Positions 1 through 64,000 of a stretch of 64,000 bases of DNA are shown here, one piece after another; within the stretch, counting starts at the first letter, position 1; each line of letters begins with the position of its first letter. Position numbers and translations under genes: made by a program. The notes below the pieces were generated by a model. That model saw only the letters and a list, made by a program, of their open reading frames with translations. It made no database searches and was not told the origin of the DNA. Source of the DNA: a virus; the IMG/VR virus record IMGVR_UViG_3300045988_037736, positions 37,472-101,471 of that record; one strand, written 5' to 3'.

Positions 1-3000
1 CATCATTGACAAGGTCTATACTATATACCTTCTTACCATCTGCTACCTGGTCTGTAGCAGTGACAGAGTAATGCCATCCAGACTTTGAAGGAACATTCAT
101 GTAGTTACTTATTTGATTCTCAATAGTATTAGCCATTGAGTTAAGTAACTTTTCAGTATCACCTAAAGGTACTACTTGACCACTAGAATCTCTTGTGAAA
201 CTCATCTCCTCATCTGAGAAAGTCTCAATGAAGTTAGCTATAGTCTTGGCAGCTCTTCTGGTTCTACTGTTAAAGTTGATAAGTCCATCTACACTGTCTC
301 TTACTTGGGAAACAGTCTGTCCTTCCTTGTTCTGAGTTCTTTGTACTGGAGCAATAAAGATGTCTATGGGCTGTGTTCCACCATTCAGTTTGTCTTGATG
401 GAATACAATCTTCTTTCTATTGTCTCCCACCTTAACTATACCAAGTCTCTTTAAGAAATTCCTCTTGGCTTTTTGATAGCCCATTGGAGTTCCCTTATCC
501 TGTTCACTAAGGTCATTCTGTCCAACATCAAGTACATTATTATTCTCCTGTCCTCTTCTACTTGAGTCAAAGCTGGTTGCAGCTACAATAGGCTTAAGTA
601 GTTTGGTTACAACAGGAGAACCATCAGTATTCTTTACAAGGGATGTGCCAGTATTGCCTACTGCAAGGCTCCTTATAGGAGCCATGTTCTTGCTACCTGG
701 ACTATATTCAACTCCTGTAGCAGACATTACACTAACTGGTTGGAAGTGCTTATCCTGACCATCAACATTGATAGTTATTGGACCATTAGAAGATTCAACA
801 ACTGCAATGATAGGTAGGTCATTTTCAGTATATCCAAAGCCCTTAGATTCCATGTTGCTCTTAACCTCATCTGTAAGTGCATCATCTGTAATGAACATCA
901 CTTCAGAATCTCTAGTAAGAACTCCATCTCTTAGGGCATCCTCAATACCATACTTATCATAGTACCTTACTATAGGAGTATCAGGATGAGATTGCCTCAG
1001 ATAAGCTATATTCATACTGGTAATCATACCAGATTCTGGATTACCAACAATGAACTGATAGTTCATCTTCCTTGCTTGAGTTCTGATTGCTCTTCTTCTC
1101 TTATCAAAGAATGGAGATACAGGAGCATCTACCCTAGGAGAAGGAGTATCAATCTTCTTCTCATCTGACTGAGATTTAAGAACCTTAGCTACAACATGTC
1201 TTAGAAGGTCAGGTACTTGAGTTTCATTAGCTTCTGCTCTACCATCCATAGCATTTGCTCTTGCAGTAATAGCATCTGCAAACTCTTGTACAGTGTCAAA
1301 GCTATTGGCAGACAGTCCTTCTATAAGAGCCTTTACCTGCTCCTTTGCTTCAGCAGTAAATGAAGGTGCATTCTCTGCAACTCTTAAAGCTACTTCAGCG
1401 GCTTTACCAACCTCCTCATTGCTATTTTCAATGAATGTGTCTATAACAGAACTAGGTTGGGTTACTTCAATAGGAGTTTCTACAGGAGTAACAGGAGTTT
1501 CAACTTCACCCTGCTCAACCATATCAGATACTGTAGGACTTCCAACTCTTTCACCATCTTCAGTAATATGTCCTGCTTCAGGGGTACTACCTCCAATGTC
1601 AAATATAGTTGGACCAGATGGAGTAGGGTCAGGAATTGCAGCTGGCTCTGAGGCTTCAACAGGAGTTTCAGTTGGAACAACTTCCTCATTATTAAGGTCT
1701 CTTTGTTCTCTTTCTGAGTTATACCTGCCCATTATATCTCTATAGGTTTGAATGGTCTCTTCTATAGAGTTATAGCCTGTAATCTGCCCTTCAATAGGAG
1801 CCTTCTCATTTGCTCTTGCAAGATGCTGTTCAAAGTAAAGATTAACTTCTCCATCCTCAGCAGCATCCCTATCATAGTCAAGTAGCATTTCAGCACCTGC
1901 TTCAACATCAGTTACATCAACTCCACTATTACTTAGATAGTCAAGAGTAGCTGCAAAAACATCAGCTCTTGGGTCATTCTCTTCAAAGACTCCATTCCTT
2001 TCAGCCCAATCATAAATCTCTGACTTTCTTTCATTCTCTCTAGAGTATCTTTCAAACATATCTCTAGCTTCCTGAGGGAAATCATACCATTTACCCTTGT
2101 AAGACTGATTGGTAAGCATATCTTCTACAGCAGCTATTTCAGCTTCATCCCCTCTATTATAAATATCATCAAGTCTTTCTGAGAATTGCCAATAGTTACC
2201 ATTAGTTGCTATATCAAGGAGTTCCTCATTTTTCTTCTGTAGCATTCTCTGTTGTGCTTGATGTTTAACCTTTGCCACATACCTATTGAGGGCTTTAGGG
2301 CTATACATAAGAGCAAACTGAGAGTTCATAGCAGCTCTATAGTCTCTTTCAACTCTATTCCTATCTGCAATCTTCTTGGTAAAGTCTTGATGTATAGAAG
2401 TACCTACACTATTAACTTTATCAATTTCAGCTTGCTGTTCCTGACTATATCTATCTCTATGCTTTGGGTCAAGCATAAAGGCTCTATCACTTGCAGACAG
2501 AGACATAATCTCAGAAGCAGAAAGAACTGTAGTATCTACAGGGTCATTATATGTAACACCATCCCTCTCTACTGCCTGATGCTGAGCATTGAAACTGTAG
2601 TCTTCCTGAGCAGACTTTATAGACTTGATGTTTCTATCAAGTTCTCTAGCATAGCTTTCAGCCATAGCAAGAGTAGCTTGGTCTTCCTGTGAAAGAGAAC
2701 CTCTCTTCTGCTCTCTCTTCATCTCTCTTACAACTTGGTCAAGTTCAGACTTCTGTTCTTCAAGTTTAGAGAGTTCAGTTACAGCATTACTTAGTGAGCC
2801 AAACCTTGCTATAAGTCTCCTTCCTTTATTATTGAGAGCTGAGCTTGGAGTAGCATCTTCCTGTGAGTTAAGTTCAGTTGTTACCTCAGCTATTTCTTCA
2901 TCAAGTTGACCTATCCTCTTCTTATAGTCCTCAATAACTACCTTATTAAATACCATACTTGCCTTAACATCCTGGTCAATATTCTCTCCAAATATCTTCT

Positions 3001-5526
3001 CAATAGACCTGGTTTCTTTTGAAACCATATCCATCATGTCAAGCATTTCATTGGCATTTCTCTGTATAGTCTGAAGGGCTTCCTCTCTACTTATGTTCTG
3101 AGTTCTGTTCTGAGCTGATGCCATGAACTGTTCAACAGCCTTTGATTCCTCTGACTCAGGGTCTTGCAGATTCTGAGCATCAAAGTTTGCCCTTGCCTGT
3201 AGGTTAGCCATAACAGCTTCATGATAACCAGTACCTTCAAGGTCATTAAGAGTTATAATGTTACTAAACATTTGACCAACTCTTGCATCTCTTGCAGCCT
3301 TTTCATCATTACTTTCTATAGCCTCTTGATATTGAGTAAGCCATTCAGCAGTACCTCCTGCATTAAATAATGCTCTCTGCATACTTTCATCAGAGAAGTA
3401 GGTATTAAAGTGTTCAGCCATCTTCTCCCTCTGCTGATTGACAGCATTGATTTCAGTATTTGAGAATAAAGGAGTAAAGGCACTTCTCCAAGTAATACCC
3501 TTTGCAGTCATATTACCATTAGCACCTTGTTTCATACCAATGTTAGGTCCACCCATTGCAGTGGATAAAGCACCATAGACACCACTCTTTATAGCATCAA
3601 AGGATATAGCTGTATTACCTGCTGCTTGTAGACCTGCTGCAAAGGATTGCCAGAAGTCATTCTGAGCTGCTGTAGCTCCAGGGTTTGCACCATATTTATT
3701 GTCAATATACTGTTGCATTTTGTCTTCAGCATATGCCTGACCAAATGCACTAGATATATCCTGTGTGTACTCTTCAAAGCCTTCACCTAAAGCCTCCTTA
3801 AGCCTACCCTTAAAGGCTTGACCCTTAGTCATCTGTCTTGCTTGAGCTACCCATCTATCTCCCTGTCTTGCTATATTAACTGCATCTCCTACAGAGTTAT
3901 TTCCTCCTATACCAATCTTCCTAAGAGCATTCTGAACTCTTGGAGCTTGCTGACCTGCCTGCCATGTAGCATTGACCATACCATTTATAACAGAGTTAGT
4001 CCAAAAGTCATAGTACATAGCTGTGTTGGCACTTTCCTCGGCAGCTTGTCTATCTGCTGCCATATCAGCAGCATACTTTCCTTCAAACTGTGCTCTAGCT
4101 TCAGGGTTGGACTTTAAGTAGTCTGCTTGTTCCTGAGACATATTATGCTCTCTAGCATAGGCATCAATATCAGCATCTACCTTAGAAGCATATCTATTCT
4201 GAATATCTGTTTCAAGACCTTTCAGAGTTTCCTGTTTGGTCATAGCAGCATTCATGCCACCTTCAACTGTGCCTACTGCACCTGGAACAAGAAGATTTCC
4301 TATGTTCCTTGCCTTAGTCACTCCTCTTAGGAAGGATACTCCTTTTGCTGAAGCATTAAGAGTCTTTCCTCCCATAGCTACTTTTCCTAGCCAAGCAGCT
4401 CCTTTAGTAGCTGCATTAACAGCAGCAGAGCTACCAAATGAGAGGATAGTAGAGGCAGCAGTAAAACCATACTGACCAAATAACTCAAAGGGTGTATTAG
4501 CTGAAAATAAGGAGTTCTGTTGCTCAACAGTATTAAAGATAGGATTGTCAGATAGTCCAAGACTCTCCAATCTCTCTTGCTCCGATGGTGACCATGAGTT
4601 AGTAGTTGCAACCCTGTCACCATATCTAGTTACAGCATTATCAATTACATTCTCAAGCCATGACTCATCATCTTCAAGACCTATACCTACAGCACCACCT
4701 ATCATACCAGCAGCTCTGATAATCATACCAGCAGCACTGTCAATAAACTGAGCACCAGAGTTCCATGTTTTTTCAAGGAATGACTGATTGTTTGCTACTG
4801 TATTTTGATAGTAGTTACCAAGAGCCTTAGCAGCAAACTGACCTCCACCAACTGCTTCATTAGCAAGATAGGAGGCAAGAACCTGCTTTCTCTCCTCTGT
4901 AGACATTGATAGCTTATCTGTACCATTATACTCCTTATACATTGGAGAAATTTCTCCTGAGAAAGAATCAAGGTCAGTCAGGTACCTTTCTAGAGTCTCT
5001 GAGTCTAGGGCATTAAGCTGGTTATAGTAGGTATCATATAGTTGGGCAGACTTATTCTCAAGATAGGAAAAAGCCTGCTCCCTCATAGTATCTCCTCCTG
5101 TTAACTTAGCATCAATTAGGGCATACTTGTAATCAGGGTCAAACAGGAACTTCCACACAGAAGTGGAAGATTCCTGTAAATCACTCCTAGCATCAAGGTC
5201 AGATGCTAGAGCCTTCTTTGCTACATAGTCATCTCTCTGTCCTTTCGTAAGAGAGCTTCTGCTGTTGAATATCTGTTGGTCTTCTTCACTGTTACTATTG
5301 CCAAATATATCCATGAATACTGTGTTCCTAAAGTAGTTATCTTTTTGAACATCATCCATTCCTTGAATTTCTCTAGCATACTGCTTCTCCCATTCAGCCC
5401 TATCATCTGCACTAAGACCGGTCAGTCCCGAAAAGTAGGACTGATTATACCTTTGCTGTAGAGTCTGTTGTGACTTCTCTGAAGGAAGAGCAAACATTCC
5501 AGTGGGACCACCCGCTAATATAGGCA
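1..5526 (-). CDS. Giant virion/tail-associated protein (5' partial; >1840 codons), read with in-frame TAG codons taken as sense
   Basis: Start ATG at ~5526 (MPILAGGPTGMFALPSEKSQQ...). The frame stays open to the window edge except for repeated in-frame TAG codons, which is why the ORF track shows no long ORF here. Continuous protein-like translation with TAG=Q. Function unknown. Confidence 0.55.
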
Positions 5527-5550
5527 TAATTTATAAATATTTTTAAGTTA

Positions 5551-6939
5551 TTACATACCACTAGATGCATCATCATCTGCTACTGTAGCAGGGGTTGATG
5601 AGCTACTCACCTTAGGAACAAGCCAGAAGTGGTCATCTACAGTTGTCTGTGTCTTCACAGCAATCTCTATCTCATTTACATCATAGCCAGTTCCTGCCAA
5701 TCTTCTCCTTACATACTGTTGTTGAGTAGGACTCAACTGACTAAATTGTATATATTGGACATCTCCTGGGATAACATAACCTTCTTTATCCTCCTTATCC
5801 CCTCTAGAGTCAGGATTAGAAGCTTGTGCATTATCTGCTCTCCAGTGAATGTTACCTAATGGCTTTCTTTGCGCTTTAGCTTTTGCAACTTCAGCAGCTG
5901 TTGGAGTAGGTGTTGGAGTAGGTGTTGTAGATTTCCATGTTACTCCATCAGACTGTAAAATTTCAGTCCATTGCAGCTTACCATTACTATAGAATTTAGT
6001 CTTGCCATCAGCAGAAATATAATAAGGTTTAGCTCCTGAAGCAATACTATCCTTCTCCTTAGCATACTCAAACTGGTCTCTTTGTAGCTGTACTGAGGCT
6101 GCTTGATTAGCAAGAGACTGTCTTTGTGCAGCATTGATATACTCGCCATTCTCAGTAAACTGATAGGTAGGCTTAGCAAGACCTGCATACATACCAGTAG
6201 TAACACTACTTAGAACTTGCTGTCTTGCAGCATCTCCCCAATCAGCAACATTGGCAAGTTCATCATCCATTATCTGTCTGAACCCTTGTAGCTTTGTTCT
6301 AAGAGCTTCTGATATATTTGGATTATTAAGCTGGTCATTTACTACAGCATAGAACATCTCAGGACTCATGCCATTCTGCTGAGTTATCTGATATTTCTGA
6401 CCACCAAGAACTGTCTTAAATTCAGGGTCACTGAATAATGACTTACCTAATGCTTCTGCTTTTGCAGATGTTCTTGCAAGTATATCCTTACCACTTACAT
6501 AATCCTCACTTACTGTCTTTCCATGTAAGAAATCATCAAGGGAGAGATTCTCAACCTTGAATATAGCTGAGTTATCTCTTGCCCTTGTATCTCTCCTATA
6601 TTTTATAGCTTCCTGTCTGGCAGCATCTGCTCTTGCAATAGGAGTAATCTCCTTTGCATATCTTCTTTTGAGACCAAGGAGCTGCCTTCTGTTAGCCATT
6701 GTCATTCCTCTACTGAAGTCATCAGTAACAGTTTCTAAATCCTTAGCATATCTACTAAACATTGCATAGGCTTCAGGACTATTCTCCTGTGTTGCAATAT
6801 CTCTGAATGCCTCAGTCTGAGTTGCAAGATTTGCATACTGCTCTTCAGCTTCATTATAAGCTTTGGTGTAATCCTCTAGAGGCTTTACCAGCTGCTCATA
6901 TGTAAAAGGATTAAACCTACTATTTACAACTATATTCAT
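5551..6939 (-). CDS. Hypothetical structural protein (462 aa) with TPTPTPTPT linker
   Basis: Intact ORF in the track; Pro/Thr linker; sits between recoded virion genes. Confidence 0.6.
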   Translation of the reverse strand: MNIVVNSRFNPFTYEQLVKPLEDYTKAYNEAEEQYANLATQTEAFRDIATQENSPEAYAMFSRYAKDLETVTDDFSRGMTMANRRQLLGLKRRYAKEITPIARADAARQEAIKYRRDTRARDNSAIFKVENLSLDDFLHGKTVSEDYVSGKDILARTSAKAEALGKSLFSDPEFKTVLGGQKYQITQQNGMSPEMFYAVVNDQLNNPNISEALRTKLQGFRQIMDDELANVADWGDAARQQVLSSVTTGMYAGLAKPTYQFTENGEYINAAQRQSLANQAASVQLQRDQFEYAKEKDSIASGAKPYYISADGKTKFYSNGKLQWTEILQSDGVTWKSTTPTPTPTPTAAEVAKAKAQRKPLGNIHWRADNAQASNPDSRGDKEDKEGYVIPGDVQYIQFSQLSPTQQQYVRRRLAGTGYDVNEIEIAVKTQTTVDDHFWLVPKVSSSSTPATVADDDASSGM

Positions 6940-6942
6940 ATG

Positions 6943-9633
6943 TTAGAATGTTAAACCTCTTTTCTTTCTTTTAATCTTACCACCATAAGCTTCCTTTTGA
7001 ACAGGAGCATAAACTCCATGTCTACTAGCCCATGTTCTCCATTTTCTATCAACTTTCTCCCTACCAATATCTCCAAGAGAACTGAAGATGTTTGATAAGT
7101 TATCAGAGATAGCTTGTTCTCTTGCAAGTCTAGCTCTTGACCTTATATCAGCAGCAGCCATTGTACCTCTTAATGAGAAGTCTCTAGCTCTTGATAATGC
7201 TTCTTGGTTGGCTATATCAGCTTGCAGGAATCCTTGGGAGTTCTGAATATTTGTACCTCTATTGAACTCTTCAACTTGATTCCTTTGAGCAAGGTTATAT
7301 TCTTCAGCCTGTCTTGCTAAAGCACCAAGCTGGTTTAGATAGTTATTATCAGCAGCAAGAATGCCTGCCATTGCAGTGGCTCTGTTACCTCCTGAAGTAT
7401 TTAGTAGAGACCTTCTTGAGGCACCTGCCTCTGCATTCATCTTGTTAATGTAGTAATCCCTATCAAATGGTCTATAAGTTAGGTAGTTACCAATAGGTCT
7501 ATACCTTACAGGTCTGTAAGCACCTTTACCACTGCTTGCTTCAAGTATGGCTGAGACATCACCATCATCAGGCTTTGTAAACAATGAAGTTCCAAGACCT
7601 ATGGCAGAGCCTAAGATAGGCATATACCTCATCCAATTATCATAGTTGGGGTATTCACCTCCATTATCAGTAAGGTCAGGGGCTTTCTCATCAGTAGGAG
7701 CTACAGCAGGTCTTTCCTTATAGAATAGGTCTGTATAATCTGTATCTCCTTCACTACTTGTTCCTGTCCTTACATACTGATATGTTCCAGTTGTTGGGTC
7801 ATAGTCAGGAATAAGTAGGTCTTCCAAAGGAGTGCCACTAGCATCTGTTCTTCCTGTAAGATACATCCTCTTACCAGTCTTTCTTGGAGCTACTGGAACT
7901 GGACTACCTGCAAGGTCTATTCCTGCGTGCATACCACCCCAACTCTTGTCAGCTGTCCTTGAAGAGAAGATGTCTTTGGTAAGACCCTCTAGAGTAAGAG
8001 GCACATATCCTCTTCTTCCTTCATTATACCTATTAACTGATTCAACATACCTAGGTAGCCATTGATTTACCTCATCACTTCCCCAGTTATTGATGACATA
8101 GTTCCTTCTTGTCATAAATGGAGAGTTATCTCCATACATAATATCCCAGTCAATAGAGCCATTTGACTTATAGGGATTGAATCCTTCTTGACCAAAAGTA
8201 AGACCTGGAGTAGAGTTATTATAATTGAGAGTCTGCATCCAGCTACCTGTTTCATACAGGTGACCTCCTCTCGCAAACTTTCTCTCTTCTTTTCTTTCCC
8301 TTACCTGCTCCTGTACTTCCATCAACTTAGACATGCTGTCTATCATTCCTGCCCTACTTATAGGGTCATTAGGCCTCTCTTCAGATTCTTTGCTCATTTG
8401 AATAGCAGCATCTGCAAAGGTGAGAGGTTTTGTTCCTCTTAGTTTATATTTCTTTCTTACTGCTTTTGGAACTCTTAGTCTGTTACTAAATACATAATCA
8501 TTGAAGATAACTTCTCCCTCTTCTACAAGGTTAGGAATGCCTTCAGCATCCATTCCCATAGGAACTCCTTCATTAGGGTTTTCTTCATGTGTACCTCCAT
8601 TACCCACAAGAACAAGTCCTGTATCAAAGTCAGCTCCATGTGTCATAAGGTCTCCTCCAAAGGCATGATGCCACTTAGCAGCGTTCTAAGCAAATATAGC
8701 TCTCTTTCTAGTTAAAGGATTTTTACTATGGGTTAATTCCTCTGTAGTCTTTCCTGTTCTCTTCTTAGTAGCATTGAACTTACCTCTATTCTCTGGGTTA
8801 ATATGTATTCCTCCACCTTCTGCAAAGTACAATGGACCTCCATATGAGGCTATGTTTCTAAGTATATCCCTCTTCCTAGTCTATCCTATATTATACTGTG
8901 CATTTTCTAAAGAAGAACTAACATATTGCCTAGCAGTATCAGCTCTTTTGCTCATATCCTAATATAAATCATCTATATCATGACTAAATGCACCCTAACT
9001 GCCTAAATCATCATGATTAAAGTATCCAACTGTTGGAGCAGTAGCCATCTCCTAAGCTAAAGCATCATAATCAGTAGCACTTGATTTAAACTGTCCAGCC
9101 TGGGATATTTGATTATTTAAAGAACTTATAAGTTTTTCATTTCTTTCAGAACCAAATAAGTTATTAGTAACTCCTCCAAGTAGCTAACTTGCTCCCATTA
9201 CTATACCCCCAACCATTGGGTTTACAGACATTAAGGCTCCACCTACAGTTGAGCCTATACTACTAATTCCATTTCCTACTGCACTAGACCTTTTTCCTCC
9301 AATTACATTACCTACAATTGAACCAGTTAAGGCACTTCCTAGTCCTATACCCTGTTTGCCCAATTGAGTAAGTCCTAAGGATGGATTAGTAGTTCCAGAT
9401 GGTGGAAGAGGAAGGGTTGCTGAAGCAGCAGTTGGTTGAGTAGTTTTAGTAAGAGCTTGCAGCCCTGTTGATATAGCTTCTCCAGGCATAGTTTCTCTAA
9501 TACCAGGCATAGAAAAAGCATCATCCATACCTGGTATTCCAGCTAGATAATCAGGAGTACCTCCCCATGCAAAATAATTATTCCTCCCAAAAAGGAGTTT
9601 ATTTGTTCTTTTTTTAATAAGTTTCTTTGCCAT
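6943..9633 (-). CDS. Hypothetical virion protein (~897 codons) with several in-frame TAG codons
   Basis: ORFs 9184..9633 and 6943..8646 are in the same frame (top coordinate mod 3 = 0). Codon-by-codon reading of 8647-9183 shows only TAG interruptions (at ~8686, 8881, 8959, 8995, 9052, 9184) and no TAA/TGA. Ends at TAA 6943. Confidence 0.55.
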
Positions 9634-9701
9634 CTAAATGAATTTTGTATGCAAATGTAGCAAAAATATCCCACTAATACAATAGTATAATACAATTAAT
9701 T

Positions 9702-9733
9702 AAAAAGGTGTAAGGTTTTTCTTACACCTTTTT
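9702..9733. terminator. Bidirectional rho-independent terminator hairpin
   Basis: aaaaaggtgtaag-gttttt-cttacaccttttt: perfect 13-bp stem flanked by an A-tract and a T-tract, between two minus-strand genes. Confidence 0.6.
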
Positions 9734-9789
9734 AATTACATAGAGTACTTAGTAGATACATTATATATTGTCACTCTCTAGTTTTTATG

Positions 9790-12700
9790 TGAGGCACTCC
9801 CTAGAGTTATTTCACTCCATGGATTTCTAATCCTTGCCCTACCATAGTGCCTTATAACATCTTTACCATCTTGTGCTACATAAGGAGACCTAGGAATATT
9901 AATCCTCCATATATTAAACTTCTTCCTTATATCTCTACTATTAGTGAGGTCAGTATAAGCTTTCTAATAGTCATTCTCTGCTTGGATAAAATCAAATGGC
10001 TTATCAGAATTATCCTTTTGGTCAAAGTTCCGTACTTCAGCATTAACTTCCACTGTGTCAAAAATTTTTGTGTAAGGAGAATTACCATTAGATATATAAG
10101 TGAAACTAAATGGTTTAAAGTTACCATAGAACTCATTATATACCCCAGTGAAGTTCTCCCATAGCCTAACTTTATCCTATTCCTATTTTATAGAGTAAAA
10201 ACCACCTTCAAAGTCAAACATACCTTCAGTTTCACCATAACTTAAAAAGGAAGTGAACTAGTTAAGCTTAGTTGAGAAACATAAAGCTTCTTCGCCATGA
10301 GCTGGAGAGAAATATACATCCCCATTCATATTATCAACAAAGCTTCTTACTCCCATTCCTGTAGGAGTCCACTCTGATAAGTCAACATCATTCTTAACCC
10401 ACTAACTCATTCCTGAAAGCTCACTTACATTTACTAATTCCTAACCATATCTATAAATACTTTTGGACTCGTTATCTATGAAGAATAGACCTGTTGAGGT
10501 AGGAATAATAGACCATTTATTAGCACATCCAATAGTAGAGGATAGAATCCTGAACCCATCTACTCTGTTTGAATTTCCTATCTCAATAGGTACTCCGTCT
10601 GTAGGATTGAGCTATACTCTAGAATTAAACATAATCTAGCTAATAGATTTTTCCTAGAAGCCAATAAGAGTATCATTGATGGAGGTTAGACATGTTACAG
10701 ACCCTTTATCAGCAGGAAGGTCTAAGGTACTAGCTAAAGTGACATTAGTCCATGGGTCAATTATAGACTAGGGATTTTTCTTTAAGGACCATGCTACCTA
10801 GTAAGGAAATGTATCTATTTTATAATAGTCCTTGTCTAGTGTTCTGTAGTTAAAGAAGTTATCTAACTAAGAGTATACTTCATTTATCTTATAAGAGTCA
10901 GGAGTAATGTCGAAGTTGGATAGCTGCCCTCTTTTAGTATCGTATCTTCCATCAAGATTAATATGTGACTCAAGCATAAATGAACCTATTTCTACTATCT
11001 AATTAGTATCATCATCTGCAAAAGGATAAGTCTTTACACAATCATATCTTGTACACCATGTATCCCCATAGGCATAAGGAATCGTAATTATCTTATGTGG
11101 AGTTGATACAAGAGGAACTGACTCACTACTTGGAACCCATAAGTTATTTTTGATAGCTTCATCCGATTTACCTCCAAACCTAGTGTCTGGGTCAACCCAC
11201 TATGTTAATTCAGCTATAGGTAATGTGGGGGAATAATCTTTATCCTCTTCAAGTAACTACAGAGTGCTATTCTGGATGGTAAACGTATTATCTGTATTAT
11301 CTGTAGATGGCTCTGAATACATTTTATAAGATGTAATACCAACTATATTTCCGAGAGATACCTTTAAGTTTAATAATACCTAATCCCCAAGATACTAAAA
11401 GTTATCATGACCATCCTGTAAGTTTTCAAAAGGACCCCATTTTATTGGCCCCGCATTCTGAAGAACTCCTACCCACTCACCATTTACATAGTGATGATAG
11501 ATTATACATCCTTTCTTCACTAAAACAGTCACTTTAGTTCCTGAGTTTTGTACCTGCCAATACCCTACTTCTCCTATCTTTACCCTTTTAACCAATACAC
11601 GCTTAGCTATGGGTCCAATGTAAGCCATTACAATCTGATAGGTTCCTAGAGCAGTCACACTTGTATCGTCAACATCTAGTACTAAGTTCCCCTCTTTGTT
11701 ATAAGTCCCATAAAAGGTTTTTGAGCCTATAAATGAAAGGATAGGATATGAAGTACTGGTAGAAGTATTATTCTCCCATCCAGAGGGGGTATACTATGAA
11801 GTTATAGTCTCACCAGTAACAGAAGTGTATGGTAGTACTGGAATAACCTTAGGGTTATCCTCATCATATAAAGAGAATACTAAGTGAGGAGATGATTTAT
11901 ACTTCATTCTTACTGACTCCCCAGAAGTAGGTACATTAGTAGGGGATACTTGTGAAATACTATCATCAGTACCAGCATAAATAGGATAAGCTGATGTGGC
12001 TGATACAATATCATCTACATTTCCAAAGTATAGTACATCCTAGTCTAAATGTGGAACACGAACAGTTAAGCCTGTAACCTCTTTAGAAGAGAATAACTTA
12101 GGAGTTGTAATTTTAATATTGTGGTTATTAGAGTTAAAAAAAGTTGACTTACTTTCAAAATACTTTAAATTGGAAATAATCTTCCATTTTAGTATAGCTG
12201 TTCTATTTCCGGATTTCTCTATAATCTCAGGAGACCTGACAATATCATTATTTAGTGAGCCTGTTCTATGCCAAGGATAAACTAAATATTTAACAATACC
12301 TGTCTTATCATCATCTAAAAAATCCCCTCTTAGTATTTTATCTTCAAAACAACATGATGATACAAATCCTCCATTAACAGTAGTATTAGGAGTAGTACAG
12401 TTCACTGGAAATCCTACAGGATGATGTATAAATCCTCCAGCCTGAGAACTAGCTTTAGAGGTCACTGCTAAATCTATATCTCCATACAATCCATGTAGGC
12501 TAGCGGCTCCAACAATATTTAGCCTTGCTCCTTCTAATTGAGTAGTATTTATATAGGACCCATACTCAATTTCTGGGGAATGTAAAGTAACTAAGTTACT
12601 ATCAACAGCAAAAGTTGAATAATGAGACTTTATACCATCAGAGGGAGAAATAATTTCCTATATTGACTTATTGGAATCTCCTGGCAGAGATGACTATATT

Positions 12701-14553
12701 TCAGCACTTCTATTACCTCCACTGAAAAGTGTATAATTATGTTTATACTAAATAGTCGACCCCTAATCTATCGAGGTAGAGGTTTCTTTTGGCTTTCCAT
12801 CTACATATACAGGAGATGGCCTAAAGAACCAAGATGACATTGCATATGGGTTATTCATGTGCCTTCCTCTCACACTGTAGACAGTAGGATTTAAAACTCC
12901 CTAACATATAATATTTCTCTCCGCTGGCTTAGGGAAAACAACACAAGTTCTAGCCCTTCTTACTCCAGCTTTTAATAATGAGGCAGTTGCATTAGGGAAT
13001 AACTAAAGTTCCTTAGTATCCACCCCGTCAGTAGTGCCCCAAAAATATGAATTATTTAACTCTACATCAAGAAAACCATCACCATCACCATCACTATTCC
13101 TTATGACTTTGTTTAATGGAATAGGTTCTGACCATTCTCCAGTCTTAAACTAAAATTGAACTCCTAATCTATATGTTTCTCCTGCCTTAAAATGACCAGG
13201 CTTAAACTATGGTAGATAAGGATAGTATTTATTTATACCCTAATTATCATAAGTATCTTCGGCTAAAAAACAATCTGTTAACCCTAAAGAGTCCCCATTT
13301 TCAGCCTCTTCCTATTGAAGTAATGTAGTTAGTTCTTTAGTATTTTTCTGAACAGTAATGTTTCCATAAAACATCACTCCTTCTTTGCTAGTGATAGTTC
13401 CAGCTAATATTGTTTGTCCCCCAGTATATAATAGTTTAGCAGGGTCTTCTATTGAACCAGTAAGACCAGTATCTGTATATTCAATTGTTTTTACCAGCTA
13501 ATCCTCAGAACCAAACACATCATACCAGTATTCTCCTTCAGCACTTTCCTCCTAGCAATCTTTTAAGTCTAAGTCAGCTACAATCTTAACTGTAGGCTAT
13601 GCGTCTAGTGAAGTTCTATGTATAGAATAAACCCTTATATAATCAAAGTTATCAACATTTTCTACTTTAATTGTGAAAGAAGTTATAACCTTCTCTTCTG
13701 GATTACCAGCTCTATCATAATTCCTTATATACTATATGGGAGATACATAGAATATGTTACTTTCTTGCCCATACTTATTAAAGTATGTAAGAGCATATTG
13801 AATTACTCCAGGAGAAAATTCTCCATGACTGGAACTTCTACCTACCAGTACTCTTTCTTTTAACTATAGGTTCTATACAAAATCAAATGGAGACTCAGCT
13901 CTGTATATCCAATTTCCTTTTTCATACCACTTTTCTAGATTTTCTATAACTTCCTAGGAAACTCCCTCACTTTTCTATGGATTTGAGAAATTAACTCCGT
14001 CTACTATAACTTTACTAGCTATATCTTCAGGAAGTTTCAACTCTGGGGCAGTTATATTAATAACTCTAGGCTGGTTAATTCCATCTGTCCAATACAACTT
14101 ATTCACAAGAACTGACTCACTATCCCCTAATATTTCTAGAGGGTGATTAGCATCAAGACCTAGCACTCCTTCAAATAGAGTAACTTTAATCCACTCCCCT
14201 TTATCTTCATGGAGTCTATATATTCTAGATACTTCCTGAGTGTCATTCTAACTTACAGTAAATACTACTAAGTATCTATTAAGCACACAATGTCCTACGT
14301 ACTACCCATCAAAAACAACACCAGTGTCCGTATTTCCCTTCTCATTAGTGATAGAAAACCCAGTATCACTATCCCTATTAGTAAGTCTCACATTTAAAGC
14401 ATCCCATAAAAAAGACTCATCTTGTCTTGATGGGTGAACATCTCTCCTTAGGCCTTTAAATATATGATTATCTGAATACATCATGTTAATATAATTAATG
14501 AAGTTTGATATACTCCTTAGAACCAAGAGTTTTAAACCCTTTGCTATGCTCAT
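9790..14553 (-). CDS. Tail-fibre-like giant protein (~1590 codons), TAG-recoded
   Basis: ORF pieces 14302..14553, 13975..14166, 12040..12489 and 11395..11658 all share one frame (top coordinate mod 3 = 0), separated only by TAG codons (e.g. ...VVFDG-TAG-YVGHC...). 3' end approximate; it lies upstream of the terminator at 9702. Confidence 0.45.
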
Positions 14554-15193
14554 TAGTCCTGGAGATTAAAGTATTCCAAGAATTAGTGAAAGATTGGAGT
14601 TGGTCAATAGAGGGCCTAACAAGGTCAGACTGAGCTTGACCCACTGCCCAAGCATATTGTTGTTCTGCGTGTTGCAGAACCTGTTGAGTTATCCTACCAA
14701 GCTCAAACTGAACTGTAAAATGTTTTACCTTTATAAATAGCTCAAGTGCTTCCTCAAAAGAACCATTCTCTGGTATGAGAGGGAATCCTTCTTCATCTGT
14801 CGAGAAAGCTCTATAAGCTACTTCTATAGTTCCTTCCTTCATAGAAGTAAAAATACAACTTCCCTGTAGTTTATAGGTAAGGTCATTATCTCTTGTCTTA
14901 TCAGGACTCATATGAAATGAATCAGTAGAGTATCTGAATACTTCATGAAGTACTCCATTACAGTTATGACCAACTGCTCTTACCTGTATCATTTCATAGA
15001 AGTCACAAGGTAGCTTACCTCTATAATTCTCTATCTCAACCTTCTCTGTTTTCTCAAGGAATATTGAGGGCATACCTACCTTCTGTATGAACCTGACAGC
15101 ATAATTGACTGCCCTTTCTAAAGATAAATCTTGTAGCAAGGGATTATCCATCAGGTTATCAAGAACTTGTCTTATGCTTATATATTTTGTCAT
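14495..15193 (-). CDS. Hypothetical structural protein (232 aa)
   Basis: Intact ORF ending in TAA; overlaps the start of the downstream fibre gene by ~58 nt. Confidence 0.5.
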   Translation of the reverse strand: MTKYISIRQVLDNLMDNPLLQDLSLERAVNYAVRFIQKVGMPSIFLEKTEKVEIENYRGKLPCDFYEMIQVRAVGHNCNGVLHEVFRYSTDSFHMSPDKTRDNDLTYKLQGSCIFTSMKEGTIEVAYRAFSTDEEGFPLIPENGSFEEALELFIKVKHFTVQFELGRITQQVLQHAEQQYAWAVGQAQSDLVRPSIDQLQSFTNSWNTLISRTNEHSKGFKTLGSKEYIKLH

Positions 15194-15714
15194 ATCTTAA
15201 AAGCATCAAAGTTACCACTTTTAATTCTTTGCTTCAATCTCCTTTTAAGGTCTCTGTTCACTACAAATTCATAGAGGGATTTATTGTTGTAGTCTGCATC
15301 AATCCTGTTATAGTAGACCTTGAAGATTTCTTTTTCCTCCATTTTAATGAGTGTTCTTTCCTTATAGGCTTCCTCATCTTCTGACCATAGTTTAAGTGTT
15401 CTATCCCAGTCAATAGGAAGATTAGTCTTTACCTTTCCCTTCTCAACTGAGATTCTTACATCATACTTCCTTATCTCTATAGTACCCATTCCACATGGTA
15501 ACTTTATATCATGGCCATGTATAAGTGACTCGGCAAGAAGATTATTTATCCTTCTTATAATAGAGTAGAACTGATGTTCTGTAATAGGCTGTCCTATATC
15601 AAACCATTTGTTCTTTCTGATATACTTGTAGGCATCATATACTCCATATGAGTTATTCACTCTATAGACTCTTGACTCACTTACTTTAAGTACCTTCTTT
15701 CTGAACTCCTCCAT
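15190..15714 (-). CDS. Hypothetical protein (174 aa)
   Basis: Intact ORF. Confidence 0.45.
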   Translation of the reverse strand: MEEFRKKVLKVSESRVYRVNNSYGVYDAYKYIRKNKWFDIGQPITEHQFYSIIRRINNLLAESLIHGHDIKLPCGMGTIEIRKYDVRISVEKGKVKTNLPIDWDRTLKLWSEDEEAYKERTLIKMEEKEIFKVYYNRIDADYNNKSLYEFVVNRDLKRRLKQRIKSGNFDAFKI

Positions 15715-16393
15715 ATTTGAACTTGTATCCTCTGCAAAGCTTACCAGTCCTGCAACACTTACTTAACCATGATTTATCTACTCCTAGAGCTAAGGCTGCT
15801 TCTGTAGCTGATTTGTACACAGCTAGTACTTCTCCCTCCCTATCAAGCATTTGTACAATCTTAGACATTGGTGAGTTCTCAGATATTTTCAACCTTTCAC
15901 ACATAGGTCTTTTCCTACCAAGATTTACTTGTCTAAGACATTCCTTTTGTTTCTCACTCATTTTCCATCCAGAACCTCTAGATGATTTTCCTCTATGGGC
16001 TATACTCAACTTCTTCTTATGAGATTCTGTAAGAGTACATCCCCTTCTCTTATTGGATTTTTCATAAGGAATCTTAATTCCTTTATTCCATGGGACATTC
16101 CCTGTGCATCCCTCCCCTCCATCTGTAATATTGAGACTAATCCCTAAATTCTTGTAATAGGCTATATATTGTTTCTCTCTATTTATAGCGTCTTGTTCTG
16201 TCATTCCAGTATAAAGTATTTCATGAGTTATATTGTCCCATCCATACTTTATTATACTATTCTTAAATGGAGAGTTCTTACAATTAAAATACCCTTTACC
16301 ATTATTCCATCTATGAAGAGGATTTTGGCTAGTTATGCCTATATATACTTTGCCAGATGGAGTAGTATGTTTATACAAACAATATTCTTTCAT
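15686..16393 (-). CDS. GIY-YIG homing endonuclease (I-TevI-like, NUMOD-type C-terminal DNA-binding region)
   Basis: N-terminal GKVYIGIT...R...NG...Y module typical of GIY-YIG; C-terminal helix-turn-helix-like repeats; free-standing between structural genes. Confidence 0.85.
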   Translation of the reverse strand: MKEYCLYKHTTPSGKVYIGITSQNPLHRWNNGKGYFNCKNSPFKNSIIKYGWDNITHEILYTGMTEQDAINREKQYIAYYKNLGISLNITDGGEGCTGNVPWNKGIKIPYEKSNKRRGCTLTESHKKKLSIAHRGKSSRGSGWKMSEKQKECLRQVNLGRKRPMCERLKISENSPMSKIVQMLDREGEVLAVYKSATEAALALGVDKSWLSKCCRTGKLCRGYKFKYGGVQKEGT

Positions 16394-17121
16394 CAGTCCT
16401 CTAGCTGTTTTTGGAAATTACCCTTCATATTTCTTTTAATAAAGGTTGCTATATCAGATAAATCATCTGACGCATTGTTGTCAGTGTCCTTTCCCCTATA
16501 GACTGCACCAGAGAGATACTTGACTACAAGTTCAATCAGTGTAGATGCAAGTCCTTCTTCAAGAGGGAACTCCCTGTCTAGTACATCACATTTCTTATCA
16601 CCTGAGTCACACTCAAGTTCTGCTGCTTTGTCAGGGTCTTCAAAGATGCCTGTCATTCTTACCTTTTCAAGGTATAGGAACTGGGGGTTACTTGACTTGA
16701 AATATAGGTAATCATCTGGGCCTTTCGATACATAGATAATATTCTTAAGCCATTTATTTTCACCCACATATCTCATTCTTTCCCTACTTACATAAGTAAT
16801 ATGGGTACCTTGATAGAAGTCTACAGGATACACTGTGTTTGTACCTATAGACATAGTTGAAGGCACTTTCTTCTCACTCCTAAGATATGTACCACCCTCA
16901 CAAGGTTCTCCTGCAATAGCAGGTACTTGTATAAGGTCTAAACAGATAGTTTGGTAGTTACTTTGGGGTATCTCTTTCTTTATATCAGAATATCTTTGCT
17001 TCAGTATTAAAGCTCTTAACTTTGATACAAGAAATAGGACATGCTCCAATGTTATGTATGAGTCATCAGATACTGCTTTCAAAGAATCTAGACACATATA
17101 ACACACTTCTCTATACGTCAT
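16393..17121 (-). CDS. Hypothetical protein (242 aa)
   Basis: Intact ORF flanked on both sides by GIY-YIG endonuclease genes. Confidence 0.5.
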   Translation of the reverse strand: MTYREVCYMCLDSLKAVSDDSYITLEHVLFLVSKLRALILKQRYSDIKKEIPQSNYQTICLDLIQVPAIAGEPCEGGTYLRSEKKVPSTMSIGTNTVYPVDFYQGTHITYVSRERMRYVGENKWLKNIIYVSKGPDDYLYFKSSNPQFLYLEKVRMTGIFEDPDKAAELECDSGDKKCDVLDREFPLEEGLASTLIELVVKYLSGAVYRGKDTDNNASDDLSDIATFIKRNMKGNFQKQLED

Positions 17122-17146
17122 ATATTTATGATATTTATAAGTTTAT

Positions 17147-17815
17147 TTAACTACTATATTTCCATATAAACCCGCCAGAGGTTTTGTGCTCCCCATTTAG
17201 GCATTTATACAAGGAAGCTTCAGCTATACCAGTACATAAACTAGCTTCCTTAACTGAAGGAAAGGACTGTATCAACTCTTCTTCTAAAGAAAACTGTAGT
17301 ACGCCCTTTATGGTTTTAGCCTTTATTATCTTATCAGACCAAGTACAGGGTCTTCCTTTCAGAGACTTACTGATATTATTTCTCCATTCTTCTGTAAGCT
17401 TTACTCCCCTACGAACTAATGATAGCTTCTTTTTAACCTCATCAGTTCTCTTCTTTCCTCTGTTAGCTATAGAAATTCTATTTTTGGACTCTGTAGAAAA
17501 TTTGTAGCCAACGGTGGAGTCCCCTCCTATTGTGCAATTATATCCATGCACATAAGAGTTATATAGTCCTATGTAATATACTTCCAGCTTGTCAAGTTCT
17601 TCTTTAGCCTGCTTTTTAGAACTAAATATTCTCTTTTCTAAAACTTCATATTTGAAGGACTCCAAACCATATTTAATTCTAGCCCTATTTATTTTAATTC
17701 CAGCATATGGCCCGACAGTGTTCCAATGCTCCCTTCGTATTTTCTCGTTAGTAGTCTGACCTATGTAAGATTTTCCACTTGGAGAAACATATCTATATAT
17801 AACACCTTCAACCAT
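17147..17815 (-). CDS. GIY-YIG homing endonuclease
   Basis: GKSYIGQTTN...R...HW...YNCTIGG motifs; C-terminal HTH-like region. Confidence 0.8.
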   Translation of the reverse strand: MVEGVIYRYVSPSGKSYIGQTTNEKIRREHWNTVGPYAGIKINRARIKYGLESFKYEVLEKRIFSSKKQAKEELDKLEVYYIGLYNSYVHGYNCTIGGDSTVGYKFSTESKNRISIANRGKKRTDEVKKKLSLVRRGVKLTEEWRNNISKSLKGRPCTWSDKIIKAKTIKGVLQFSLEEELIQSFPSVKEASLCTGIAEASLYKCLNGEHKTSGGFIWKYSS

Positions 17816-18118
17816 ATTCTGTATAATTAAAATGCTCCTGCAAAGGTAAGCATTTTTTACTTATCCTGCAAGAGCATAATAATTTTTATTTTTTACTGTA
17901 TACAAGTTCCTTTACATGAATCATAAGGAATGAGGCAGCTTCCTTGTAGGCAAGAAAGTGCTCTCTCTATAATATACTTCTGTTCAGAAGTTAAAGAGGT
18001 CTCCTTACTCAGCTCTGTAATATAAGTCAGTACTAGAACAGAGAATGTGTCACTATCAGGAATATAACCTACTTGAGACAATCTCTTAAAGTACCTGTTG
18101 AGAGTGTCATATAGTTTA

Positions 18119-18634
18119 TTATCTTCCATTGCATCCACATCCTTTTAGAGTTGTTCCTTTTACCATTGTGAGCATCTTCCAGTACTTAATAGCAGTACTA
18201 TAGTTGCAAGTAGCTATAGCCATATCAAGAGCATATCTGTTAAGTATGAAATCAACAAAGCCCCTTGATATTTCACAGGTATCCCCAAGCTCTTTAAGGT
18301 ATCCAAGCCCCTTATCTATCAAGATATTTCTATCATAAATAGCTGCCATATCAATGACATCAGCTCCACAAGGAGTATCAGGAGGAAGAGATATGTGGAC
18401 TATAGGAGTGATGATAAGAAGTTCTTTCTTGGCATCTGGGATAAAGATTTCTGTCGTATACTGAGTTACATCGTCTCCATCACAGAGATGATATGGAGTA
18501 TCAGTTCCATAGGTGAGAGGAGTGTCAACCCTGACACCTTTTATACTTAGATTGCTATAGTAAGGCTTATCTTCTATCTCAAAGTCTATTATGAGCTTGT
18601 TACCATCTATCTGTAGCTTATTATACTTTATCAT
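18119..18634 (-). CDS. Hypothetical protein (171 aa)
   Basis: Intact ORF. Confidence 0.45.
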   Translation of the reverse strand: MIKYNKLQIDGNKLIIDFEIEDKPYYSNLSIKGVRVDTPLTYGTDTPYHLCDGDDVTQYTTEIFIPDAKKELLIITPIVHISLPPDTPCGADVIDMAAIYDRNILIDKGLGYLKELGDTCEISRGFVDFILNRYALDMAIATCNYSTAIKYWKMLTMVKGTTLKGCGCNGR

Positions 18635-18677
18635 AGTGTATAAAATAAAAAAGGGAGGCTTTTGACCTCCCTTATGA

Positions 18678-19718
18678 TTAGGCTAGTTCTGCAACCTGTA
18701 CCTTAGAGGCTTCAGCAAACTGACCAATGAGCTTGTTTAGCTGTGCCTTGTCAGCACATACAATAGTGATGTCCTTCTCTGACCTTTGTGGTCCTTCATT
18801 GGGACCTACATAAGCATAGTGGATTTCAAGAACATTGTATGCAGTGTCAGGGTCAACAAGATACTTGGTTGGAATACTGTTAGGCCATCCAATATTTCTG
18901 TATTGGTCACCTCTTTCACCCATGCAGAAGTACTCAAGGTCTGCAATTATTCTACCATTGTTTCTTACAGTAGTGGAGTCACTTACTGTTACTGCACCCC
19001 ACTTAACTTCTTCACCATCAAAGGTTACTGTAGTAGGAGTAACTGTGAAGTTAACTTTAGTCTGTTCCTTGATACCAAGAGTCCAGTCCTGCTCTACTTC
19101 TGTGATAGTAACACCATCAGCATAATCTTCAGCTACTGTGATAGCTGCACCAGTAGTGTCAATAAGAGTTTCCTCACCATTAACATCTGTCTTTACTCTA
19201 CCTACAACCTTTCCAGCTATAGTGAACTCAAGCATCTTGCCAAGTTCTCTGCTGAAATTCTTGTAGAGAGAAGCTGCAAGCTTAGTATAGAACTGGGCAG
19301 GAGTCATAGTTCTTGTAGCATGAACAGCACCATACTTGAAGTAGGGTTCCCCATCTGACATTCCTACATAAGGATTGATACAGATTCTAAGGATATAGTC
19401 CTGACCTCCAATAGGATTGCCTTCATTGACACTAGCATCAAGCTTAACTACAGCCTGCTTAAGTGCATACTTCTGAGTAGCAGCCTCTGCACTTACAGCT
19501 TTGGCATAGAGAATATTGTCTATGTTGATGAGGTCACTCCTCATAAGGTTATCAGCCCCCTTATACTGGAAGTATAAGTTCTTACCTTCAGCATCAGCCT
19601 TGAGAGCAATGGTACCAGCAGCATCTGACTCACTCACCTTACCATCTGTCTTCTTTGCAGTACCTTGAACTGCTGTGACTACATAAAGTTGTCTTACTTG
19701 GTTAGTTGAAAATACCAT
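18678..19718 (-). CDS. Major virion protein candidate (346 aa)
   Basis: Intact ORF ending in TAA; preceded by a hairpin (aaaaaagggaggcttttgacctccctt) at 18640-18670; composition typical of an abundant structural protein. Confidence 0.5.
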   Translation of the reverse strand: MVFSTNQVRQLYVVTAVQGTAKKTDGKVSESDAAGTIALKADAEGKNLYFQYKGADNLMRSDLINIDNILYAKAVSAEAATQKYALKQAVVKLDASVNEGNPIGGQDYILRICINPYVGMSDGEPYFKYGAVHATRTMTPAQFYTKLAASLYKNFSRELGKMLEFTIAGKVVGRVKTDVNGEETLIDTTGAAITVAEDYADGVTITEVEQDWTLGIKEQTKVNFTVTPTTVTFDGEEVKWGAVTVSDSTTVRNNGRIIADLEYFCMGERGDQYRNIGWPNSIPTKYLVDPDTAYNVLEIHYAYVGPNEGPQRSEKDITIVCADKAQLNKLIGQFAEASKVQVAELA

Positions 19719-19737
19719 AATTTATTTTATTAAGTTT

Positions 19738-20433
19738 TTACTTACCTGCACTGGCTCTACTCTTCAAGGCAAGGCTAACTGCCATTTCTAGTATCACTCT
19801 ATGTATTGCAGGGTTTAATTTACATTCAGTTGCTTTTGTTAATCCATTGATAGAAAGACCTTCAGGTAAATCAATAAGGATGATAGGTTCTGGCTTTGAC
19901 AGGTATCTAATCTGGTACTCATCTATGTTGAATGCTGAGATAAGTTCAACTGTATATCCTTCAATATCAAGCCTTAATACTCTCCTCTTGTTGGGCATTC
20001 TGAATGGATTCCTTTTGGTTTTATAGAGTTCATCTTGAGTGACAGGAACTACTTCCATTATAGAACCTTTAGCACAACCTAACTTAACATCTTGAGATGT
20101 TACAGCCTCATAGGTTATAAACCAGGTATCTTCAGGAATATTGAAGAAGTATGAGTCTCTTGTAAGACCTTCCCCTTCCACCTTGTCAGTGGTGGAGTAG
20201 GTCTTTACAAGACTGCTCAAATATCTTCTGAGTTCCTCTGTCTTCTCGAATGAATCTCCTGTAAGGTTTCCATTGTAGAGTGATATGACTATACTCTCTT
20301 GTGCCTTTGTAAGGAACATTGACTTTTCATATTCATCAAACTCCAATGGCATAGAGTCTACACCAAATGGCTTGATGATGGAGTTGCTGTTGACTAGATT
20401 GTCAAATTCATTTGAGAACTCTTCGTTTGTCAT
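19738..20433 (-). CDS. Hypothetical structural protein (231 aa), paralog of the next gene, no TAG
   Basis: EFSNEFDNL...EYEKSMFLTKAQE... aligns with the product of 20446..21230. Confidence 0.5.
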   Translation of the reverse strand: MTNEEFSNEFDNLVNSNSIIKPFGVDSMPLEFDEYEKSMFLTKAQESIVISLYNGNLTGDSFEKTEELRRYLSSLVKTYSTTDKVEGEGLTRDSYFFNIPEDTWFITYEAVTSQDVKLGCAKGSIMEVVPVTQDELYKTKRNPFRMPNKRRVLRLDIEGYTVELISAFNIDEYQIRYLSKPEPIILIDLPEGLSINGLTKATECKLNPAIHRVILEMAVSLALKSRASAGK

Positions 20434-20445
20434 AATTATCTACTT

Positions 20446-21230
20446 TGAGTTACAATACCCATATTAGTCTGTGATGTCTGACCAAGAGCAACCTGTGAAG
20501 TAAGGTCTCCAATATAAGCAGCCTTAGCTAGCTCACAAGCTCTTTGAATAATCTCTGGAAATAGTATTGGGTCAAGCTCACAACATTCCTCACTACTCTC
20601 ACCTCCTATAGTAAGACCGTCAAATGTACTTAGTCTAATAGCTTTAGGACGTCTAACAAATCTATAGGTATAACTAATTAAGGAATCCTAATATCCTAAA
20701 ATTAATTCAACTTTCTTTCTATTACTGTCAGAAATAAGCAATCTCCAAGCTTGGTTTTTTAGAGGATATTTGTAAGGTTTGCTAGTGAGTCTATTATACT
20801 CCAAGTAACTAATAGGGATAACAGTTAATCCAGTTTCGTTATTACCTCTCTAAACTGTAACATACTCGTTGATAAACATGAATATATCATCTTGAAGGAT
20901 GATACTTTTACTGCTTTTTCTATTGTCAAAGTGTGCATCTAAAAAAGAGTCTGCATCTGCTATTGTACGGTCTCTCATGAGCATAGAGAAATCAATCTAC
21001 CTTATCTCACTTCCGTCAAAACCTTCTTGAGACTTATTAGTTTTTGGACTAAAATAAGCTTTTACTACTTCATCTTGAGCCTTAGTTAGAAATACAGACT
21101 TCTCATATTCATCCAAACCAGGAGCCTGATTACTTGTAATGCTGTTGTAAATTATATCAAACTCATTACTAAATTCCTAATTTCTTATTCTTCTTTCTTC
21201 CGCAGTCATAAGGTTTTCAATTTGCGACAT
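20446..21230 (-). CDS. Paralog of 19738..20433 (~260 codons) containing four in-frame TAG codons
   Basis: Manual translation MSQIENLMTAEERRIRN-TAG-EFSNEFDIIYNS...EYEKSVFLTKAQDEVV...; shares N- and C-terminal similarity with its neighbour; ends in TAA. Confidence 0.5.
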
Positions 21231-21248
21231 GTAACTTAAAGATTAAAG

Positions 21249-22244
21249 TTACTGCCTTAACTTAGCCTCAAGAGAAAATTTAATTTCTTGATGCTTGGGA
21301 TTATTAAGATACTTGGCTGCTATGTTGAGTGTAGGTTCTTCATTAGCTTCACATAATGGGGCATTATCACTCCTTAGATATAGATAATTTCCTCTATTAG
21401 AGATAAGACCTGCTTCAATAGCTTTCCTAATAAGGACTTTGGTAGGAAGCATTGGGTCTGTAATAGCTCTAAGGAAGATTTTACTATCTGCTTGGATAAG
21501 GTCATTAGCCTTGGTCTGTAAGAACTCAAGCTTAGATGTAGAAGCAAGGGGTCTACCATCAATAGTTTCAATGATGACTCTCAGTGTATCTGCATCTTCC
21601 TCTATCTTACCAAACTCCTTATAGCACTTCATTGTAGTACTCATGTTAACCTTAGCATTCTTAGTTTCATCACCTTCAGAAATGATTACAAACTGATAGC
21701 TTGCCTTGGGAGCATCCTATAGTGCCTCAAGTGAGGGAGCAATATAGTTCTTATTAGCTAGAAGAATCTTATATCTGATATAATCTTCTGGGTCTGCCAG
21801 ATTAAAATAATTATCTTGCTTGGTAAGTCTTACCCTTGAGATACCCTTATCATTTGTGTCATCCCAGAAGTTATCTGTTTTTCTATAGATAGATAGAGCA
21901 TTTACCTCAAGTCTCATGATATGTTCAAGGAAAGCCTTTTCATCATCTGTCAGTACATTCACGTACATACCTGAGCTTAACCTAGGTACTGTAAATGTCT
22001 TGGTAGCATTCTCGGCCATACCTCCATAGAGTATATGTTTGGGATTAGTAATCATACCACCAAGCTTGGGTATATGTCTCACAATGATTCTTTCATTTCT
22101 TAAGCAGTTTATTAGCTGCTTTGGTGCTCTTCTTGCGGGCTGTTCCTCAACTATAGGAACAACTTTTGGCACCTCTTGTAGAGGCAACTCATCAGATAGG
22201 TCAATCTGAGCTACATCTATTTCTTCCATATTTTTCTTTGCCAT
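21249..22244 (-). CDS. Hypothetical protein (~331 codons) with TAG at 21717
   Basis: ORFs 21717..22244 and 21249..21644 are in the same frame; the first ends in TAG (plus-strand cta at 21717-19). Confidence 0.5.
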
Positions 22245-22306
22245 ATCTTCTCCTTATGAAGTTAAAGAAAGGGGAAGAGAGAATTGCTCTCTCCCCCTTA
22301 TTTTGT

Positions 22307-23821
22307 TTAGCCCTGTAGTATAGCAGGGATAAGTGACATTGTTCTAGTTGGGTCAAGAACACAAATACCAAGAGTAGCCATCCTATGGAAGGTAGCTGAA
22401 TCTTCATCATATGACATGAATTGATTACCAAGCTGACCTGTGAAAGGATTTCTCAATCCCCATTGATAACCTCTGAACTCCTCTTGTCCCTTAATCTTAC
22501 ACTTGAAGATATTGGGCTGGTCCATAGTACCAATGTACATGATGTCATACCTGTAAGAGAAGGCAGGTCCACCATCAGGGTGTTGTACCTTGTTTCTTAT
22601 TGGGTCATCATAGTATGGGTCAACATCAAGCTTCACTCTTACACCATTAGGTGCCCTGTACTCTACAAACTGGAAGCCAGCTGCAAGAGCATTAGTATGA
22701 AGATTGCTTTGTGTCTTCTCAACAACATTCAGAGCATCACCATTAAGTGTGAACTGAGTCCATCCACTTACAGTCTGAAGTACAGCCTTATGGAATTGTA
22801 TAGCACCTCTTTCACCTGTCTTAATGACGAAGTACCTATCACCAAAGTCAAGCTTGGATGCAGACAGTTCATATAGGGCATCTTCAAGAAGTTTCAGGCT
22901 GAACTTGTTGTAGTACTGAGTATTAGCTACCTCCATCTGTTCAAACAGACCAGCACCCATCTTAATAACTTCACCTGACTTACCAAAGTTCAGATACTCT
23001 CCATTGTTGTTTCTGTTGCTTCTACCAAAGGCAAGAATGTTATTCTTGTATTCAGAGAATGTCTGTTCAACTTCCCAGTCAACATAGTGCATCCACATGT
23101 TAACTACAGACTTAGTGTAACCTGTAGGAGTTTCCTTTGTTACAGGAATACCACATGCAAGTTTCTTGTTGAGCATATTGCCAGGCACCTTATGTTGGAT
23201 TCTGATGGTAGACCATTCATTTCTCATAGATACAGGAGAAGTGAATCTAACATCACCAACTTTCCTTGAAAGTGCTCTTTCTACAGGAGCATATTCATAG
23301 CTGAATCTTTCTCCTGGAAGGAGTCTTTCAGCAGGAATACCTTGGGTAATACCACCCATTAGCTCTACCTTGTAAACTGCATTAGTACCTTCCATTCTCG
23401 GATTACCAAGAATCCTCATGGGATATACTTCATTCAGATTACCTACAATTACTTCACCATCAGCAAACCAGTCCTCAGGGAAGACAAGCTCAAACACAGC
23501 TGTACCAACACCTACATTGGCAGTAGTTGCTGCGGTTACTACATTGCCATTCTCATCTCTTGCCTCAAGCAGAGGAATATTCCTTCTGGTAGAGCCAATT
23601 ACATCCCAGTAATATTCTGAGTCATCTTCAAACTCTTTTGTAGGGAACTGGCTTAGGAAGGTATCAAGAGTCTTACCTCTGTACCAAGCTAATAGCTGTA
23701 CCATTAGGTTAGTTGCCTTCTGTGGAGCAAGCTGGAAGATTTGACCAAGGTGGTTGTCCTTTGTCAGACCTTTCCAGTGAGAAAAGCCAATCATTTGGAA
23801 CTTATTCAGTTTTCCAGCCAT
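22307..23821 (-). CDS. Putative major capsid protein (504 aa)
   Basis: Size and position downstream of the portal/terminase block fit crAss-like major capsid proteins; ends in TAA. No motif-level confirmation. Confidence 0.45.
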   Translation of the reverse strand: MAGKLNKFQMIGFSHWKGLTKDNHLGQIFQLAPQKATNLMVQLLAWYRGKTLDTFLSQFPTKEFEDDSEYYWDVIGSTRRNIPLLEARDENGNVVTAATTANVGVGTAVFELVFPEDWFADGEVIVGNLNEVYPMRILGNPRMEGTNAVYKVELMGGITQGIPAERLLPGERFSYEYAPVERALSRKVGDVRFTSPVSMRNEWSTIRIQHKVPGNMLNKKLACGIPVTKETPTGYTKSVVNMWMHYVDWEVEQTFSEYKNNILAFGRSNRNNNGEYLNFGKSGEVIKMGAGLFEQMEVANTQYYNKFSLKLLEDALYELSASKLDFGDRYFVIKTGERGAIQFHKAVLQTVSGWTQFTLNGDALNVVEKTQSNLHTNALAAGFQFVEYRAPNGVRVKLDVDPYYDDPIRNKVQHPDGGPAFSYRYDIMYIGTMDQPNIFKCKIKGQEEFRGYQWGLRNPFTGQLGNQFMSYDEDSATFHRMATLGICVLDPTRTMSLIPAILQG

Positions 23822-23849
23822 AAATAAATTGATTATTGGTTATATTTTA

Positions 23850-25004
23850 TTAAGCATCAATGGTCCAGCCCTTACCTATGAAGGATTCTGAATCAACTCC
23901 ACTTGCATAGTTAAGATTACCATCTGAGGTTCTAGCAGTATTGTTTAGAGTATTTTCCAGTTCTCTGAACCCTCTCTTTACTTCTTTTCTTACTTTACCT
24001 TTTACAAGTCCATCAAGATTCTTGAAGCCATCTGTAAGTGTGAATATAAGACCAAGGTTCTTTAAGAACTCTGTCCTATGTTCCATTTCATATCTCTAAA
24101 TGGCAGTAAGCATTTCTCCTGTCTCAGGGTCTTTATATACAGGCTTGGCAAGATTGTCATATATTCTTTGTCTTGTTGCCTTGTCAACTTCTACATCACC
24201 AAAGACTTTCTTCTCAGTGAGAATAGATGTTCTCAGCTTCTCAGCCTGTTCCTTCCTCTTTGCTACTTCTGCCTCTTCCTCTTTCTTGGCATCTTCAATT
24301 ACTTCCTCATATTTGGACTTGAAGTATTCCTTGTTGCTTTTCAAAGCCTCTCTTGCATCATCTACATCAGTACCTCCATTAAGGGATTTCTGAACTTCTC
24401 TTGAAGCTCTTTCCTTACTGTAACCCCTATTAATGAAGTCCTGATATATTAGCTGTTTCCTCAGCTTCTCTCCTTCATCAGTCTCAGCTGCAATAGAGTC
24501 ATCCTTGATACTGTCAAGATAGTTGATGGCACCTTCATACTGCCTGATAGTATCAGGTTCCACTCCAACATTGAGAGCCTCATCAATCCTCTTCTGTCTT
24601 TCATCAAGACCAGCTTTAATCTGTTGCTCTACAAGCTCTCTTAAGTCTTCAGGAGTTTCTACTTTAGAAATGGCTTCTTCATCAAGGTCTGGGAAGATAC
24701 CTTCCTCTGCAAAGGCTTTGGCAATGGAAGAGTAAATTTTGGGAGAAGTACTGCCTTTGTCAGGGTCAGTATCTTCCTTTTCCTCTGTATCTCCACTACC
24801 TACGCTCTCTGGTTTGTCTGTAAACAAGGAGTCTACATTAACCTCAGTAGTTTCTTTTTCTTTCTTTTCTTTGCCCTCTACGAGCTCATCTTCTTTTTCT
24901 TTACCTGTATCATCAGGTGCAGGCTCCTGTGATGTGTCATCATCTATGAACAGGTTCTCTACCTCAGAGCCTGTCAGAATGTTATCTAGTGATAGTTCTT
25001 CCAT
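23850..25004 (-). CDS. Acidic coiled-coil protein, scaffold-like (~384 codons), TAG at 24096
   Basis: The 302-aa ORF ends with TAG at 24096-98 and continues in the same frame into 23850..24086; highly acidic and Lys/Glu-rich. Confidence 0.5.
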
Positions 25005-25139
25005 ATTAACTTCTCATTATTAAACTTCGCTGCAAAGGTAGAAAAAGTTCCTGTATTGTACAATAGTCTAAATAAAAATATTAAGGAAGTATAAATGAAA
25101 ATGTAAAAATAAAGGGAGACAGTAGTGTCTCCCTTCGTA

Positions 25140-25541
25140 TTATAGCTCAGCTATATTATAGAGTGCTTCATTGAGTATCTGCATAGCTGTTTCACCACTA
25201 AGTATTGCAGCTTCCTCAGAGTAAGGATTAATGTCAAGAGCCTCACATATGTGCATTTCAAGATGATTCTTTTCATGCTCAAAGGTGTTAACAAATTCTC
25301 CTACACTCGAAGCCTTATGTATGACTATAAGTGAGAACTTCTTATAGAAGCTTGAGTATATGAAACCTGTATCAAGTTCCGAGTTCATCAAGTTCCTTTC
25401 CAGTTTCTCAAAGGTTTCTTTGTCAGGCTGAAGCTCTTTAAGTTCAGTGACTATCTCAGTCTTCTATTTCTCATCTACAGTGTAATATATTACTACATCC
25501 CAGTCATACTTCCTTATCTTGAACTGCTGCCTGAGACCCAT
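25140..25541 (-). CDS. Hypothetical protein (~134 codons) with TAG codon(s)
   Basis: The 83-aa ORF extends upstream in frame through TAG to ATG ~25541 (MGLRQQFKIRKYDWDVVIYYTVDEK-TAG-KTEIV...). Confidence 0.4.
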
Positions 25542-25778
25542 ATCATCTATATTTTTCTTTGAGTTTTTCAATCTTTTCCTCAAAGCCTTCTCTATAGCTT
25601 CCTCTATAAAGACCACCTCTCCTTTCATCAAAGCCTGCTTCTCTCATAGCTTTCTTATAGCCATGTTCACAACCTTCCTTGAAAGCCTTTTCAAGCATAT
25701 AGTCTTCATCCTCCCTCCTAGAGCCTCTGCCACCTCTTTCATCTTCATCCATTATTTGATAAATTCTTCCCATAGTTT

Positions 25779-26291
25779 TTATGATTTAGTTGTGCTTTCC
25801 TTTGACTTAAGCTGAGCCATTAATTCTTTCATATCTGTCATCATTTCAGACATCTGAGACTTCAGCATATCTATCTCTTGCTTTTGTTGTTTCTGTTCTG
25901 CAAACTCTGGATTTAATCTTTGAAGTAATACTTCACAATCTTGAACTATTTTCTTATGATAATCTACACTATTAAGGATGCCAAGACTCTTCTGTCTGAG
26001 TGAATCTACCTCTGCATTCATAGCTTCTCTTGATGTAGTTATAACCAAAGCTCCGTTAGAAGTTCCTTGGTCTGCAACATCAAGGTTTGCAGGAAGCTTC
26101 TGCAATGTAACATCATTACCATTTATCCTCACTACAACATCTACTACGAGTTCTTGAGGGTTCATGAAGTTAGCCACTGGGAATCTAGGCTGAGGTTGTG
26201 AAACACTCAGTACTTGACCCACTTCAACATAGGGGGTAGATTCTTTGTGCAGTATGTATATTTGACTGTTAGTTCTTAAGTTGGAAAACAT
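25779..26291 (-). CDS. Hypothetical protein (170 aa)
   Basis: Intact ORF. Confidence 0.45.
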   Translation of the reverse strand: MFSNLRTNSQIYILHKESTPYVEVGQVLSVSQPQPRFPVANFMNPQELVVDVVVRINGNDVTLQKLPANLDVADQGTSNGALVITTSREAMNAEVDSLRQKSLGILNSVDYHKKIVQDCEVLLQRLNPEFAEQKQQKQEIDMLKSQMSEMMTDMKELMAQLKSKESTTKS

Positions 26292-26317
26292 ATTGTTTAT
26301 AATTTAGTTGGTTAAAT

Positions 26318-26749
26318 TTATGCCGCTGATGCAGCAGGTGGTGTTATAGCAAGAGTCAGAGAGTCATTTATTGTGTATGAGAAAGCACATCCACAATTTA
26401 TATTAGACCCAAACTGGTCTCTTCCCACATTGGTAAGTGTTACTGTTGTAGGTAGAGCAGTCTGACCCTGGAATGCAACTACAAAGTTTTCAGTAAATAG
26501 CTGAGTATGTGCATTGCAACCACACTGACTATTCTGAGTTACAACTGTTATCACTGCCTTGACAGGGATAAAGACAGTTGTCTCAACCAACCTTGGGGTA
26601 CCTGTAGTATAAACTACAGATACCTGAGGTTGTATAGTTGAATCTACACAGAACGGACGGCATAGCTTTTCCTTGTAAGTAGCCATGAAGGCTAACTCAT
26701 TAGCCACTGGAGCAGTGGCTAATCCTACTGGTGAAACTGTTACTGCCAT
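26318..26749 (-). CDS. Hypothetical protein (143 aa)
   Basis: Intact ORF. Confidence 0.45.
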   Translation of the reverse strand: MAVTVSPVGLATAPVANELAFMATYKEKLCRPFCVDSTIQPQVSVVYTTGTPRLVETTVFIPVKAVITVVTQNSQCGCNAHTQLFTENFVVAFQGQTALPTTVTLTNVGRDQFGSNINCGCAFSYTINDSLTLAITPPAASAA

Positions 26750-26767
26750 AATTGTATACTTTAGAAA

Positions 26768-27667
26768 TTAACAATTGCATCCATTAGTATAAGGGCTACC
26801 ACAGTTACAATAAGGATTTGCAACTACATAAGCAGGAGTTGGGGTAGGTCTTACTTGACTAATGATATTAGCAGTTTGTGCTTGCTGAGAAGCAGCTAGA
26901 GCTAATTGGCTGTTCTCCTGTCTTAGAGCATCAATCTTATTCTGCATTTCTCTCATTTCTAGCTGACAGAACTTATCATTAATAAGTGTGGTCTGTTGTG
27001 CAATAGCATTCTTTAGGTCACAAGTCTGCTGTGCAGTAGCATAGGCTGTAGATGAGAACCCTCTCTCCACTGAACTATTAACAAAGTTAATAGCATTCTG
27101 TAGAGTGTTGGTTTGATTTACATTAGAAAGTTGGCTCTCATAGTTAGTCCTAGTGATGGCATCTTGAATATTGCAGCAGCACTGGGCCATTTGATTACCT
27201 AACTGACAGTTACCTTGCTGAATAGAGTTGATAACTTGCTGACCTGTCATACCAAGCTGACTAGCTACAGATTGTACAGAGTTCTGTACATTGCCTATAG
27301 CACCTTGTAGGGCATTAACATCACAATTAAGAGTTGTGGCAAGTTGTGAAACTGCCTGACCATTACCATTGATAGCTTGAAGAAGTACTTCTCTACCCCA
27401 ATCATTATTAAGCTGATTAGGAATACCATCAGCAGCACCATTACCAAACATACCATTTCTACCATTTCCACCCCATAGCCAGAACATAATGATTACCCAA
27501 ATCCACCACATTCCTCCACCTCCCCAAGCATCTTGGTTCTTGGAGCCATTAGTGAGCATAGCCATTAGATTAGGGTCTACACCTCTGTTACCCATTAGAC
27601 TTGCTAAGAGTGCAGTAGAATCAAATCCACCTCTGTCGGCAGTGTCAAAAACATAAGTTTTTTCCAT
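26768..27667 (-). CDS. Hypothetical protein (299 aa) with Gly/Trp-rich hydrophobic segment and Gln/Asn-rich C-terminus
   Basis: Intact ORF; contains GGGGMWWIWVIIMFWLWGGNG, a membrane-like segment. Confidence 0.5.
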   Translation of the reverse strand: MEKTYVFDTADRGGFDSTALLASLMGNRGVDPNLMAMLTNGSKNQDAWGGGGMWWIWVIIMFWLWGGNGRNGMFGNGAADGIPNQLNNDWGREVLLQAINGNGQAVSQLATTLNCDVNALQGAIGNVQNSVQSVASQLGMTGQQVINSIQQGNCQLGNQMAQCCCNIQDAITRTNYESQLSNVNQTNTLQNAINFVNSSVERGFSSTAYATAQQTCDLKNAIAQQTTLINDKFCQLEMREMQNKIDALRQENSQLALAASQQAQTANIISQVRPTPTPAYVVANPYCNCGSPYTNGCNC

Positions 27668-27897
27668 AATTGTTAGATTATTTGATTGGTTAACTTTGTT
27701 GTTATTGTAAGCTTACAGAGGATAAAATTATAAATAAAAAGTGGTAACACCTAACAGTGCTACCACTCACATAATTTACTGAAAACCAGCCAACATCTTT
27801 AGCATTATTATGCTAAGTATATCCAAATAAATCCATCATATATTCTACTAGTAGGAGAATTTACCACTTTTATCTAGTCTTCCCCTACAATACCCAA

Positions 27898-28194
27898 TTA
27901 TTTTCTATTCTCCCTTATAATAGAATCAAGTTCTTTCTTAGACCATGATAATTCTTTGAAACCTGCCTGATGTTTACCTCTAGGCAATCTGCCTGCTCTG
28001 ACATAATTATCAAATGTAGCTCTACTTATATTAAGGTATCTACAGGCTTCATACTTACTGAGTCTCTGTTTCTTATCAACAAATCCTTGAATAGCCTCCA
28101 CAACCTGCATAGTCTCTTCATGGTTAGAACTAATGGAACCTTCATCAATTCTATCGGCTATACGTCTTAATAGATTGCTTATTATGTTTAACAT
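27898..28194 (-). CDS. HTH DNA-binding protein (MerR/excisionase-like)
   Basis: YLNISRATFDNYVRAGRLP helix-turn-helix signature. Confidence 0.45.
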   Translation of the reverse strand: MLNIISNLLRRIADRIDEGSISSNHEETMQVVEAIQGFVDKKQRLSKYEACRYLNISRATFDNYVRAGRLPRGKHQAGFKELSWSKKELDSIIRENRK

Positions 28195-28558
28195 ATAGAT
28201 ATAATATTGTGAATAATGTCAGTCCTGTTATGACACTGTGAATCATCATTAAATTAAAGTCTGATATAGGTATTCCTACATAATAATCAACTATATTCAG
28301 TATGTCTATGACAAGTATATAGTACAGAAACATTCTATGATATGCACAAAATCTGAATACTATAGAGGCTAAGTAAATGAATACCCATGTAAACAAAGAC
28401 ATCCCAGCGAGGTTACTCAACACTGGAATGTCAATATCTATATATGCAAGTGCTGTGTTTAACATATAGCACATTGCTATCAGCATTGGTATAATCTTTA
28501 AGGAGCCTAAAAGTACCTTATACAGGACTTCACTTCTTAAGACATCCTCCTTTGCCAT
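28151..28558 (-). CDS. Multi-pass membrane protein (holin-like candidate)
   Basis: About four hydrophobic segments in 135 aa; adjacent to two spanin-like candidates. Confidence 0.4.
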   Translation of the reverse strand: MAKEDVLRSEVLYKVLLGSLKIIPMLIAMCYMLNTALAYIDIDIPVLSNLAGMSLFTWVFIYLASIVFRFCAYHRMFLYYILVIDILNIVDYYVGIPISDFNLMMIHSVITGLTLFTILYLYVKHNKQSIKTYSR

Positions 28559-28847
28559 ATCTTTTCTTTTTAAGTCCAGCTTTAGGGGACATAGGTTTTG
28601 CTCTTCTAGCCATAGTTATTCTTCTTTAGAGTTAGTTACTTCTTCTTTCTTGGGTTCCTCACTGATTACTTGAGTGGTCTCAGATTCAGGAGGAGTAGGT
28701 TGCATATAATCCACTGATACTAGATAAGGTTCCCAAGTCTTGGTCTTAACATTGTACCTGTGGATTGCCCTAATGTCCCCAGTTGATTCATCCCTATCTA
28801 CCCATAAAATCTTGATGTCTGTAGGGGGATAAGGGGACTCATATAGG

Positions 28848-29207
28848 TTATTCAGATTTACTTTCTTCACGTTTGAATGTATCTAAGTTTGTAAGTTCCC
28901 TTCTTCTTATTTGACAAGAGAGGTCAGTACAGATAGAACTCATAAGGCTGAATAGCTGTGCCCTTAGTTCTCTAACCTCATCTTCCAAGTCTTCATTTCT
29001 CTTCAGAACCTCTTCCAGCCTTGCCCTATTATCATCGGACAACTTCTTGTAAAAGTCTAGAGATTCTTGCATATTTTGTATTAGGTTATTATCTACCTCA
29101 CTGTTATATTTCTTCCTGGCAAATACCCAAGAAGCCCAAGCACTAACAACAGTAGTCAGTAACCCTATACCTCCAGTTATGAGTGTTTCCATTCCAATCA
29201 TTTCCAT
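28848..29207 (-). CDS. N-terminal transmembrane plus coiled-coil protein (i-spanin-like candidate)
   Basis: A single N-terminal transmembrane segment (GGIGLLTTVVSAWASWVF) followed by a charged coiled-coil region. Confidence 0.35.
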   Translation of the reverse strand: MEMIGMETLITGGIGLLTTVVSAWASWVFARKKYNSEVDNNLIQNMQESLDFYKKLSDDNRARLEEVLKRNEDLEDEVRELRAQLFSLMSSICTDLSCQIRRRELTNLDTFKREESKSE

Positions 29208-29387
29208 ATGTTGATTTTCAATTTGAGTTCTGTTCTTTCAAGCAAACAACACTTGAAAGATTTGAGCAAGCCTAAATTAGCATTCGAGTTACTGTACTCA
29301 TACCTAGAGTTGAAGTTACTGAGACTATCGTAGTACCTGTAGTCATTGAAACTACTGACTAAGAGGTTTATTTAGGCTAACAACTAG

Positions 29388-29812
29388 TTAGTTGCTCTTA
29401 TTAAAAATGGTTCTCCCAAAGTTAATAGCCTTATAAAGTAGGATAAGGATAAAGCCAAATCCAAAGCACATAAGAAATGATTGATAGCCCTTTAACTTAT
29501 TGACTTCCTTTATTTCAGTTGTCTTTACTTCAACAGGGACTTCTATACTATCAGTCTTAACTATAGTGTCTGTTCTGTTCAGATACTTATATATGTACTT
29601 GTATTTATACTGATACACAGTATCTCCTGAAATATATCTATCAATACTATCATGTATAAATATGCTATCTTTATAAAGCTAGTTGATATATTCAGTCTTT
29701 GTAGTCTCGATGTAAACAGGAACTTCAACCTCTCTTGTAGTTGTGCAGGATATTAAGCTTGATGAAAGTATACTTGCTATTACTATTATCCAACAAATTA
29801 TATATTTTTTCA
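29388..29812 (-). CDS. Lipoprotein with C-terminal transmembrane segment (unimolecular-spanin-like candidate), one TAG
   Basis: Manual extension of ORF 29388..29618 upstream: MKKYIICWIIVIASILSSSLISC (lipobox) ... -TAG- ... C-terminal FLMCFGFGFILILLY transmembrane segment. Confidence 0.35.
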
Positions 29813-29886
29813 TCGCACAAAGTTAAAACAATAAATCTACTTACACAATAGAATAAGTAGATTTATTGTGATTAGAAAAATTATAT

Positions 29887-30938
29887 TTACGTACCACTCA
29901 GCTAATCTTCTAAGGCTGTAATTCTCTTGTCTAAAGTAGATATCATATCTATAATCTATATATAATAAGGGGACATCTAATAAAGTGAAACACCTATTGG
30001 TGTATTTCCGTGAGAAGACCTAGTTATAATCAGCTCTGAATTCTGGTTTTGAGCATTAGGTAATGCTGGTATAATAAGATTAAAATATTGGCTATACCTA
30101 GTTGTATACTGAATGTTGTCCACTAGAAGTTTTAATTCGCCAGTTGTGCCATTATTATATGTAACGCTTACACCGTACCTCATATTACTATTTTGATTGG
30201 CATATTCCAGTCTAAGTACAAGAGGAAAAGAAGTATAAGTCTGGGGTGATGTAGGAATTCTAATCTCCGTTTTGTCTCCAAATGAATGACTGCTTAATTT
30301 AGTTAGTACCACCCCCTCAGGCATATCGTTCCGTATTTCTTGTATCTATGGCAGATAGGCAGGGATTTTGGCCTCCACCATGTACTTAGTCCCAGCTGTT
30401 CTAGAGAAAGAAATTACTAATGTAGAAGAAGTACTATCGTCAGTGGTATACTGTTGTCCCTCTTCCCAGGAACTGTTAGTGCTGTAGCCCCCTACAAATC
30501 CCGTTTCTAAAAATTCACTAGCTGTTACGTCCTATGTGGACTCTTCAAAGTGCCAGCCATCATTGTCATTGCCAACAGCTCTCTGTACGAATAATTTTCC
30601 AACGAAATTCTTATTTAAGAGCTGTAAAGAAATTTTGCTTGGTGTTACCCCGCCAACATCATTTTCAGGTCTAACCCTTATGTTAATGCTGCCTTTTATT
30701 GGAAACGCCCCTCCGGCCGATGCTAGTAGTTCAATAACATCAGTTGGTAGTATCGTAATACTATTCTCATCTTCTATAAGAACGTCCTCTCCATCTAGAG
30801 ATTGAGCCTGTGGATTAAGTTTCATTCCCTCAACTAGCATAGTTGAAGTAATGTCATAGAATGTACTCTGTGAATTAAGGTACAGGAGCTAGTTCTATAC
30901 TTCATCAAAAAACTTTTCACCTAAATATTTGAGATTCA
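29887..30938 (-). CDS. Hypothetical virion protein (~350 codons), TAG-recoded
   Basis: ORFs 30532..30840 and 29977..30324 are in the same frame; the start MNLKYLGEKFFDEV... is 2 nt after the upstream gene's TGA; the reading continues through TAG at 29977 to TAA ~29887. Confidence 0.45.
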
Positions 30939-30941
30939 TAT

Positions 30942-33804
30942 TCAAAATTCATTTATCTTTTTAACTATTTCAGTTGCTTCAATCTCCTGCAAGTTAGTAT
31001 AATGGCCGTCTCCCTCACCTTCAGTAAGTGTAATGGTTACTTGTTTAATAGGATACTTTACTATAAGCATCCTACCACCTACCCCAAAAGTTGGCTTATA
31101 ACATTTAATACAAAGGTAATAAATGTTTATTGCATCCTCACCAACATCAATATATTTACCTGTAAGAATAGACCAGTCATAGCCATCCTTATGAAGAGAA
31201 CATAAGAATCTGAAACCAGTATAAGGACTTCCTACCTAAGTTTTAGATGGGACAATAGTACATAGCACAGTCCTATTATCCCTCTATTCTAGTATCTCTA
31301 TAAATTTGAAATAATTTTTATTAGAAGGCTATAAAGTTTCCTGTTTGAAAGTTGTTTCTCCTTGACTTACTAAATCTAGTTCTATTATTCCTGCATCATA
31401 AGGAACCCTACTGTCAAGAGTATCTATTCTCTCATGAAGTCCACTTAAGTCATAGTCAATGAAGTTCTAATTACCCCTGAGAATCTAGTCATAAACAATC
31501 TTCCTATACTTAGGTACACCATTATTCTGTAGAACTGTAAATATTATTGGTCTATGGTCATAACCATCAGCATAGTCATACTCTTCTTCCAGAAGCTATT
31601 CAAAAGTTCTATAATCATTTTCTGATACAGTTATTTCTAATTCAAGTGCATTAGAAGAAGGTCTACTTGTATAGAAATTAATAATTCTAGAATTTACATT
31701 AGACTGTGCACTAGTAGAATTATTAACCAGTGTTTCTACCTAACTAGGCAAAGAATTCAAGGTCTAGTTGACTCTCTATACAGCACTGTTAGCATTAGCT
31801 CCAGCAATCATACATTGCTAAGATGCACTAAGTGCAGACTGAGCAGCTGCATTAGCTTCATCTGAGGCTTCTTTAAGAGCACTGGAAGGAATGGTTACTA
31901 GCTCCTTAGAGTCTTTCTTATATGCAGGAAAACTATTCACATCATCTAAGCTGTTGGCCTCTGGAAGGTCTTCAACACTTACTGAAGACTTAGAGAGAAA
32001 AGCTAGCAACTCATTAAATAGTTCATCCTTTTCCTATTTAGTCATATCTACATTATTTATTAATTAAACTTTCTGGCTTGAGATGAAGGGTCCTAGCCTC
32101 ATTCATTCTCATATTTAACCCCTTTATCCTTACATCAGCATTTAAATTAAACCTTATTCCTTTATACCTATCAAGTAAAAAAGTAGTTTTATATATGTGC
32201 CATTTATTATCAGGTTCTATTCTCAAAGTATCTTTTATTTCAATAGACTCACCATCCTAATCTACGGTAGCTATTTCTATATTACCAAATGAAGTTCCTT
32301 TAAATTTGAATGTTAAAGTAACATAGAATGGGAATTTATAATCAGGGTCTATTGCTTCTAGATTTAAAAATGGGAAGGGCTAAGTAAGAGTACAAGGGAT
32401 AGTGGAACCATTTACAGCTAATACAGGAACTCCGTCTTCTCTGATTACAGCAGCTTTAGCTCTCTATTTGGATAAGAACCCTCTTCCTACCTTAATAAAC
32501 TTAGGTCCTACTGTAAAAGGTTGGAGAATTTCAGATAACCAATATTTAGTGCTGTCAATAAAAAATGAATTAGTGAGAATATTATCAGCTTCAATTACTG
32601 TAAAAGCATTCTCTATTTTCCATTGATTACTTATAACTATTTCAAGTAATGCCCTTAGTACCTCATCTACATTATCTTTATTATCAAAAAAGATAGACTC
32701 AAATTTTATATCTGAAGCTTTAATATTGGTATGAAATGGTTCCCAACCTCCATTATTCCAGTATAGTAGATTACCCTTCCAATACCATAAGACTTCATGG
32801 TCCTATGGTTCTTTTGGAGTTTGTACTATTGCTCTAAACTTTCTCATTGCATTGCCTCAATAGTGATTAATACTTTGCTTGGGTCAGTTTGGATGTTAGC
32901 TATTATCTTAAGATAATTCCAACTATCTTCATTACCAGCTACAATGCTAGGACTATTAAATGTCTTTTGAATAGGACCCATTGAAACCTGAGGGCAATTA
33001 ACTTCAAAATCTCCATTTGAAGTGTGAACAGTCAGAACTACATTCGAAGCTTTTTTGAACTGAGCCACCCCTACAGAGTCAGTTATCTCTTTATTTATTA
33101 TAGTTGTAGAAGTTATTTCAGCTAAGTTAATAACCCCTAAATCATAAAATAATTCAGAATGGTCAAAGTGGTCAGCATCCCTTCTACAAGCTCCATCCGC
33201 AGTTAATATGTAATGCACTCTGTTACCTGATGCTGTAGTGATGGTAGCTTCTCCACCTGCATTAGGATGCCAAGAACCTACTCCAATGCCATAGTCAGCA
33301 TGAACAAGGAACTATGTTCCTGCCACCCTAGACAGCTGTTCTCTATTATATGCTTCAATCTCAGGAGAGTCACCTAGTTCAAGGTCAACATAGGTAGGAA
33401 GTAGAGTAAGGTCAATAACTCTAGTCTACTTTACAAGCCAATTCTCATTGTAGTCTACATTGAAAATAATAGCCTTGCCATCGGCAATTGCTGTTACTTG
33501 ACCATTATAAAACGTTGCTAAAATTTTGAGTGGCGCGTCGCGGTCTCTATTTACAAGTATAACAGGTACATAGTCATGTAGGGGACTCAGTTCTCTCTCT
33601 TCAAACTTTAACTTAGCCTCTGGATTGTCTTCTCCTATCGTTAATATTATATCAGTTATCTCCTCCTAGCCATCTTGTATCACCGAACTTACTATATCAG
33701 TCCATTTGCCATTGTTATGGTATTGAAGTTTGTCATTATGGAGCCACAGACTATTGGTAGGAGGGGCTGAATTTGAATGTATTATATTATCAAATTTTCT
33801 CATT
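30942..33804 (-). CDS. Hypothetical virion protein (~954 codons), TAG-recoded
   Basis: Start MRKFDNIIHSNSAPPTNS at ~33804. ORFs 32844..33218 and 31818..32009 are in the same frame; codon-by-codon reading of 31260-31380 shows TAG but no TAA/TGA; ends at TGA ~30942. Confidence 0.45.
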
Positions 33805-33832
33805 ACTTACTAGTATTTGGTTTCTTATTAAT

Positions 33833-36202
33833 CTATTTTCTTTTGAGTTCAGCATCAGTTTGAGCTTTCTTCTTATCAAAGGCTAACCTTTCTCTGTCAA
33901 GTTTGAGCCTCTCATCAAACTCTCTCATCTTTTCAAACAGATTAGCTCTTGCCTCTTCAGAAAACTCCTGCTCTTGGATGCCATCTTCCTGACTTTGAGA
34001 ACCTATACCTGCTATAAGTATCTTAGTCTCATTATCTCTCTGATTCATTGTATCTTTGAGCTGCATTTCAGCTTCCCTTATCTGAGCTTCCATCTGAGCC
34101 TATTGTTGCTGAGCCTGTAATTGCTGCTGTTGAGCTTCCTGCTGTCTTTGCATAAGCTCCTGTTCATTCTTCTCAACCATTCTCTGTTTTTCAGCAAGAG
34201 AAGAGCTATTATAGAGCTTCATGATAGTGGAGAAGGTAAGAGTCTGATTCTGCAAAGCTGCCTGAGCAAGCATATCCATCTTCTGCTGTAACTCCTGTAG
34301 TCCATTACTATTATCTACAACAAGGCCATAATCATTTTCAGAGAACTCATCTCCATCTATGTCCATAACCTTACTTGAATTATCAGAAAGAATATACTGG
34401 AACTTCTTACTTCTGCCTCTTAAAGCTATCTTAGCTGTTTCAAGGAATGCCTCAAGAACCCTCTTCTTTACATCATCATGTATGATAAAGAGCCATTCAG
34501 TTATATGAGAAGATTGTAAGGTAGCTCTTTCGACACCACCAACAGTCTCTCTATTACTTATCTGACCTTCTCTTTGCCTAGAAATACCAGCCACATCAGA
34601 CATTTCCATCTTGATAAACTCAAGAAGATTGGTATATTGCTGTATAGTATTACCAAGTTCAGCATTGACAACTCCAGAACTTGCATTGTTAAGAGCACCT
34701 GCAAGCTTACCTGTAGCAGCACCAATATTGCCTTCCTTAAAACTATCTGTAACTACAATACCATTAGTCTTAGCAAAGTACATCCATTTCTCTATCTCCC
34801 ATCCTTTAGGAACCTTAGCAAGGTCAAGGTTAATAAGCATACCCCAGTTTCTTGAGATTAGCTTGTTGAGCCTATCATGAATTGTATCATAGAGATAGTT
34901 ATAGGGCTTCATCATATCAACAAGAGAGAAAGGCTTGTTGTCATTAAGGTTATAGATAGAACCTATAATACCAAAATGGCACCTTGAAGGATTGGATAGT
35001 CTGTTATACTGAACTACTCTAGGTCTCATGTTGACATAGATGTCATTACCTATCTTTGTCCCTTCCCAGGCTTCATTGATATATAATATCTTTTCCTCCT
35101 CACCTTTGTCCTTATCTATAACGTAAGTTTCTGGGTAGAGATTAAATACCTCTTCACCTGTCTGAGGGTCGTAAGACTTAACTTTCTTAATTCTCCTTCT
35201 TGATTTCCAGTAAACTCTAAGTACCCTTATATTTCCTGCAACATCAAAAGGAAGAAGTGAAGTGCCTACACCATCTGTCATTCCTATGGGGTCCCAGAAG
35301 AAACCTTCCTGAGAAGTAAATTCTTCCCCTATCATGTGCCCATTTACAAACCCCATTCTATCATCTATGTTATCCATAGAGTCAGTTACTTGGTCTGTGT
35401 TATTGGGCATCTTTTCTATGTACTCCATGTCCTTTTTGGTAAGGACATCATAATAAGTGTCTATGATTTTACCAGGACTCCAATAGTCCTCAAGTACAAT
35501 CATATCAGCATCCTCAATCCTGTTACTATATCCTGACTTGAATACTCTGACTTTAAGAGGATTTAGTCTTTCTATGATAGGTTCACCACCTACAATATCA
35601 CATTGGTAAATCTCTTCACCTACTGCCATTGCATCAGTGAAACCTTGATTAAAGAGGAAGGGGAAGTTGAGTTCCTTGGAATAGTGGTTAAGGAGAGCAT
35701 TAGCTCTCACTTCTCTCATATCTTGCCACTCAAATGTAAAGAAGTCATTGAGCTTCTCTAGCTCTGCATTGAACTCTTCCTCTGACTGAGTCTCTTCAGA
35801 TAACAGTTGCTGTACTCTTGCAAGTAGTTCCTGCTTCTTGTTGTTCTCTATTTCAGAGATAGCATTTGGATTAGTTACAACTACCCTATAGTCAAATACT
35901 CTCTTGGACTCTTCTCCCCTAAGAACATTTAATTTACTATTCATTATAGGGTAATGCTGAATCCTTTCAGGTATGTAACCTGCCTTTATATTATCAGGGT
36001 TCAATACCATTGCAAGGTCACTCATGTGAAGCCTACCATTAAGTAAATCATAGTTGATTTTCTTATGTATCACACTCTTCCTTACCAAAGAATAGTTGAA
36101 AAATGTCTTAGAGTCAGCCCAGTCAAGGTGCTTCTTTCTCCAAGCCTTATTCTTTCTGGAGAATGGCAGTTGTTGTGGGGGTAAATTTGTGAAATCACTC
36201 AT
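33833..36202 (-). CDS. Portal protein candidate (~789 codons), TAG at 34100
   Basis: The 700-aa ORF ends with TAG (plus-strand cta at 34100-02) and continues in frame into 33833..34093. Size and position directly downstream of the terminase large subunit fit a portal protein. Confidence 0.5.
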
Positions 36203-36302
36203 ATATTCTTCAACTTAAATGTGCTGCAAAGGTAAGCAAAACCTTTAACTTGTGCAAGCCCATAAGTAAAATATTAAGTCTTAGTACTCTTTTTTGCTAA
36301 AT

Positions 36303-39300
36303 TTACTGTATATACCCTTGGGAGTAATTCCTTTGGAAGAAAGAATCATTGCCTAAGTATGAACTACTGACTTCCTCCTGTGCCTTAGCATTAAGATTAT
36401 CTCTATACAGTATAATCTTCTCTTGTCTATACAGCATAACCATACCTAATGCCCTGATTCTATCCACATTAAGTTCAGGAGTGTAGGAAATTAACTCTTC
36501 AAGTAATGCTCTATTTCTTAGAGAATAGAGCCTTGGAATATTGACCTCTTTCTCTTCTCCATCCTCCTTTATTATAGTTGGAACTGGCTGAAGTAGCCAA
36601 TCCCTTATCAGGTTATTAGCATAATTGTTGATAGTAGCATTCGCATTGATACCTTTTGCATTTGAGCCAAAGGCAGAATACTTAATCATCTGTTTGTCTC
36701 TTAAATATTCAGGAGTATCTGCCAGTAGGTGTGTGCATTCCATTCTGCTAAAGTAACCATACAGGCCCTTCTTATTGGATTCATACATGCACTTGGCATT
36801 ATAGAATAGACACAGCATTCTTACTATCTCAAAGTTATCATCTGCAAATGCCTGCCTACCAGTGTATTCTGCTACAATTCTGTCAGTAAACAGGTCAAGT
36901 ACAAAGGTTGAAGAAAGAGAAGAAGACTCTGCCTAATCATTATCCACAGGGTCATGGCCTATAATATATCTCATATTGAAATCATCCCCATTTGCTTGTT
37001 TCTCAGGCATTTCAAATATCTCAATAGCACCTACTGTTGAATTGTCAACTCCATACTTTCTGATAGGCACATCATTACCTATTCTAAACTCTACCTTATT
37101 ACCACTTGCTAGGGCAAGATTACCTATGTAAACATCATCAAAAGCATGAGGGTCTGAGTCAAGTTGAGCCAATCTCTCAGTAAGAGCTACTGTAGGAAAG
37201 TAGGCAGCCTTCACTTTAATGATAGCTTCAGCTGGTGTAATTGGGTCCTCGGCAATAACTCTTAATACTGACTTAGGGTCAGCAGAATATTTAGCTTTGT
37301 GTCTTGCCAACAGAATTTCTATGAGAGCCTTTGTTACATCAGAAACACCATCCTTGTTGTAACATCCTGCCCTATTTACATAAGAAGGAAAGAAAAATCC
37401 AAAGGTAGGCTTTCCTTGCTTAGGTCTGTCATAGACATTCTCAATAGCCAGAATATTGTAACCATCTGGATTGTAAAGAAGAGTTTTTGCCGAACTGAAG
37501 TCTGACTCATCCTCAGCAGCAGTATTATGAGTTACTATATTGTTAGCCAAGTAGGTATGACTTAATCCAGCAGTTAAATTATATACTTCTTGTTCACCTA
37601 TCTCTTCTACAGAAGTAACTTTGTGAACTATTATATCCTCTGGATATTTTTGAGCCTTCATACTCGGATTGCTATTATAATAGTCCATTATCCTTTTAAG
37701 GCAATCTCTCTTGTGCGGAACAAGAAGTTGAAGCACACCACACACTCTTGTACAATTATGTCTCCCTGATATAGATAGAGTAAACCAAGAATTTCTATCT
37801 TTCCTATCAGAACATAGTTTTGGCTTAGTCTCCACAATAGTGCCAACTACTCCAAATTTTCTCCACAGTACTTTAACTTGCTCTAATATTTTCCTATTGC
37901 TTTGAGTTAAAGATATATATCCGTCTCTATTAAAGCTTATACTACCATCAGTATCATATAATCCAGATAGCAATAGTGAGGTATCATCTCTTGTAAGAGT
38001 CTAATAGTTGATAGGAAGCCTTTTATTGGATTTTACTTGCCCCTAAATACCTAATTCTCTTAATTTATTACAAATACCTTTAATTCTTATATCCTCGTAT
38101 ATTTTTCCTTTCTTGGTAATATGAGTAGCAGATAATGACCATTCATATCTATGCTTTACATAGTCTAAAAGCTCTTTATCCTCAGAACTATACTTGGGGG
38201 ATTGCCTTAATCCATAAGAACCATCTCCAATAAGCATACCTACTAATCTAGGGTCAAACATGGTATCTGTCCCAAATATTGGAACTTCCCTACTCTCTAT
38301 AATTCTATCTCCTACACTTAAAGCTCCAGCATTTTTGAATACTTCTTCATAATACCTTATAGACCCATTATGATTCATTCTTTGTTTCTGAGTAAGAATT
38401 GGATGGTCTGTAGAGCATCTAAGTTCATTTCCATTACTCAGTTTAATAAGTACACATGGTTTTTTAGCAATACTTATAGAACTCATTATAGGTTCTTTGG
38501 TAATCCCTCTTGTGAGGTGAATATTAGGTTCAGTACCTGACTCAAAGGAGTCTGTAAATCCTATGATACCATCCTCTCTCTTTAAATCCTCTATATTGAT
38601 ATTCCTGCCATCTAATGTCCATACCTTAGTACCAGCACATACACAACCTACAAGGTACATTGTAGCAAATGTATAGTCACCATCTTCTACAGACTTTCTT
38701 GTGATGTCATACAGGGATAGAAGTCCCTTAAATGAACCCATCTCCTCGAATAGAATCCAACCTCTCTTACCTCTTAACTTCTCTGAGTCATCCTTTGCAG
38801 AAACAGCAAGCACCTGATTCAATGACCCACTTTCAATACCAAACTCATCCTTGTAGCCCATCTGCCATGCCATCTCATTAGGAGAGTTCTTTAACATGAG
38901 CCTAGGGAATGGAGTATTTTTGAAGGAGAAGTTAATTCCAGGTTTGAACTTAGAGAGTGTGCCATCCTTACTGTCACTAAGATACTCTTTCTGATAAGCA
39001 GTAAGTACAGTAATAACCCTCCTCTTTACTTCAGTAGATTCACCAAGTATAAGGTTGTGAGACATTATACTTGCAAGACTATATGACTTTGCACAATTAT
39101 GAGTAGTTATAAAGTCCCCTACTAAATAACAGGAGTCTTTAGAGTCTACAGTAACACATTTACAAGGAGATACCCCAGCATACTCAATATTGACTATGGC
39201 AGTTTTGTTCTTTCTTGATAAAGCATTGGTGCTACTATAATGTACACCACTCTTCTTCCTTGGCAAATTAAACAGTTCTTCTCCACCATATACTGCTATT

Positions 39301-40709
39301 TCATAGCAATCAGAGCATTGTATGTAACCATTAAAAGCTTTATACCTTGCTCTGCTCTTAGATATCTTGGTGTTATATCCAAGACTTCTAGCTATAAAAT
39401 CCACATCTTCGATTAGTCTTTTTGAAATAGAATTTAGTGTAGGTACTCCTCCATGTATAGAGCCATCTGTATCAAATAGCCCTTTTAGGACTTTTAATCT
39501 TACATCCCTTGAGTTGTACTTGTATTCTTCAGGAATAAACTTATCTATAGATTTTGCATTATTCAGTCCATAAGACTGCAGGATACTATTCCAATTAGGA
39601 ATATGTACTCTATAAGAATATTTACCTGCCCACTTAGTATATTTGTAGGGAATATAGTTCTTTTCTATATCAAAGTCCTTATCTATTTGGGTAAAATAGC
39701 AAGAACCATGCCTAAAGCACCCATCCCCTAATAGAAGTCCAAATGTATAAGGTTCTACCAGAGTATCTTTATATGGCAAGTTTATTCCTTCATTCCCAGG
39801 AATGAAACAGTTATATTCAATACCAGAAGGAATCCTATAAGAGGGAGTTCTATTAGTCTTGTAATTAGACAATAGCCAAGCTGTATTGACTGTCATATTC
39901 TTCCCCTTCCTCTCTATATTCCATAAGTGGTCATCAGTAGCAAACACCGTTCTGCCATCCCTAAGAGTTATCTTGTAGTAAGGAGAGACTTGGTCGTAAG
40001 GTATATCTATAACAGTACAGACAGAATTATCTGTAGCATATAATTTATCTCCTATCTTAATATCCTTCCACAGCTTCCATCCTTCTGGGGTAAACACCTT
40101 CTGGAAATAGGGGTGAGCACCCCTCTTTGCAAGTTCTATGGCATGTTTACCAGCCTCTCTTGCTTGATGAAGATAGTGAAATCTCCAATAGATTCCTTCA
40201 AAGAAGAAGGGGAAAGACTCAACTCTGACAGCTTTCCTTGTGCCAGAAATTACCTTATTTACCATCATGGGACAGTAATTAAGAAACCAATAAAGGAATC
40301 CTGTGACCCATTCTCCATCACTCTCCCTTACATAACCCTCTCTACATCTCCTCATCTCCTCATCCCAGTGCTTTCTGTATTCACTGTTAGGATTAGAATT
40401 TGGTCTTAGAAAAGTATAGCAGCCATGCTTCATAAAGTGTAAGGCTGGTTGTCTGAAATAATCCATATCCTCAAGTATATGAGGATTGGCAAGGTCTACT
40501 ATAATCCTTCCTTGCTCATCTCTTGGTCTATCCTTAGCATATACCCTATTAGGAGAGATAAGTCTTTTTATAAGTTCTACACTATTTATAGTGTCCAATA
40601 ACTCCTCCTTGACCTCCTCAGGTAAAGACCCAAGGAGTTCATCAGTCAAGGGGGTCTGGTACTCATTCATTTCAATAGCCGAGGTATTCTCCATAGATAA
40701 TATCTTCAA
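36303..40709 (-). CDS. terL: Terminase large subunit (TerL) precursor containing two LAGLIDADG inteins, with TAG codons at 38043 and 36933
   Basis: Three ORF pieces (38043..40709, 36933..37973, 36303..36818) share one frame and are joined only by TAG codons. Intein 1 (~39096..40118): N-terminal splicing blocks (TPEGWKLWKDIKIGDKL; FATDDHLW), LAGLIDADG motifs (LLLGDGCFRHGS, LKGLFDTDGSI), and ends ITTHN|C. Intein 2 (~37524..38645): starts G|CVCAGTKVWTLDG, block B CSTDHPILT, LAGLIDADG motifs (LVGMLIGDGSYG, LSGLYDTDGSI), and ends IVTHN|T. The extein has a P-loop-like AKRG...CAKS and a Walker-B-like WILFEE. Confidence 0.7.
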
Positions 40710-41085
40710 GTATTGTTCTGTCTTTGTTGTTAAATGACTTGCCGTCTATAATAAGACTGAATAGTCCTGTAACAAATTCAGACTCTATATCCTTAATAAA
40801 ACTTTCCTGTACATTAGGAGGAATGTTACTTATATTGACCTGCTTGGTCAAAGTGAGAAGTCTATGCTTCGAGTTATTACCAACTACCCATAGTATATAT
40901 TCATATCTCCTATATGACTTAAAGGTAGGATGAGGTTCTATAACTCTCTGTAGAACAAGATGTTCTTGATTACTTGGAATAACCTGAAGGTCTCTCCTCT
41001 TATTGAATATATGCACATTAAGTGACTCAATTACATCTTCAAGTGTCATATTACAAATCTTCATACATTGCTTTTTCCTGAGCAC
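40672..41085 (-). CDS. Hypothetical protein (137 aa), possible small terminase or DNA-binding protein by position
   Basis: Intact ORF immediately upstream of the terminase large subunit. Confidence 0.35.
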   Translation of the reverse strand: MLRKKQCMKICNMTLEDVIESLNVHIFNKRRDLQVIPSNQEHLVLQRVIEPHPTFKSYRRYEYILWVVGNNSKHRLLTLTKQVNISNIPPNVQESFIKDIESEFVTGLFSLIIDGKSFNNKDRTILEDIIYGEYLGY

Positions 41086-41593
41086 CTCTTACCTTATTGC
41101 TCTGAGCAATTTCCTTGGCAATAGCTGCTTCAGCTTCATTCAAATCTTTCACAAGAGTAGGAATCTGCTTGATAGTTGCAGTGATAGTATTGAGAGTATA
41201 GATAGGTTTACCCTTATCATCAAGGGCACCAAGGTCTATTTCCCTCAATAGAGTCCTCAGCTTATCAACTGCCACTCTGGTATCTTCAAGAAGTAATGCA
41301 GATGCTGGCTTGAAAGTCTTATAGAACTCCATTGCCTCAAGTACAAGGTTATCAGGCTCCCAGTCATTAGGTAAGCCTTCACCTTCCTTAATAGAAGCCT
41401 TCCTACTTTCCTCATCTATAATGTACTGATAGTCACTTCTTGGGTCAGCCATAAAATATATGTAGGAAATCTCGGCTATTGCTCTATTTTTGTTTGCAGA
41501 CCTGTCCCTGTTCCATATCTTCTTAAAAGGAGTTAATGCTAAAGCTTCAGGAGATATGATTACCTTATAACCTTCAAATTTAAGTAGTTTCAT
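41051..41593 (-). CDS. Hypothetical protein (~180 aa; real start MKLLKFEGY...)
   Basis: The ORF-track N-terminus overlaps the GIY-YIG gene; an internal ATG overlaps the GIY-YIG stop by ~14 nt (AATGAAACTACTTAA). Confidence 0.45.
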   Translation of the reverse strand: MKLLKFEGYKVIISPEALALTPFKKIWNRDRSANKNRAIAEISYIYFMADPRSDYQYIIDEESRKASIKEGEGLPNDWEPDNLVLEAMEFYKTFKPASALLLEDTRVAVDKLRTLLREIDLGALDDKGKPIYTLNTITATIKQIPTLVKDLNEAEAAIAKEIAQSNKVRGAQEKAMYEDL

Positions 41594-42245
41594 TTTTATA
41601 TTTCCATTTATAACCTCCAGCTGATGGTCTTTTACCTCTAGCACATCTTGATATGTGAGTCTCCAAAACTCCAGTATCTCTAGCTGCATCAGCTATTGAT
41701 GGGTATGTACAAATTATATTTCCTTCTTTATCACATTTAACTATTTCAATTAAGTCATGATAACTGTGATTAAGTCTCATCTTAAGCTTAGCCTCTTCAG
41801 ACTTAGGCTTTCCTTGTAAGGATAAACTTATCTTTAATTTATGCTCTATTGTGAGAGGAACACCTTTGAATCTGGAACTTACTAAGAGCTTAACATGCTC
41901 AGGTATCTTTTTACCTTTGCCTTTAACACTCATTTTTCTTCTAGTCTCTTCAGAATGCCTATATCCAAGAGACCCTTCCCCGCCATCAGTTATATTATAA
42001 GATATGCCTAGCTCCTTATATTCTTTAATTAAGGTTATCTCTAACAGATTAGCTTCCTCTTTAGTTAGTCCTTCTTTTATTATATCATGCTTAAAGTTAT
42101 CCCACCCATACTTTTCTATGGCTCTCTTAAAGATACCTGTTTTGTATCCTCTCCCCTCTTTCCATCTCTTTCCCACATTAAAAGAGGTCTGACCTATGTA
42201 GACCTTGCCATTAACTTTATTGGTGTGTTTATATACTGTGTACAT
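41580..42245 (-). CDS. GIY-YIG homing endonuclease
   Basis: GKVYIGQTS...R...EG...YNITDGG motifs. Confidence 0.8.
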   Translation of the reverse strand: MYTVYKHTNKVNGKVYIGQTSFNVGKRWKEGRGYKTGIFKRAIEKYGWDNFKHDIIKEGLTKEEANLLEITLIKEYKELGISYNITDGGEGSLGYRHSEETRRKMSVKGKGKKIPEHVKLLVSSRFKGVPLTIEHKLKISLSLQGKPKSEEAKLKMRLNHSYHDLIEIVKCDKEGNIICTYPSIADAARDTGVLETHISRCARGKRPSAGGYKWKYKNETT

Positions 42246-42295
42246 ATCAAAAAAAAATAGCCTGTACAGAACTTAATCTATACAGGCTTAGATTA

Positions 42296-42718
42296 TTAGA
42301 TTATGATGTCAGGAGGAGCTGTTACCAGATTGGATTTCTTAGGTTCCTCAATCTCATCATACTCTTCAATAATGAATTGAATATCTCTATCTTGAAGAAG
42401 CATGTAACTCTTACCATCCATCTCTACAATATCAAACCTGTATTCAAGGATTGGATTGCCTCCTTCAATGTCAGTCTTTATTGAGTTATCTTTATGCTTC
42501 TTTACGGCAAATCTTGTAGCATCTATGCAAACCAAGTCACCTGCCTTGATACCTCTGACTGAGTCACCAACTGCAACTACCTTCTGATACTCCTTTACAG
42601 TACCTTTCTGCTTTGTAGAGTCAATGATACCTCCAGAAGTGAGAGAGTCTGTCTCATACAAGTCCATTGTTGTAATGAGAGCAGTGAACATTGGCTTTAT
42701 TTTCTTTACTTTAATCAT
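42296..42718 (-). CDS. GroES/Hsp10-like co-chaperonin candidate
   Basis: ...TSGGIIDSTKQKGTVKEYQKVVAVGDSVRGIKAGDLV... resembles the GroES mobile-loop and beta-core pattern (SAGGIVL...GxVxAVGxG...xGDxV). Confidence 0.35.
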   Translation of the reverse strand: MIKVKKIKPMFTALITTMDLYETDSLTSGGIIDSTKQKGTVKEYQKVVAVGDSVRGIKAGDLVCIDATRFAVKKHKDNSIKTDIEGGNPILEYRFDIVEMDGKSYMLLQDRDIQFIIEEYDEIEEPKKSNLVTAPPDIII

Positions 42719-42982
42719 TCTTCTCCCTTAAATTTCTTATGTATTTATATCTTTCTTTTACCCTTTTAACTCTATCATAAGTACATGATAACTTACCAAG
42801 AGAGGGTATATTGAAGTTTGTCCTTAGTTTCTGAAACTCCTCTTCAGAAATATCCTCTTTAAGAGGTAGTCCTTGAATAGAATCCCTTATAAACTTCCAA
42901 TAAGACTTGTATACTTTATCCACTACTCTAGGTGGTAAGTTAAGTTCTTTAGATAATTGAGTTACAAGGTCATTGTAGTTCA

Positions 42983-43366
42983 TCAGCTGAGTTCAAAATT
43001 AAGAAGTAACCTGAAAGAACCTTGTTCTTCTGTGAGGTTTGGAATGAACTTTGGATTGATTCTGCCCTCAAGGATGACCTTGTTCTTTCTGAGTTTCCCC
43101 ATTATTACTTGAAAGTGGGGGAGAGAGATGTTACACCCCTCTCTCACCACTTTCTTTGTATCTTCACTCATCACAACCTTATCAAGGATGTCTTCATCAT
43201 GGATGACTTTACTAAGCTCATATCTCCTCTTAAGTAAGGAGGAAGCTACCTGCATCTCTCTGTCAGTAAGATTGTGAAAAGGTCTAAGGAACTCAAACCA
43301 AAATCTAAAGAAACCTGTGCTTAATGAAGTGGGGATTCTAATAACATTGTTCATTTTCCCCATCAT
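42983..43366 (-). CDS. Hypothetical protein (127 aa)
   Basis: Intact ORF. Confidence 0.4.
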   Translation of the reverse strand: MMGKMNNVIRIPTSLSTGFFRFWFEFLRPFHNLTDREMQVASSLLKRRYELSKVIHDEDILDKVVMSEDTKKVVREGCNISLPHFQVIMGKLRKNKVILEGRINPKFIPNLTEEQGSFRLLLNFELS

Positions 43367-43371
43367 AGCTT

Positions 43372-43671
43372 TTACTCCTTTTCAAGTTCTTCCTCTGTAG
43401 GTGTGGGAGTAGGAGGAGTCATAAGTTCCTCAATTTCCTTGGCACATCTTTCTACAAAATCAGGGCTAAACATAGCAGCAGACAGAGTAGGAGCAACTTC
43501 AAGTACCTTGAAGCAGTAGTCCAGTCTCTTGAACATATTGAACATATTAGCTTCCTGGAGCCTTGCTCCGAGCTGTTGTACCTGAGTGCTTAGATTACTT
43601 GCAATCTGCTCAAGTTGTTCATAAGTAAATCCCGTAGGCTGTTCAGCCATTTTTTCATTCTTCTCTTCCAT
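43372..43671 (-). CDS. Hypothetical protein (99 aa)
   Basis: Intact ORF with a TPPTPTPTEEE tail. Confidence 0.4.
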   Translation of the reverse strand: MEEKNEKMAEQPTGFTYEQLEQIASNLSTQVQQLGARLQEANMFNMFKRLDYCFKVLEVAPTLSAAMFSPDFVERCAKEIEELMTPPTPTPTEEELEKE

Positions 43672-43683
43672 TTTTATTTTGTA

Positions 43684-43929
43684 TTATAAACCCTTATCTA
43701 AAAACTTAAATCCATATTTCTCTTTGTACATCTTCTCCCATTCTTCTATACTTGTTGAAAGGACATCAGCTGAGCCACAGTCATCACAGTAAAGTAGGTC
43801 AGGAAGACCAGCATCTCTTATTTTAAGAGATAGGCAATGTTTGCAATAGAATACTGGTTCATTATTATATTTAGACTGCAAGTCTGCCTTTATCTCTGAG
43901 TTGCCCATATATCTCCTTTCTAAGTTCAT
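43684..43929 (-). CDS. C4 zinc-ribbon protein
   Basis: CKHC...CDDC motif pair; start placed at an internal Met to avoid overlap with the upstream ORF. Confidence 0.35.
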   Translation of the reverse strand: MNLERRYMGNSEIKADLQSKYNNEPVFYCKHCLSLKIRDAGLPDLLYCDDCGSADVLSTSIEEWEKMYKEKYGFKFLDKGL

Positions 43930-44287
43930 TAAAGGGCCTGCTGTTCTTTCTTGATGTCCTGTTATTGAAAGGTCTCTTTGGGTAAATGAACCCATAAATT
44001 GAAACATGACCTCTTCTCCAAGCCCTCTTTACAGATTTGAACTTTGACACTGCCTCAAACCTAAGTAGTGTGAGTTCCTTTACATTCTCTTTGTTCTCTT
44101 CCATGTTGTTCAATAGTAGTAAACCATTACATATCCTTCTCTTGAAGGAAGGATTGAAACCACATCCTCCCTAGGTATCTTATAATCATTGGCAAAATCT
44201 GCTAGCTCCCTGATAGTCTGAGCTTCAACAGCATTCATTATCTTTCCGTTCTTATACATATCTTCTCCCATAATATTTCGATTTAGT

Positions 44288-44358
44288 TGCGGGAGGAGGA
44301 CTCGAACCTCCGACCTTCAGGTTATGAGCCTGACTAGCTACCACTGCTAACACCCCAC
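44288..44358 (-). tRNA. tRNA-Met/Ile2 (CAT)
   Basis: Cloverleaf by eye: acceptor GTGGGGT..., anticodon loop CTCATAA, T-loop TTCGAGT. Confidence 0.7.
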
Positions 44359-44365
44359 AATATAG

Positions 44366-44436
44366 AGCAGGATAGGAGAATCGAACCCCCAAATCCACTT
44401 TGGAAGAGTGGCATTTTACCATTAAACTAATCCTGC
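44366..44436 (-). tRNA. tRNA-Gly (TCC)
   Basis: Anticodon stem CCACT/AGTGG, loop CTTCCAA; T-loop TTCGATT. Confidence 0.65.
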
Positions 44437-44445
44437 ACTTACTTG

Positions 44446-44518
44446 AGCTTCCTAGAGGACTCGAACCCCTGACATACTGAGTACAAAACAGTAGTTCTAC
44501 CAGCTGAACTAAGGAAGC
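44446..44518 (-). tRNA. tRNA-Thr (TGT)
   Basis: D-arm GTTC-AGCTGGTA-GAAC; anticodon loop TTTGTAC; T-loop TTCGAGT. Confidence 0.6.
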
Positions 44519-44852
44519 TTTCCTAAAGATTACTCAGGATTAATAAGTTTATTAAGTTCTTCTTTAAAAGTTTTGAGCCACTCTTTGTCTTGGTTGTTGG
44601 GGCTATTAAGAATAATTTTAGTCTGTGTTAGCACCATCCTAGCAATAGGGTGTGGTATCTTTACCTGTTCCATAATTATATTTTTTTTTATTTTCTAACA
44701 CTTATTTCATTTAATTTATCATAAAAATCAAGAACAAACTGTTCATCCTGCAACAGTGAGTTACTTACCTCTTTGTCAATCTGCTCTAGCTAGAGCATTA
44801 CATTGGACATAAACCATTTTAAAGCTTCCTTATTCATTGTGATTAAAGTTAG

Positions 44853-44924
44853 TCGCCCCACTCTGGCTCGAACAGAGACCAAAGGATTTAGAGTCCTCTG
44901 TGCTAACCATTACACCATGAGGCA
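44853..44924 (-). tRNA. Amber suppressor tRNA, anticodon CTA (reads UAG), tRNA-Gln-derived
   Basis: TGCCTCATGGTGTAATGGTTAGCACAGAGGACTCTAAATCCTTTGGTCTCTGTTCGAGCCAGAGTGGGGCGA. Anticodon stem GAGGA/TCCTT, loop C-T-CTA-A-A. The D-arm TGGTGTAATGGTYAGCACA is near-identical to tRNA-Gln(TTG) at 48934..49005. Confidence 0.75.
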
Positions 44925-45419
44925 ATATTTTATTAACAATGCAAAGGTATGAAAAATAATTTAAATTACCAAATAAATTGATAATAAATTTTTAATAAAA
45001 GTGTAAATAAAATGGAGATAATATAGCATAAGCTACGGTCATATACCAAGATTGATTAGACTCCAGGTCTACACTAGCAGTTCTTTCTTTTTGAACACCA
45101 AGAGAATATAATAAATTGTGAGTTCTCCATTCATTAAGTAAGCTAAACATAGTTCTGTTATTAATAGAACTGTATGGGTAAAATCTAGCTTTTAAATGAA
45201 TGAGAAACTACTTCATATCAGATAATGAAGTGATTTTATAGGAATCATAAATAGCTATATTATTATCAGATATGTCTACTTGATATTTCTGTTTATTATA
45301 CTAAACTGTGTATTTCATACTTTTACAAATAGTAAAGGGGTTATGATAACATGAATTACGCCACCTGAATATTTACAGTAAAACTCAATGTTATATAAAT
45401 ACTTAATTTCTTATTTCAG

Positions 45420-45506
45420 TACCCCCTGAGAGACTCGAACCCTCACACTACTATTACTTCATACTGGTTCCTAAGACCAGCGTGTCTACCATTCCACCAA
45501 GGGGGC
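45420..45506 (-). tRNA. tRNA-Leu (TAG)
   Basis: Type II tRNA; anticodon stem CTGGT/ACCAG, loop CTTAGGA; long variable arm. Confidence 0.7.
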
Positions 45507-45510
45507 ATTG

Positions 45511-45592
45511 TACCTCTGGAGGGATTTGAACCCTCAAGGATTAAATCCGAGGGATTTTAAGTCCCTTGTGTTTACCATTTCACCACAGAGGC
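45511..45592 (-). tRNA. tRNA-Leu (TAA)
   Basis: Type II tRNA; anticodon stem AGGGA/TCCCT, loop CTTAAAA. Confidence 0.7.
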
Positions 45593-45607
45593 TTATTGTC
45601 TCTCTTT

Positions 45608-46207
45608 TTAGAGAGAAGTATATTCTGCTTTAGCATCAAAACTTGGACATGCTTTATTTGCAAACTCCCTATGGCCATGTATTGTAGCATTAGGGTACTT
45701 TGCTTTAAGCTGTTTAAGAAGCTGTACTAGAGCAGCTTTTTGAGCTTCAGTTCTAGTATCTTTTGGAGTTTTTCCATCCTTGGCACATCCTCCGATATAG
45801 CATACTCCAATAGACATTGTATTGTGCCCAGTACAGTGTGCTCCAGATATAGCCTCTGGTCTACCAGCATGTATTGACCCATCTCTATAGATTACATAAT
45901 GATAACCTATATCAGAGAAACCTCTTTGAAGGTGCCATTGCTTAATCTGCGCAGTAGTAAAGTCCTCACCTTCAGGAGTAGCAGAACAATGAACTATAAT
46001 TTCCTTTATATTCCTCTTGTTCTGAGTTACATTCAGCTTAGACCATGTGTTATTTCCCACTATGCCATCTACAACAAGACCATTAGCCTTCTGAAATTCT
46101 TTGACTGCTTCTTCTGTGAGAGGTCCAAATATTCCATCATCTTTCAGATTAAGCTTCCTCTGAAGGAGCTTTACATTAGGACCTTTATCCCCTCTTTTTA
46201 TTACCAT
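45608..46207 (-). CDS. Endolysin: N-acetylmuramoyl-L-alanine amidase (PGRP/T7-lysozyme-type) with N-terminal peptidoglycan-binding domain
   Basis: PG_binding_1-like N-terminus (KGPNVKLLQRKLN...DGIFGPLTEEAVKEFQ); amidase_2 zinc ligands and motifs (HCSAT...GYHYVI...AHCTGHN...C). Embedded in the tRNA array. Confidence 0.85.
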   Translation of the reverse strand: MVIKRGDKGPNVKLLQRKLNLKDDGIFGPLTEEAVKEFQKANGLVVDGIVGNNTWSKLNVTQNKRNIKEIIVHCSATPEGEDFTTAQIKQWHLQRGFSDIGYHYVIYRDGSIHAGRPEAISGAHCTGHNTMSIGVCYIGGCAKDGKTPKDTRTEAQKAALVQLLKQLKAKYPNATIHGHREFANKACPSFDAKAEYTSL

Positions 46208-46230
46208 ATCTTTCTCTTTTTACTATGTAG

Positions 46231-46304
46231 TGGAACCTCAGGGAGTCGAACCCCAGCCCTCAGAGCTTCAATCTGATGTGACAAACCATCTACACCAAAG
46301 TTCC
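46231..46304 (-). tRNA. tRNA-Phe (GAA)
   Basis: Anticodon stem TCAGA/TCTGA, loop TTGAAGC; T-loop TTCGACT. Confidence 0.6.
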
Positions 46305-46369
46305 AATATTATCTATTCAGGTCTCTACCCCTGTCAGGCTTATAGATAAAAGCCAAAGTTCTATTGAAG

Positions 46370-46450
46370 TGGGAGCAAAAGGACTCGAACCTATGAACTC
46401 TTAGAGGGTTGATTTACAGTCAACTGCGATTGCCGCTACGCGATACTCCC
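46370..46450 (-). tRNA. tRNA-Tyr (GTA)
   Basis: Anticodon stem GTTGA/TCAAC, loop CTGTAAA; long variable arm. Confidence 0.65.
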
Positions 46451-46632
46451 ATATTTATTATCAAATAACTTGTCAGAGAGGAAGGAGGAACTATCCTTAA
46501 GGGACAGGTATAAATACATCACCTGTACACCTTATAGAATAGTTCTCAGCAGTCATTCTAAAATAAGCTTTGACTGCTTTCTTAATAAATCTAAGTACTC
46601 TCATAACACTGTTATTTAATTAAAATGTTATG

Positions 46633-46704
46633 TCTTCCTACAAGGATTTGAACCTTGAACCTTCTGATTAAGAGTCAGTAGCTCTACCATTGAGCTATAG
46701 GAAG
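46633..46704 (-). tRNA. tRNA-Lys (CTT)
   Basis: D-arm GCTC-AATGGTA-GAGC; anticodon loop CTCTTAA (one mismatch at the base of the stem); T-loop TTCAAAT. Confidence 0.55.
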
Positions 46705-46816
46705 TGGTAGAAGGGTATTTGTTAAGGAGTTATTTATCCCTTCCTTCTCCTTAGTAGTCAATTGTAGCTGTTTTTACGGAGGTTTTTCCATGGATAGACT
46801 ACCTGCTCCTCCAAGG

Positions 46817-46888
46817 ACTCTAGGGTGGGAATTGAACCCACAAATACTGGTTTTGCAGACCAGCTCCTAACCATTCGGAATCCTAGAG
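46817..46888 (-). tRNA. tRNA-Cys (GCA)
   Basis: Anticodon stem CTGGT/ACCAG, loop CTGCAAA; T-loop TTCAATT. Confidence 0.6.
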
Positions 46889-46946
46889 ATATAGACATAG
46901 CAGTTTGAAACCACCCCAGGGACTACTATGCCACTCATGAGTATTG

Positions 46947-47023
46947 TATGGATGGCAGGGCTTGAACCTGCGTGTGACCAACTACCCTTTCTAGTGTGTA
47001 TAAGACACAGGGGATACATCCAT
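46947..47023 (-). other. Atypical tRNA-like gene (good acceptor and T-arm; no canonical D-arm; candidate anticodon TAT)
   Basis: ATGGATG-TA-TCCCC-[TGTGT-CTTATAC-ACACA]-23-nt region containing AGTTGGT-[GCAGG-TTCAAGC-CCTGC]-CATCCAT-A. The acceptor pairs 7/7 and the T-arm is canonical; the interior is non-canonical. Confidence 0.35.
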
Positions 47024-47030
47024 ATGTTGG

Positions 47031-47102
47031 GGTGCTAGGTGAGAATTGAACTCACATCTTCCACATTCACAGTGTGGTGCTTTACCATTAAGCTACTAGT
47101 AC
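47031..47102 (-). tRNA. tRNA-His (GTG)
   Basis: Anticodon stem CCACA/TGTGG, loop CTGTGAA; discriminator C. Confidence 0.6.
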
Positions 47103-47104
47103 AG

Positions 47105-47178
47105 TTGGGATAGTAGGACTTGAACCTACGGTCTTCTGAATATCAGTCAGATGCTTTAACCATCTAAGCTATATCCCA
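47105..47178 (-). tRNA. tRNA-Ile (GAT)
   Basis: Anticodon stem TCTGA/TCAGA, loop CTGATAT; D-arm GCTT-AGATGGTTA-AAGC. Confidence 0.7.
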
Positions 47179-47184
47179 ATGTGG

Positions 47185-47256
47185 CAAAGGTGGAAGGAAT
47201 CGAACCCTCACTTGTGAATTTGGAGTTCACTGTGCTACCATTAACACTACACCAAT
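47185..47256 (-). tRNA. tRNA-Trp (CCA)
   Basis: Anticodon stem GTGAA/TTCAC, loop CTCCAAA; acceptor has two weak pairs. Confidence 0.55.
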
Positions 47257-47265
47257 GAGTAATGA

Positions 47266-47742
47266 TTATTTTCTTTTGTTTTTACCTGCGTATGTACTTG
47301 TCTGTGAATGACAGTTAGGGCATAAGAATCTTAAATTCTCTAATCTATGGTCATTATTTATACCATTTATGTGGTCTAGATGTAGAGATAGTGGCTGACC
47401 ATTCCACGAGGATATACCACATTTACTGCATTCATATTTTAGCAACTTATTGTCTATAAGCCTTCTTTTAAGTGAAGCTATATTAGCATAGCTACTATTC
47501 TTTACTAGTATGTTCTCAATGGGATATACTTGCGTTGGAGATTTTATGCTTACATCTCCAAAGTGAGATGTTGAACATCCTAGTTCTTGGATTCTTCTTT
47601 TCAAGACATCTTGTGAAGAATCCCCTTTAGTAGTTAGTCCTAATGCTCTCAGGGTATCAGAGTAACTATTAACTCTATTTATTAAATTTATAAACTCCTT
47701 ATCAGAGATACTATATACTTTACTTGTACCTTTTCTTCTCAT
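47266..47742 (-). CDS. HNH homing endonuclease
   Basis: C-terminal CxxC...H-N...H...CxxCH (ECSKCG...HLDHINGINNDHRLENLRFLCPNCH) HNH zinc-finger nuclease motif; within the tRNA array. Confidence 0.8.
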   Translation of the reverse strand: MRRKGTSKVYSISDKEFINLINRVNSYSDTLRALGLTTKGDSSQDVLKRRIQELGCSTSHFGDVSIKSPTQVYPIENILVKNSSYANIASLKRRLIDNKLLKYECSKCGISSWNGQPLSLHLDHINGINNDHRLENLRFLCPNCHSQTSTYAGKNKRK

Positions 47743-47744
47743 AG

Positions 47745-47830
47745 TGGTAGGTAAAAGAATCGAACTTTTACTAGTACCATACCTACCAGTTGCTACCTTT
47801 AACCACCCCCTGTAGCTAGGTTGAGTTATA
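47745..47830 (-). other. Atypical tRNA-like element (acceptor/T-arm minihelix GGTAGGT...AAAAG-TTCGATT-CTTTT-ACCTACC-A; possible D-arm-less tRNA with loop GGTATGG)
   Basis: Perfect T-arm plus a 7-bp acceptor-like helix only ~53 nt apart; an upstream 7-bp stem ACTGGTA/TACTAGT with a 7-nt loop. No canonical cloverleaf found by eye. Confidence 0.3.
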
Positions 47831-47903
47831 CGACACTCAGAACAGAGCTAATATCTGAACATGTTACGTTGAGTCTTACACTAGTACTATTCTCTTTATT
47901 AGG

Positions 47904-47974
47904 CTGGGATAGAGAGAATCGAACTCTCACCAAGAGATTAACAGTCTCACGCTCGACCTTCGAGCTATATCCCA
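47904..47974 (-). tRNA. tRNA-Asn (GTT)
   Basis: D-arm GCTC-GAAGGTC-GAGC; anticodon loop CTGTTAA; T-loop TTCGATT. Confidence 0.65.
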
Positions 47975-48059
47975 AAGTGGGCAGTTTCTTTATCCTCTAA
48001 CTGCCGAAAAGAGGGACTAACAACAGTCCTACAATTTTATGAAAACATGAAAAACAAAG

Positions 48060-48133
48060 TGGACAATGAGGGACTTGAACCCTGAACTTCTCCTTGCAAA
48101 GGAGATGTGTTAGCCAATTACACCACAACGCCC
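48060..48133 (-). tRNA. tRNA-Ala (TGC), imperfect acceptor but G3:U70 and A73 present
   Basis: Anticodon stem TCTCC/GGAGA, loop TTTGCAA; D-arm GTGT-AATTGGCTA-ACAC. Confidence 0.5.
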
Positions 48134-48139
48134 ATTAAG

Positions 48140-48214
48140 TAGAGTAGACAAGACTCGAACTTGCAGTATCACTTCATCCCAAATGAAGGGGGTTACCTAT
48201 TACCCTACTACTCT
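48140..48214 (-). tRNA. tRNA-Pro (TGG)
   Basis: Anticodon stem CTTCA/TGAAG, loop TTTGGGA; D-arm GGGT-AATAGGTA-ACCC. Confidence 0.65.
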
Positions 48215-48220
48215 ATGTTG

Positions 48221-48305
48221 AGGAGAGCATTGGACTCGAACCAAAGCCAAATTAATGACCACACTATTTAGCAGATAGGTTTATCACCTTGATAAATTAC
48301 TCTCC
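48221..48305 (-). tRNA. tRNA-Ser (GCT)
   Basis: Type II tRNA; anticodon loop CTGCTAA; long variable arm. Confidence 0.55.
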
Positions 48306-48494
48306 AAGTTTCTTATATAAACCGCAGCAACAGTGGTCTAGTACTCTGTAGTTTGAGCAAGGACAGTGCTTATCTTCAGAGTTATTCTGACAAGGACACA
48401 GTCCATTGTTCTGTTCAACTCTTTTAAGTATTGAGTTGACTACTTTATCATTAGGGTTGAGCACCCACCCTTCTTTTCTCAGAATTGTTATCAT
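48297..48494 (-). CDS. Small Cys-rich protein with CPC...CPC...CHC-like motif (ferredoxin-thioredoxin-reductase catalytic-chain-like)
   Basis: MITILRKEGW...LCPCQNNSEDKHCPCSNYRVLDHCCCGLYKK. Start placed at an internal Met because the ORF-track N-terminus overlaps tRNA-Ser(TGA). Lies between two tRNA-Ser genes. Confidence 0.35.
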   Translation of the reverse strand: MITILRKEGWVLNPNDKVVNSILKRVEQNNGLCPCQNNSEDKHCPCSNYRVLDHCCCGLYKKLGE

Positions 48495-48496
48495 AG

Positions 48497-48583
48497 AGGA
48501 AGCCTGAGGACTCGAACCCCACCCACTTTCACATGAGCATTCAGTTTTCAAGACTGCTTCTATCCCTGATAGATTAGACTTCC
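48497..48583 (-). tRNA. tRNA-Ser (TGA)
   Basis: Type II tRNA; acceptor GGAAGTC/GGCTTCC; 3-bp D-stem; anticodon loop CTTGAAA; long variable arm. Confidence 0.55.
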
Positions 48584-48617
48584 ATTTGGCTCCTCTGAGC
48601 CTTTGTTACATAGCCAG

Positions 48618-48691
48618 CAGCCCATGGGGGAATTGAACCCCATCCCTCACATTGACAGTGTGATATGCAAAACCATTACACTTCATGAGCT
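48618..48691 (-). tRNA. tRNA-Asp (GTC)
   Basis: Anticodon stem TCACA/TGTGA, loop CTGTCAA. Confidence 0.6.
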
Positions 48692-48699
48692 ATATATTG

Positions 48700-48772
48700 T
48701 AGTGCCACTGGGGTTTGAACCCAGATTACTGCCTTGAAAGGGCAGTTTCCTGACCATTTAGAAGATGGCACC
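48700..48772 (-). tRNA. tRNA-Glu (TTC)
   Basis: Anticodon stem CTGCC/GGCAG, loop CTTTCAA; T-loop TTCAAAC. Confidence 0.65.
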
Positions 48773-48857
48773 ATGCACCCTACTTGCACCTTCACAGGCT
48801 AGGTAGGTAATGATTCTCACTTCTTTGCCATTTACATTCTTTTCACGAACAAGTTTG

Positions 48858-48929
48858 TACTCCCTGTAAGACTCGAACTTACAACTTAGGGCTTAGAAGA
48901 CCCTTGTTCTTCCATTGAACTAAGGGAGC
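48858..48929 (-). tRNA. tRNA-Arg (TCT)
   Basis: D-arm GTTC-AATGGAA-GAAC; anticodon loop CTTCTAA. Confidence 0.65.
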
Positions 48930-48933
48930 ATAG

Positions 48934-49005
48934 TTGCCACTAAAGGACTTGAACCCTTACACTCAGAACCAAAATCTGATGTGCTGACCATTACACCAAG
49001 TGGCA
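48934..49005 (-). tRNA. tRNA-Gln (TTG)
   Basis: Anticodon stem TCAGA/TCTGA, loop TTTTGGT; body nearly identical to the CTA suppressor. Confidence 0.65.
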
Positions 49006-49085
49006 ATGTTCTCTTGAATTACAGTGCAAAGTTAGGTAAAATTTTTGATATATGCAAATTTTTAGACAGAAAAAAAAGGAGAATC

Positions 49086-49140
49086 ACCACACTCGACGCG
49101 TCGGGTACAGGTGGCACGTTCTCCTTCTCTTTTTTTTTTA
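49086..49140. terminator. Complex GC-rich hairpin flanked by A- and T-runs (bidirectional terminator candidate)
   Basis: aaaaaaaaGGAGAAtcaCCACactCGACGCGTCGggtacaGGTGGcacgTTCTCCttctcttttttttt; nested stems plus a 10-bp palindrome CGACGCGTCG. Confidence 0.5.
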
Positions 49141-49527
49141 TTTTGTTAAAATTTTGTGTTGGCTTATGTTTTTTATAAAATACCTGCGAAAATCCTCCTG
49201 AGAGACAGGAGTCTATCTGCTTTTATAGGCCTAGTTAACAACATAGGTATTTCTAGTAAATAGATACTTAGCATGTTGTATTACCCCATTATCTACTTCA
49301 TAACGGCCTCCATTAGCTGGGACCTCTCCAACATAGACTTCTTTATTCTTAATAATTGCCTGGCGAATGCTTTGAAGATAAGTAGGTCCTATAGAACCTG
49401 CTATCACAGTTCCATCTACATAACACATTTCTTCAGCTAGGAAGGTTCTAACCTAATTATCTATATTTTTTATTTTAAAGTTAGCTTTCCACCTCCATTC
49501 TCTGAATGACCCATCTAATAAAGATTT

Positions 49528-49812
49528 CTACTCCTCAAGTTCCTCTTTCTGTGTAAACGCAGGAAGAAATTCTAAGTTTGCATCTAGAATATGATAATCG
49601 TCTGTATTAGCAGTTAATTTAATTAAACCAAGAATTCCTCTAGATTTTTGGCGTATTATAGATGGAATATAATTGGCTGTATATAGGTCCTCGACAAACG
49701 CATCCTTAGTTATTATATTAAGGACGTCTTGTATATTATGTATTTTATTTAATTCTTGCAACTCCAGCAAATGGGAGTTGTCGACTGTTCTTAATCTCGT
49801 AAGAACAGCCAC
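49528..49812 (-). CDS. Hypothetical protein (94 aa)
   Basis: Intact ORF. Confidence 0.35.
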   Translation of the reverse strand: MAVLTRLRTVDNSHLLELQELNKIHNIQDVLNIITKDAFVEDLYTANYIPSIIRQKSRGILGLIKLTANTDDYHILDANLEFLPAFTQKEELEE

Positions 49813-49866
49813 TTCTTCCTCATCGAGGGAGTAGTCTCCCCAAAAAGGAAATGAAAATAAAAAATA

Positions 49867-50172
49867 CTATATATTTTTTCCATTTCTTTTTAATGGTGGA
49901 GCGTCTATAACTATGGTATACGCAGTGTCAGTAGGTACCATGTTTCCTGGGTTCATATGACATGAGAAATTAGCCCAATAAACCTCTAAATAATCTTTAG
50001 GTGCAGGTTTATTACTTTCAGGAGTTAATAACACAAGTTTACCATTATCACTTCTCTCATATAACTCAACTTCATTCCCAACTTCTTTTACAAGTATTTC
50101 ATCTTTGGTAACTAGATTAGGGTCTCCCGACACTAATCTCTTACCTAGTATAGTCTCTTTTCTAGTTTTCAT
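49867..50172 (-). CDS. Hypothetical protein (101 aa)
   Basis: Intact ORF. Confidence 0.35.
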   Translation of the reverse strand: MKTRKETILGKRLVSGDPNLVTKDEILVKEVGNEVELYERSDNGKLVLLTPESNKPAPKDYLEVYWANFSCHMNPGNMVPTDTAYTIVIDAPPLKRNGKNI

Positions 50173-50303
50173 TTATTCTTATATATAATGCAAAGTTACA
50201 TAATAGCCATGATGTATCCAATAGGCTAAGTGTTTTTTTTTAGCTTATATAATAAAATAATTTATCTATGGCTTTTATATTACCATAGATAAATTATCAC
50301 ACT

Positions 50304-50750
50304 TTATACCATTCCAATAAAATCAATCAACATCCAATCCTTACTATCTCTATGCTTTTCTAGATTCTTCTTATTGAAGAACCTTGCATATAGCCAAGGC
50401 CACCAATCATCTAGTACTGTACCAGTCATGGAGGAGATTTTCTGAACAAGCTCTATATCATCTAGTTCAAACTTATATAACTGAACCCAATCAAATTTTC
50501 TTCTTCCGCAGAAAAATTTAATATGGGTATATGTCTCAGCCCATCTCTTACAATCATTAATAAACAGTCTTTCTTTATCTTCCCTGTTCTTAGTATTCTT
50601 TGACACTTCTAGAATTAATCTTACATAGATAGCTCTATTACGACTATTCAAATATTTAAATACTCCTTCTACATCTCCTTCAAATGCCATAGAGCCATGT
50701 CTAAATTCAGCTTCTCCATACTTATTATAAGAGACTCTTATATCAAACAT
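50304..50750 (-). CDS. Hypothetical protein (148 aa)
   Basis: Intact ORF. Confidence 0.4.
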   Translation of the reverse strand: MFDIRVSYNKYGEAEFRHGSMAFEGDVEGVFKYLNSRNRAIYVRLILEVSKNTKNREDKERLFINDCKRWAETYTHIKFFCGRRKFDWVQLYKFELDDIELVQKISSMTGTVLDDWWPWLYARFFNKKNLEKHRDSKDWMLIDFIGMV

Positions 50751-50882
50751 TCTAGCACCTAGCTTGTACTAATGGTCTATATGTCTACTTTGACATTTAG
50801 CTATGAAGTGAAAAGGTCTCATCCACCATCTTTTAGGTTTGAGATAAGACATTGAATTATGCGTGCCCAGTTTCATATTATA

Positions 50883-51230
50883 TTATTTTTTCTTTATATC
50901 CTTAACTTGCTCTATGTCAAGTACTTTTTGGTCGAGCAAATGCTTGGTACATCTTGCTAACCATTCAACAAAAGGCTCATCATCTGTTGAATGTAGGTAC
51001 TGACCCTCTGCTAATATTGCATGAAATAGTTCATGCAATAGGTATAGTTCCATCTCCTGTCTTGATGCAGGTTTACCTTCTCTATTGAGATACCTTATCT
51101 TTATTGTCTTTAGATTGAAGTCAGTCTCTCCCATAGTAGTTCTATCAGGGTTATCTGTCTCAATGTTATCAACATAAAGTATCTTATAGGTAGAGTTGAA
51201 TATCTTTATTGTTCTGTTCTTATATTTCAT
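50883..51230 (-). CDS. Small HExxH zinc-metallopeptidase-like protein
   Basis: LLHELFHAILAEGQY contains HExxH with a downstream E. Confidence 0.4.
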   Translation of the reverse strand: MKYKNRTIKIFNSTYKILYVDNIETDNPDRTTMGETDFNLKTIKIRYLNREGKPASRQEMELYLLHELFHAILAEGQYLHSTDDEPFVEWLARCTKHLLDQKVLDIEQVKDIKKK

Positions 51231-52792
51231 TCTGGAAGTTGTTGTACTGTATTTAGTAGAGCATCTGTACCAAACACAGTATAGGGATTAACCAAATTAG
51301 TCATGTCCATAGGAATACTATATGATTCTGTTGCAACTCTTCTAACTCCTCTTCCCCTCTTTAGAGGAGCTAAAGTTCTTTGTTCCCTAAGGGCATCTTG
51401 TAAATCATTATAGGTTCTTCTTGCTATTCTTCTAGTACCTTTAGTAGGATTTATAGTTGCAGCATGTCTTGCCCTTTGATAAGATTTTTCAGCTAACTCT
51501 ACGCTATTAACTGCCTTAGTTGCTTTTGCAGCTAACTTTCCTGTCTTTGTGGCTCCCTTGATGAGGGAGCCTCCAAATAAATCAGCTCCTAAACTTAAAG
51601 CAGCCCATCCTATATTTCCCCAGGAAGGATTTCTAATAGCTTCCTCTATATCCATGGCGGACCCTACAAATGGTACAAAGGATAGAGCCACATCTCCATA
51701 CTCATTTCCTGTAGATATTAGTCTATCAGTATCACCACCATCTCCATACTTATTTTTTTTTGACTTTCCAGTATACCTATAATATCTGTGCACTCCTGAA
51801 AAGTCCCCTCCTGACCTATTAGGGTCATCAAATCTAGGTAGAGGGCCTTGAAGTCTGTAGTCCCCCTTATTTCTTCCTCCATTAGAGTAGTTTACTAAGG
51901 TATCTCCCATTTCAATTGGGTAATCATTATGTATACCTTCTCCTTCAGCTACACTGTCAAACATTACAGCATGAGTTGGATGATTATCACTATTTGAAAG
52001 TATAATAATATCTCCAGGAACTGCCTCAGGTTGTGGTACCTCCTTATACCCAAAATCTTCAGGTCTAGCTGCCATATTGGCATTGGATGCCACGGTATTA
52101 GTAGGGTCATAGAATCCTGTTACTGTATTGAGGCAAGTGTGAGCGTTAGTGCCTATAATAGGCACTCCTACCAGCCAATTAGCTCCAAACTGCTGTGTTC
52201 CAGTCATGTCTTGAGCACTGCTAAAGTCAGCATTTGGACTTGTTGCTCTCCTACTCCTATTTAATGCAGAAGATTGAGGTGTGACTTCTACACTTCTCAG
52301 TACTTTAGAACCATCTGGTCCATATAATACAGGTGGTCTACTTTCTTGACCAAAGTAGTCCAGAGTCCTATCTGTATCCCAGTCTGTATTGAGTTGGTCT
52401 TCTGACATTTGGTAAGCATAATCATCGTGCCAGTGTCCTCCTCTTATACCTGTAGGGTTGTACTTATTTACAGTACCAGAGTACTGTGACTCATCTGAAA
52501 ATGATGGGTGTAAGACAGTCTTGAACCTATCAGTAAAGTGTGCATTACTGTCCTTATCAAGCATACTCCATGCAACATCAGGGTTTTCATCATAAAAACC
52601 TCTATAATCATAGGTAGGGTCATTATCTATGTCAATACCCTTATGTGCTTTTATCCTTTCCTTCCACTTTGTATAGCCACCCCTAGCAAAGCTATTATAA
52701 GCTTTATGAATCCTGTTAAGGTCCATTATACCTGATTTAACAGCCAGCTGTATTACTTTGGCTCTATCAGCCATTGATAAGTCTTTCCACAT
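51227..52792 (-). CDS. Hypothetical protein (521 aa), possible Cys/His peptidase-like region
   Basis: Intact ORF; the region ...GTNAHTCLNTV...HPTHAVMF... may be a CHAP/NlpC-like Cys-His pair (weak). Confidence 0.4.
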   Translation of the reverse strand: MWKDLSMADRAKVIQLAVKSGIMDLNRIHKAYNSFARGGYTKWKERIKAHKGIDIDNDPTYDYRGFYDENPDVAWSMLDKDSNAHFTDRFKTVLHPSFSDESQYSGTVNKYNPTGIRGGHWHDDYAYQMSEDQLNTDWDTDRTLDYFGQESRPPVLYGPDGSKVLRSVEVTPQSSALNRSRRATSPNADFSSAQDMTGTQQFGANWLVGVPIIGTNAHTCLNTVTGFYDPTNTVASNANMAARPEDFGYKEVPQPEAVPGDIIILSNSDNHPTHAVMFDSVAEGEGIHNDYPIEMGDTLVNYSNGGRNKGDYRLQGPLPRFDDPNRSGGDFSGVHRYYRYTGKSKKNKYGDGGDTDRLISTGNEYGDVALSFVPFVGSAMDIEEAIRNPSWGNIGWAALSLGADLFGGSLIKGATKTGKLAAKATKAVNSVELAEKSYQRARHAATINPTKGTRRIARRTYNDLQDALREQRTLAPLKRGRGVRRVATESYSIPMDMTNLVNPYTVFGTDALLNTVQQLPE

Positions 52793-53126
52793 AATATATT
52801 AATCCTAATTCCTAGCTACCATAATCAACCTATTCACTTAAAGATATAAAGAGACCTAGAGCAATTCACCAATTAAGCTCTCTGGTATAGTATTAAGATA
52901 GCATTGAAGGCGTTTATATACTATTAGTTCTTCTCTTCTTATCTCTAGCTCCAATTACCTCTGCCCTACTTATGGTATCCTTTACTTTCCCATGTTGGCT
53001 TGGAGACTTCTCAACTATCTTAACCTCTTCAACCTTAGTAGGTTGGCTATGTAGCCTAGTACTTGTTCTGTCCTAGTGGGTGCAAAGTTAGTAAAAATAT
53101 CTGACATATGCAAGAGGATAAGGAAA

Positions 53127-53160
53127 ATTTTTAATTTTTTTTTTGAAAAATTTTTGTAGA
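53127..53160 (+). promoter_or_regulatory. Sigma70-like promoter (TTGTAG-16nt-TGgTATAAT) with upstream AT-rich tract
   Basis: ttgtagattgtcgtgagtgtggtataat, preceded by aaaatttttaattttttttttgaaaaattttt; faces the plus-strand gene block starting at 53293. Confidence 0.35.
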
Positions 53161-53292
53161 TTGTCGTGAGTGTGGTATAATATACCAAATACTCCTCCCT
53201 TGCCTTTGACATTGGGATGGTACCCCCTGGCTTCGCCAGGTGTTGCTAATTATTCATCCCTTGCATTTGATAACACAAATTCATAGAATCAC

Positions 53293-53556
53293 ATGAAGAA
53301 GACAACCCTTCTTGCTGCACTCACTGCCATAGCAGCCTTTGCAGCAGGCTACTTCACTTGCCTCAAAGTGAACACAGACTCTGTCGAAGCTCACAGCTTC
53401 AAACTCCAACTCATTGATGCACAGAATGCTGCACTTGAGAAGGCAGAGATTGTCATGGACAATAATGACCTATGGGATGCTGATGGGTCTGATGACATGG
53501 CAGACTATCTTGAACTCTGCTGTGAGGTAGACAGCCTCTGGAAAACTCAGCTCTAA
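53293..53556 (+). CDS. Secreted/lipoprotein-like small protein
   Basis: Signal peptide MKKTTLLAALTAIAAFAAG. Confidence 0.45.
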   Translation: MKKTTLLAALTAIAAFAAGYFTCLKVNTDSVEAHSFKLQLIDAQNAALEKAEIVMDNNDLWDADGSDDMADYLELCCEVDSLWKTQL

Positions 53557-53651
53557 GAGCTAATCACTCCTCCTCTCCTCTTGACAAACTAAACTAACCA
53601 GTCAGCTAAAGACTAAGGAACCCCTGCTGACTTTTAATGGGGCTTGAGAGT

Positions 53652-53933
53652 ATGAATATTTTCGCAAATCTCCGTGTGTATGCAGGTAAGTGGCAGATAA
53701 AGGAAAGCAGAGCTTTCCTCCCTGAGGAGAAATCTGCTGTCATTCAGGCAGTAGTAGTTCCCTCACAGTATGGGAACTCTGTTCAGTTCACCATGCAGGG
53801 TGGTGGGCTGACCTACATACCTCTGTCTCAGAACTCTACACTTGGTGTAGGTGAAGTTGTGGACCTTGATAAGGCACAGCTTGTCACACTCTGTAAGAGT
53901 GGTGAGGCAGACATCTACAGAGTAGAACTCTAA
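53652..53933 (+). CDS. Small protein, paralog A (MNIFANLRVYAGKW...)
   Basis: Aligns along its full length with the product of 54322..54600 (NIF-NLR-YAGKW...SQYGNSV-F-M-GGG-T-IPLSQNS...IYRVE). Confidence 0.55.
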   Translation: MNIFANLRVYAGKWQIKESRAFLPEEKSAVIQAVVVPSQYGNSVQFTMQGGGLTYIPLSQNSTLGVGEVVDLDKAQLVTLCKSGEADIYRVEL

Positions 53934-54321
53934 CTCATTGGCAGGTAAGAGAGGACTTTGTCCTTTCTTCCTGCCTTTTCTTTTTCTCTCTACTAGTAGA
54001 AGCAATAGGTCATGTGTTGAAGCAAGGTCTCATGTGTAGAAGCAACAGTACTAGAGTTATAAAGTATGGTGAGATGTAGAATCAACTGTCATAATATACT
54101 TGCTATAAGTTTGGCTAATTACTCCTCCTTCGCTCTTGGCAATGGTCGGGTGATGATTGTTATAAGCTATTAGACTTGTCTTATCAGCTTTGCTAATTAC
54201 TCCTCCTTTGCCTTTGACTACACTCAACAGTCATAATTCAACAATCAACATTCATCAAACAACAGTTGGCATAAAGACTCAGGAACCCCTTGCCAACTTA
54301 ATGTGGGGATATGGAGATATG

Positions 54322-54600
54322 AATATCTTTAATTCACTCCGTAAGTATGCTGGTAAATGGGCAGTTATTGCCTCTCGTGCATTTTCTGCTGAAGAGCAGA
54401 GTGCAGTCACCTCTGCAACTGTGGTTGCCTCTCAGTATGGCAACTCTGTCTGCTTCATGATGGTAGGAGGAGGTCAGACCTTCATTCCTCTGTCACAGAA
54501 CAGCAGCAAGGCAGTGGGTGATACCATTGACCTCAGCAAGGCACAGCTTCTCACTCTTGCGAAAGATGGAGAAGACAACATCTACAGAGTAGAGGCATAA
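54322..54600 (+). CDS. Small protein, paralog B (MNIFNSLRKYAGKW...)
   Basis: Start moved to the internal Met matching paralog A; the ORF-track N-terminal extension covers repeat copy 4. Confidence 0.55.
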   Translation, partial: NIFNSLRKYAGKWAVIASRAFSAEEQSAVTSATVVASQYGNSVCFMMVGGGQTFIPLSQNSSKAVGDTIDLSKAQLLTLAKDGEDNIYRVEA

Positions 54601-54817
54601 GTCTCTGACTGTAAGAGAAATAGGAAGAGAGTGTAGGGCTATCATTAACCCTACCTCTTTTCCTCTCTTTTATATGTCTCATGCAGAAGCCACATCTGTA
54701 ATGTATAACTGTTCTTACTGAAGAAGCAATGGAGAACTTAGACCTAATTATAGGCACAGCCATACTATTTTTCATCTTTTTCCTACTGATAAAATACTCA
54801 GAATACAAGCACAAACA

Positions 54818-55111
54818 ATGAAAAAGCTCATAATCTGCTTACTCCTGTCCATATTTGCAGTAACAGGATATGCAGAAGTCAAAAGAGAAGGTGACACCTT
54901 CAAGGTTGAACAAACCAAATCTACTGCAAATGATACTCAGACCAAGTATATTTGGGAAGACAAACAAGGTAACAAGTATCCTATCTTTATCACTAAGAAA
55001 GGTGCTTGTTATGTCAAGAGAGTATCAAAGAAGACAGGCAAGGAATATAAGTATTATCTGCCTAAAGAAGTACAGACCCAAATCAAACAAGAGTTAGGTA
55101 TCAATGAATAA
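54818..55111 (+). CDS. Secreted small protein
   Basis: Signal peptide MKKLIICLLLSIFAVTGYA. Confidence 0.45.
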   Translation: MKKLIICLLLSIFAVTGYAEVKREGDTFKVEQTKSTANDTQTKYIWEDKQGNKYPIFITKKGACYVKRVSKKTGKEYKYYLPKEVQTQIKQELGINE

Positions 55112-55116
55112 ATCAA

Positions 55117-55482
55117 ATGACACAGCAAGAACAAGTTGTTGAAAGATTATCCTGGTTCAATAACTTAAGCTTCACCAAGAAGCAATGGGATATAATCCTC
55201 AAAGGGTGTGGCTGTCCAAAGTCACCCCATTTCTGGGCTGCTCTTAAAAGGAACAATCTTGTCAAATACTCAAAGATATTTACCTTAGTAGATATGGATA
55301 TACACAGTTATGCTATAATATTTGAGGAGTATAGCACAGCTAATAGAACTGCTGTGAAAAAGGCTTATGACAAAGCTAAGGCAATGAAACAGGCAAGAGA
55401 GAGAAGGAAATCATTTAAAGGCATTACCTTCTATATGGTAGGTGGTGCACTCACAACAGAAAAACCAGAAAGAGACATATGA
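55117..55482 (+). CDS. Hypothetical protein (121 aa)
   Basis: Intact ORF, tightly spaced after the previous gene. Confidence 0.45.
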   Translation: MTQQEQVVERLSWFNNLSFTKKQWDIILKGCGCPKSPHFWAALKRNNLVKYSKIFTLVDMDIHSYAIIFEEYSTANRTAVKKAYDKAKAMKQARERRKSFKGITFYMVGGALTTEKPERDI

Positions 55483-55706
55483 AGACAATAAAACTCACCC
55501 TTAAAGGAATAATGCTCTATGCCACAATGCTGACAACTATGGTATATATAGCAGGCATAGACAGTATCTATGACAATGGACACTTCCTTCTTGCAACAAG
55601 TATTGTGGCATTACCTATATATATATGCTACAAGACCATCACAGGGGAGGAATTCAACATACTATCAGGTAACAAACTATGGGGAATACCTGATGATGAA
55701 TCGTGA
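55479..55706 (+). CDS. Small membrane protein (75 aa)
   Basis: Two hydrophobic segments; 4-nt overlap with the upstream gene. Confidence 0.4.
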   Translation: MKTIKLTLKGIMLYATMLTTMVYIAGIDSIYDNGHFLLATSIVALPIYICYKTITGEEFNILSGNKLWGIPDDES

Positions 55707-55798
55707 TTTTGTGTTTTTTTAAGGTAAGGATGATTAATTTTAGGATGACGTCGGTAACACTTCACATAGTCTGTGAAGATAATGTGGAGTTTTTACTT

Positions 55799-55872
55799 GC
55801 CCTCATAGCTCATCAGGATAGAGCAACAGTTTCCTAAACTGTAGGTGGAAGGTTCGAGTCCTTCTGGGGGTA
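55799..55872 (+). tRNA. tRNA-Arg (CCT)
   Basis: GCCCTCA-TA-GCTC-ATCAGGATA-GAGC-A-ACAGT-TTCCTAA-ACTGT-AGGTG-GAAGG-TTCGAGT-CCTTC-TGGGGGT-A. Confidence 0.7.
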
Positions 55873-56135
55873 CTAAACAATTAAAGTAAGAAGGAAAATG
55901 AAAACAGAAACAATGGAGAAAGCAATACTGATTTTTCAGTGCATAGCAATTACTGTAGCCAGCCTATTCTATTTGATAGGTATGACACTTGATGCCATAT
56001 ATCTAGTAGCATTAGCAATATACGTAAAGAAGTGATGCAAATGGTTCCATAGCTCAAATGGATAGAGCAACAGACTTAAGATACTTTAACTCTAAGGATT
56101 TCATAGTATAGAAATTTATTACTAACTTTGCATAA

Positions 56136-56208
56136 CTCCCCTTAGTTCAGCGGATAGTAACAATGGTCTTCTAAACCATAAACCCCAGTTCGAGTCTGGG
56201 AGGGGAGA
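56136..56208 (+). tRNA. tRNA-Arg (TCT)
   Basis: CTCCCCT-TA-GTT-CAGCGGATAGT-AAC-A-ATGGT-CTTCTAA-ACCAT-AAAC-CCCAG-TTCGAGT-CTGGG-AGGGGAG-A. Confidence 0.7.
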
Positions 56209-56228
56209 CTAAAATAAATTTATATATT

Positions 56229-56645
56229 ATGAATCCAAAGAGAAGAAGTAATTGTATCTGCGTAAATTGTGGTGATGAATTTTATCCAGCATATAATATG
56301 TCTGGAAAGTATTGTTCAAATAAATGCCAGATGGAATACCAATCCAAGCAAAAATACCAAAGATATTTACAACATCCCGAAGAGTATGAAGGACAGAGTA
56401 ATATGTTTTGGGTAAAGAAACATATCCTAAAAGAACAAGAACATAAATGTTCTATTTGTGGATGTGTTGATACTTGGAATAATAAACCATTAGTATTTAT
56501 ACTTGACCACATTGATGGTCATGCTAACAACAATATTAGAACTAATCTTAGACTTGTTTGCCCTAATTGTGACTCACAGTTAGACACATACAAAAGCAAG
56601 AATAAGAATAGTGATAGAATTTATCATCATAATCATCACAGATAA
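56229..56645 (+). CDS. HNH homing endonuclease
   Basis: CxxC...CxxC N-terminus and HNH motif ...CSICGC...LDHIDGHANNNIRTNLRLVCPNCD; the TAA stop abuts or overlaps the start of the tRNA 3' half. Confidence 0.8.
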   Translation: MNPKRRSNCICVNCGDEFYPAYNMSGKYCSNKCQMEYQSKQKYQRYLQHPEEYEGQSNMFWVKKHILKEQEHKCSICGCVDTWNNKPLVFILDHIDGHANNNIRTNLRLVCPNCDSQLDTYKSKNKNSDRIYHHNHHR

Positions 56646-56882
56646 ATCTGTAGGTTGTGAGTTCGAGTCTCACTGGAATCACTATTATTATTAGATGGTC
56701 ATGACCTTCGACCGAAAAAAGGCAGTACCCTGCATACTCTAATGTAGGCTTCTGAATAGGATAAGTTGTGCCGAGTTGAAACCATAAAGAAGAGAAACTA
56801 AAGGTTGGACAAATGAATGAGGCTAAAAACAAAACTTGCTTCGGAGTTTTGTTATAAATACATTTTTGAAGAAGCAACATCT

Positions 56883-57275
56883 GGGGCATATCTGGTATTT
56901 GATTGCAAATTATTAGGTAAGAGAACATGCAAGAGGGCATACTCTATAAATAGCAAGTAAACTTAGATGCAGAAGTTGATGAAACTCCTGTGAGAATGGC
57001 TGCATAAGCTTGACTCTGAGCAGCACTTGCTTGGAAACAGAAAGGTGCAAAAGTCTGAAAGGAAACTAAGACTGGCAGTCCGAGGTCCTAGTGCTTAATT
57101 AGCTCTGATATGCACGGAGAAGGTAAGCCAACTTTTTCTCTGTTTATGGACAATAAAACAGAGTGGTGGAAAGACAACTAGTCAACCCTGTGAAGAAAAC
57201 ACTCCAAATTGAAAAGCATGTACAATTCTCTTATGTGAAGTTTGTAAGACGAGGGTTCGACTCCCTCATGCTCCA
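56883..57275 (+). ncRNA. ssrA: tmRNA (ssrA-like), ~393 nt, standard (non-permuted) form
   Basis: 5' GGGGCATATCTGGTATTTGATTGC resembles the E. coli 5' end GGGGCTGATTCTGGATTCGAC. The 3' end GACGAGGGTTCGACTCCCTCATGCTCCA resembles GACGCGGGTTCAACTCCCGCCAGCTCCA. The terminal strands pair 7/7, including G3:U70, with discriminator A. Internal frame GCA GAA GTT GAT GAA ACT CCT GTG AGA ATG GCT GCA TAA (AEVDETPVRMAA*) at 56969..57007, ~86 nt from the 5' end, preceded by AAATAG. Confidence 0.6.
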
Positions 57276-57299
57276 CTAATTAAAACCCAAGATTAACAA

Positions 57300-57914
57300 A
57301 TGGAAACAAGAAATGTAACACTGACTCTTGACAAGGCTAAAGAGTTCTATAACAGTGGCAATGATGCTCTCAGAGAGGTAGCATTGCAAGCCTTCACAGA
57401 GAATGAACTCAAGGAAGTACACTACACTGACATCAAGACCTTTGAGGATGCTTGCAAGGCTCTTGGTCTTAGTGAAGGCAATGTAAACTATGACATAGAG
57501 AGAATAGAAGAGGCAGAGTGTGGACTTGGCAAGCACCTTATAGCCATCTACAAACTGGACATCATCCGCAAGGCTCTTAATGGAGGTTGGGAGCCTAAAC
57601 TCACCAAGGGAGACATCTACTATAGCTGGGTAAGGTTCTATCTTCCTAACAAGAAACCTTCTGACAAGAAGACCATTGCAACACTCAAAGCTGATGGTCA
57701 GAAGTACCTTCTGGTTTGCAGTTGTGGTGGCTACGGGTCCTGCGCTGGTCTCGGTTTCTTCGACTCTGGGTGTGGGTGTGGTAACTCGTATGCTTTTTTG
57801 GGCTTGCTCTGTTGCAAAAGCAGAGAGATAGCTCAGTATATGAGTACACAGTTCGGTGAATACATCTTTGATGCTTGCTATGCTCAGCATCTAGGTGCAT
57901 ATGAGTGGGTATGA
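57300..57914 (+). CDS. Hypothetical protein (204 aa) with Cys/Gly-rich C-terminal region
   Basis: Intact ORF; LLVCSCGGYGSCAGLGFFDSGCGCGNSY. Confidence 0.45.
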   Translation: METRNVTLTLDKAKEFYNSGNDALREVALQAFTENELKEVHYTDIKTFEDACKALGLSEGNVNYDIERIEEAECGLGKHLIAIYKLDIIRKALNGGWEPKLTKGDIYYSWVRFYLPNKKPSDKKTIATLKADGQKYLLVCSCGGYGSCAGLGFFDSGCGCGNSYAFLGLLCCKSREIAQYMSTQFGEYIFDACYAQHLGAYEWV

Positions 57915-58046
57915 AGCCTAAGACAAAAGGTAAAAATCATTATGGCAGTGGCTGCACTTTGTTGTAGTCATTGTCATTAATTCTCTCAATCCTGCTCAGA
58001 GTATGGCTTAACAAATTATACTTTAACTGGCTAATAAAGTAGACAA

Positions 58047-58487
58047 ATGGCAAAAATAAACTTTACACAAGAACATTTTGCTCAGATGCAGCATCTCCTC
58101 CTTGGAATGCTCATGAGCAATACAACTATCACTACCAAATTGGGTGGTGAACTTAATGTGGTAGAACTCCTTCACACTACCACAATCAACACTCTCAACT
58201 CTATCAGGCTGAGCTTGGCTAAGCACATAGAAAACCTTGAGAGCAAGGATGAATGGATTGCAGACAATGCAAGCCAGGAAGCCCTTGACAAAGCAAAAGC
58301 TCAGAAGGAGCTTGTAAACCTTATCATAGGTTACAAGAGGTATGTGCTGGAAAAGGAAGAGACCAAGAGGAAGAAGCTTGCACTTGAGGCAAAGCTTGCT
58401 GAACTCAAAGAGTCTCAGAAGACTCCTGAAGACAAGATTAAGGAGCTTGAAGCTGAGCTTGCTGGTCTTGACAGCACAGAGTTTTAA
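58047..58487 (+). CDS. Coiled-coil protein (146 aa)
   Basis: Intact ORF; C-terminal Lys/Glu-rich heptads. Confidence 0.45.
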   Translation: MAKINFTQEHFAQMQHLLLGMLMSNTTITTKLGGELNVVELLHTTTINTLNSIRLSLAKHIENLESKDEWIADNASQEALDKAKAQKELVNLIIGYKRYVLEKEETKRKKLALEAKLAELKESQKTPEDKIKELEAELAGLDSTEF

Positions 58488-58588
58488 GGAAATGTAGGAG
58501 ACCAAGGTAATATAGTTCAAAGTACAAGAGAATACCTACATAACCTTAATTCTGTTACTTACAAAATCAAAACAAAATACTAATCAAA

Positions 58589-60418
58589 ATGGTAGAAGTA
58601 AAGCTTAACAAAAGTAACGAAAATCCTTTCTATGGTATGAAAGCCTGCCTTAATCTTATGAGGAGTGTAGGGCAGACTATCACGTCTAAGATGCTTGATG
58701 AAGCATATGCAGAAGTGAAAGGTAATAAAGAGAAGAAGGAGATGTTCTACTCTCTGCTCTTCTCAATAGGAGACATTACAGCCCGACAGCACAACATCTT
58801 CAAGAACATTAAGAGAGATTCTGGTGGAAATGCCAACAGGGAAGGCTTTCATGCTGTTCTTGAATGGATGTGGAATAATAACAGGGAACAGTTTGCCAAG
58901 TTCCTTGTTGCAGGATTGTTCAATGAATATTCCTGCTTTGATGCCCTGCTCAGGAACAGAGTACAGACCAAAGGCTCTAAAGTCATCAAAGTGTATGATA
59001 CACTGAACAATGACATGTATAGAGCATATATGGTCCAGTACCTCTATGCAGTTATCAATGGCAACAATAGATTCAACAAGACACTTGTTGCCAAGTTCCT
59101 CTCTCTCCCCAGACTCTCTAAGAGAAAAGGGCATAAAAGGATGCTTCCTGAGACAAGAAAGGTCATGGAAGGAAAGGTTAAACTGCTCAAGGAGCTGTCT
59201 AACCTTATGGGTTGGGAGTATGAAATAACTCCCACTATTGTCAACTTCAAAGGCTATAGAGCTTGGAGGAAAGAGTATAATAAAGACCTTGAGTCTGTTA
59301 TATTCTCTACAGGTACTATATCTGAGATGAACAGAGACTCCTTCCTCAAATGGTTTGATGCTCTTCCTGCACAAGCAAGATTCAGGGTCAAGAACAGAAT
59401 CCTTTACTCAAAGGTGAAAGACTCTGAAGAGGCTAAGTACCCTCAGTTACAGAAGTGGTATGCTGAGTGGGAGCAGTACAAGACCACAAAGCAGCAAGAA
59501 CAGAGAGTTCTTGAAGAGAAGGTAAGACAGGGTCAAGCAACTGTTGAAGACAAGGCTAAACTTGAGAAAGTTAAGAAGCAGGCTAAGGTGACAGTTGGAG
59601 CTACAAACTTCAATGAAATCTATGAGCAAATCTGCAATGGCAGAATTGACCCTCTAAAGCTTGAATCATTCATGAATAAGGTAAATCTGCCTTACAACAG
59701 CCTTGTTATCATTGATGACTCTGGCTCTATGAGTGGTGCTCCCTTCAACTTTGCTGCATTTATGGCAGCAGTATGTCTCTGCAAGAATCCTGATGATGAT
59801 GGCAGGAACCTCCTTGGCTTCTTCAACACAGGCAGTCATTGGCATAGCTTCATTGACAGCACTGCACAAGCAACTCCCAACTCTATCATGAGAAGGAATG
59901 CTTCTGTGAAGACAAGACCCTCTGCCTTTGTAGACCCTGAGAAGAGTTTCTTGGAGAACTACAATAACATAGCCTCATTCTGTAGGTCTGTGTTCAATGG
60001 TGGTTGCACTAATATCAGTGCTATCCCTGATGGTCTTCACTATGTATGTCAGAAGCACCCTGAAATACTGGATGCTCTGAAGGCATATCCTGTGTGGACT
60101 ATCATCTCTGATGGTGAATGGAATAATCTTCATTCACCTGAAGCCTCTATGAATGACTTCATGAGGAAGTGTGAGAACTACTTTGGTTTCAAACCTTTCA
60201 TTGTGGCTATTGATGCCAAGAAAGGATGGGGTTGGGATGACTCCAAAGTGGAAAGGTTCAGTGGTATAGACAATATGATGTATATACCTGCAAACCCTGC
60301 TCAGATTGAGCAGTTCCTTACAAACTTCAGGGATATGGATGTCTTTGATGTCTATACTCCTTTGCAGTCACTTCATAGGAGCAATAGGTATGATTTAGTA
60401 AGGGCTAATGTCCTCTAA
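58589..60418 (+). CDS. von Willebrand factor A (vWA) domain protein (609 aa)
   Basis: MIDAS motif DxSxS in LVIIDDSGSMSGAPF plus a downstream T...D pattern; a large N-terminal helical domain of unknown function; preceded by a TTACTTACAAAATC motif variant. Confidence 0.55.
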   Translation: MVEVKLNKSNENPFYGMKACLNLMRSVGQTITSKMLDEAYAEVKGNKEKKEMFYSLLFSIGDITARQHNIFKNIKRDSGGNANREGFHAVLEWMWNNNREQFAKFLVAGLFNEYSCFDALLRNRVQTKGSKVIKVYDTLNNDMYRAYMVQYLYAVINGNNRFNKTLVAKFLSLPRLSKRKGHKRMLPETRKVMEGKVKLLKELSNLMGWEYEITPTIVNFKGYRAWRKEYNKDLESVIFSTGTISEMNRDSFLKWFDALPAQARFRVKNRILYSKVKDSEEAKYPQLQKWYAEWEQYKTTKQQEQRVLEEKVRQGQATVEDKAKLEKVKKQAKVTVGATNFNEIYEQICNGRIDPLKLESFMNKVNLPYNSLVIIDDSGSMSGAPFNFAAFMAAVCLCKNPDDDGRNLLGFFNTGSHWHSFIDSTAQATPNSIMRRNASVKTRPSAFVDPEKSFLENYNNIASFCRSVFNGGCTNISAIPDGLHYVCQKHPEILDALKAYPVWTIISDGEWNNLHSPEASMNDFMRKCENYFGFKPFIVAIDAKKGWGWDDSKVERFSGIDNMMYIPANPAQIEQFLTNFRDMDVFDVYTPLQSLHRSNRYDLVRANVL

Positions 60419-60576
60419 AAATATACCTCCTTTTTCCTAAATGATACTTACAATTATAACTGACTATTTTCGCTTTTTTCATAGATTATACAAAGTTTAA
60501 CTAAGTATCAAACTTCCTAAGGTATAGAGGGAGAAATACCCTCTATACCTACAAATTAGACACTTACAATACTATA

Positions 60577-60649
60577 ATATATTTAGCTCATTTGGTAGAG
60601 CAAAAGATTTTTAATCTTTGAGTAGAAGGTTCGATTCCTTTAATATACT
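60577..60649 (+). tRNA. tRNA-Lys (TTT)
   Basis: AT-rich acceptor; D-arm GCTC-ATTTGGTA-GAGC; anticodon stem AAAGA/TCTTT, loop TTTTTAA; T-loop TTCGATT. Confidence 0.6.
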
Positions 60650-60666
60650 TTTTAGTGTCTATAATT

Positions 60667-60747
60667 GGAGGAGCAGCTCAAATAGTGGAAGAGCATCATC
60701 TGAATTAATAAGGATGAAGAGTGCAGGTTCAAGTCCTGTCTCCCCCA
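60667..60747 (+). other. Atypical tRNA with canonical acceptor, D- and T-arms but a 12-nt anticodon loop (TGAATTAATAAG)
   Basis: GGAGGAG-CA-GCTC-AAATAGTGGAA-GAGC-A-TCATC-TGAATTAATAAG-GATGA-AGAGT-GCAGG-TTCAAGT-CCTGT-CTCCCCC-A. Confidence 0.4.
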
Positions 60748-60794
60748 CAGTTTTCATTTTTCATGTCTCAAGATACTTACAATACTAACTTTTT

Positions 60795-60872
60795 ACAGGT
60801 TCGAGTCCTGTATTACCCTACAGTGGGTGATTGGTGCAATGGTTGACACGACAGATTGCAGGTCTGTTTCAT
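60795..60872 (+). other. Permuted tRNA-like unit: [T-arm + 3' acceptor strand] followed by [5' acceptor + D-arm + anticodon arm (GCA)]
   Basis: ACAGG-TTCGAGT-CCTGT-ATTACCC-T acag GGGTGAT-TG-GTG-CAATGGTTGA-CAC-G-ACAGA-TTGCAGG-TCTGT-TTCAT. Acceptor strands complementary 7/7 (one G-U). Confidence 0.4.
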
Positions 60873-61052
60873 AGTATAAGTATCTATTTTCTTTAACATA
60901 TGGAGAGGTAGTTAAAATAAAATTGAAGTAGTAACTATTGTTACTTACAATACTACAATTCAAAAGGTTATAACATTTGTTCCATACACAAAAACATGGA
61001 GGTTCGAGTCCTCCCCTCTCCACAAACAGCTACTTACAAAGCTACTACTATC

Positions 61053-61133
61053 GTAAGTTCGACTCTTACATTATCCACCTATTGGGGGATGATTAGCTTA
61101 GTGGTAAAGCAAACAACTTGTAATTGTTCAGTA
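61053..61133 (+). other. Second permuted tRNA-like unit: [T-arm + 3' acceptor] followed by [5' acceptor + D-arm + anticodon arm (TGT)]
   Basis: GTAAG-TTCGACT-CTTAC-ATTATCC-A cctattgg GGATGAT-TA-GCTT-AGTGGTAA-AGC-A-AACAA-CTTGTAA-TTGTT-CAG. Acceptor strands 7/7 (one G-U). Same breakpoint (between variable loop and T-stem) as the first unit. Confidence 0.4.
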
Positions 61134-61149
61134 TAAAGTAGCTACATTT

Positions 61150-61286
61150 AGGGTGTTCGTCTAGTGGTTAGGACGGAAGTTTATTCTATCTAAGTAACAG
61201 TTTGTTACTTATAATAAGTCAATAGCTTTATAGTGTTTAGAATTTATCGGGTTCTTCAGACAGAGGTTCAATTCCTCTACACCCTA
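61150..61286 (+). other. Split tRNA-like gene: 5' half (acceptor AGGGTGT + D-arm + GAAG) ... ~70-nt insert ... 3' half (CTTC + T-arm + ACACCCT-A)
   Basis: Acceptor strands complementary 7/7; the insert contains the hairpin AAGTAAC-agttt-GTTACTT followed by ATAATAAG (a motif variant). Confidence 0.35.
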
Positions 61287-61318
61287 CTACAGTCACTTAC
61301 AATATCTTAAATAAATTA

Positions 61319-61392
61319 GACAAATTAGCTCACTTGGATAGAGCGTAAGCTTCGGGTACTTAAGGTAGGTGGTTCAATTCCATCATTTGTGA
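61319..61392 (+). tRNA. tRNA, anticodon ambiguous (candidate CGG or TCG; loop region GTAAGCTTCGGGTACTTA)
   Basis: D-arm GCTC-ACTTGGATA-GAGC; T-arm GGTGG-TTCAATT-CCATC; acceptor 6/7; preceded by the motif at 61295. Confidence 0.45.
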
Positions 61393-61438
61393 ATTATTAG
61401 TGACTATTTAACTCAATGTTTCATTCCAAAAAAAAATA

Positions 61439-61771
61439 ATGGAAGACAAAAAAAAAGTAGAAATCCCTGAGAAACTCCTTCAGGTAGTCGATGAGGAACG
61501 ACTCAATAAAGTCCTCAAACAGGTAGAACAGATAGAAGAAGAGTACCACATTGAACAAGGTGTGACCAAGGAAGTCCTCAATATGATGAAGGGCAAGAGA
61601 GTCTGTGACACTATGCACACAATCATAGCACTGGCTCAGGCCCAGTCTGTTTGGGTACTGCACAGTATCTATGATACATTGGCTCTCATGCTTAGAAGGG
61701 CAGCTCTGAAAGAGATTATGGCTAAGCTGGAAGTTGAGAAAGCTAAAGAAAACACAACCTCAGAAGAATGA
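61439..61771 (+). CDS. Hypothetical protein (110 aa)
   Basis: Intact ORF. Confidence 0.45.
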   Translation: MEDKKKVEIPEKLLQVVDEERLNKVLKQVEQIEEEYHIEQGVTKEVLNMMKGKRVCDTMHTIIALAQAQSVWVLHSIYDTLALMLRRAALKEIMAKLEVEKAKENTTSEE

Positions 61772-62154
61772 GTGAAATCAAGGTAAGACTTAGCATGGAA
61801 GTACCAGGTGCTACCATGCTAAGCTCGCAGGACTGCGAAAAAATGTCCAAAAAAAAAGATGCCTATGACCATACCACAATGGTGGTAAAGCATCAGGTAA
61901 AGAAGGGGAGAAAACTGGTAACAGAAAAAGAAACCCTTCATATCAATACAAGGAAGTCAAAGCCCGCAAAGCAGTGCATCTCCATCAGCAAAGAAGCTTA
62001 CAGCTACATGACTGATGGAAGGGAAATACCTTCAGCAAGGATGCTCAAGGTATGGGGGAACATGACAACTGCTCAGAGACTTGAATATCACCTTGGTCTC
62101 ATAGCAGAGAGTCTTGGTGCAACTTCCTTCAGCTATGAGGTCTTAGACGACTAA
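61768..62154 (+). CDS. Hypothetical protein (128 aa)
   Basis: 4-nt overlap with the upstream gene (operon-like). Confidence 0.45.
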   Translation: MSEIKVRLSMEVPGATMLSSQDCEKMSKKKDAYDHTTMVVKHQVKKGRKLVTEKETLHINTRKSKPAKQCISISKEAYSYMTDGREIPSARMLKVWGNMTTAQRLEYHLGLIAESLGATSFSYEVLDD

Positions 62155-62416
62155 GTAGCAAAAAGTACTTAAGTACAAGAAGAGGTGAGAGAGTGTATTC
62201 ATTCCCTTACCTCTTTTTTTTTGCAAAGTTCAACAACATGAAAGCAATATTATTACTTATAATATTCCTCCTTTATATCATATGTCCTCTATATAAGTAT
62301 TATGAGCCAAAGATTGAAATTATAGTGCTTATAAAGCATTATAGAATCTACCTACGGTATAATACTTGGGATGGTCCATGTTACAAAAGAAGAGTGTACA
62401 AATACTTATTTGAGAT

Positions 62417-62635
62417 ATGAGCAAAGGTAAGAAGTACAAAACTCCGCTAAGACATCAAAACAAGAGAATCAACAAGAGAGGCTGGTCTTGGGGATTCTAC
62501 AACTGTAGAGTTGGTGGTAAGGACAAATTCACTTTCAAGCACATCAGAAGAGGCAAGTTCTTTAAGAACTTAGACGCAATGAAACTATCTATGACTAAGC
62601 TATGGAGAAGAGAATGGTGGGCTTGGAATATATAA
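62417..62635 (+). CDS. Small basic protein (72 aa)
   Basis: Lys/Arg/Trp-rich; nucleic-acid-binding-like composition. Confidence 0.35.
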   Translation: MSKGKKYKTPLRHQNKRINKRGWSWGFYNCRVGGKDKFTFKHIRRGKFFKNLDAMKLSMTKLWRREWWAWNI

Positions 62636-62934
62636 ACTGAGAGAAAATGAATAAGATAATTAAATTATCCATATGGGTAGTAATGTATTCACAGTATTAT
62701 CTATACAGACTAAGTGTTTCACATCAATTAAATAAACAAAAAAAACAAAAATGAAAGCAAAAATGTAAAGAATAAGGCTATTCAAGAGGCTCAGAAGGCT
62801 CAAAAAAAAAGAATAGTAGCTGTGCTAAAAAAGCCAATGCAAAGAGCTTACTTGTGGCTGCATAGGCAGAAGCTGAAAGCAAACAGAAAGCAATGAGAAA
62901 ACTTGTAAACTTCCTAAACAGAGAAGTATAGACA

Positions 62935-63549
62935 ATGAGAGATAGAATCAAAAACTTCATCAAAGTAGCATTGATGATAGGGACATGCTTGGCTGGTATT
63001 TTCTTCATATATCAACTTGAAGGAAAAGCCACTACTCCTAATCATAATGTTACCCCTCCTGATACTGTGGCATCAGTTCCAGTGTTCATGGACAAATCTG
63101 CAAAAGAGGGACTGAAAGATGCCCTCAAGTATTATGATATTCAGCATCCTAATATAGTATATGCTCAAGCATTGCTTGAAACAGGTCACTTTAAGTCAGT
63201 AGGATGCTTGAGACATAATAATTTATTTGGCTTATATAACAACAAAGCTAAGAGATATTGTAGATTCAACCACTGGACAGAGAGTGTTATAGCATACAAG
63301 GAGTGGATACAAAAGAGATACAAACCTCCGGAGGACTACTATAGTTTCCTTCGGAAAATGGGGTATGCAAAAGACCCCAAGTACATTCACAAACTTAAAC
63401 AGATAGTTAACAGTAATGACAAGAGAAGAAGTCTTGGAGGAGGTAAAGACTATCCCCAACAGGAATGTCTTGCTGACCTTACCAACTGGGTTTGGAAAGA
63501 GCAGAAATGCTATAGAGAGGATAAAACATTTTGCAAAGAGGAAGCATAA
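62935..63549 (+). CDS. Membrane-anchored N-acetylglucosaminidase (Glucosaminidase/FlgJ-type lysin domain)
   Basis: N-terminal transmembrane or signal-anchor segment IKVALMIGTCLAGIFFIY; glucosaminidase signature AQALLETGHFKS...NNLFGL. Confidence 0.6.
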   Translation: MRDRIKNFIKVALMIGTCLAGIFFIYQLEGKATTPNHNVTPPDTVASVPVFMDKSAKEGLKDALKYYDIQHPNIVYAQALLETGHFKSVGCLRHNNLFGLYNNKAKRYCRFNHWTESVIAYKEWIQKRYKPPEDYYSFLRKMGYAKDPKYIHKLKQIVNSNDKRRSLGGGKDYPQQECLADLTNWVWKEQKCYREDKTFCKEEA

Positions 63550-64000
63550 GAACCTGCTTATAGTAATACCAAGGAATGTTCTTAAGGTAAGCTGGACAGC
63601 AGAATTTGCAAAGTGGTGGGCTGATTGTAAGCTCAATATTACTTTCACAACATATGTATCTTTCCCCAAGCACAAAGGTAGTTGGGACTTTATCATCTTT
63701 GATGAAGCTCATCACCTTTCAGAGAGGTGTAGAGAGGCACTATGTGACTTTACAACAGACTATACTGTGCTACTTTCAGCTACAGTAAAGAAGGATTTGA
63801 GGGAAGAACTTAAAGAGGTCTTTGATGACCTCTACTATTACAATACTGCCCTAAGGGAAGCTATTGATAATGGTGTACTTCCTGACCCAACAGTCTACCT
63901 ACTTCCTCTCTCTCTTGATAATAGACTTCCCAATGAGAGAATTATAAAGAACCCTAAAGCAAAAGGTAGGGTCATTTATAGTTCTTGGGCTGAGAGATGG
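63416..64000 (+). CDS. DEAD/DEAH-box (SF2) helicase, 3' partial
   Basis: Manual translation MTREEVLEEVKTIPNRNVLLTLPTGFGKS (Walker A / motif I) ... LLIVIPRNVL (motif Ia) ... FIIFDEAHHLSE (motif II, DEAH) ... LLSAT (motif III). Start overlaps the glucosaminidase gene by ~134 nt in another frame. Confidence 0.6.
   Translation, partial: MTREEVLEEVKTIPNRNVLLTLPTGFGKSRNAIERIKHFAKRKHKNLLIVIPRNVLKVSWTAEFAKWWADCKLNITFTTYVSFPKHKGSWDFIIFDEAHHLSERCREALCDFTTDYTVLLSATVKKDLREELKEVFDDLYYYNTALREAIDNGVLPDPTVYLLPLSLDNRLPNERIIKNPKAKGRVIYSSWAERW

Follow-up and report, generated by a model that had tools for sequence, protein, structure and literature searches.

The question raised by this locus is how a phage may express late genes that, in the standard code, are interrupted repeatedly by the amber codon TAG. 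The window, that is, the whole stretch of 64,000 nucleotides that was analyzed, leaves out about 35 kb of the phage genome and belongs to a gut crAss-like phage that is Steigviridae-like by the homology of its portal, terminase, and capsid proteins and by its synteny with crAss001; no match to the window genome above about 77% nucleotide identity was found in the GenBank phage set. A first-pass annotation had proposed that TAG is read as glutamine (Gln) in the late genes with the aid of a suppressor tRNA of the phage's own. Judged from its sequence, this phage, a Steigviridae-like member of Crassvirales, very probably translates part of its late module with genetic code 15, and the features on which this reading is built are collected in Table 1.

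With TAA and TGA as the only stops, the minus-strand stop-to-stop ORFs of positions 1..44280 contain 91 TAGs in frame. Once the ORFs are cut back to ATG starts, 85 of these, in 14 genes, are left within this range and 8 more in three genes lie beyond it, giving a total of 93 in-frame TAGs over 17 minus-strand genes, with no in-frame TAA or TGA; the late genes are thus interrupted by TAG only, as had been claimed. The TAA or TGA bounds of stop-to-stop frames hold by construction, and frame length is the actual test: in the remaining two frames of the same ORFs, about 4% and 10% of the codons are TAA or TGA, and despite such stop densities one frame, that of the muzzle gene, stays open for 1,606 codons with 40 TAGs. 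Likewise, the coverage of the minus strand (1..44280) by ATG-ORFs of at least 100 aa increases from 67.6% with table 11 to 93.6% when TAG is read as sense, as compared with 68.8% and 74.8%, by the same measure, for the TGA-sense and TAA-sense controls, so that re-calling genes in the style of table 15 bears the proposal out. The first-pass annotation was also right that genuine genes end at TAA or TGA, which holds for 57 of 57 complete models (44 TAA, 13 TGA). Moreover, profile and homology searches of the stitched proteins return matches that run through the TAGs; for instance, the portal PHROG profile is matched over residues 5-794 across both TAGs (3.6e-143), the alignment to the IAS-virus muzzle homolog over 28-1609 runs across 40 TAGs, and the Pfam ring-protein match crosses four; the cargo protein, among others, is likewise matched across its TAGs.

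Alternatively, the TAGs could be ordinary nonsense mutations, with the fragments being pseudogenes and the window a misassembled contig or part of a phage that is defective or in decay, and table 11 does split the terminase, portal, muzzle, and fiber genes into pieces. However, all 93 interruptions are TAG, against the TAA and TGA densities given above for the other frames, a matching suppressor tRNA exists, and 76 of the 82 alignable TAGs are kept in a same-species strain known from an independently assembled IMG/VR contig; among seven differing TAGs, four are exchanges between TAG and CAG/CAA. Read in the stitched frames, most of the differences between the strains are synonymous, with codon position 3 holding 221 of 338 overall and with 30 synonymous versus 3 non-synonymous differences in the portal and 24 versus 4 in the gene at 32053..32847, which indicates that the stitched frames are under purifying selection. 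The nonsense-mutation explanation is thereby effectively refuted.

Table 1. Features of the window, with in-frame TAG codons read as sense
Feature	Position	Strand	In-frame TAGs	Remarks
Virion RNA polymerase gene	1..5530	-	0	Cut by window edge; 1,843 codons, 111 CAA/CAG
Late gene	5551..6939	-	0
Cargo protein 1 gene (gp45 homolog)	6943..9633	-	6	Pfam crAss_CARG1, 4e-57
Muzzle / virion structural protein gene (crAss001 gp44 homolog)	9736..14553	-	40	PHROG virion structural protein
Tail ring protein 3/4 gene	20436..21230	-	4	Pfam CrAss_Ring_3_4, residues 17-239, across TAGs
Backbone structural gene	21249..22244	-	1 (21719)	CAG in 3/3 sisters
Major capsid protein gene	22307..23821	-	0	Sisters 98-99% identical
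Backbone structural gene (gp31 homolog)	23850..25004	-	1 (24098)	Sisters CAG, same-species strain CAA
Small late gene	25140..25628	-	1 (25466)	Sisters CAG
L,D-carboxypeptidase-like lysis gene	28145..28558	-	1 (28153)	Ends TAG-AAT-TGA-TGA
Lysis-region gene	29388..29813	-	1 (29681)	Sisters CAA
Tail-fiber-region gene	29887..30939	-	7
Tail-fiber-region gene	30942..32045	-	11	58% of Gln codons; TGA end
Tail-fiber-region gene	32053..32847	-	4	57% of Gln codons
Tail-fiber-region gene	32844..33803	-	3	N-terminus resembles that of preceding gene
Portal gene	33803..36202	-	2 (34102, 33835)	CAG at both in nearest sister
Terminase large subunit gene	36303..40694	-	3	Two inteins
Terminase inteins	39096..40118 and 37524..38645	-		Latter of LAGLIDADG type
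Array of 21 tRNA genes	44286..49005	-		Upstream of late module, co-oriented; holds suppressor
Suppressor tRNA, anticodon CUA	44852..44924	-		tRNA-Gln-like body; ARAGORN; Rfam tRNA 55 bits
Putative small ORF	44992..45318	-	2	Adjoins suppressor tRNA
tRNA-Gln(UUG)	48933..49005	-		Within 21-gene array
Two genes	49138..50172 and 50304..50876	-	5 and 1	GC 0.33-0.34
Oppositely oriented gene block	53293..64000	+	0	Helicase at 3' end; stops all TAA or TGA

The extent of the recoding differs from that first described. TAG is present in 14 of the 36 late gene models and absent from 22, including the major capsid gene and the gene at 5551..6939; the statement that almost every large late gene is affected must be regarded as overstated. 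The frame at 1..5526, listed among the affected genes, belongs to the TAG-free virion RNA polymerase, and the span 30942..33804, taken for one gene, resolves into three genes in different frames with TGA or TAA ends. The muzzle and portal genes do carry TAGs, but their ends had been set at 9790 and 33833 instead of 9736 and 33803 because the reading halted at the last TAG of each. The terminase is likewise TAG-bearing; of the five TAGs in its stop-to-stop frame, two lie upstream of the start, and the three real ones comprise 38045 and 38003 in intein 2 and 36935 in the nuclease domain, where the sisters have CAG. Recoding within positions 1-44280 was correctly recognized, and it extends to 50.9 kb through the small ORF beside the suppressor tRNA and the two genes at 49138..50172 and 50304..50876. 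The oppositely oriented block contains no in-frame TAG past its start codons and stops at TAA or TGA throughout, and is therefore readable in either code. In the carboxypeptidase-like gene, TAG 28153 has the look of a former stop whose read-through adds two codons, because the aligned relatives stop in frame there.

The meaning of TAG was assessed against five classified relatives that read cleanly in the standard code (crAss001, IAS virus, cr116_1, cr85_1, and bajarodcaudo virus 1). Among the residues aligned to TAG, 63 of 231 are Q, as compared with a background of 3.6%, and the maximum-likelihood meaning is Gln, 116 log-units over Thr (second best) and 127 over Lys. A sense meaning different from Gln (pyrrolysine, Lys, Glu, Tyr, or Trp, for instance) might be suggested by the name "Pyl" that ARAGORN gives the CUA tRNA, a label derived from the anticodon alone, and by the N, D, S, T, E, or K that stands opposite many TAGs in distant relatives; indeed, Q makes up only 27% of the residues aligned to TAG, whereas the share is 50% at ordinary Gln codons. 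A large number of the TAGs occupy poorly conserved sites, and the assignment therefore rests on the conserved subset and on sister comparisons. In the standard-code sisters, whose proteins are 87-99% identical, 18 of 19 alignments to backbone-gene TAGs have CAG or CAA, and in five further recoded relatives, in-frame stops fall 70 times opposite a Q and 23 times opposite a TAG of the window. Moreover, the CUA tRNA fits the canonical tRNA model and resembles the phage tRNA-Gln(UUG), no Pyl-related family was found among the scanned part of the window ORFs (Pfam, PHROGs), and mass spectrometry found Gln in other crAss-like phages, as reported in PMC9523058. A non-Gln meaning is scarcely credible in view of this evidence, and the comparisons indicate that TAG stands for Gln, in frame in conserved genes.

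The suppressor tRNA announced by the first-pass annotation is present, and its body is that of a tRNA-Gln. Its nearest relative in the window is tRNA-Gln(UUG), with which it shares the 5' half, the acceptor 5' strand, the D-arm, and the discriminator base A; the first acceptor pair is weak, being U1-G72 in tRNA(CUA) and U1-A72 in the phage tRNA-Gln. Members of its family occur on 74 IMG/VR contigs, which are likewise recoded at TAG. The gene is located inside a segment of roughly 418 nt (44521..44938) that is missing from the standard-code sisters; IAS virus has a syntenic tRNA array without a CUA tRNA, and the closest sister (portal 96% identical) combines such an array with the absence of any in-frame TAG. 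The sister comparison indicates that the recoding is lineage-specific, as first suggested.

In the proposed mechanism, tRNA(CUA) would be produced from the array upstream of the late genes, charged with Gln presumably by the host GlnRS, and would insert Gln at UAG, such that the 17 genes with their 93 in-frame TAGs would be translated through to their true TAA or TGA stops; the opposite-strand block, having no TAG, could therefore be translated before the suppressor becomes available. Suppressor expression would presumably be timed in this manner, and the tRNA would presumably out-compete release factor 1, a competition that matters because a 40-TAG gene needs at least about 98% read-through per codon for half of the full-length yield. 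The scanned window ORFs yielded no gene for a release factor, an aminoacyl-tRNA synthetase, or another code-change function. TAG might instead be mainly a stop that is partially suppressed, thereby attenuating or timing expression and giving truncated products with some full-length ones; a published model does treat recoding as a timing device (bioRxiv 10.1101/2021.08.26.457843), the opposite-strand block avoids TAG, the carboxypeptidase gene retains TAG at its ancestral stop with a TGA-TGA back-up two codons on, and no anti-release-factor-1 factor was found among the scanned window ORFs. However, with 40 TAGs in the 1,606 codons of the muzzle gene and 3-11 in each fiber-region gene, leaky read-through would yield essentially no full-length protein (0.9^40 is about 1.5%), the TAG-rich genes align to homologs over their whole length, and TAG accounts for 57-65% of the Gln codons of three genes, which is how a normal sense codon is used. 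Partial suppression is quite unlikely on these grounds, and efficient decoding of TAG as Gln is the preferred reading.

The distribution of the TAGs was further compared with the standard-code sisters IMGVR_UViG_3300045988_042591, _031323, and _049815 and with Bacteroides phage crAss001, all of which have the same gene order and the same tRNA array as the window. The three IMG/VR sisters also have a portal 90-96% identical and a capsid protein 98-99% identical; the sisters and crAss001 differ in lacking tRNA(CUA), in-frame TAG, the terminase inteins, and the insert at 49064..50882, and in their muzzle, ring, and tail-fiber genes. Backbone genes, 82-99% identical to the sisters, hold only about 8 TAGs, all matching sister CAG or CAA, and these are, by such codon comparisons, evidently recent CAG/CAA-to-TAG changes. 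About 80 TAGs reside in divergent segments without a close sister counterpart and with lower GC (0.32-0.35 versus 0.38-0.42), namely, the muzzle gene (GC 0.349; TAG at 65% of Gln codons), the ring protein gene (56-61% identity to sisters), four tail-fiber-region genes, one intein, and the 1.8-kb insert containing the genes at 49138..50172 and 50304..50876; the fiber-region gene at 29887..30939 has no homolog in sisters or GenBank relatives. The mosaic pattern is supported by heterogeneity (chi-square 237, df 35, p 7e-32); against it, TAG density shows only a marginal correlation with divergence from the sisters (rho -0.34, p 0.05). Most likely, to judge from these sequence patterns, recombination brought the TAG-rich segments in from phages with a longer history of recoding.

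A possible but rather doubtful alternative is that all TAGs arose in place by CAG-to-TAG change after the suppressor was gained, the TAG-rich genes being merely the fastest-evolving ones without any import. Phage tail, muzzle, and receptor-binding genes generally evolve fast, the backbone TAGs clearly came from CAG or CAA in place, and a donor whose muzzle or tail-fiber gene is closely similar was not found; outside the species, the best match reaches 42% identity. Against drift, the muzzle has 34-38% identity to its sister counterparts amid flanking genes at 82-99% and immediate neighbors at 89-92%, it shows 99.8% identity between two strains that differ by 2-5% in their remaining genes, and some of its TAG positions are common to distant recoded phages; the GC contrast points the same way, and the fiber-region genes, intein 2, and the insert, having no close sister counterparts, are replacements instead of drifted copies. 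This mosaicism, in which TAG-rich genes are replaced modules, is what is new here.

The TAG-to-Gln recoding itself is real but already well documented for crAss-like phages, for which late-gene recoding with suppressor tRNAs is described in Yutin 2021 (PMC7886860), Borges 2021 (bioRxiv 10.1101/2021.08.26.457843), and Peters 2022 (PMC9523058). In PMC7886860, TAG stands for Gln mostly in late genes, suppressor tRNAs are phage-encoded, the code switches over short phylogenetic distances, and one example is a terminase with two inteins and TAG in extein and intein parts; the window is alike in all of these respects and differs in its patchy recoding, which affects 14 of 36 late gene models and lies mostly in replaced modules. 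A homologous tRNA(CUA), annotated as tRNA-Gln, is found in cr53_1 and cr60_1 (Suoliviridae), where it matches the window's at 77-78% identity along the full length and has the same D-arm; it lies just upstream of the terminase gene, as the window's lies upstream of the packaging and structural module, and the cr60_1 terminase also has an intein. These phages belong to another Crassvirales family, and their suppressor stands alone or beside a tRNA-Met instead of in a 21-gene array. Lak megaphages and other TAG-recoded clades (bioRxiv 10.1101/2021.08.26.457843) share with the window a suppressor tRNA, recoded late structural and lysis genes, and replication genes readable in the standard code, and the path proposed by Borges et al. 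fits sister 042591, where none of 32 stops is TAG. Unlike those clades, the window showed neither a release factor 2 nor a tRNA synthetase, and the lysis-gene bias of Borges et al. is not evident there, since the amidase and holin genes have no TAG and the codon is heaviest in the muzzle and tail-fiber genes. Finally, Escherichia coli supE (glnV) resembles tRNA(CUA) in having a tRNA-Gln body, a CUA anticodon, a weak first acceptor pair, and Gln insertion at UAG. It is a host mutant that works with modest efficiency in cells where UAG remains a stop codon, whereas the window's tRNA is carried by the phage and acts on genes containing as many as 40 UAGs.

By its gene content and gene order, the window is part of a Crassvirales phage of the Steigviridae-like (beta crAss-like) kind. 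The portal ORF, once stitched, that is, read through TAG with only TAA and TGA as stops, gives a hit to the crAss portal PHROG that spans residues 5-794 (E 3.6e-143), and the long ORF upstream of it matches terminase large-subunit PHROGs in three pieces (best 6.7e-78), which bears out the identities that the first-pass annotation had given to these two proteins. Two other stitched proteins fit the crAss-specific Pfam families crAss_CARG1 (cargo protein 1) and CrAss_Ring_3_4 (ring protein 3/4), and the majority of the remaining late ORFs have homologs among the structural genes of crAss phages. The minus-strand order, collinear with crAss001 gp14 to gp47 by tblastn, runs from small genes through the terminase, portal, tail-fibre region, lysis genes, capsid, and ring and tail proteins to the muzzle (gp44), cargo (gp45), gp46 and virion RNA polymerase. 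Portal DNA is 72-75% identical to IAS virus, cr85_1, cr116_1, DAC15, crAss001-like isolates and bajarodcaudo virus 1; the classified relatives that were fetched (crAss001, IAS virus, cr116_1 and cr85_1) all belong to Steigviridae/Asinivirinae, and the host of the cultured relatives is Bacteroides. Protein identity to four fetched loci (L001-L004) is 70-76% for the portal and 75-80% for the capsid. The best GenBank phage matches share 72-77% nucleotide identity, in conserved genes only, and an exact genome sought among GenBank phages by 25-kb megablast gave nothing above ~77% identity; in IMG/VR, an independently assembled contig of the same species (IMGVR_UViG_3300045988_064014) is 95-99.8% identical.

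Neither PHROGs nor Pfam gave a match for the four tail-fibre-region genes or for the ORFs 49138..50172, 50304..50876 and 44992..45318; the functions of the fibre-region and insert genes are therefore putative, being assigned from position alone. Two adjacent fibre-region genes, 32053..32847 and 32844..33803, have similar N-termini (MRKF..., then a W-rich motif) and look like paralogs with a common attachment domain. The tmRNA is full-length (Rfam RF00023, scoring 70.2 bits where the threshold is 47), is absent from the ARAGORN output, and has a tag frame that, read from the alignment, is apparently ...MAA followed by UAA; tmRNA genes are also annotated in the crAss-like phages cr106_1 and cr125_1. 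One of the two tRNA matches found by Rfam and missed by ARAGORN is 137 nt long and may hold an intron or insertion.

Coordinates of window features, with the TAG share of Gln codons in late genes
Feature	Coordinates	Strand	TAG share of Gln codons	Remark
Virion RNA polymerase	1..5530	-	0%	1,843 codons
Muzzle (gp44 homolog)	9736..14553	-	65%	
Ring protein and other two fibre-region genes		-	25-33%	
Capsid		-	0%	
L,D-carboxypeptidase-like gene, end	28145..28160	-		TAG-AAT-TGA-TGA
Fibre-region gene	30942..32045	-	57-58%	
Fibre-region gene	32053..32847	-	57-58%	
Fibre-region gene	32844..33803	-		
Portal	ends at 33803	-	4%	
Terminase intein	39096..40118	-		homing-endonuclease domain, 341 aa
Terminase intein	37524..38645	-		homing-endonuclease domain, 374 aa
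tRNA array	44286..49005			21 genes, upstream of late module
Segment with suppressor	44521..44938			extra relative to sisters
tRNA(CUA)	44852..44924	-		found by both ARAGORN and Rfam
Amidase endolysin	45608..46207	-		peptidoglycan-binding domain, no TAG; within tRNA array
HNH endonuclease	47266..47742	-		within tRNA array
Segment with two TAG-bearing genes	49064..50882			extra relative to sisters
Plus-strand gene block	starts near 53.2 kb	+		helicase at end
ORF directly upstream of tmRNA	56229..56645	+		C-terminal Cys/His motif, seemingly like that of the array's HNH endonuclease
tmRNA	56883..57278	+		
Rfam tRNA match	60667..60747	+		missed by ARAGORN
Rfam tRNA match	61150..61286	+		missed by ARAGORN

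With ORFs defined by TAA and TGA as the sole stops, the minus-strand ORFs of 1..44280 contain 91 in-frame TAGs, and trimming to ATG starts leaves 85 of them, spread over 14 genes, as sense codons; three genes beyond this range add eight, for a total of 93 in 17 genes, which are free of in-frame TAA and TGA as had been proposed for the large late genes. Read in their two alternative frames, these ORFs have TAA or TGA at ~4% and ~10% of codons, so that a frame of 1,606 codons without either cannot be due to chance. The re-call with table 15 in place of table 11 raises the coverage of the minus strand of 1..44280 by ATG-ORFs of at least 100 aa from 67.6% to 93.6%; the corresponding values are 68.8% with TGA as sense and 74.8% with TAA as sense. 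The 57 complete gene models of the window all end in TAA (44) or TGA (13) and never in TAG, in agreement with the stop usage first described. TAG is entirely absent from the plus-strand block, and none of the genes depends on it for termination, so that this block is readable under either code. Homology alignments run across the TAGs of the portal, muzzle, ring, cargo and terminase proteins. Moreover, the same-species strain retains 76 of 82 alignable TAGs, and its differences from the window fall mostly at codon position 3 of the stitched frames (221/338), with 30 synonymous versus 3 non-synonymous in the portal and 24 versus 4 in gene 32053..32847. Purifying selection therefore acts on the stitched frames on both sides of the TAGs. 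The nucleotide context 3' of sense TAGs is the same as for CAA/CAG codons. At the end of the L,D-carboxypeptidase-like gene, TAG occupies the position of the relatives' in-frame stop, and it looks like an ancestral amber terminator that would now be read through to the back-up stop.

The inventory of TAG-bearing genes in the first-pass annotation requires revision. The ORF placed at 1..5526 is the virion RNA polymerase, without a single TAG, and the statement that almost every large late gene is interrupted goes too far: 14 of 36 models carry TAG and the remaining 22, including the capsid and the gp46 homolog, are TAG-free. The supposed single gene 30942..33804 consists of three genes in different frames; a frameshifted gene was considered, and is ruled out by the separate ATG and TAA/TGA stop of each ORF and by overlaps of a few bases. 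The muzzle and portal had been ended at 9790 and 33833, at the last TAG, and homologs align on to the true stops at 9736 and 33803. The claim for the terminase stands for three real TAGs, of which two lie within the second intein and one in the nuclease domain. Sense TAGs also extend beyond 1..44280, the range to which they had been limited, into 49138..50172 and 50304..50876 upstream of the tRNA array, and a small ORF adjoining the suppressor tRNA, a putative gene, has two. The first terminase intein is missing from the same-species strain, which has ~1 kb extra at window position 36776-36781.

The amino acid inserted at TAG was assessed by writing X for each TAG in the stitched proteins and aligning these to five relatives that use the standard code; the substitution tables were taken from the same alignments. 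Gln stands opposite X in 63 of 231 residues, against a background of 3.6%, and is the best fit to TAG by 116 log-units over the next amino acid. A second comparison used three standard-code IMG/VR sisters (IMGVR_UViG_3300045988_042591, _031323 and _049815), whose backbone proteins are 87-99% identical to those of the window: in 18 of 19 sister alignments to TAGs of backbone genes (21249..22244, 23850..25004, 25140..25628, 29388..29813, portal and terminase) the sister has CAG or CAA, and the lone exception, portal site 794, is CAG in the nearest sister and AGT in the other two. This pattern is the mark left by Gln codons that each underwent a single C-to-T substitution. In the same-species strain, 4 of 7 differing TAG sites are TAG<->CAG/CAA exchanges, and, reciprocally, the in-frame stops of five other recoded relatives align to Gln of the window 70 times and to TAG 23 times. 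TAG-to-Gln recoding with the phage's own suppressor tRNA, as originally proposed, is thus upheld by the Gln fit, the sister codons and tRNA(CUA).

ARAGORN labels this tRNA 'Pyl', on the basis of the anticodon only, which would imply pyrrolysine decoding; this is rejected, because TAG aligns to Gln and not to Lys and the tRNA resembles tRNA-Gln, and Pyl synthesis or charging families were absent from the scanned part of the window ORFs. Compared with the window's 24 other tRNAs, tRNA(CUA) is nearest to tRNA-Gln(UUG), with 23 of the first 26 nucleotides identical, including the whole D-arm, and both have U1 and an A before the CCA position; judged on these features, tRNA(CUA) is a tRNA-Gln body with a CUA anticodon, and its label should become suppressor (Gln). 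In database searches it comes closest to the tRNA(CUA) genes of cr53_1 and cr60_1 (Suoliviridae), which are annotated as tRNA-Gln and lie directly upstream of their terminase genes. A degenerate pattern for the window tRNA(CUA) matched 74 IMG/VR contigs, and in loci of at least 8 kb among them, reading TAG as sense increases the long-ORF content 3.2-fold (median), with no change for TGA as sense; the window tRNA, ~83-85% identical to members of this suppressor family, is accordingly a somewhat divergent member of a family that travels with TAG recoding.

TAG usage is heterogeneous between genes (chi-square 237, df 35, p 7e-32). TAG density is marginally related to divergence from the sisters (Spearman rho -0.34, p 0.05), with genes outside the fetched sister loci scored zero, and for this reason the gene-by-gene comparison is relied on instead. 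Within the 80 closest IMG/VR portal loci, tRNA(CUA) and in-frame TAGs are confined to the same-species contig; the relatives that come next, with portals 96% and 90-91% identical, are clean under table 11 and have a syntenic tRNA array without tRNA(CUA). In addition to the two segments listed in the table, the window differs from the sisters by both terminase inteins, which they lack, and by a fibre region with no close counterpart in them; identity to the sisters is 34-38% in the muzzle and 56-61% in the ring protein, against 82-99% in the immediate neighbours, and the GC content of the replaced segments is 0.32-0.35 versus 0.38-0.42. About 80 of the 93 TAGs (~80/93) lie in replaced segments, and ~8 lie in the common backbone, each traceable to CAG/CAA. 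The distribution of TAG follows the history of the genes. Between the two strains, the muzzle is 99.8% identical (9 of 1,610 codons differ from L006/L090 of contig 064014), its neighbour genes differ by 2-5%, and below ~8300 there is no alignment; such a near-identical muzzle amid diverged neighbours suggests recent module exchange within the species. Several further IMG/VR contigs (L053, L054, L077, L094, L119, L124, L125 and L129), related to this phage either by a ~75% identical portal or by synteny of the ring and muzzle genes, have many in-frame stops. With recoded contigs thus scattered among standard-code relatives, recoding is patchy across the group.

In the nearest sister, IMGVR_UViG_3300045988_042591 (L011/L091), none of 32 late ORFs has a TAG stop, and other relatives have 1-7; a sister free of TAG stops fits the published idea that the loss of TAG stops precedes recoding (bioRxiv 10.1101/2021.08.26.457843), and this phage may stand one step short of recoding, at a point where TAG merely goes unused. 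We infer from these comparisons that the suppressor entered a backbone with few TAG stops, which afterwards, or simultaneously, took host-range and accessory modules from longer-recoded phages. A close donor was not found, the best muzzle match outside the species being 42% identical and in a recoded contig. It is quite possible, though less likely than not, that the genetic code restricts the exchange of genes between such phages to one direction, like a one-way gate. A standard-code backbone, its TAG stops already gone, would have gained a ~400-nt segment with tRNA(CUA), which would then have permitted the capture of modules for the muzzle, ring and tail fibres, of an intein and of accessory modules from longer-recoded phages, and backflow of the captured modules to suppressor-less relatives would be blocked. 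Under such a gate, the window would show recoding near its beginning, the backbone having undergone no more than ~8 CAG/CAA-to-TAG changes in place, and recoding would spread not by gradual drift alone but also through recombination that moves host-range modules along with the suppressor.

The late module is untranslatable without suppression. The host GlnRS would charge tRNA(CUA) with Gln, as the tRNA body and the Gln signal at TAG sites suggest; upon accumulation of tRNA(CUA), UAG would be read as Gln and the structural proteins could be made, and the same accumulation model has been proposed for recoded phages (PMC7886860; bioRxiv 10.1101/2021.08.26.457843). The suppressor lies within the tRNA array, directly upstream of the late module and in the same orientation. 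As the muzzle gene alone has 40 TAGs, very efficient read-through is demanded: at 0.9 per codon, the yield of such a gene is ~1.5% (0.9^40), and half yield takes ~98% per codon. A partial scan of the window ORFs with PHROGs or Pfam revealed no release factor, tRNA synthetase or other helper.

For annotation, code-15 translation is required; without it, gene calling breaks up the portal, terminase, muzzle, cargo, ring and fibre genes. The window adds one more Steigviridae-like gut lineage with very recent amber recoding, and a sister whose portal is 96% identical has kept the standard code. The two form a clean natural pair for studying the onset of recoding and the means by which release factor 1 is overcome, and they make it possible to examine whether recoded host-range modules move along with the suppressor tRNA.

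On every point open to testing, the window behaves as a TAG=Gln recoded phage and is a new member of that group. In crAss-like phages, TAG can be decoded as Gln, or TGA as Trp, chiefly in late genes; suppressor tRNAs accompany this, and the code changes across short phylogenetic distances (Yutin et al., PMC7886860); one of the examples of Yutin et al. is likewise a two-intein terminase, with TAG in both extein and intein parts (PMC7886860). A timing model and an evolutionary path for recoding were put forward by Borges et al. (bioRxiv 10.1101/2021.08.26.457843), and Peters et al. (2022, PMC9523058) report Gln at TAG confirmed by mass spectrometry in two other crAss-like phages. The lysis-gene bias of Borges et al. 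is not evident in the window, where the amidase and holin have no TAG and two lysis-region genes have one each. Compared with the published picture, the heaviest TAG use of the window lies in the muzzle and tail-fibre genes and not in lysis genes, its recoding is early and patchy, and its modular TAG distribution suggests spread by recombination. These departures are modest; since amber recoding is already established, the window leaves current understanding unchanged.

Follow-up and report, generated by a model that had tools for sequence, protein, structure and literature searches.

Two predicted inteins and variable insertion sites in the terminase large subunit gene of a crAss-like phage

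The closest described system is the terminase large subunit (TerL) of OBYQ01000140 from the Delta group of crAss-like phages, encoded in three in-frame pieces with two Hint-Hop inteins (Yutin et al. 2021, PMC7886860, Fig. 7b). According to the published description it resembles the gene considered here in having two TerL inteins and reassigned TAG codons in exteins and inteins alike. However, it belongs to the Suoliviridae and is heavy in TAG, whereas the present gene comes from the Beta group (Steigviridae) and has three TAG codons. The published Beta-group recoding genome OFRY01000050 was considered as a possible source of our sequence and rejected, since that genome is 96.5 kb long, with 8 tRNAs and a TerL gene containing 15 TAG codons, whereas ours has about 101 kb, 25 tRNAs (in the 64-kb window, that is, the whole stretch of 64,000 nucleotides that was analysed) and three TAG codons in TerL.

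In mycobacteriophages, TerL inteins are concentrated in the ATPase domain: TerL1-a and TerL1-b are in the P-loop, one residue apart, and others are in Walker B and the C-motif (TerL6-f) (Kelley et al. 2016, PMC5050341). As in our case, both class 1 and class 3 (WCT) inteins are represented, and each gene offers several alternative sites. However, the crAss-like TerL is a different family that matches no Pfam terminase model, and the P-loop insertion in the window is three residues upstream of the classic Lys/Ser or Lys/Thr point (here and below, a slash marks the junction). Moreover, the sister genomes also have inteins in the nuclease domain (sites c and d, see below), and the +1 residue here is Cys.

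The first intein of the window, intein 1, resembles the class 3 inteins MP-Be DnaB (PMC2807308), Msm DnaBi1 (PDB entry 6bs8, PMC6195587) and Bvi IcmO (PMC5222942), having no N-terminal nucleophile, the WCT triplet and terminal His-Asn, and, like them, is inserted in a P-loop ATPase of the phage type. The splicing blocks are only about 25–30% identical to those of the three. Intein 1 retains the full LAGLIDADG endonuclease, whereas 6bs8 and Bvi IcmO are mini-inteins, and it retains the block B Thr (TDDH), which is missing in many class 3 inteins. Closer relatives (39–42% identity, the same "AHPY/AFAY" class 3 family) are found in the same Walker A loop of the Steigviridae Bacteroides phages DAC15/DAC17 and the uncultured phage cr111_1. 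The insertion points differ by 1–3 residues: RG/CAKS in the window, RGK/SKS in cr111_1, and RGAGK/S in DAC15. At that, DAC15 and cr111_1 have Ser at +1 and a single intein each, whereas the window has Cys at +1 and two inteins. The yeast VMA1 intein PI-SceI matches the endonuclease/DNA-recognition region and the C-terminal HINT part of the intein 1 family, but it is a class 1 intein of a eukaryotic V-ATPase, and the likeness is at the level of domains only.

An earlier note on this DNA regarded two inteins in a TAG-recoded crAss-like terminase as notable. Both are present, but given these precedents the claim is weaker than it was stated, and the two-intein, TAG-recoded crAss-like TerL is an already described kind of feature. 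What is new here is that genomes whose TerLs are at least 94% identical carry differing intein sets.

The terminase precursor and its exteins

The TerL gene of this human-gut crAss-like phage (genome of about 101 kb; Steigviridae, beta group; the closest cultured relative is crAss001) has very probably been invaded by two mobile inteins, each with a homing endonuclease. The gene is on the minus strand, none having been given earlier, and adjoins the portal gene; a gene encoding a GIY-YIG endonuclease lies directly upstream. The features are listed in Table 1. Translation of 36303..40709 yields one frame, the only stops being three TAG codons and the terminal TAA at 36303–36305. A frame of 1463 codons without TAA or TGA cannot be due to chance at 37.7% GC (roughly e^-70 by our estimate). 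Thus the single frame with TAG codons is as described in the earlier note, but its length is not 1469 codons: the start is the ATG at 40694, as in the intein-free homologues (MENTSA...), and hence the precursor has 1463 amino acids. The exact 883-aa N-terminal fragment of the precursor is present on eight public contigs of 50–200 kb, and the two occurrences listed come from the sequencing run ERR636403 (Logan and ENA assemblies).

Table 1. Features of the TerL locus, in positions of the window (aa, residues of the precursor)
Feature	Position	Strand	Remark
TerL precursor CDS	36303..40694	-	1463 codons and TAA; three in-frame TAG, predicted to be read as Gln
N-extein, aa 1-192	40119..40694	-	last residues ..ELAKRG, the first half of Walker A; boundary from alignment with crAss001 gp19 and L039
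Intein 1 (site a), aa 193-533, 341 aa	39096..40118	-	inside Walker A, RG/CAKS
Intein 1 LAGLIDADG motifs FGLLLGDGCF, LKGLFDTDGSI	39714-39749, 39456-39488	-	
Middle extein, aa 534-683	38646..39095	-	starts with CAKS (second half of Walker A), ends with ..MYLVG
Putative Walker B GWILFEE	38742-38762	-	in the middle extein
Intein 2 (site b), aa 684-1057, 374 aa	37524..38645	-	inside the ATPase C-motif
Intein 2 LAGLIDADG motifs LVGMLIGDGSY, LSGLYDTDGSI	38214-38246, 37938-37970	-	
C-extein, aa 1058-1463	36306..37523	-	TAAED... (end of the C-motif) and nuclease domain
Putative nuclease motifs in the C-extein	Asp 36936-36968; Glu 36765-36791; Asp 36444-36470	-	
Empty site c, Glu1305/Ser1306	36777..36782	-	adjoins the putative catalytic Glu of the nuclease
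Empty site d, Asn1345/Ala1346	36657..36662	-	nuclease region
In-frame TAG, aa 884	38043..38045	-	intein 2 endonuclease domain; same TAG in L039
In-frame TAG, aa 898	38001..38003	-	in intein 2; aligns to Gln of the L040 intein
In-frame TAG, aa 1254	36933..36935	-	nuclease domain; conserved Gln of DPVDNDQAESS
CUA suppressor tRNA	44852..44924	-	ARAGORN; Rfam tRNA 55 bits; 4 kb from TerL

Removal of residues 193–533 and 684–1057 leaves an extein of 748 aa, in line with the previous figure of about 750. Aligned to the TerL of Bacteroides phage crAss001 (gp19), it yields a single tblastn match that spans 99% of the query with 79% identity and runs gap-free through both junctions. The extein-only alignment, suggested in the earlier note as a check, is thus contiguous, and puts RG/CAKS inside the predicted Walker A, in keeping with a P-loop split by intein 1. 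The extein also matches PHROG 6681, "terminase large subunit" (E=3e-94), and its best database homologues, at least 120 in number, are intein-free proteins of 740–751 aa with 95–97% identity. By homology, the interrupted gene encodes a crAss-like TerL. The hhalign match to T4 gp17 is weak (E=0.032, KRGCAKS on SRQLGKT and WILFEE on MIYIDE) and hence serves as a motif guide rather than proof; the nuclease motifs look, by eye, like D401, E458 and D542 of T4. The extein matched no family in Pfam or NCBIfam, and a TerL profile of 12 sequences found nothing among PDB sequences. The AlphaFold model of P0001, an intein-free homologue, made from a 12-sequence alignment with 96–100% identity, is unusable (pLDDT 29).

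The motifs quoted previously, including FATDDHLW and CSTDHPILT, are all found in the translation, as are paired LAGLIDADG motifs in each insert. Thus junctions, motifs, homology and the contiguous extein agree with the initial description of two inteins in a crAss-like TerL.

Occupied and empty sites in sister genomes

The sister set comprises genomes whose TerLs share at least 94% identity, among them L039, 98–99.8% identical to the window in the compared DNA. Four states are observed in this set: no inteins, inteins at a and b (the window), at b and c (L039), and at d only. Both inserts are absent in crAss001, L047, L104 and at least 120 database homologues. Intein 2 in particular is missing at the exact insertion point in the former three genomes; L039, L040, L041, L115 and cr53_1 have it there.

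At site a, the 1023 nt of intein 1, no more and no less, are missing from L039; the exteins are otherwise near-identical, a single SNP being located 4 nt from the junction. Site c of L039 holds a class 3 intein of 335 aa, the Ser having been changed to Cys, and 16 SNPs are crowded into about 45 nt beside it. In L100 and L114, site d holds a class 3 intein of 333 aa, and the Ala has become Cys; apart from the intein and the +1 codon, L100 does not differ from L104 here. Precise insertions with short divergent tracts at the junctions point, indirectly, to recent homing.

An alternative is that the sets of the window (a and b) and of L039 (b and c) result from precise loss of inteins by recombination with intein-free alleles, which are abundant in the population, rather than from recent gains. 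It is consistent with the lack of a near-identical donor of intein 1, the best matches having 34% identity in IMG/VR, 41% in GenBank phages and 52–67% in a set of 5.8 billion proteins; hence the choice between gain in the window and precise loss in L039 relies on the flanking SNPs only. However, the flanks of the empty site a in L039 are of the window type, unlike those in the common intein-free alleles of L047 and L104 or in L100, and so this empty site does not look imported. At site c, it is the allele with the intein that has the divergent tract and the Ser-to-Cys change, as predicted by co-conversion during gain, and the minimal difference between L100 and L104 at site d also argues for gain. 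We therefore consider loss unlikely and retain recent homing as the preferred explanation.

We are inclined, if only slightly, towards a broader reading, in which a single crAss-like species has a TerL that acts as a landing pad, offering inteins a choice of at least four positions, two in the ATPase (Walker A and the C-motif) and two in the nuclease (the Glu motif and a further site). Three of these (a, c and d) would then hold paralogues of one class 3 "AHPY" Cys+1 family, so that the gene would record the ectopic transposition of inteins within it. Since Cys is not native either at c (Ser-to-Cys) or at d (Ala-to-Cys), the intein would have brought its own +1 nucleophile to these sites. When the nucleotide sequences at a, c and d were compared in search of a common homing site, no convincing similarity emerged beyond the TGT codon of the +1 Cys.

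Splicing blocks of the two inteins

Intein 2 has the junctions YLVG/CVCAGT...NIVTHN/TAAED. Its position 1 is Cys684, starting CVCAGTKVWTLDG, and this position is fixed by the gap-free alignment with crAss001. Block B is CSTDHPILT, and block G, NIVTHN, is followed by Thr1058 at +1. The Pfam Intein_splicing model (PF14890) scores 46.3 bits against the gathering score of 35.8, TIGR01445 (intein_Nterm) scores 26.2 bits against the cutoff of 24.5, and LAGLIDADG_3 (PF14528) matches with E=5e-16. Judged by these features, intein 2 belongs to the ordinary LAGLIDADG inteins of class 1 (Cys1 ... THN/Thr).

Intein 1 is different. Its junctions are ELAKRG/AHPYFQ...FITTHN/CAKS, and the first residue, Ala193, is not a Cys, Ser or Thr nucleophile. 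Block B is TVFATDDHLW (His256, Trp258), block F is CKCVTVD (Cys513), and block G, ITTHN (Thr531, Asn533), is followed by Cys534 at +1. Trp258 (B:12), Cys513 (F:4) and Thr531 (G:5) form the class 3 WCT triplet. Hence, of the junction residues proposed in the earlier note, the terminal Asn and the +1 Cys or Thr are confirmed, but position 1 of intein 1 is a non-nucleophilic Ala. The suggested search with intein models identifies the second insert and not the first: neither Intein_splicing nor TIGR01445 matches intein 1, as expected for an intein without Cys1, whereas LAGLIDADG_3 (E=5.5e-10) and Hom_end do. The HINT assignment of intein 1 thus relies on PDB and profile matches and on the motif alignment.

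The best single-sequence PDB match is the class 3 intein 6bs8, whose His65/Trp67, Cys118 and Thr137-His138-Asn139, with roles established in PMC6195587, align with the His/Trp, Cys and Thr-His-Asn of intein 1. A profile of seven related crAss inteins matches PI-SceI (3.6e-12), 6bs8 (1.3e-9) and 6rix (3.9e-9); Ala1, His64, Trp66, Cys321, Thr339, His340 and Asn341 are invariant in these seven. In characterised class 3 inteins, the +1 residue is almost always Ser or Thr (PMC2807308, PMC5222942), so that Cys534 represents a minority state, known in Bvi IcmO (PMC5222942). We infer that intein 1 is of the class 3 type with the less usual Cys+1 and, given the Ala start and the WCT signature, that it differs mechanistically from intein 2.

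The combination of Ala1 and Cys+1 is also that of class 2. Given this combination, and as Cys+1 is atypical for class 3, intein 1 might be a real intein splicing in a class 2-like (KlbA-type) manner, with Cys+1 directly attacking the N-terminal junction. However, the WCT residues are invariant in the seven relatives and align with those of 6bs8, F:4 is Asp in class 2 inteins, and the close relatives in DAC15 and cr111_1 have Ser+1. Class 2-like splicing is therefore improbable, and we proceed with the class 3 assignment.

TAG recoding, expression and significance

One of the three TAG codons is at the position of a conserved Gln of the nuclease domain and another is aligned to Gln in a related intein (Table 1). 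The acceptor and D-arm of the CUA suppressor tRNA resemble those of the tRNA-Gln of the window, and residue 13 of TerL is encoded by TAG in L039 and by CAG in the window. The ORF at 9736–14565 contains 40 TAG codons against 22 CAA and CAG codons taken together, the portal gene carries TAG codons, and other late genes carry many. These observations support reading TAG as Gln in this phage, with the suppressor presumably charged with Gln, and the description of the terminase as TAG-recoded in the earlier note holds.

The two TAG codons in the endonuclease domain of intein 2, together with the intein-free TerL allele being far commoner, could suggest that one or both inteins do not splice and that this allele is dead, belonging to a defective phage or a decaying gene. 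However, catalytic positions are all intact in both inteins, the 4.4-kb frame is uninterrupted by TAA, TGA or frameshifts, and TAG is a sense codon, as indicated by the suppressor tRNA and the TAG codons in the other ORF and the portal gene. Moreover, the same allele is found on eight genome-sized contigs, and L039 has kept intein 2 with the same TAG codons. A dead allele is thus very improbable. Group I introns occur in crAss-like phages and a GIY-YIG gene is nearby, but it is hardly conceivable that the inserts are introns, free-standing homing-endonuclease genes or an assembly chimera, as they are in frame, have lengths divisible by three (1023 and 1122 nt) and are bounded by HINT blocks A and G, an Rfam search of 36000–45200 yielded no intron family, both assembly kinds of ERR636403 share the structure, and L039 independently has intein 2.

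We propose the following course of events. The 1463-aa precursor would be translated late in infection, with the phage CUA suppressor tRNA reading the three UAG codons as Gln, and two protein-splicing reactions would produce the 748-aa TerL. In intein 2, an N-S acyl shift at Cys684, transfer of the N-extein to Thr+1 and cyclisation of Asn1057 would restore the C-motif ..YLVG/TAAE... In intein 1, as Ala193 is no N-terminal nucleophile, Cys513 of block F is predicted to attack the Gly192-Ala193 bond; the N-extein would then be transferred to Cys534 (+1), and cyclisation of Asn533 would restore Walker A, AKRG/CAKS. The junction peptides expected in the spliced TerL are ELAKRG-CAK and MYLVG-TAAEDESDFSSAK. 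The LAGLIDADG domains may cut intein-free TerL alleles of co-infecting relatives, leading to copying of the inteins into these alleles (homing).

The finding of a TerL with two inteins does not change what is known about the working of terminases or inteins. However, it affects annotation. Standard pipelines split the intein-bearing gene, an essential one, into fragments of 883, 346 and 161–171 aa, and intein-bearing TerLs are mislabelled, the DAC15 TerL being called "DarB-like antirestriction" in RefSeq. Fragmentation and mislabelling thus distort TerL-based taxonomy of crAss-like phages and gene counts. The window and its sister genomes provide a clean set of occupied and empty alleles for four sites of one gene, including the rarely described class 3 Cys+1 type. 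This set suits the study of homing, co-conversion and acquisition of ectopic sites in gut phages with cultured relatives (crAss001, DAC15). If the landing-pad reading is true, it would be a natural record of ectopic transposition in such phages.

The TerL gene and its predicted spliced product

The gene of the terminase large subunit (TerL) lies on the minus strand, in one frame with three internal TAG codons; only short ORFs are found on the plus strand opposite. The earlier note had proposed about 1469 codons in a single frame with TAG. The frame and the TAG codons hold, but the length does not: intein-free homologues have the identical start, ATG at 40694 (MENTSAIEM...), and therefore the precursor has 1463 aa. 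The motifs quoted there are all found in its translation. Removal of aa 193–533 and 684–1057 leaves an extein of 748 aa, in agreement with the proposed 750 or so, and tblastn aligns it to the large terminase gp19 of Bacteroides phage crAss001 across both junctions, in a single piece covering 99% of the length at 79% identity. The observation of two inteins in a crAss-like TerL is confirmed, and its interpretation supported. In the multiple alignment with homologues, the junctions AIELAKRG↓CAKSYSLA and ATMYLVG↓TAAE(D/S)ESDF (arrows mark intein boundaries) contain neither a gap nor an additional residue. PHROG family 6681 ("terminase large subunit") is hit by the extein at E 3e-94, and the portal gene adjoins the TerL gene both here and in crAss001. 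The best 120 matches of the extein in a collection of 5.8 billion proteins (740–751 aa, 95–97% identity) are all without an intein; an intein-free TerL is the normal state for this phage species.

The crAss TerL is not recognised by Pfam, NCBIfam and PDB sequence searches, and its AlphaFold model, built from a shallow alignment, has pLDDT 29. Since none of these gave anything usable, the motif assignment rests on a weak hhalign match to T4 gp17 (E 0.032) and on likeness by eye in the nuclease. In the former, KRGCAKS aligns with SRQLGKT (Walker A) and GWILFEE with AMIYIDE (Walker B). In the latter, YIIGHDPVD, CMYESNKKG and NVDRIRAL resemble the regions of the T4 gp17 nuclease residues D401, E458 and D542. 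On this reading, intein 1 would be inside Walker A, three residues ahead of the P-loop Lys, and intein 2 inside the C-motif (VG↓T).

TAG recoding

TAG is a sense codon in this phage, since the C-extein TAG aligns with the conserved Gln of DPVDNDQAESS in TerL homologues, codon 13 of TerL is TAG in the sister genome L039 and CAG in the window, a tRNA with anticodon CUA is present, and other late genes use TAG heavily. Most likely it would be read as Gln. The TAG codons of intein 2 are no sign of decay. The recoding is uneven, heavy in some late genes and light in TerL (three TAG) and the portal gene (two), the latter being reduced to a 700-aa fragment by standard calling. The 64-kb window contains 25 tRNA genes in total.

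Features of the TerL region and of the recoding in the window
Feature	Position	Strand	Remarks
TerL frame	36303..40709	-	TAA at 36303-05
In-frame TAG codons of the TerL precursor	38043-45, 38001-03, 36933-35	-	from translation
Intein 1	39096..40118	-	341 aa; first residue Ala, non-nucleophile
Intein 2	37524..38645	-	374 aa; Cys1, block B CSTDHPILT, two LAGLIDADG motifs, NIVTHN, Thr+1
Portal gene	33803..36214	-	803 codons only with two in-frame TAG read through
Long TAG-rich frame	9736..14565	-	1609 codons; 40 TAG vs 22 CAA+CAG; no TAA or TGA
Other long TAG-rich frames	6943..9699, 29887..30948, 30942..32063	-	no TAA or TGA
Suppressor tRNA, anticodon CUA	44852..44924	-	5' half like the window's tRNA-Gln
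Dense tRNA array	44286..49005	-	21 tRNA genes, CUA suppressor among them
Further tRNA genes	55799..61392	+	4 genes
Free-standing homing-endonuclease gene	41580..42245	-	GIY-YIG, faint NUMOD3; about 0.9 kb upstream of TerL
SNP-dense patch, window vs L039	40726..41026		about 55 SNPs in 300 nt; upstream of TerL
SNP-dense patch, window vs L039	35639..35990		about 33 SNPs in 350 nt; within portal

The two inteins and their relatives

Intein 2 scores above threshold for Pfam Intein_splicing and LAGLIDADG_3 and above the cutoff for TIGR01445, its PDB matches are the DnaB and gp41-1 inteins, and by its motifs it is a standard class 1 intein. Few relatives were found, almost all at the identical TerL position in crAss-like phages: those of L039 (99% identity), the compared genomes L040 and L041 (57%), cr53_1 of the Suoliviridae (34%), L115, Dulem viruses 41 and 42, and MT835482. 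Next come mycobacteriophage portal inteins, at about 24%. In L115 (L115:3859-7212, IMGVR_UViG_3300001598_000140) the homologue occupies the same C-motif site of a 55%-identical TerL with 32 in-frame TAG codons, the recoding being far more advanced than in the window.

The top single-sequence PDB match of intein 1 is 6bs8, the class 3 DnaBi1 intein of M. smegmatis, with HLW aligned to H65-Q-W67, KCV to R-C118-V, and THN to T137-H138-N139 (residue roles from PMC6195587). Class 3 is defined by the absence of the A1 nucleophile and the Trp/Cys/Thr triplet at B:12, F:4 and G:5 (PMC2807308, PMC5050341). Ala1, His64, Trp66, Cys321, Thr339, His340 and Asn341 are invariant in seven crAss-phage relatives, whose profile matches PI-SceI (3.6e-12), 6bs8 (1.3e-9) and 6rix, a class 3 DnaB intein of M. 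chimaera (3.9e-9). The defining class 3 features are thus recognisable, by alignment, in intein 1 and its relatives. [quoted passage not shown]

Members of the wider family abound, with 820 GenBank phage records, and interrupt TerL, helicases and further P-loop ATPases, mostly at GK↓S/T. The closest TerL copies in GenBank phages are those of DAC15/DAC17 (41%) and cr111_1 (39%). The insertion points are in the same Walker A loop but 1–3 residues apart: RG↓CAKS in the window, RGK↓SKS in cr111_1, RGAGK↓S in DAC15. A decaying member of 290 aa, which has lost its first LAGLIDADG motif and has Phe in place of Trp B:12 (HLF), occupies GK↓S in a TerL of 54% identity in two compared genomes (L121:4678-5547 and L122). 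The 1110-aa intein-bearing TerL of the cultured Bacteroides phage DAC15 (L042:1898-5230, NC_055832) is annotated as "DarB-like antirestriction" by RefSeq and as "hypothetical protein" by GenBank. RefSeq gives the former name also to genes with inteins in Klebsiella phages N1M2 and Miami and Clostridium phage phi8074-B1; the name probably spread from the intein part of these genes.

Intein polymorphism in sister genomes

We compared IMG/VR genomes with the TerL extein at least 94% identical to that of the window, where inteins occupy sites a (Walker A) and b (C-motif). L047 and L104 have no TerL intein. In L039 (the same genome as L108), intein 2 is accompanied by a third one at site c, CMYE↓AHPYSQ...VVTHN↓CNKKG, and L100 and L114 each have a single one, at a further site, d, FGSN↓AHPYYE...VTTHN↓CKGIN. 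Sites a, c and d hold members of one class 3 "AHPY" family with mutual identity of 37–41%.

The extein coding sequences of the window and L039 are identical outside six SNPs within the initial 150 nt, a single SNP at site a, two mid-gene SNPs and a tract at site c. The site a SNP is 4 nt away, and the empty L039 site has window-type flanks. The site c tract, 16 SNPs in about 45 nt straddling the site, is unlike all other alleles compared and turns Ser1306 into Cys, a pattern that would be expected of co-conversion in homing from a diverged donor. At site d, the intein and the +1 codon (GCA in L104, TGT in L100) are the sole differences between L100 and L104. The comparison speaks for three recent gains, independent of each other, at a, c and d. 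Alternatively, the site a difference may be a precise intein loss in L039, as none of the collections searched, including that of 5.8 billion proteins, yielded a close donor of intein 1. However, the latter search also missed the window's own 883-aa TerL fragment, present there on 8 contigs, and therefore the lack of close matches is weaker evidence than it appears. Independent gain remains the favoured reading.

Both SNP-dense patches stand in genomes otherwise near-identical, which suggests mosaic recombination independent of inteins. An "intron endonuclease", gp18, immediately precedes TerL in crAss001.

The TerL of Delta-group crAss-like phages "typically contains an intein", and that of OBYQ01000140 has two Hint-Hop inteins, with TAG in extein and intein parts alike; in the Beta-group genome OFRY01000050 the reassignment of TAG is at an early stage (Yutin et al. 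2021, PMC7886860). The window and OFRY01000050 are distinct genomes on comparison. In mycobacteriophages, TerL inteins of classes 1 and 3 are found in the P-loop, Walker B and C-motif (Kelley et al. 2016, PMC5050341). Given these two studies, the inteins described here are a further case of a known phenomenon. Three aspects are not explicitly described in the cited papers: that the Walker A intein in the Steigviridae is of class 3 and has Cys+1, its non-canonical insertion point, and the four-site polymorphism among genomes with such closely related TerL (at least 94% identity).

Follow-up and report, generated by a model that had tools for sequence, protein, structure and literature searches.

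An HNH endonuclease gene and a tRNA-Arg(UCU) gene inserted at the anticodon of a crAss-like phage tRNA-Arg(UCU): a putative homing cassette with a replacement tRNA

The analysed window is a stretch of viral DNA of 64,000 nt, and the locus described here is located in it between a tRNA-Arg(CCT) gene and a tmRNA gene. It consists of two outer tRNA segments, separated by an insert with a leader, a complete inner tRNA-Arg(UCU) and a gene for an HNH endonuclease (Table 1). All 28 trial joins of the outer segments, made with varying cut points, were recognized as tRNA by ARAGORN. In the rebuilt molecule the acceptor stem (7/7, including one G-U pair), the anticodon stem (5/5), the T stem (5/5) and the D stem (4/4) are fully paired, as an earlier reading made from the sequence alone (the sequence-only reading) had described for the acceptor and anticodon stems. 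The segments are halves of one tRNA gene, broken in the anticodon loop. Chance can be dismissed as the source of this arrangement, since the rebuilt tRNA and the intact tRNA-Arg(TCT) of the related loci L047 and L008 share 92% identity, and the split recurs in independent assemblies. The sequence-only reading had recognized the split correctly, but its insertion length of 566 nt requires correction: with the stop codon included, the insert measures 568 nt (56078-56645) and has an additional A behind it at 56646.

Table 1. Features of the split tRNA-Arg(UCU) locus and its conserved neighbours (positions in the window).
Feature	Position	Strand	Basis or remark
tRNA-Arg(CCT), conserved gene 5' of the tRNA-Arg(UCU) site	55799..55873	+	ARAGORN
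Outer tRNA-Arg(UCU), 5' half	56043..56077	+	Sequence reading; ARAGORN on joined halves
5' half: acceptor strand GGTTCCA	56043-56049		
5' half: D-arm GCTC/GAGC	56052-56068		
5' half: anticodon-stem 5' strand ACAGA	56070-56074		
5' half: loop bases C32 U33 U34 (CTT)	56075-56077		
Cassette leader, 58 nt, 5' of inner tRNA	56078..56135	+	Conserved in cassettes of relatives
Inner tRNA-Arg(UCU), complete	56136-56209	+	ARAGORN (tct); Rfam 56 bits
HNH endonuclease ORF, 138 aa	56229-56645	+	ORF listing; PHROG HNH families, E=3.6e-21
One extra A between ORF stop and 3' half	56646	+	Absent in L004, L262, L263
Outer tRNA-Arg(UCU), 3' half	56647-56681	+	Sequence reading
3' half: anticodon-stem 3' strand TCTGT	56647-56651		
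3' half: variable loop AGGTT; T-arm GTGAG-TTCGAGT-CTCAC			
3' half: acceptor strand TGGAATC	56674-56680		
3' half: discriminator A	56681		
tmRNA, conserved gene 3' of the tRNA-Arg(UCU) site	56883..57278	+	Rfam RF00023, 70.2 bits

The leader is retained by the cassettes of L004/L126, L262, L263-269 and L272, and is 88% identical to that of L004. It contains TAACTTTG (56123-56130), a match to the Bacteroidetes -7 promoter consensus TAnnTTTG and the predicted promoter from which both the inner tRNA and the HNH gene would be transcribed. Another motif, TTCATAGTATA, common to the leader and one other locus, showed no enrichment when one mismatch was allowed. The inner tRNA is identical to that of L004 at 73 of 74 positions and shares 78-84% identity with the tRNAs preceding HNH homologs in L127 and L141, but only 60% with the outer tRNA, from which it differs in the anticodon stem, D stem and acceptor.

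ARAGORN, Rfam and PHROG searches supported the earlier description of a tRNA-Arg(TCT) and an HNH reading frame between the halves, with the stop of the latter abutting the 3' part. The stop codon TAA (56643-56645) occupies the place of U36, A37 and A38 of the target loop, one base 5' of the anticodon-stem 3' strand. The encoded protein starts with a zinc-ribbon-like region, followed by the HNH motif DHIDGHANNN...NLRLVCPNC. It matched PHROG HNH families with E-values of 3.6e-21, 9.7e-18 and 5.8e-15 and, weakly, the HNH domain of Cas9, while a Pfam search with the 138 aa returned no family above its own cut-off. Its homologs number 1967 at E<=1e-20, and the catalytic region (DH..N..N/CxxC) is invariant in the homolog alignment. 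The dN/dS of the gene is 0.08-0.11, and the HNH gene of the window is under purifying selection; between the window and L004, dS is about 0.77 and synonymous sites differ by about 48%. A paralog that passes Pfam PF01844 is present in the main tRNA array of the window (47266-47742). The window has a further tRNA-Arg(TCT) gene at 48857-48929.

For the identification of the split gene, intact tRNAs sharing its body (GGATAGAGCAACAGA..TCTGTAGGT) were collected from IMG/VR. All 120 were tRNA-Arg, 116 of them with anticodon TCT, and their loop is usually CTTCTAA; the same loop was found in all intact tRNAs with the L127-type outer body. Both A20 and the discriminator A73 can be read in the outer halves. 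In L008, L013, L026 and L047 an intact tRNA-Arg(TCT) follows tRNA-Arg(CCT), in L047 with the tmRNA next to it, and orthologous tmRNAs lie downstream of the site in L004, L047 and L262. Sequence and gene order both identify the interrupted gene as the resident tRNA-Arg(UCU) of the phage. The rebuilt tRNA had been said to resemble closely the tRNA-Arg(CCT) at 55799; this resemblance does not hold, as the two share only 70% identity. The corresponding target in cr53-type phages was first read as tRNA-Lys(UUU) from its T-rich junctions, but the intact alleles proved to be tRNA-Arg(UCU).

Group I introns occur in the anticodon loops of several tRNA genes, i.e. cyanobacterial tRNA-Leu(UAA) and tRNA-fMet, Agrobacterium tRNA-Arg(CCU) and Azoarcus tRNA-Ile, some of them with homing endonucleases. 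In common with these, the present locus is interrupted behind a U of the anticodon loop, holds a nuclease reading frame and shows presence/absence polymorphism. It could be read as a self-splicing intron of group I (or with another type of ribozyme) that encodes a homing endonuclease, 566-569 nt being removed from the pre-tRNA to leave a functional outer tRNA. The insertion point after U34, the terminal base of the 5' exon (56077), coincides with the classic intron site of cyanobacterial tRNA-Leu(UAA). In L150 and L146 all seven loop bases are retained across the junctions, so that exact excision is formally possible there, and crAss-like phages carry numerous group I introns in their protein-coding genes (PMC7886860).

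However, ribozyme classes including group I, group II and HDV-like were sought at permissive thresholds, and the covariance-model search that had been proposed for group I introns, carried out with Rfam 15, gave no ribozyme or intron family in 55700-56900 at E<=10, in the whole window at the gathering score or in seven related loci at E<=0.1. The portion of the insert outside the tRNA and the reading frame comprises 77 nt (58 nt at 56078-56135 and 19 nt at 56210-56228), whereas a core needs about 200 nt or more, and the reading frame itself is AT-rich and constrained as protein (dN/dS about 0.1). A terminal G is found at no usable position: splicing at the last G of the insert (56641) would give an 8-nt loop, CTTATAAA, and the cr53-type and L150 copies lack a G close to the 3' junction. 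The possible joins of the halves give the anticodons UUA, UAA or AUA, or loops of 6, 8 or 9 nt; since C35 is absent, no choice of junction restores UCU. The 3' junction differs by one A between the window and L004, the anticodon-stem 5' strand is missing in L276-279, L127-type copies have 5-6 of 7 acceptor pairs, and the 5' junction or the leader is deleted in L136 and L137. The intron reading is thus very improbable, and on present sequence evidence the split gene is not a self-splicing intron. Unlike the known tRNA introns, the insert has neither a ribozyme core, for which it offers no space, nor a terminal G, and splicing cannot restore the anticodon; any rescue would come from a second gene copy.

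Archaeal split and intron-containing tRNA genes (Nanoarchaeum; bulge-helix-bulge introns) are likewise discontinuous at the anticodon loop. By contrast, the loop of the window's gene is incomplete, and inspection of 56070-56100 and 56620-56651 revealed neither a bulge-helix-bulge (4-bp helix with 3-nt bulges) nor leader/trailer complementarity inside the insert ends. To our knowledge, no splicing endonuclease of this kind is known in Bacteroidetes or crAss-like phages.

The split gene was not called by ARAGORN even with introns of up to 1500 nt allowed, and split genes in relatives were located with a custom half-matching scan; hits in distant loci with 6/7 acceptor pairs and 3-bp D stems were judged spurious. 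The HNH gene together with an inner tRNA was found at the tRNA-Arg(UCU) anticodon in the window, L004, L262, L263-269, L271, L272/273 and L276-279. The HNH gene alone occupies this position in cr53_1-like phages (L128-135, L143-145 and L002) and in L270, and L150 is a further case of the HNH subfamily at the same anticodon. Many crAss-like lineages are represented among these loci.

Comparison with relatives lacking the insertion, which the sequence-only reading had suggested, demonstrated that empty and filled alleles coexist. For the cr53-type site, 36 contigs carry an intact tRNA (loop CTTCTAA in 31 of them) in flanks identical to those of 12 fetched filled loci. Each of the two exon alleles of this site was seen both with and without the 488-nt insert, whose sequence hardly differs between them. 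In the L047 lineage, L047 itself is empty and L262 represents the filled state (upstream 150 nt 90% identical, same tmRNA tag). A search of IMG/VR for an empty allele that has the acceptor of the window (GGTTCCA) gave none; the sister lineages suggest that its exact lineage is polymorphic in the same way.

L262 and L263 have the same cassette at 569 of 569 nt, whereas they differ in the outer halves and in the 150-nt flanks, which align at no more than 39% and 34%. By sequence, this 569-nt cassette has recently been transferred between phages that share only the tRNA halves of about 35 nt. Bases specific to the recipient begin 0-4 nt from the junctions; co-conversion was very limited for a break mended by homologous recombination, which counts against the homing explanation preferred below. 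Target-site duplication (TTC or TTTT at both junctions, as in L150 and the cr53 type) was considered as a general rule and rejected, being inconsistent across lineages. Decayed copies were also found: L136 and L137 have internal HNH deletions of 241 and 292 nt, with loss of the N-terminal half, L127 retains 5 of 7 acceptor pairs, the T-arm and acceptor are broken in L149, and the anticodon stem is truncated in L276-279.

Free-standing copies of the tRNA-Arg(TCT)-HNH pair were found as well, within tRNA arrays of large phages (L141, L148 and L280). The tRNAs of the pair are 78-84% identical among themselves and about 60% identical to the target tRNAs, and the pair can be regarded, from these comparisons, as a module. 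Among 80 metagenome loci with HNH relatives, 72 carry tRNAs, and in 58 a tRNA is situated within 300 nt upstream or 200 nt downstream, which points to phage tRNA clusters as the residence of the wider HNH family.

Recombination between paralogous tRNA-Arg genes, one of the readings proposed earlier, or an assembly chimera could in principle bring about such a split by local rearrangement, as three tRNA-Arg genes lie within 900 nt and have T-loop and D-loop sequence in common. This is hardly credible, given the presence of the arrangement in many independent assemblies (IMG/VR, ENA, Logan and GenBank cr53_1), and the halves are collinear and syntenic with the intact gene of relatives. The inner tRNA belongs to a different lineage from the outer one and travels with the HNH gene elsewhere, including the free-standing copies. 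The reading of a mobile HNH cassette, also among the early proposals, is strongly supported by the empty and filled alleles, the identical cassette in unrelated flanks and the decayed copies.

Even if the cassette is mobile, the outer halves might still work at the RNA level. Once RNase P and RNase Z have freed the inner tRNA, they could pair (7+5 bp) and serve the HNH mRNA as 3' cap or tRNA-like scaffold, or a protein ligase could join them into a tRNA. The halves of the window and L004 are identical at 70 of 71 positions (3' part 36/36) despite a dS of about 0.77 in the HNH gene, and even at the divergence rate of the whole reading frame the probability of one difference or fewer is about 4e-4. 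The stems are perfect in most carriers. The same genome has tRNA-like RNAs of permuted order beside a Ro60-like gene, a sign that discontinuous tRNA-like RNAs are in use here. The two units concerned (60795-60867 and 61053-61128) were at first considered as circularly permuted tRNA genes; with a weak Rfam YrlA match and the Ro60-like fold predicted for the adjacent reading frame, they are better read as probable YrlA-type Y RNAs.

On the other hand, conservation of the halves is expected anyway from continued homing into functional alleles, for which the identical cassette in different outer alleles speaks; it is here attributed to such repeated homing and to the use of the halves as homology arms. 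The halves have decayed in L127, L149 and L276-279, where homing presumably ceased, and there is no way to reconstruct the anticodon loop. The likely internal promoter TAACTTTG would place the two halves on separate transcripts, and the junctions, on inspection, have neither the complementary leader and trailer nor the bulge-helix-bulge. A role of the halves at the RNA level is consequently unlikely. For living halves in the narrower sense, paired after excision of the inner tRNA and either ligase-joined or used as a scaffold of tRNA shape for capping and processing of the nuclease mRNA, the chance is slighter again; what speaks for this reading is the tRNA-like conservation and the Ro60/Y-RNA-like permuted tRNA mimics in the genome. 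It would mean that a discontinuous tRNA of a bacterial virus is handled in an archaeal-style, protein-dependent manner. Most likely, the outer halves are non-functional as tRNA.

The locus is thus very probably a selfish homing cassette, composed of a leader, its own tRNA-Arg(UCU) and an HNH gene, inserted at the anticodon of the resident tRNA-Arg(UCU) of a crAss-like phage of the gut. During co-infection the predicted HNH enzyme would cut or nick intact tRNA-Arg(UCU) genes of the resident type at or beside anticodon positions 34-36, if the insertion point at position 35 is accepted as a proxy for the cut site. The break would then be repaired with the cassette-bearing genome as template, and the two tRNA halves of about 35 nt would provide the sole homology arms, left and right; the cassette could therefore land at the same position in phages that share nothing else. 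Insertion would destroy the target site and make the carrier immune. The resident tRNA would be lost with it, since C35 gives way to cassette sequence, which leaves no means of restoring the loop. The inner tRNA, presumed to resist the nuclease, would compensate for this loss as a substitute for the disrupted gene, so that the cassette would be akin to a natural cleave-and-rescue element. The cleavage site, the resistance of the inner tRNA, its rescue role and the promoter are all predicted parts of this scheme.

The cassette is judged to be a nuclease carrying a replacement tRNA, i.e. a variant of a known phenomenon. The HNH enzymes F-TflI, F-TflII and F-TflIV of phage T5 are free-standing homing endonucleases in phage tRNA clusters. 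In T4, the GIY-YIG enzyme SegB is encoded between tRNA-Arg and tRNA-Ile and has its target in the tRNA region (PMC2988022). As in these systems, a phage nuclease gene is situated among tRNA genes, is predicted to target the tRNA-gene DNA of relatives and would promote its own inheritance along with neighbouring tRNA genes, a habit also seen in the wider HNH family. Unlike SegB and the F-Tfl enzymes, the nuclease gene of the window lies inside a tRNA gene, at the anticodon and bounded by the halves of its target, and its cassette brings along another complete tRNA with this specificity. The enzyme is of the HNH type, in contrast to the GIY-YIG type of SegB. Intron-free splitting of a conserved gene in two by a homing endonuclease gene is shared with mobE inside the ribonucleotide reductase gene of Aeromonas phage Aeh1 ('genes in pieces', to judge from its citation in PMC2988022) and with 'fractured genes' with split inteins (PMC2677866). 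In those cases the protein pieces reassemble and the gene works, whereas here the product is an RNA with a destroyed anticodon, for which the cargo tRNA would compensate.

In synthetic cleave-and-rescue (ClvR) drives and natural toxin-antidote elements, a nuclease kills a useful resident gene and a linked resistant copy restores the function, which gives the element an advantage. The logic proposed here, by analogy, would be the same, with destruction of the resident copy and a linked cleavage-resistant one. In contrast to synthetic ClvR, the element of the window is natural, resides in a phage, has a tRNA gene as target and is predicted to spread by homing.

No split tRNA-Arg gene is annotated in the GenBank record of cr53_1. 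Since ARAGORN does not see the feature even with its intron option and the cr53_1 record lacks it, tRNA inventories and 'HNH endonuclease' annotations of crAss-like phages miss it. The HNH nuclease is a candidate enzyme with a defined tRNA-gene target, predicted to span 20-30 bp. The cassette can indicate that a homing endonuclease may inhabit an RNA gene without an intron by supplying a substitute for the copy it destroys. With two conserved tRNA halves of 35 nt as portable homology arms, such an element could pass between otherwise unrelated phages. It would represent a natural counterpart of the engineered cleave-and-rescue drives, and may offer a cheap route for the spread of tRNA genes among gut phages.

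The window belongs to a crAss-like phage (Crassvirales). Its GenBank phage DNA matches were limited to the uncultured phages cr53_1, cr116_1 and cr106_1, and the cr53_1 record annotates no split tRNA, only an 'HNH endonuclease'. The window HNH protein is 100% identical to a protein of IMG/VR contig 3300045988_064014.

Features of the split tRNA locus and of other tRNA-related regions in the window
Feature	Position	Strand	Characteristics
tRNA, anticodon CTA (ARAGORN 'Pyl')	44852-44924	-	Amber suppressor, within 21-tRNA array
Second HNH gene	47266-47742	-	158 aa, Pfam HNH; free-standing, flanked by tRNA-Asn and tRNA-Trp within the main tRNA array
Minihelix-like tRNA fragment	47750-47810	-	Precedes second HNH gene; acceptor GGTAGGT, T-arm, ACCTACC; D and anticodon arms absent
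Outer tRNA, 5' half	56043-56077		Acceptor GGTTCCA, D-arm GCTC/GAGC, anticodon-stem strand ACAGA, then CTT (sequence reading)
TAACTTTG	56123-56130		In 58-nt leader, six bases 5' of inner tRNA
Inner tRNA-Arg(tct), complete	56136-56209		ARAGORN, Rfam
HNH ORF	56229-56645		138 aa; phage HNH endonuclease families, E=3.6e-21
Outer tRNA, 3' half	56647-56681		TCTGT, variable loop AGGTT, T-arm GTGAG-TTCGAGT-CTCAC, acceptor TGGAATC, discriminator A (sequence reading)
tmRNA gene	56883-57278	+	Rfam, 70.2 bits
CTTACAATACTA copies and variants	60447-61301	+	Exact copies at 60563, 60776, 60944; close variants nearby
tRNA-Lys(ttt)	60576-60650		Loop TTTTTAA
tRNA-like gene	60667-60747	+	81-nt match, 12-nt anticodon loop
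Permuted tRNA-like unit	60795-60867	+	Leader from ~60771, trailer to ~60885
tRNA-like gene	60902-61025	+	GGAGAGG/CCTCTCC acceptor and T-arm, middle ill-defined
Permuted tRNA-like unit	61053-61128	+	Leader from ~61028, trailer to ~61143
tRNA-like gene	61150-61286	+	137-nt Rfam tRNA match, ~70-nt insertion at anticodon loop
tRNA-Pro(cgg)	61319-61392

The sequence-only reading had described two tRNA halves with matching stems, separated by a tRNA-Arg(TCT) and an HNH endonuclease ORF, and both parts of this description were confirmed. Pairing is complete in each stem of the outer tRNA, and a tRNA was called by ARAGORN for all 28 of the 28 joins of the two outer pieces that were tried. The TAA stop of the ORF (56643-45) lies one base away from the 3' anticodon-stem strand. 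The downstream tmRNA was detected by Rfam and missed by ARAGORN, which did call its orthologs in the sister phage L004 and in the related loci L047 and L262.

A search of IMG/VR for intact tRNAs sharing the D-arm and anticodon-stem body of the outer tRNA yielded 120 loci, all of them Arg and 116 with the anticodon TCT, the usual anticodon loop being CTTCTAA. The rebuilt outer tRNA is 92% identical to the intact tRNA-Arg(TCT) of the related phages L047 and L008. Towards the inner tRNA its identity is 60%, and towards the adjoining tRNA-Arg(CCT), previously proposed as its close relative, it is only 70%, so that this resemblance does not hold. The gene order Arg(CCT), intact Arg(TCT), tmRNA of L047 is that of the window, and Arg(CCT) is likewise followed by intact Arg(TCT) in L008, L013 and L026. 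By the body search, the identities and the gene order, the split gene is the resident tRNA-Arg(UCU). Of its ancestral loop C32-U33-U34-C35-U36-A37-A38, the CTT is retained in the 5' half and C35 is lost, while the TAA of the ORF occupies the place of U36-A37-A38.

The insert is not an intron. For the group I intron that had been suggested, a search with Rfam 15 over 55700-56900 gave no match to a group I or other ribozyme even at E<=10; the window as a whole, searched at gathering score, and seven related loci, searched at E<=0.1, were likewise negative. Outside the tRNA and the ORF only 77 nt of insert sequence are left, the last G within the insert is at 56641, and the anticodon UCU does not result from any choice of junctions. 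The HNH ORF, with a dN/dS of 0.08-0.11, evolves as a protein. The 3' junction of L004 has one A fewer than that of the window, a deletion of the 5' junction reaches into the anticodon stem in L276-279, the acceptor stem is decayed in the L127 type (5-6 of 7 pairs left), and the 3' half of L149 has lost T-arm and acceptor. In position the cassette resembles the group I introns of bacterial tRNAs, but it fails the features that define them.

The cassette is a mobile homing cassette, in agreement with another proposal of the sequence-only reading. Relatives of the HNH protein were found at 13 loci of IMG/VR and at 80 from metagenomes; a large protein collection contained 1967 at E<=1e-20. In crAss-like phages the HNH gene repeatedly interrupts a tRNA gene at the anticodon, and the TAA or TAG that ends it borders immediately on the 3' anticodon-stem strand. 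At least seven different outer-tRNA/flank contexts were found, and wherever the target was identifiable it was tRNA-Arg(UCU). The inner tRNA is present in the window, L004, L262, L263-269, L272/273, L271, L276-279 and the L127 type; the HNH gene stands without it in the cr53_1 type, L270 and L150. An HNH homolog (49% identical) is situated in a tRNA-Arg(UCU) anticodon loop in L150 (1191-2001) and L149, and the insert ends with a T-arm and acceptor fragment from a different tRNA. This fragment looks like baggage of an earlier target, which suggests serial hopping of the element between tRNA genes.

At the cr53_1-type site, 36 contigs are empty (intact tRNA, identical flanks; loop CTTCTAA in 31) and 12 fetched loci carry a 488-nt insert. 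Two exon alleles with compensatory differences occur there, each of them with and without the insert, whose sequence is almost the same in the two. Internal deletions were observed in the HNH genes of L136 and L137. Altered loops are present in five of the intact alleles (L218-L253): TTTTTAA in three, giving an Arg body with the anticodon UUU, and CCTCTAA in the other two. These could be nuclease-resistant variants or scars of insert loss via recombination between the junction T-runs. L262 is the L047 lineage in filled form, with a 90% identical upstream flank and the same tmRNA tag. Its cassette is identical to that of L263-269 (569/569 nt), while the 150-nt flanks of L262 and L263 are unrelated (39% and 34%) and their outer halves show several differences, including the base pair adjoining the loop. 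The window cassette is 88-89% identical to this 569-nt cassette.

The outer halves of the window and L004 are identical at 70 of 71 positions, the level of working tRNAs (inner tRNA 73/74, Arg(CCT) 74/75), despite 86.6% identity of the HNH ORF, with ~48% of its synonymous sites changed, and 66-88% identity of the spacers. This is the single finding that runs against the homing reading. It could indicate a retained RNA-level role of the halves, to which we give minor weight: the identical cassette occurs in different outer alleles, so that homing resets the halves, and decayed halves elsewhere show that no universal constraint applies. The conservation is attributed to repeated homing into functional alleles together with element-level selection on the homology arms.

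Several other tRNA-like genes were noted. In the two permuted units next to a Ro60-like gene, the T-arm comes first and is followed by an acceptor hairpin (acceptor 3' strand, 6-10 nt linker, acceptor 5' strand), the D-arm and a complete anticodon arm bearing the anticodon GCA or TGT. A helix of leader and trailer, containing a 3-nt bulge, closes each unit, and both were called as canonical tRNAs once re-ordered. Acceptor and T stems are changed compensatorily in their L004 orthologs (6660-6731 and 6401-6471, minus strand), and when the window was shuffled 20 times the detector found none. A weak Rfam YrlA match (29.2 bits, E=5e-4) was obtained for one of the two units; compared with YrlA-type Y RNAs (PMC4201824), they are probably such RNAs with an unusual complete anticodon arm, and they are no part of the split-tRNA finding. 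The insertions in the further tRNA-like genes share a hairpin and ACTTACAA motif with the permuted-unit leaders. CTTACAATACTA always immediately precedes a tRNA or tRNA-like piece and could be a promoter, processing signal or Ro-binding signal; allowing two mismatches, it has 20 matches in the window (shuffles: mean 12.5, maximum 19). ARAGORN tRNAs with 8-nt anticodon loops ('ttct', 'ttgg') in L004 (6952-7027 and 6157-6231, minus strand) correspond to tRNA-Lys(ttt) and tRNA-Pro(cgg) of the window; anticodon loops of orthologous tRNAs are therefore unstable between these sister phages. The CTA tRNA suggests TAG recoding, which has been reported for crAss-like phages (PMC7886860). In the crAss-like contig L127, the stretch from tRNA-Ile(tat) to tRNA-Arg(cct) holds a full-length match to the Rfam GOLLD RNA model (4704-5120, plus strand; 84.6 bits, E=1e-20, gathering score 150 not reached).

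The nearest known parallels are homing endonucleases that stand free in phage tRNA clusters, among them the HNH enzymes of T5, and intron-less gene-splitting insertions. T4 SegB is located between tRNA-Arg and tRNA-Ile (PMC2988022). Aeh1 mobE is, like the cassette, an intron-less insertion that splits a gene. The searchable literature yielded no account of tRNA genes split by a nuclease gene, nor of nucleases that bring a replacement tRNA with them; an 'interrupted tRNA' of a Vibrio phage (ARAGORN) was flagged by its own authors as a possible artefact (PMC5746245).

More distant HNH relatives are typical tRNA-cluster residents: tRNAs are present in 72 of the 80 loci, in 58 no more than 300 nt before or 200 nt after the gene, most commonly with the gene between tRNA-Ile(TAT) and tRNA-Met(CAT). 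The second HNH gene of the window is 43% identical to the cassette HNH over the catalytic region. In large-phage arrays, some tRNAs carry ~50-105 nt inserted in the anticodon loop or close to it (L146 ~2045-2250, L148 2904-3078, L141 9-170 and 1925-2045). That of L146, just upstream of an HNH homolog, contains a nested tRNA-like fold; the stretch read there has no ORF, and its tRNA-Arg(UCU) keeps all loop bases across the junctions (CTTC|...|TAA). These insertions may be remnants that have lost the HNH gene, or genuine small introns of a type not assigned.

The tRNA-Arg(TCT) and HNH pair is also free-standing in large-phage tRNA arrays (L141, L148, L280). The tRNAs that accompany HNH genes in the window, L127 and L141 belong to a separate lineage, with 78-84% mutual identity and about 60% towards target tRNAs. 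The 58-nt leader is conserved along with the cassette, and since TAACTTTG matches the Bacteroidetes -7 consensus just before the inner tRNA, the cassette may have its own promoter. We infer that a free-standing nuclease adjoining a resistant tRNA-Arg(UCU) would at first have cut the anticodon of sensitive tRNA-Arg(UCU) genes, and that resistant tRNA and nuclease gene may have been jointly captured into the cut site. The unit would since have homed as a block, with the two tRNA halves as its sole homology arms.

Follow-up and report, generated by a model that had tools for sequence, protein, structure and literature searches.

A transfer-messenger RNA gene with an alanine-initiated tag in a crAss-like phage

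Our results indicate that the segment 56883..57275 (+) of a viral genome fragment is a transfer-messenger RNA (tmRNA, ssrA-like) gene of 393 nt, counted through its discriminator A. The fragment, called the window below, is the whole 64-kb stretch of DNA that was analyzed, and all coordinates refer to it. We are close to certain that the gene is genuine and selectively maintained. The reading that we favor, with a probability of roughly 80%, is that the gene would specify a functional one-piece tmRNA of a crAss-like (Crassvirales) phage of Bacteroidota, part of a phage tmRNA lineage with its origin in a Bacteroidota ssrA and acting in standard trans-translation with host factors. Four lines of evidence lead to the assignment as tmRNA, namely, a covariance model, ARAGORN, covariation over 23 homologs, and the phage context.

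The original prediction, made from the sequence alone, had described a tmRNA of about 393 nt with a tag reading frame of its own, and it was borne out. The Rfam model RF00023, one of the checks suggested for it, matches 56883-57278 (+) with 70.2 bits (E = 2.8e-25) along its full length (model positions 1-374 of 374), well above noise and above its gathering score of 47 bits. ARAGORN, the other check, gave a divided answer. With default settings it calls no tmRNA at 56883-57275, and at the 95% threshold (-ps) it reports 56883-57276 with the tag AEVDETPVRMAA and a TAA stop. A group I intron or other RNA had been named as an alternative and is rejected, as a permissive Rfam E-value scan found no rival RNA family at 56600-57500, where the next best match after tmRNA has an E value of 0.064. 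The fold of the single sequence is only mildly better than those of shuffled sequences (z = -2.1), and its centroid retains the acceptor stem, the long helix P2, and the T-arm. A promoter and terminator scan, with a tool that does not include Bacteroides and crAss promoters, gave signals at or below the shuffled level.

The RNA has the full tmRNA architecture, with several putative pseudoknot-like modules. Its parts and two neighboring genes are as follows.

55799-55873 (+), tRNA-Arg(cct), conserved upstream neighbor of the tmRNA
56136-56209 (+), tRNA-Arg(tct), conserved upstream neighbor of the tmRNA
56883..56889 (+), acceptor stem, 5' strand GGGGCAU; G3 (56885) pairs with the U70 equivalent, T57272
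56890..56902 (+), D-loop analog of the tRNA-like domain (AUCUGGUAUUUGA), placed by the RF00023 alignment with high posterior probability
56903..56930 (+), 5' strands of the long helix P2: P2a 56903-56911, P2b 56917-56924, P2c 56925-56930
56932..56954 (+), PK1 region, hairpin AGAG 56932-56935 / CUCU 56942-56945 (centroid fold)
56964..56968 (+), UAGAU immediately 5' of the resume codon, including U-5 and A-4
56969..57007 (+), tag reading frame encoding AEVDETPVRMAA and stop: GCA GAA GTT GAT GAA ACT CCT GTG AGA ATG GCT GCA TAA
57018..57048 (+), PK2-like pseudoknot: GAGCA 57018-57022 / UGCUU 57028-57032 and GCAC 57023-57026 / GUGC 57045-57048
57052..57089 (+), lineage-specific pseudoknot-like module: AGUCU 57052-57056 / AGACU 57069-57073 and AGGA 57060-57063 / UCCU 57086-57089
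57138..57163 (+), hairpin CUCUGUU/AACAGAG, located 5' of and overlapping a near-invariant GUGGUGG (57163-57169)
57173..57202 (+), putative 3' pseudoknot region (PK4-like): GAC 57173-57175 / GUC 57181-57183 and GUG 57190-57192 / CAC 57200-57202
57216..57247 (+), 3' strands of P2: P2a 57239-57247, P2b 57227-57234, P2c 57216-57221
57251..57267 (+), T-arm, stem GAGGG 57251-57255 / CCCUC 57263-57267, loop UUCGACU (alignment)
57268..57275 (+), acceptor stem, 3' strand AUGCUCC, and discriminator A (sequence and alignment)

The tRNA-like domain is built from the two ends of the molecule, with a 7-bp acceptor and a T-arm with a GUUCGA-type loop (12 pairs together), and the anticodon arm is replaced by the long, interrupted P2 helix leading to the mRNA-like domain. 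The predicted acceptor is present in every detail: all seven bases of GGGGCAT (56883-56889) pair with ATGCTCC (57268-57274), with G:U as the third pair, and A57275 serves as discriminator. The two ends that had been pointed out as resembling canonical tmRNA ends are also found, ATCTGGTATTTGA after the acceptor 5' strand and GACGAGGGTTCGACTCCC before the acceptor 3' strand. The terminal CCA is not encoded in the genome; CTA follows the discriminator, and C57276 could be the first C of CCA. The aligned homologs retain what appear to be alanine identity elements, G3:U70 in 23/23 and the discriminator A in all.

The DNA surrounding the gene belongs to a phage. The window carries genes for a major head protein, a portal, a large terminase, and an endolysin, together with about 25 tRNAs that include a suppressor with a CTA anticodon (44852-44924). 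In the phage collection, only Crassvirales (cr106_1, cr128_1, cr125_1, and Kehishuvirus) are related to it at the DNA level. A 28-nt block (CAGCACTTGCTTNGAAACAGAAAGGTGC) located 3' of the tag was recovered from 26 IMG/VR contigs, most of them about 100 kb long, and all of these viral contigs harbor a homologous element of 292-444 nt. The 12 related elements tested against RF00023 all pass, with 52.7-85.1 bits, and nearly all of the related contigs have one or both of the tRNA-Arg genes on the strand of the tmRNA and upstream of it. A tmRNA had been called unusual in a phage that also recodes TAG. It is less so, as ARAGORN calls a tmRNA with default settings in 19/26 of the related contigs, GenBank annotates a "transfer-messenger RNA, SsrA" in cr106_1 (MT774378 / NC_055871, Mahstovirus faecalis, Steigviridae) and in cr125_1, and tmRNAs have been reported from huge phages (PMC7162821).

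The tag frame agrees with the prediction of a GCA resume codon about 86 nt from the 5' end, a tag ending in AA, and a TAA stop. GCA is at element position 87 (56969-56971), the stop is at 57005-57007, and the 12-residue frame lacks a start codon and ends in a hydrophobic residue followed by Ala-Ala. A further claim, that the resume codon is preceded by AAATAG, holds only in part; the hexamer is present but lies 16 nt upstream, at 56948-56953, and the bases directly 5' of GCA are UUAGAU. We take U(-5) and A(-4) of this context to be the equivalents of U85/A86 in E. coli. A UA(A/G)NN sequence precedes the resume codon in all members of the phage family except one (L011), and the contexts in the family include UAAAU before GCA, UAACU before GAC, and UAACU before GGC.

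The phage tags are DNTYRVAA (in most members), DNTYKVAA, GNTYRIAA, GNTYRMAA, GEVNTTSYRMAA, and a long form, which reads AEVDETPVRMAA in the window and the contigs L016 and L023 and AEVDYTPVRMAA in L008. In L023, the peptide is as in the window with 2 synonymous changes, and in L008, 3 codons differ synonymously from those of the window and a further one is replaced (E to Y). Within the long-tag group, five changes are synonymous and at third positions, and a single codon is replaced. Tag replacements across the family are conservative (V/I/M and R/K), and the stop is TAA, once TGA, and never TAG. As the sample is small, selection on the tag at the codon level is only suggested. All of the phage tags have Arg/Lys at -4 and Val/Ile/Met at -3 (YRVAA, YRIAA, YRMAA, YKVAA, and VRMAA).

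For the tmRNAs of possible hosts, we carried out a degenerate search with the tag GE(T/N)NYALAA, which returned more than 120 Bacteroidota genomes, and ARAGORN called 101 tmRNAs. These are 363-425 nt in length (n = 101), and their tags are GENNYALAA/GETNYALAA, with GENNYALAA in 89/101. Their resume codon GGC is preceded by ACAAUUAACU (UAACU before GGC and similar contexts), or by ACAATTAACT in Parabacteroides. The context ending in ACAAUUAACU is as in the short-tag phage tmRNAs, whereas the window keeps only U-5 and A-4, and GNTYRIAA of the phages has one residue fewer than GENNYALAA of the hosts. The window tmRNA has at most 66% global identity to the 101 Bacteroidota tmRNAs, and local hits are confined to the 3' tRNA-like part, where the best match is 92.9% over the last 28 nt. 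The 28-nt phage block is absent from the 101 host tmRNAs even with up to 6 mismatches allowed. We infer from these comparisons that the phage lineage may represent an old capture of a Bacteroidota ssrA that was followed by divergence within phages. At the host loci, smpB is not adjacent to ssrA.

If the gene functions as we propose, its transcript would be trimmed, receive CCA from the host enzyme, and be charged with alanine by the host AlaRS. Together with host SmpB and EF-Tu, the RNA would then enter ribosomes stalled at the 3' ends of broken or stop-less mRNAs, translation would switch to the GCA resume codon, the tag AEVDETPVRMAA would be appended, and the ribosome would be released at UAA. 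The tagged chains would probably be handed to host proteases, as the tag ending (hydrophobic residue, Ala, Ala) resembles the ...ALAA of the host. A likely benefit would be that ribosomes are kept available during infection, alongside the tRNAs, about 25 in number, that the phage supplies.

The partner protein SmpB was not found in the 64-kb window, either with tblastn (best E value, 2.6) or with phmmer against all open reading frames translated with TAG as Gln (best E value, 3.2); the search covered the window, in a genome about 35 kb longer. The query, an E. coli SmpB sequence, matches Pfam PF01668 with an E value of 1.5e-57. It also matches 68 records of the phage collection, and those listed are either prophage edges or huge phages, Lak megaphages among them, with no Crassvirales genome among the SmpB-bearing records listed. 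With no SmpB in the window, the phage RNA would depend on host SmpB, as it would on the host AlaRS and CCA-adding enzyme.

Another reading is a reprogrammed tmRNA, in which the phage RNA and the host tmRNA would compete for SmpB and for stalled ribosomes and the phage tag would alter the fate of the rescued chains, or in which the phage RNA would simply titrate host trans-translation. Tagged chains could, for example, go to another protease or be degraded more slowly, or phage proteins could be protected. With no phage SmpB found in the window, the RNA would have to use that of the host, and the Arg/Lys at -4 and Val/Ile/Met at -3 shared by the phage tags, against GENNYALAA in 89/101 host tmRNAs, amount to a phage-specific conservation that suggests selection on the tag sequence itself. 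Even so, the phage tags still end in a hydrophobic residue and two alanines, which in E. coli are the main determinants for ClpX, and extra rescue capacity is a simpler reading of the same data. We therefore regard reprogramming as unlikely and favor standard trans-translation.

Compensatory changes maintain the tmRNA architecture across the phage family. The scored structure comprised the acceptor, P2a-c, the T-arm, the PK2 stems, and two downstream hairpins in 23 distinct sequences. Standard pairs are found in 98.2% of the cells, against 36-48% when the partners are slid, 24/54 pairs carry both-sided changes, and 0/500 shuffles matched any of the observed pairing measures. In the tRNA-like domain, the 12 pairs are 100% paired in the 23 homologs and 5 carry compensatory changes. 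Three of these are in the 7-pair acceptor (variants CAU/AUG, CUG/CAG, and AUG/CAU, and also CUA/UAG), in which the G:U pair is invariant, and two are in the 5-pair T-stem (GAGGG/CCCUC, AAGGG/CCCUU, AGGGG/CCCCU, UUGGG/CCCAA, and UCGGG/CCCGA). The GG and UUUGA of the D-loop analog are conserved across the family. Among the 23 pairs of P2, which are 96.6-100% paired in the 23 sequences and whose helices also appear in the centroid, 12 have changed on both sides.

The middle part of the molecule is built in modules and aligns to RF00023 with low posterior probability. The hairpin at 57138..57163 has 6/7 pairs changed on both sides (UUGCAU/AUGCAA, CCCUGUU/AAUAGGG, and CCUUGUU/AACAAGG). The first hairpin of the PK4-like region is 97% paired in the 23 sequences, with an A:U to U:A change, and the second is GAG/CUC in L008 and has a GUGG/CCAC or GUAG/CUAC counterpart in the short-tag group. 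The stems of the PK2-like pseudoknot are perfectly complementary and their block is identical in every retrieved relative; as the block was the search key and its columns are invariant, it is uninformative for covariation. The pseudoknot-like module at 57052..57089 is absent from the 302-nt family members and sits within an insert of ~90 nt common to the window and L008. Its AGUCU/AGACU helix is part of the MFE fold, and from the window to L008 three pairs of its AGGA/UCCU interaction have changed on both sides (A:U/G:C, G:C/U:A, and A:U/G:C) with complementarity retained.

In most family members the PK1 site is occupied by another covarying hairpin (GAUG/CAUC, GUUG/CAAC, GUAUG/CAUAC, or GCUG/CGGC). 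The window, unlike most relatives, resembles L011, for which a clean H-type knot can be drawn from AGAG/CUCU and UGCAUU/AAUGCA. In the window, a weak second PK1 stem is possible between GC-UA (56937-56941, with one bulged A) and UAGC (56951-56954). In the family alignment, no third column was found that accounts for the G/G versus A/A covariation in PK1.

The window tmRNA has 0/393 differences from that of the sister strain L016, for which the upstream spacer is 78.5% identical and an indel of ~345 nt lies just downstream. The tRNA-Arg genes and an HNH gene farther upstream are also identical between the two, and mosaic recombination could thus contribute to the identity of the tmRNAs.

A decaying passenger, that is, a captured ssrA copy that is out of use and is kept only through its linkage to the tRNA cluster, would account for a score below the default ARAGORN threshold, for the weak second stem of PK1, and for the spread in length within the family (292-444 nt). 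It would also account for the copy in the cultured phage Kehishuvirus tikkala, which has a broken T-stem and a broken acceptor 3' strand, is annotated as a hypothetical CDS, and suggests that the gene can be lost. For the window copy we consider decay very unlikely, as compensatory changes preserve every core helix in the 23 sequences, G3:U70, the discriminator, and U-5 A-4 are retained, changes in the tag are mostly synonymous, and the tmRNA is unchanged in a strain whose adjacent spacer has diverged.

Since tmRNA genes are common integration targets and several phage records have smpB/ssrA at prophage edges, we also considered an attP that overlaps an ssrA-like sequence for insertion at the host tmRNA gene. 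This is extremely unlikely; the gene is full length rather than a 3' fragment, its resemblance to the 101 Bacteroidota tmRNAs is limited to the values given above (at most 66% overall and 92.9% over the last 28 nt at best), and it occupies the same internal place beside tRNA-Arg genes in phage genomes of about 100 kb. A protein gene on the minus strand (open reading frame 56563-56940, 125 aa, or 56548-57279 with TAG read through), which had been named as evidence that would speak against a tmRNA, has a negligible chance, for although the frame is open, it is without a PHROG match, the plus strand carries the neighboring genes and tRNAs, substitutions preserve the RNA helices, and indels of 80-140 nt fall inside the frame.

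The original prediction also implied a tie between the tmRNA and the recoding of TAG in this phage. Reading through TAG raises the open reading frame coverage of 12-34 kb from 0.55 to 0.88 (0.58 for TGA and 0.69 for TAA) and strongly lengthens the minus-strand late genes in the window. The suppressor tRNA has its 5' half in common with the tRNA-Gln of the phage, and relatives that are not recoded most often have Gln at the positions of in-frame TAGs; TAG is thus probably read as Gln. The sister strain (IMGVR_UViG_3300045988_064014, 98.8 kb), with a structural region 95.7% identical to that of the window and an identical tmRNA, is also recoded.

The relatives do not support a specific tie of the tmRNA to TAG-to-Gln recoding. 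The L008 contig, which has a tmRNA of the long-tag type, a major head protein 99% identical at the protein level, and about 85% DNA identity to the window, uses the standard code, with a single in-frame TAG among 4,856 codons and no gain from TAG read-through. Three contigs with DNTYRVAA tmRNAs likewise use the standard code by the open reading frame coverage test of their structural regions. No suppressor tRNA was found in the tmRNA loci of related contigs, nor in the homologous tRNA arrays of two of them (L007 and L029). Conversely, of the 57 contigs with the suppressor sequence pattern, only one is a tmRNA contig, and no tmRNA was found in 443 kb of suppressor loci. A link was thus rejected by all three tests (suppressors in tmRNA loci, tmRNAs in suppressor loci, and open reading frame coverage).

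Why these phages keep a tmRNA of their own may have to do with a tag ending that alters the fate of the chains, or with an RNA that out-competes the host tmRNA for SmpB, and recoded strains might gain rescue in addition. We consider this proposal doubtful. If it were true, the extra rescue in recoded strains would absorb ribosomes that run past host TAG stops to the ends of mRNAs.

In the human gut, crAss-like phages belong to the most abundant viruses, and their takeover of translation in Bacteroides is poorly understood. Our results identify a whole crAss-like lineage with a structurally intact tmRNA beside tRNA genes, with phage-specific tags and with no SmpB found so far. The presence of the tmRNA is independent of stop codon recoding, which corrects the idea of the tmRNA as an accessory of recoding. 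Some copies are missed by ARAGORN with default settings, and the apparently defective copy of one cultured isolate is annotated as hypothetical proteins. For experimenters, the gene provides a defined RNA and peptide tag; the system itself is not of a new kind.

Among known systems, the SsrA of Bacteroidota is like the window tmRNA in architecture, alanine identity elements, the ...AA ending of the tag, and size class. The tmRNAs of huge phages and megaphages (Al-Shayeb et al. 2020) and of Lak phages of Prevotella are, like that of the window, phage-encoded rescue RNAs beside large tRNA sets (PMC7162821). Those phages have genomes of >200 kb and encode SmpB (PMC7162821), whereas the genomes of crAss-like phages are about 100 kb. 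Annotation pipelines routinely count phage tmRNAs (e.g., PMC12291355), and our literature search on the tmRNAs of crAss-like phages and their tags returned such mentions only and no dedicated paper.

In cr125_1 (NC_055900), ARAGORN reports a two-piece (circularly permuted) tmRNA, in which the 3' tRNA-like piece precedes the 5' piece by about 165 nt. It has the acceptor strands GGGGCAU/AUGCUCC and an identical 31-nt 3' end in common with the window, and its tag, which ends in ...YTRIAA and follows a UAACU context before GGC, is related to the window-type tags. For the window itself, a two-piece permuted tmRNA was considered and rejected; the order is standard (5' half, then 3' half), and RF04321 scores only 20.4 bits, its gathering score being 47. 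A loose pattern scan for permuted phage tmRNAs, filtered with ARAGORN, returned many of alpha-proteobacterial or cyanobacterial type among the matches listed, as well as another gut contig with a tmRNA like that of cr125_1.

The closest counterpart is the tmRNA of cr106_1, which scores 74.3 bits with RF00023 and shares with the window the 5' tRNA-like half, the 28-nt block, the P2 3' strand, the T-arm, and the place downstream of tRNA-Arg. It is 302 nt long and has an 8-residue, Asp-initiated tag (DNTYRVAA), whereas the window tmRNA is 393 nt long and has a 12-residue, Ala-initiated tag, another PK1 hairpin, and an extra pseudoknot-like insert of ~90 nt; the overall identity is 63%. Because of the GenBank annotation of cr106_1 and the tmRNAs of huge phages, we regard the window gene as one of a known kind rather than a new system. 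Particular to the window copy are its longer Ala-initiated tag, its altered PK1 region, and the miss by default ARAGORN, and judged by sequence, the window tmRNA is a long-tag variant of the already annotated tmRNA lineage of crAss-like phages (cr106_1 type).

Close relatives of the window phage differ in TAG recoding, as seen when the window's structural region (6943-40829, - strand) is compared with the structural loci L207 and L208. The window phage and its sister strain are recoded, whereas the phage represented by L207, whose major head protein is 99% identical to that of the window at a DNA identity of ~85%, is not, with one in-frame TAG in 4,856 codons. Among 62 related structural loci, the recoding signature is found in only five (L208, L246, L270, L275, and the window's type). 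The tRNAs that bear on how TAG is read are as follows.

44852-44924 and 48933-49005, - strand: CTA-anticodon tRNA (labeled "Pyl" by ARAGORN) and tRNA-Gln(ttg), given jointly

The CTA-anticodon tRNA and the phage tRNA-Gln(ttg) have the acceptor 5' strand and the D-arm in common, and Gln is the commonest residue opposite the window's in-frame TAG codons in nonrecoded relatives (11 of 36 in L207). Given this tRNA likeness and the alignment, the phage probably reads TAG as Gln. The same suppressor tRNA pattern is present in 57 viral contigs, many of them ~180 kb.

Several further features surround the window tmRNA or resemble tRNAs.

56229-56645, + strand: HNH homing-endonuclease open reading frame (PHROG, E = 3.6e-21)
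60667-60747 and 61150-61286, + strand: Rfam tRNA matches without an ARAGORN call
6157-7027 of L008 (a relative with the same long-tag tmRNA), - strand: likewise Rfam tRNA matches without an ARAGORN call

The HNH reading frame, located between tRNA-Arg(tct) and the tmRNA, is 100% identical to that of the sister strain (L016) and 86.6% identical to that of L008. Downstream of the tmRNA and ahead of the following reading frame, the sister strain harbors ~345 nt that are missing from the window (57276-57299). One Rfam-only tRNA match is 137 nt long, a span suggesting a tRNA with an insertion or an intron; at comparable places in L008, L007, L022, and L025, ARAGORN reports "tRNA-???" with anticodon loops of 4 or 2 bases.

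Within the phage tmRNA family, the stretch that runs from the invariant PK2 block to the hairpin preceding GUGGUGG gains and loses whole modules of 80 to 140 nt. The tag, P2, and the tRNA-like domain do not change in this way. The length classes are as follows.

L006, L015, L024, and L027: 439-444 nt
L009-type: 382 nt
L001-type: 302 nt

The ARAGORN tag finder fails on the largest members. Columns 50 and 67 of the homologue alignment, in the PK1 region of the short-tag family, display perfect purine covariation (G/G or A/A; n = 21 sequences), the variants being GCAGAGAC...GGAGAGAC versus GCAAAGAC...GGAAAGAC. The pattern is a noncomplementary direct repeat, no third alignment column was found associated with it, and the window sequence differs from the short-tag family in this region. 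It could reflect a non-canonical purine-purine contact or an accident of phylogeny.

Two family members depart further from the one-piece arrangement or from an intact structure.

3001-3303 of L003 (OQ198717, Kehishuvirus sp. "tikkala"): short-tag tmRNA homologue, annotated as two hypothetical coding sequences
2782-3386 of L002 (NC_055900, crAss-like phage cr125_1): circularly permuted (two-piece) tmRNA, called by default ARAGORN

In the former, from a phage cultured on Bacteroides cellulosilyticus, the DNTYRVAA tag region is intact, and the T-stem and acceptor 3' strand are broken (GGGTTCGAGTCCAACCATCCCCA). Both ARAGORN and Rfam fail to call a tmRNA at 3001-3303; the copy is either decaying or locally rearranged.

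In cr125_1, the 3' tRNA-like piece, with 31 nt identical to the 3' end of the window tmRNA, precedes the 5' piece (GGGGCAT...) by ~165 nt, and ARAGORN gives the tag as GNFYVTDYTRIAA. As judged by eye, pairing between AGCAAUA in the coding piece and UAUUGUU in the acceptor piece is possible. All Rfam tmRNA models fall below threshold across 2782-3386; a RAGATH-9 RNA (154 bits) immediately adjoins the permuted tmRNA, which is also preceded, at a distance of 1.4 kb, by a Hatchet ribozyme. The gut contig L363 carries a second candidate of this kind, with the tag GNTSYVMDYTRLVA. Because the tmRNAs of the Bacteroidota hosts are one-piece, the cr125_1 arrangement may represent an independent permutation event within a phage lineage.
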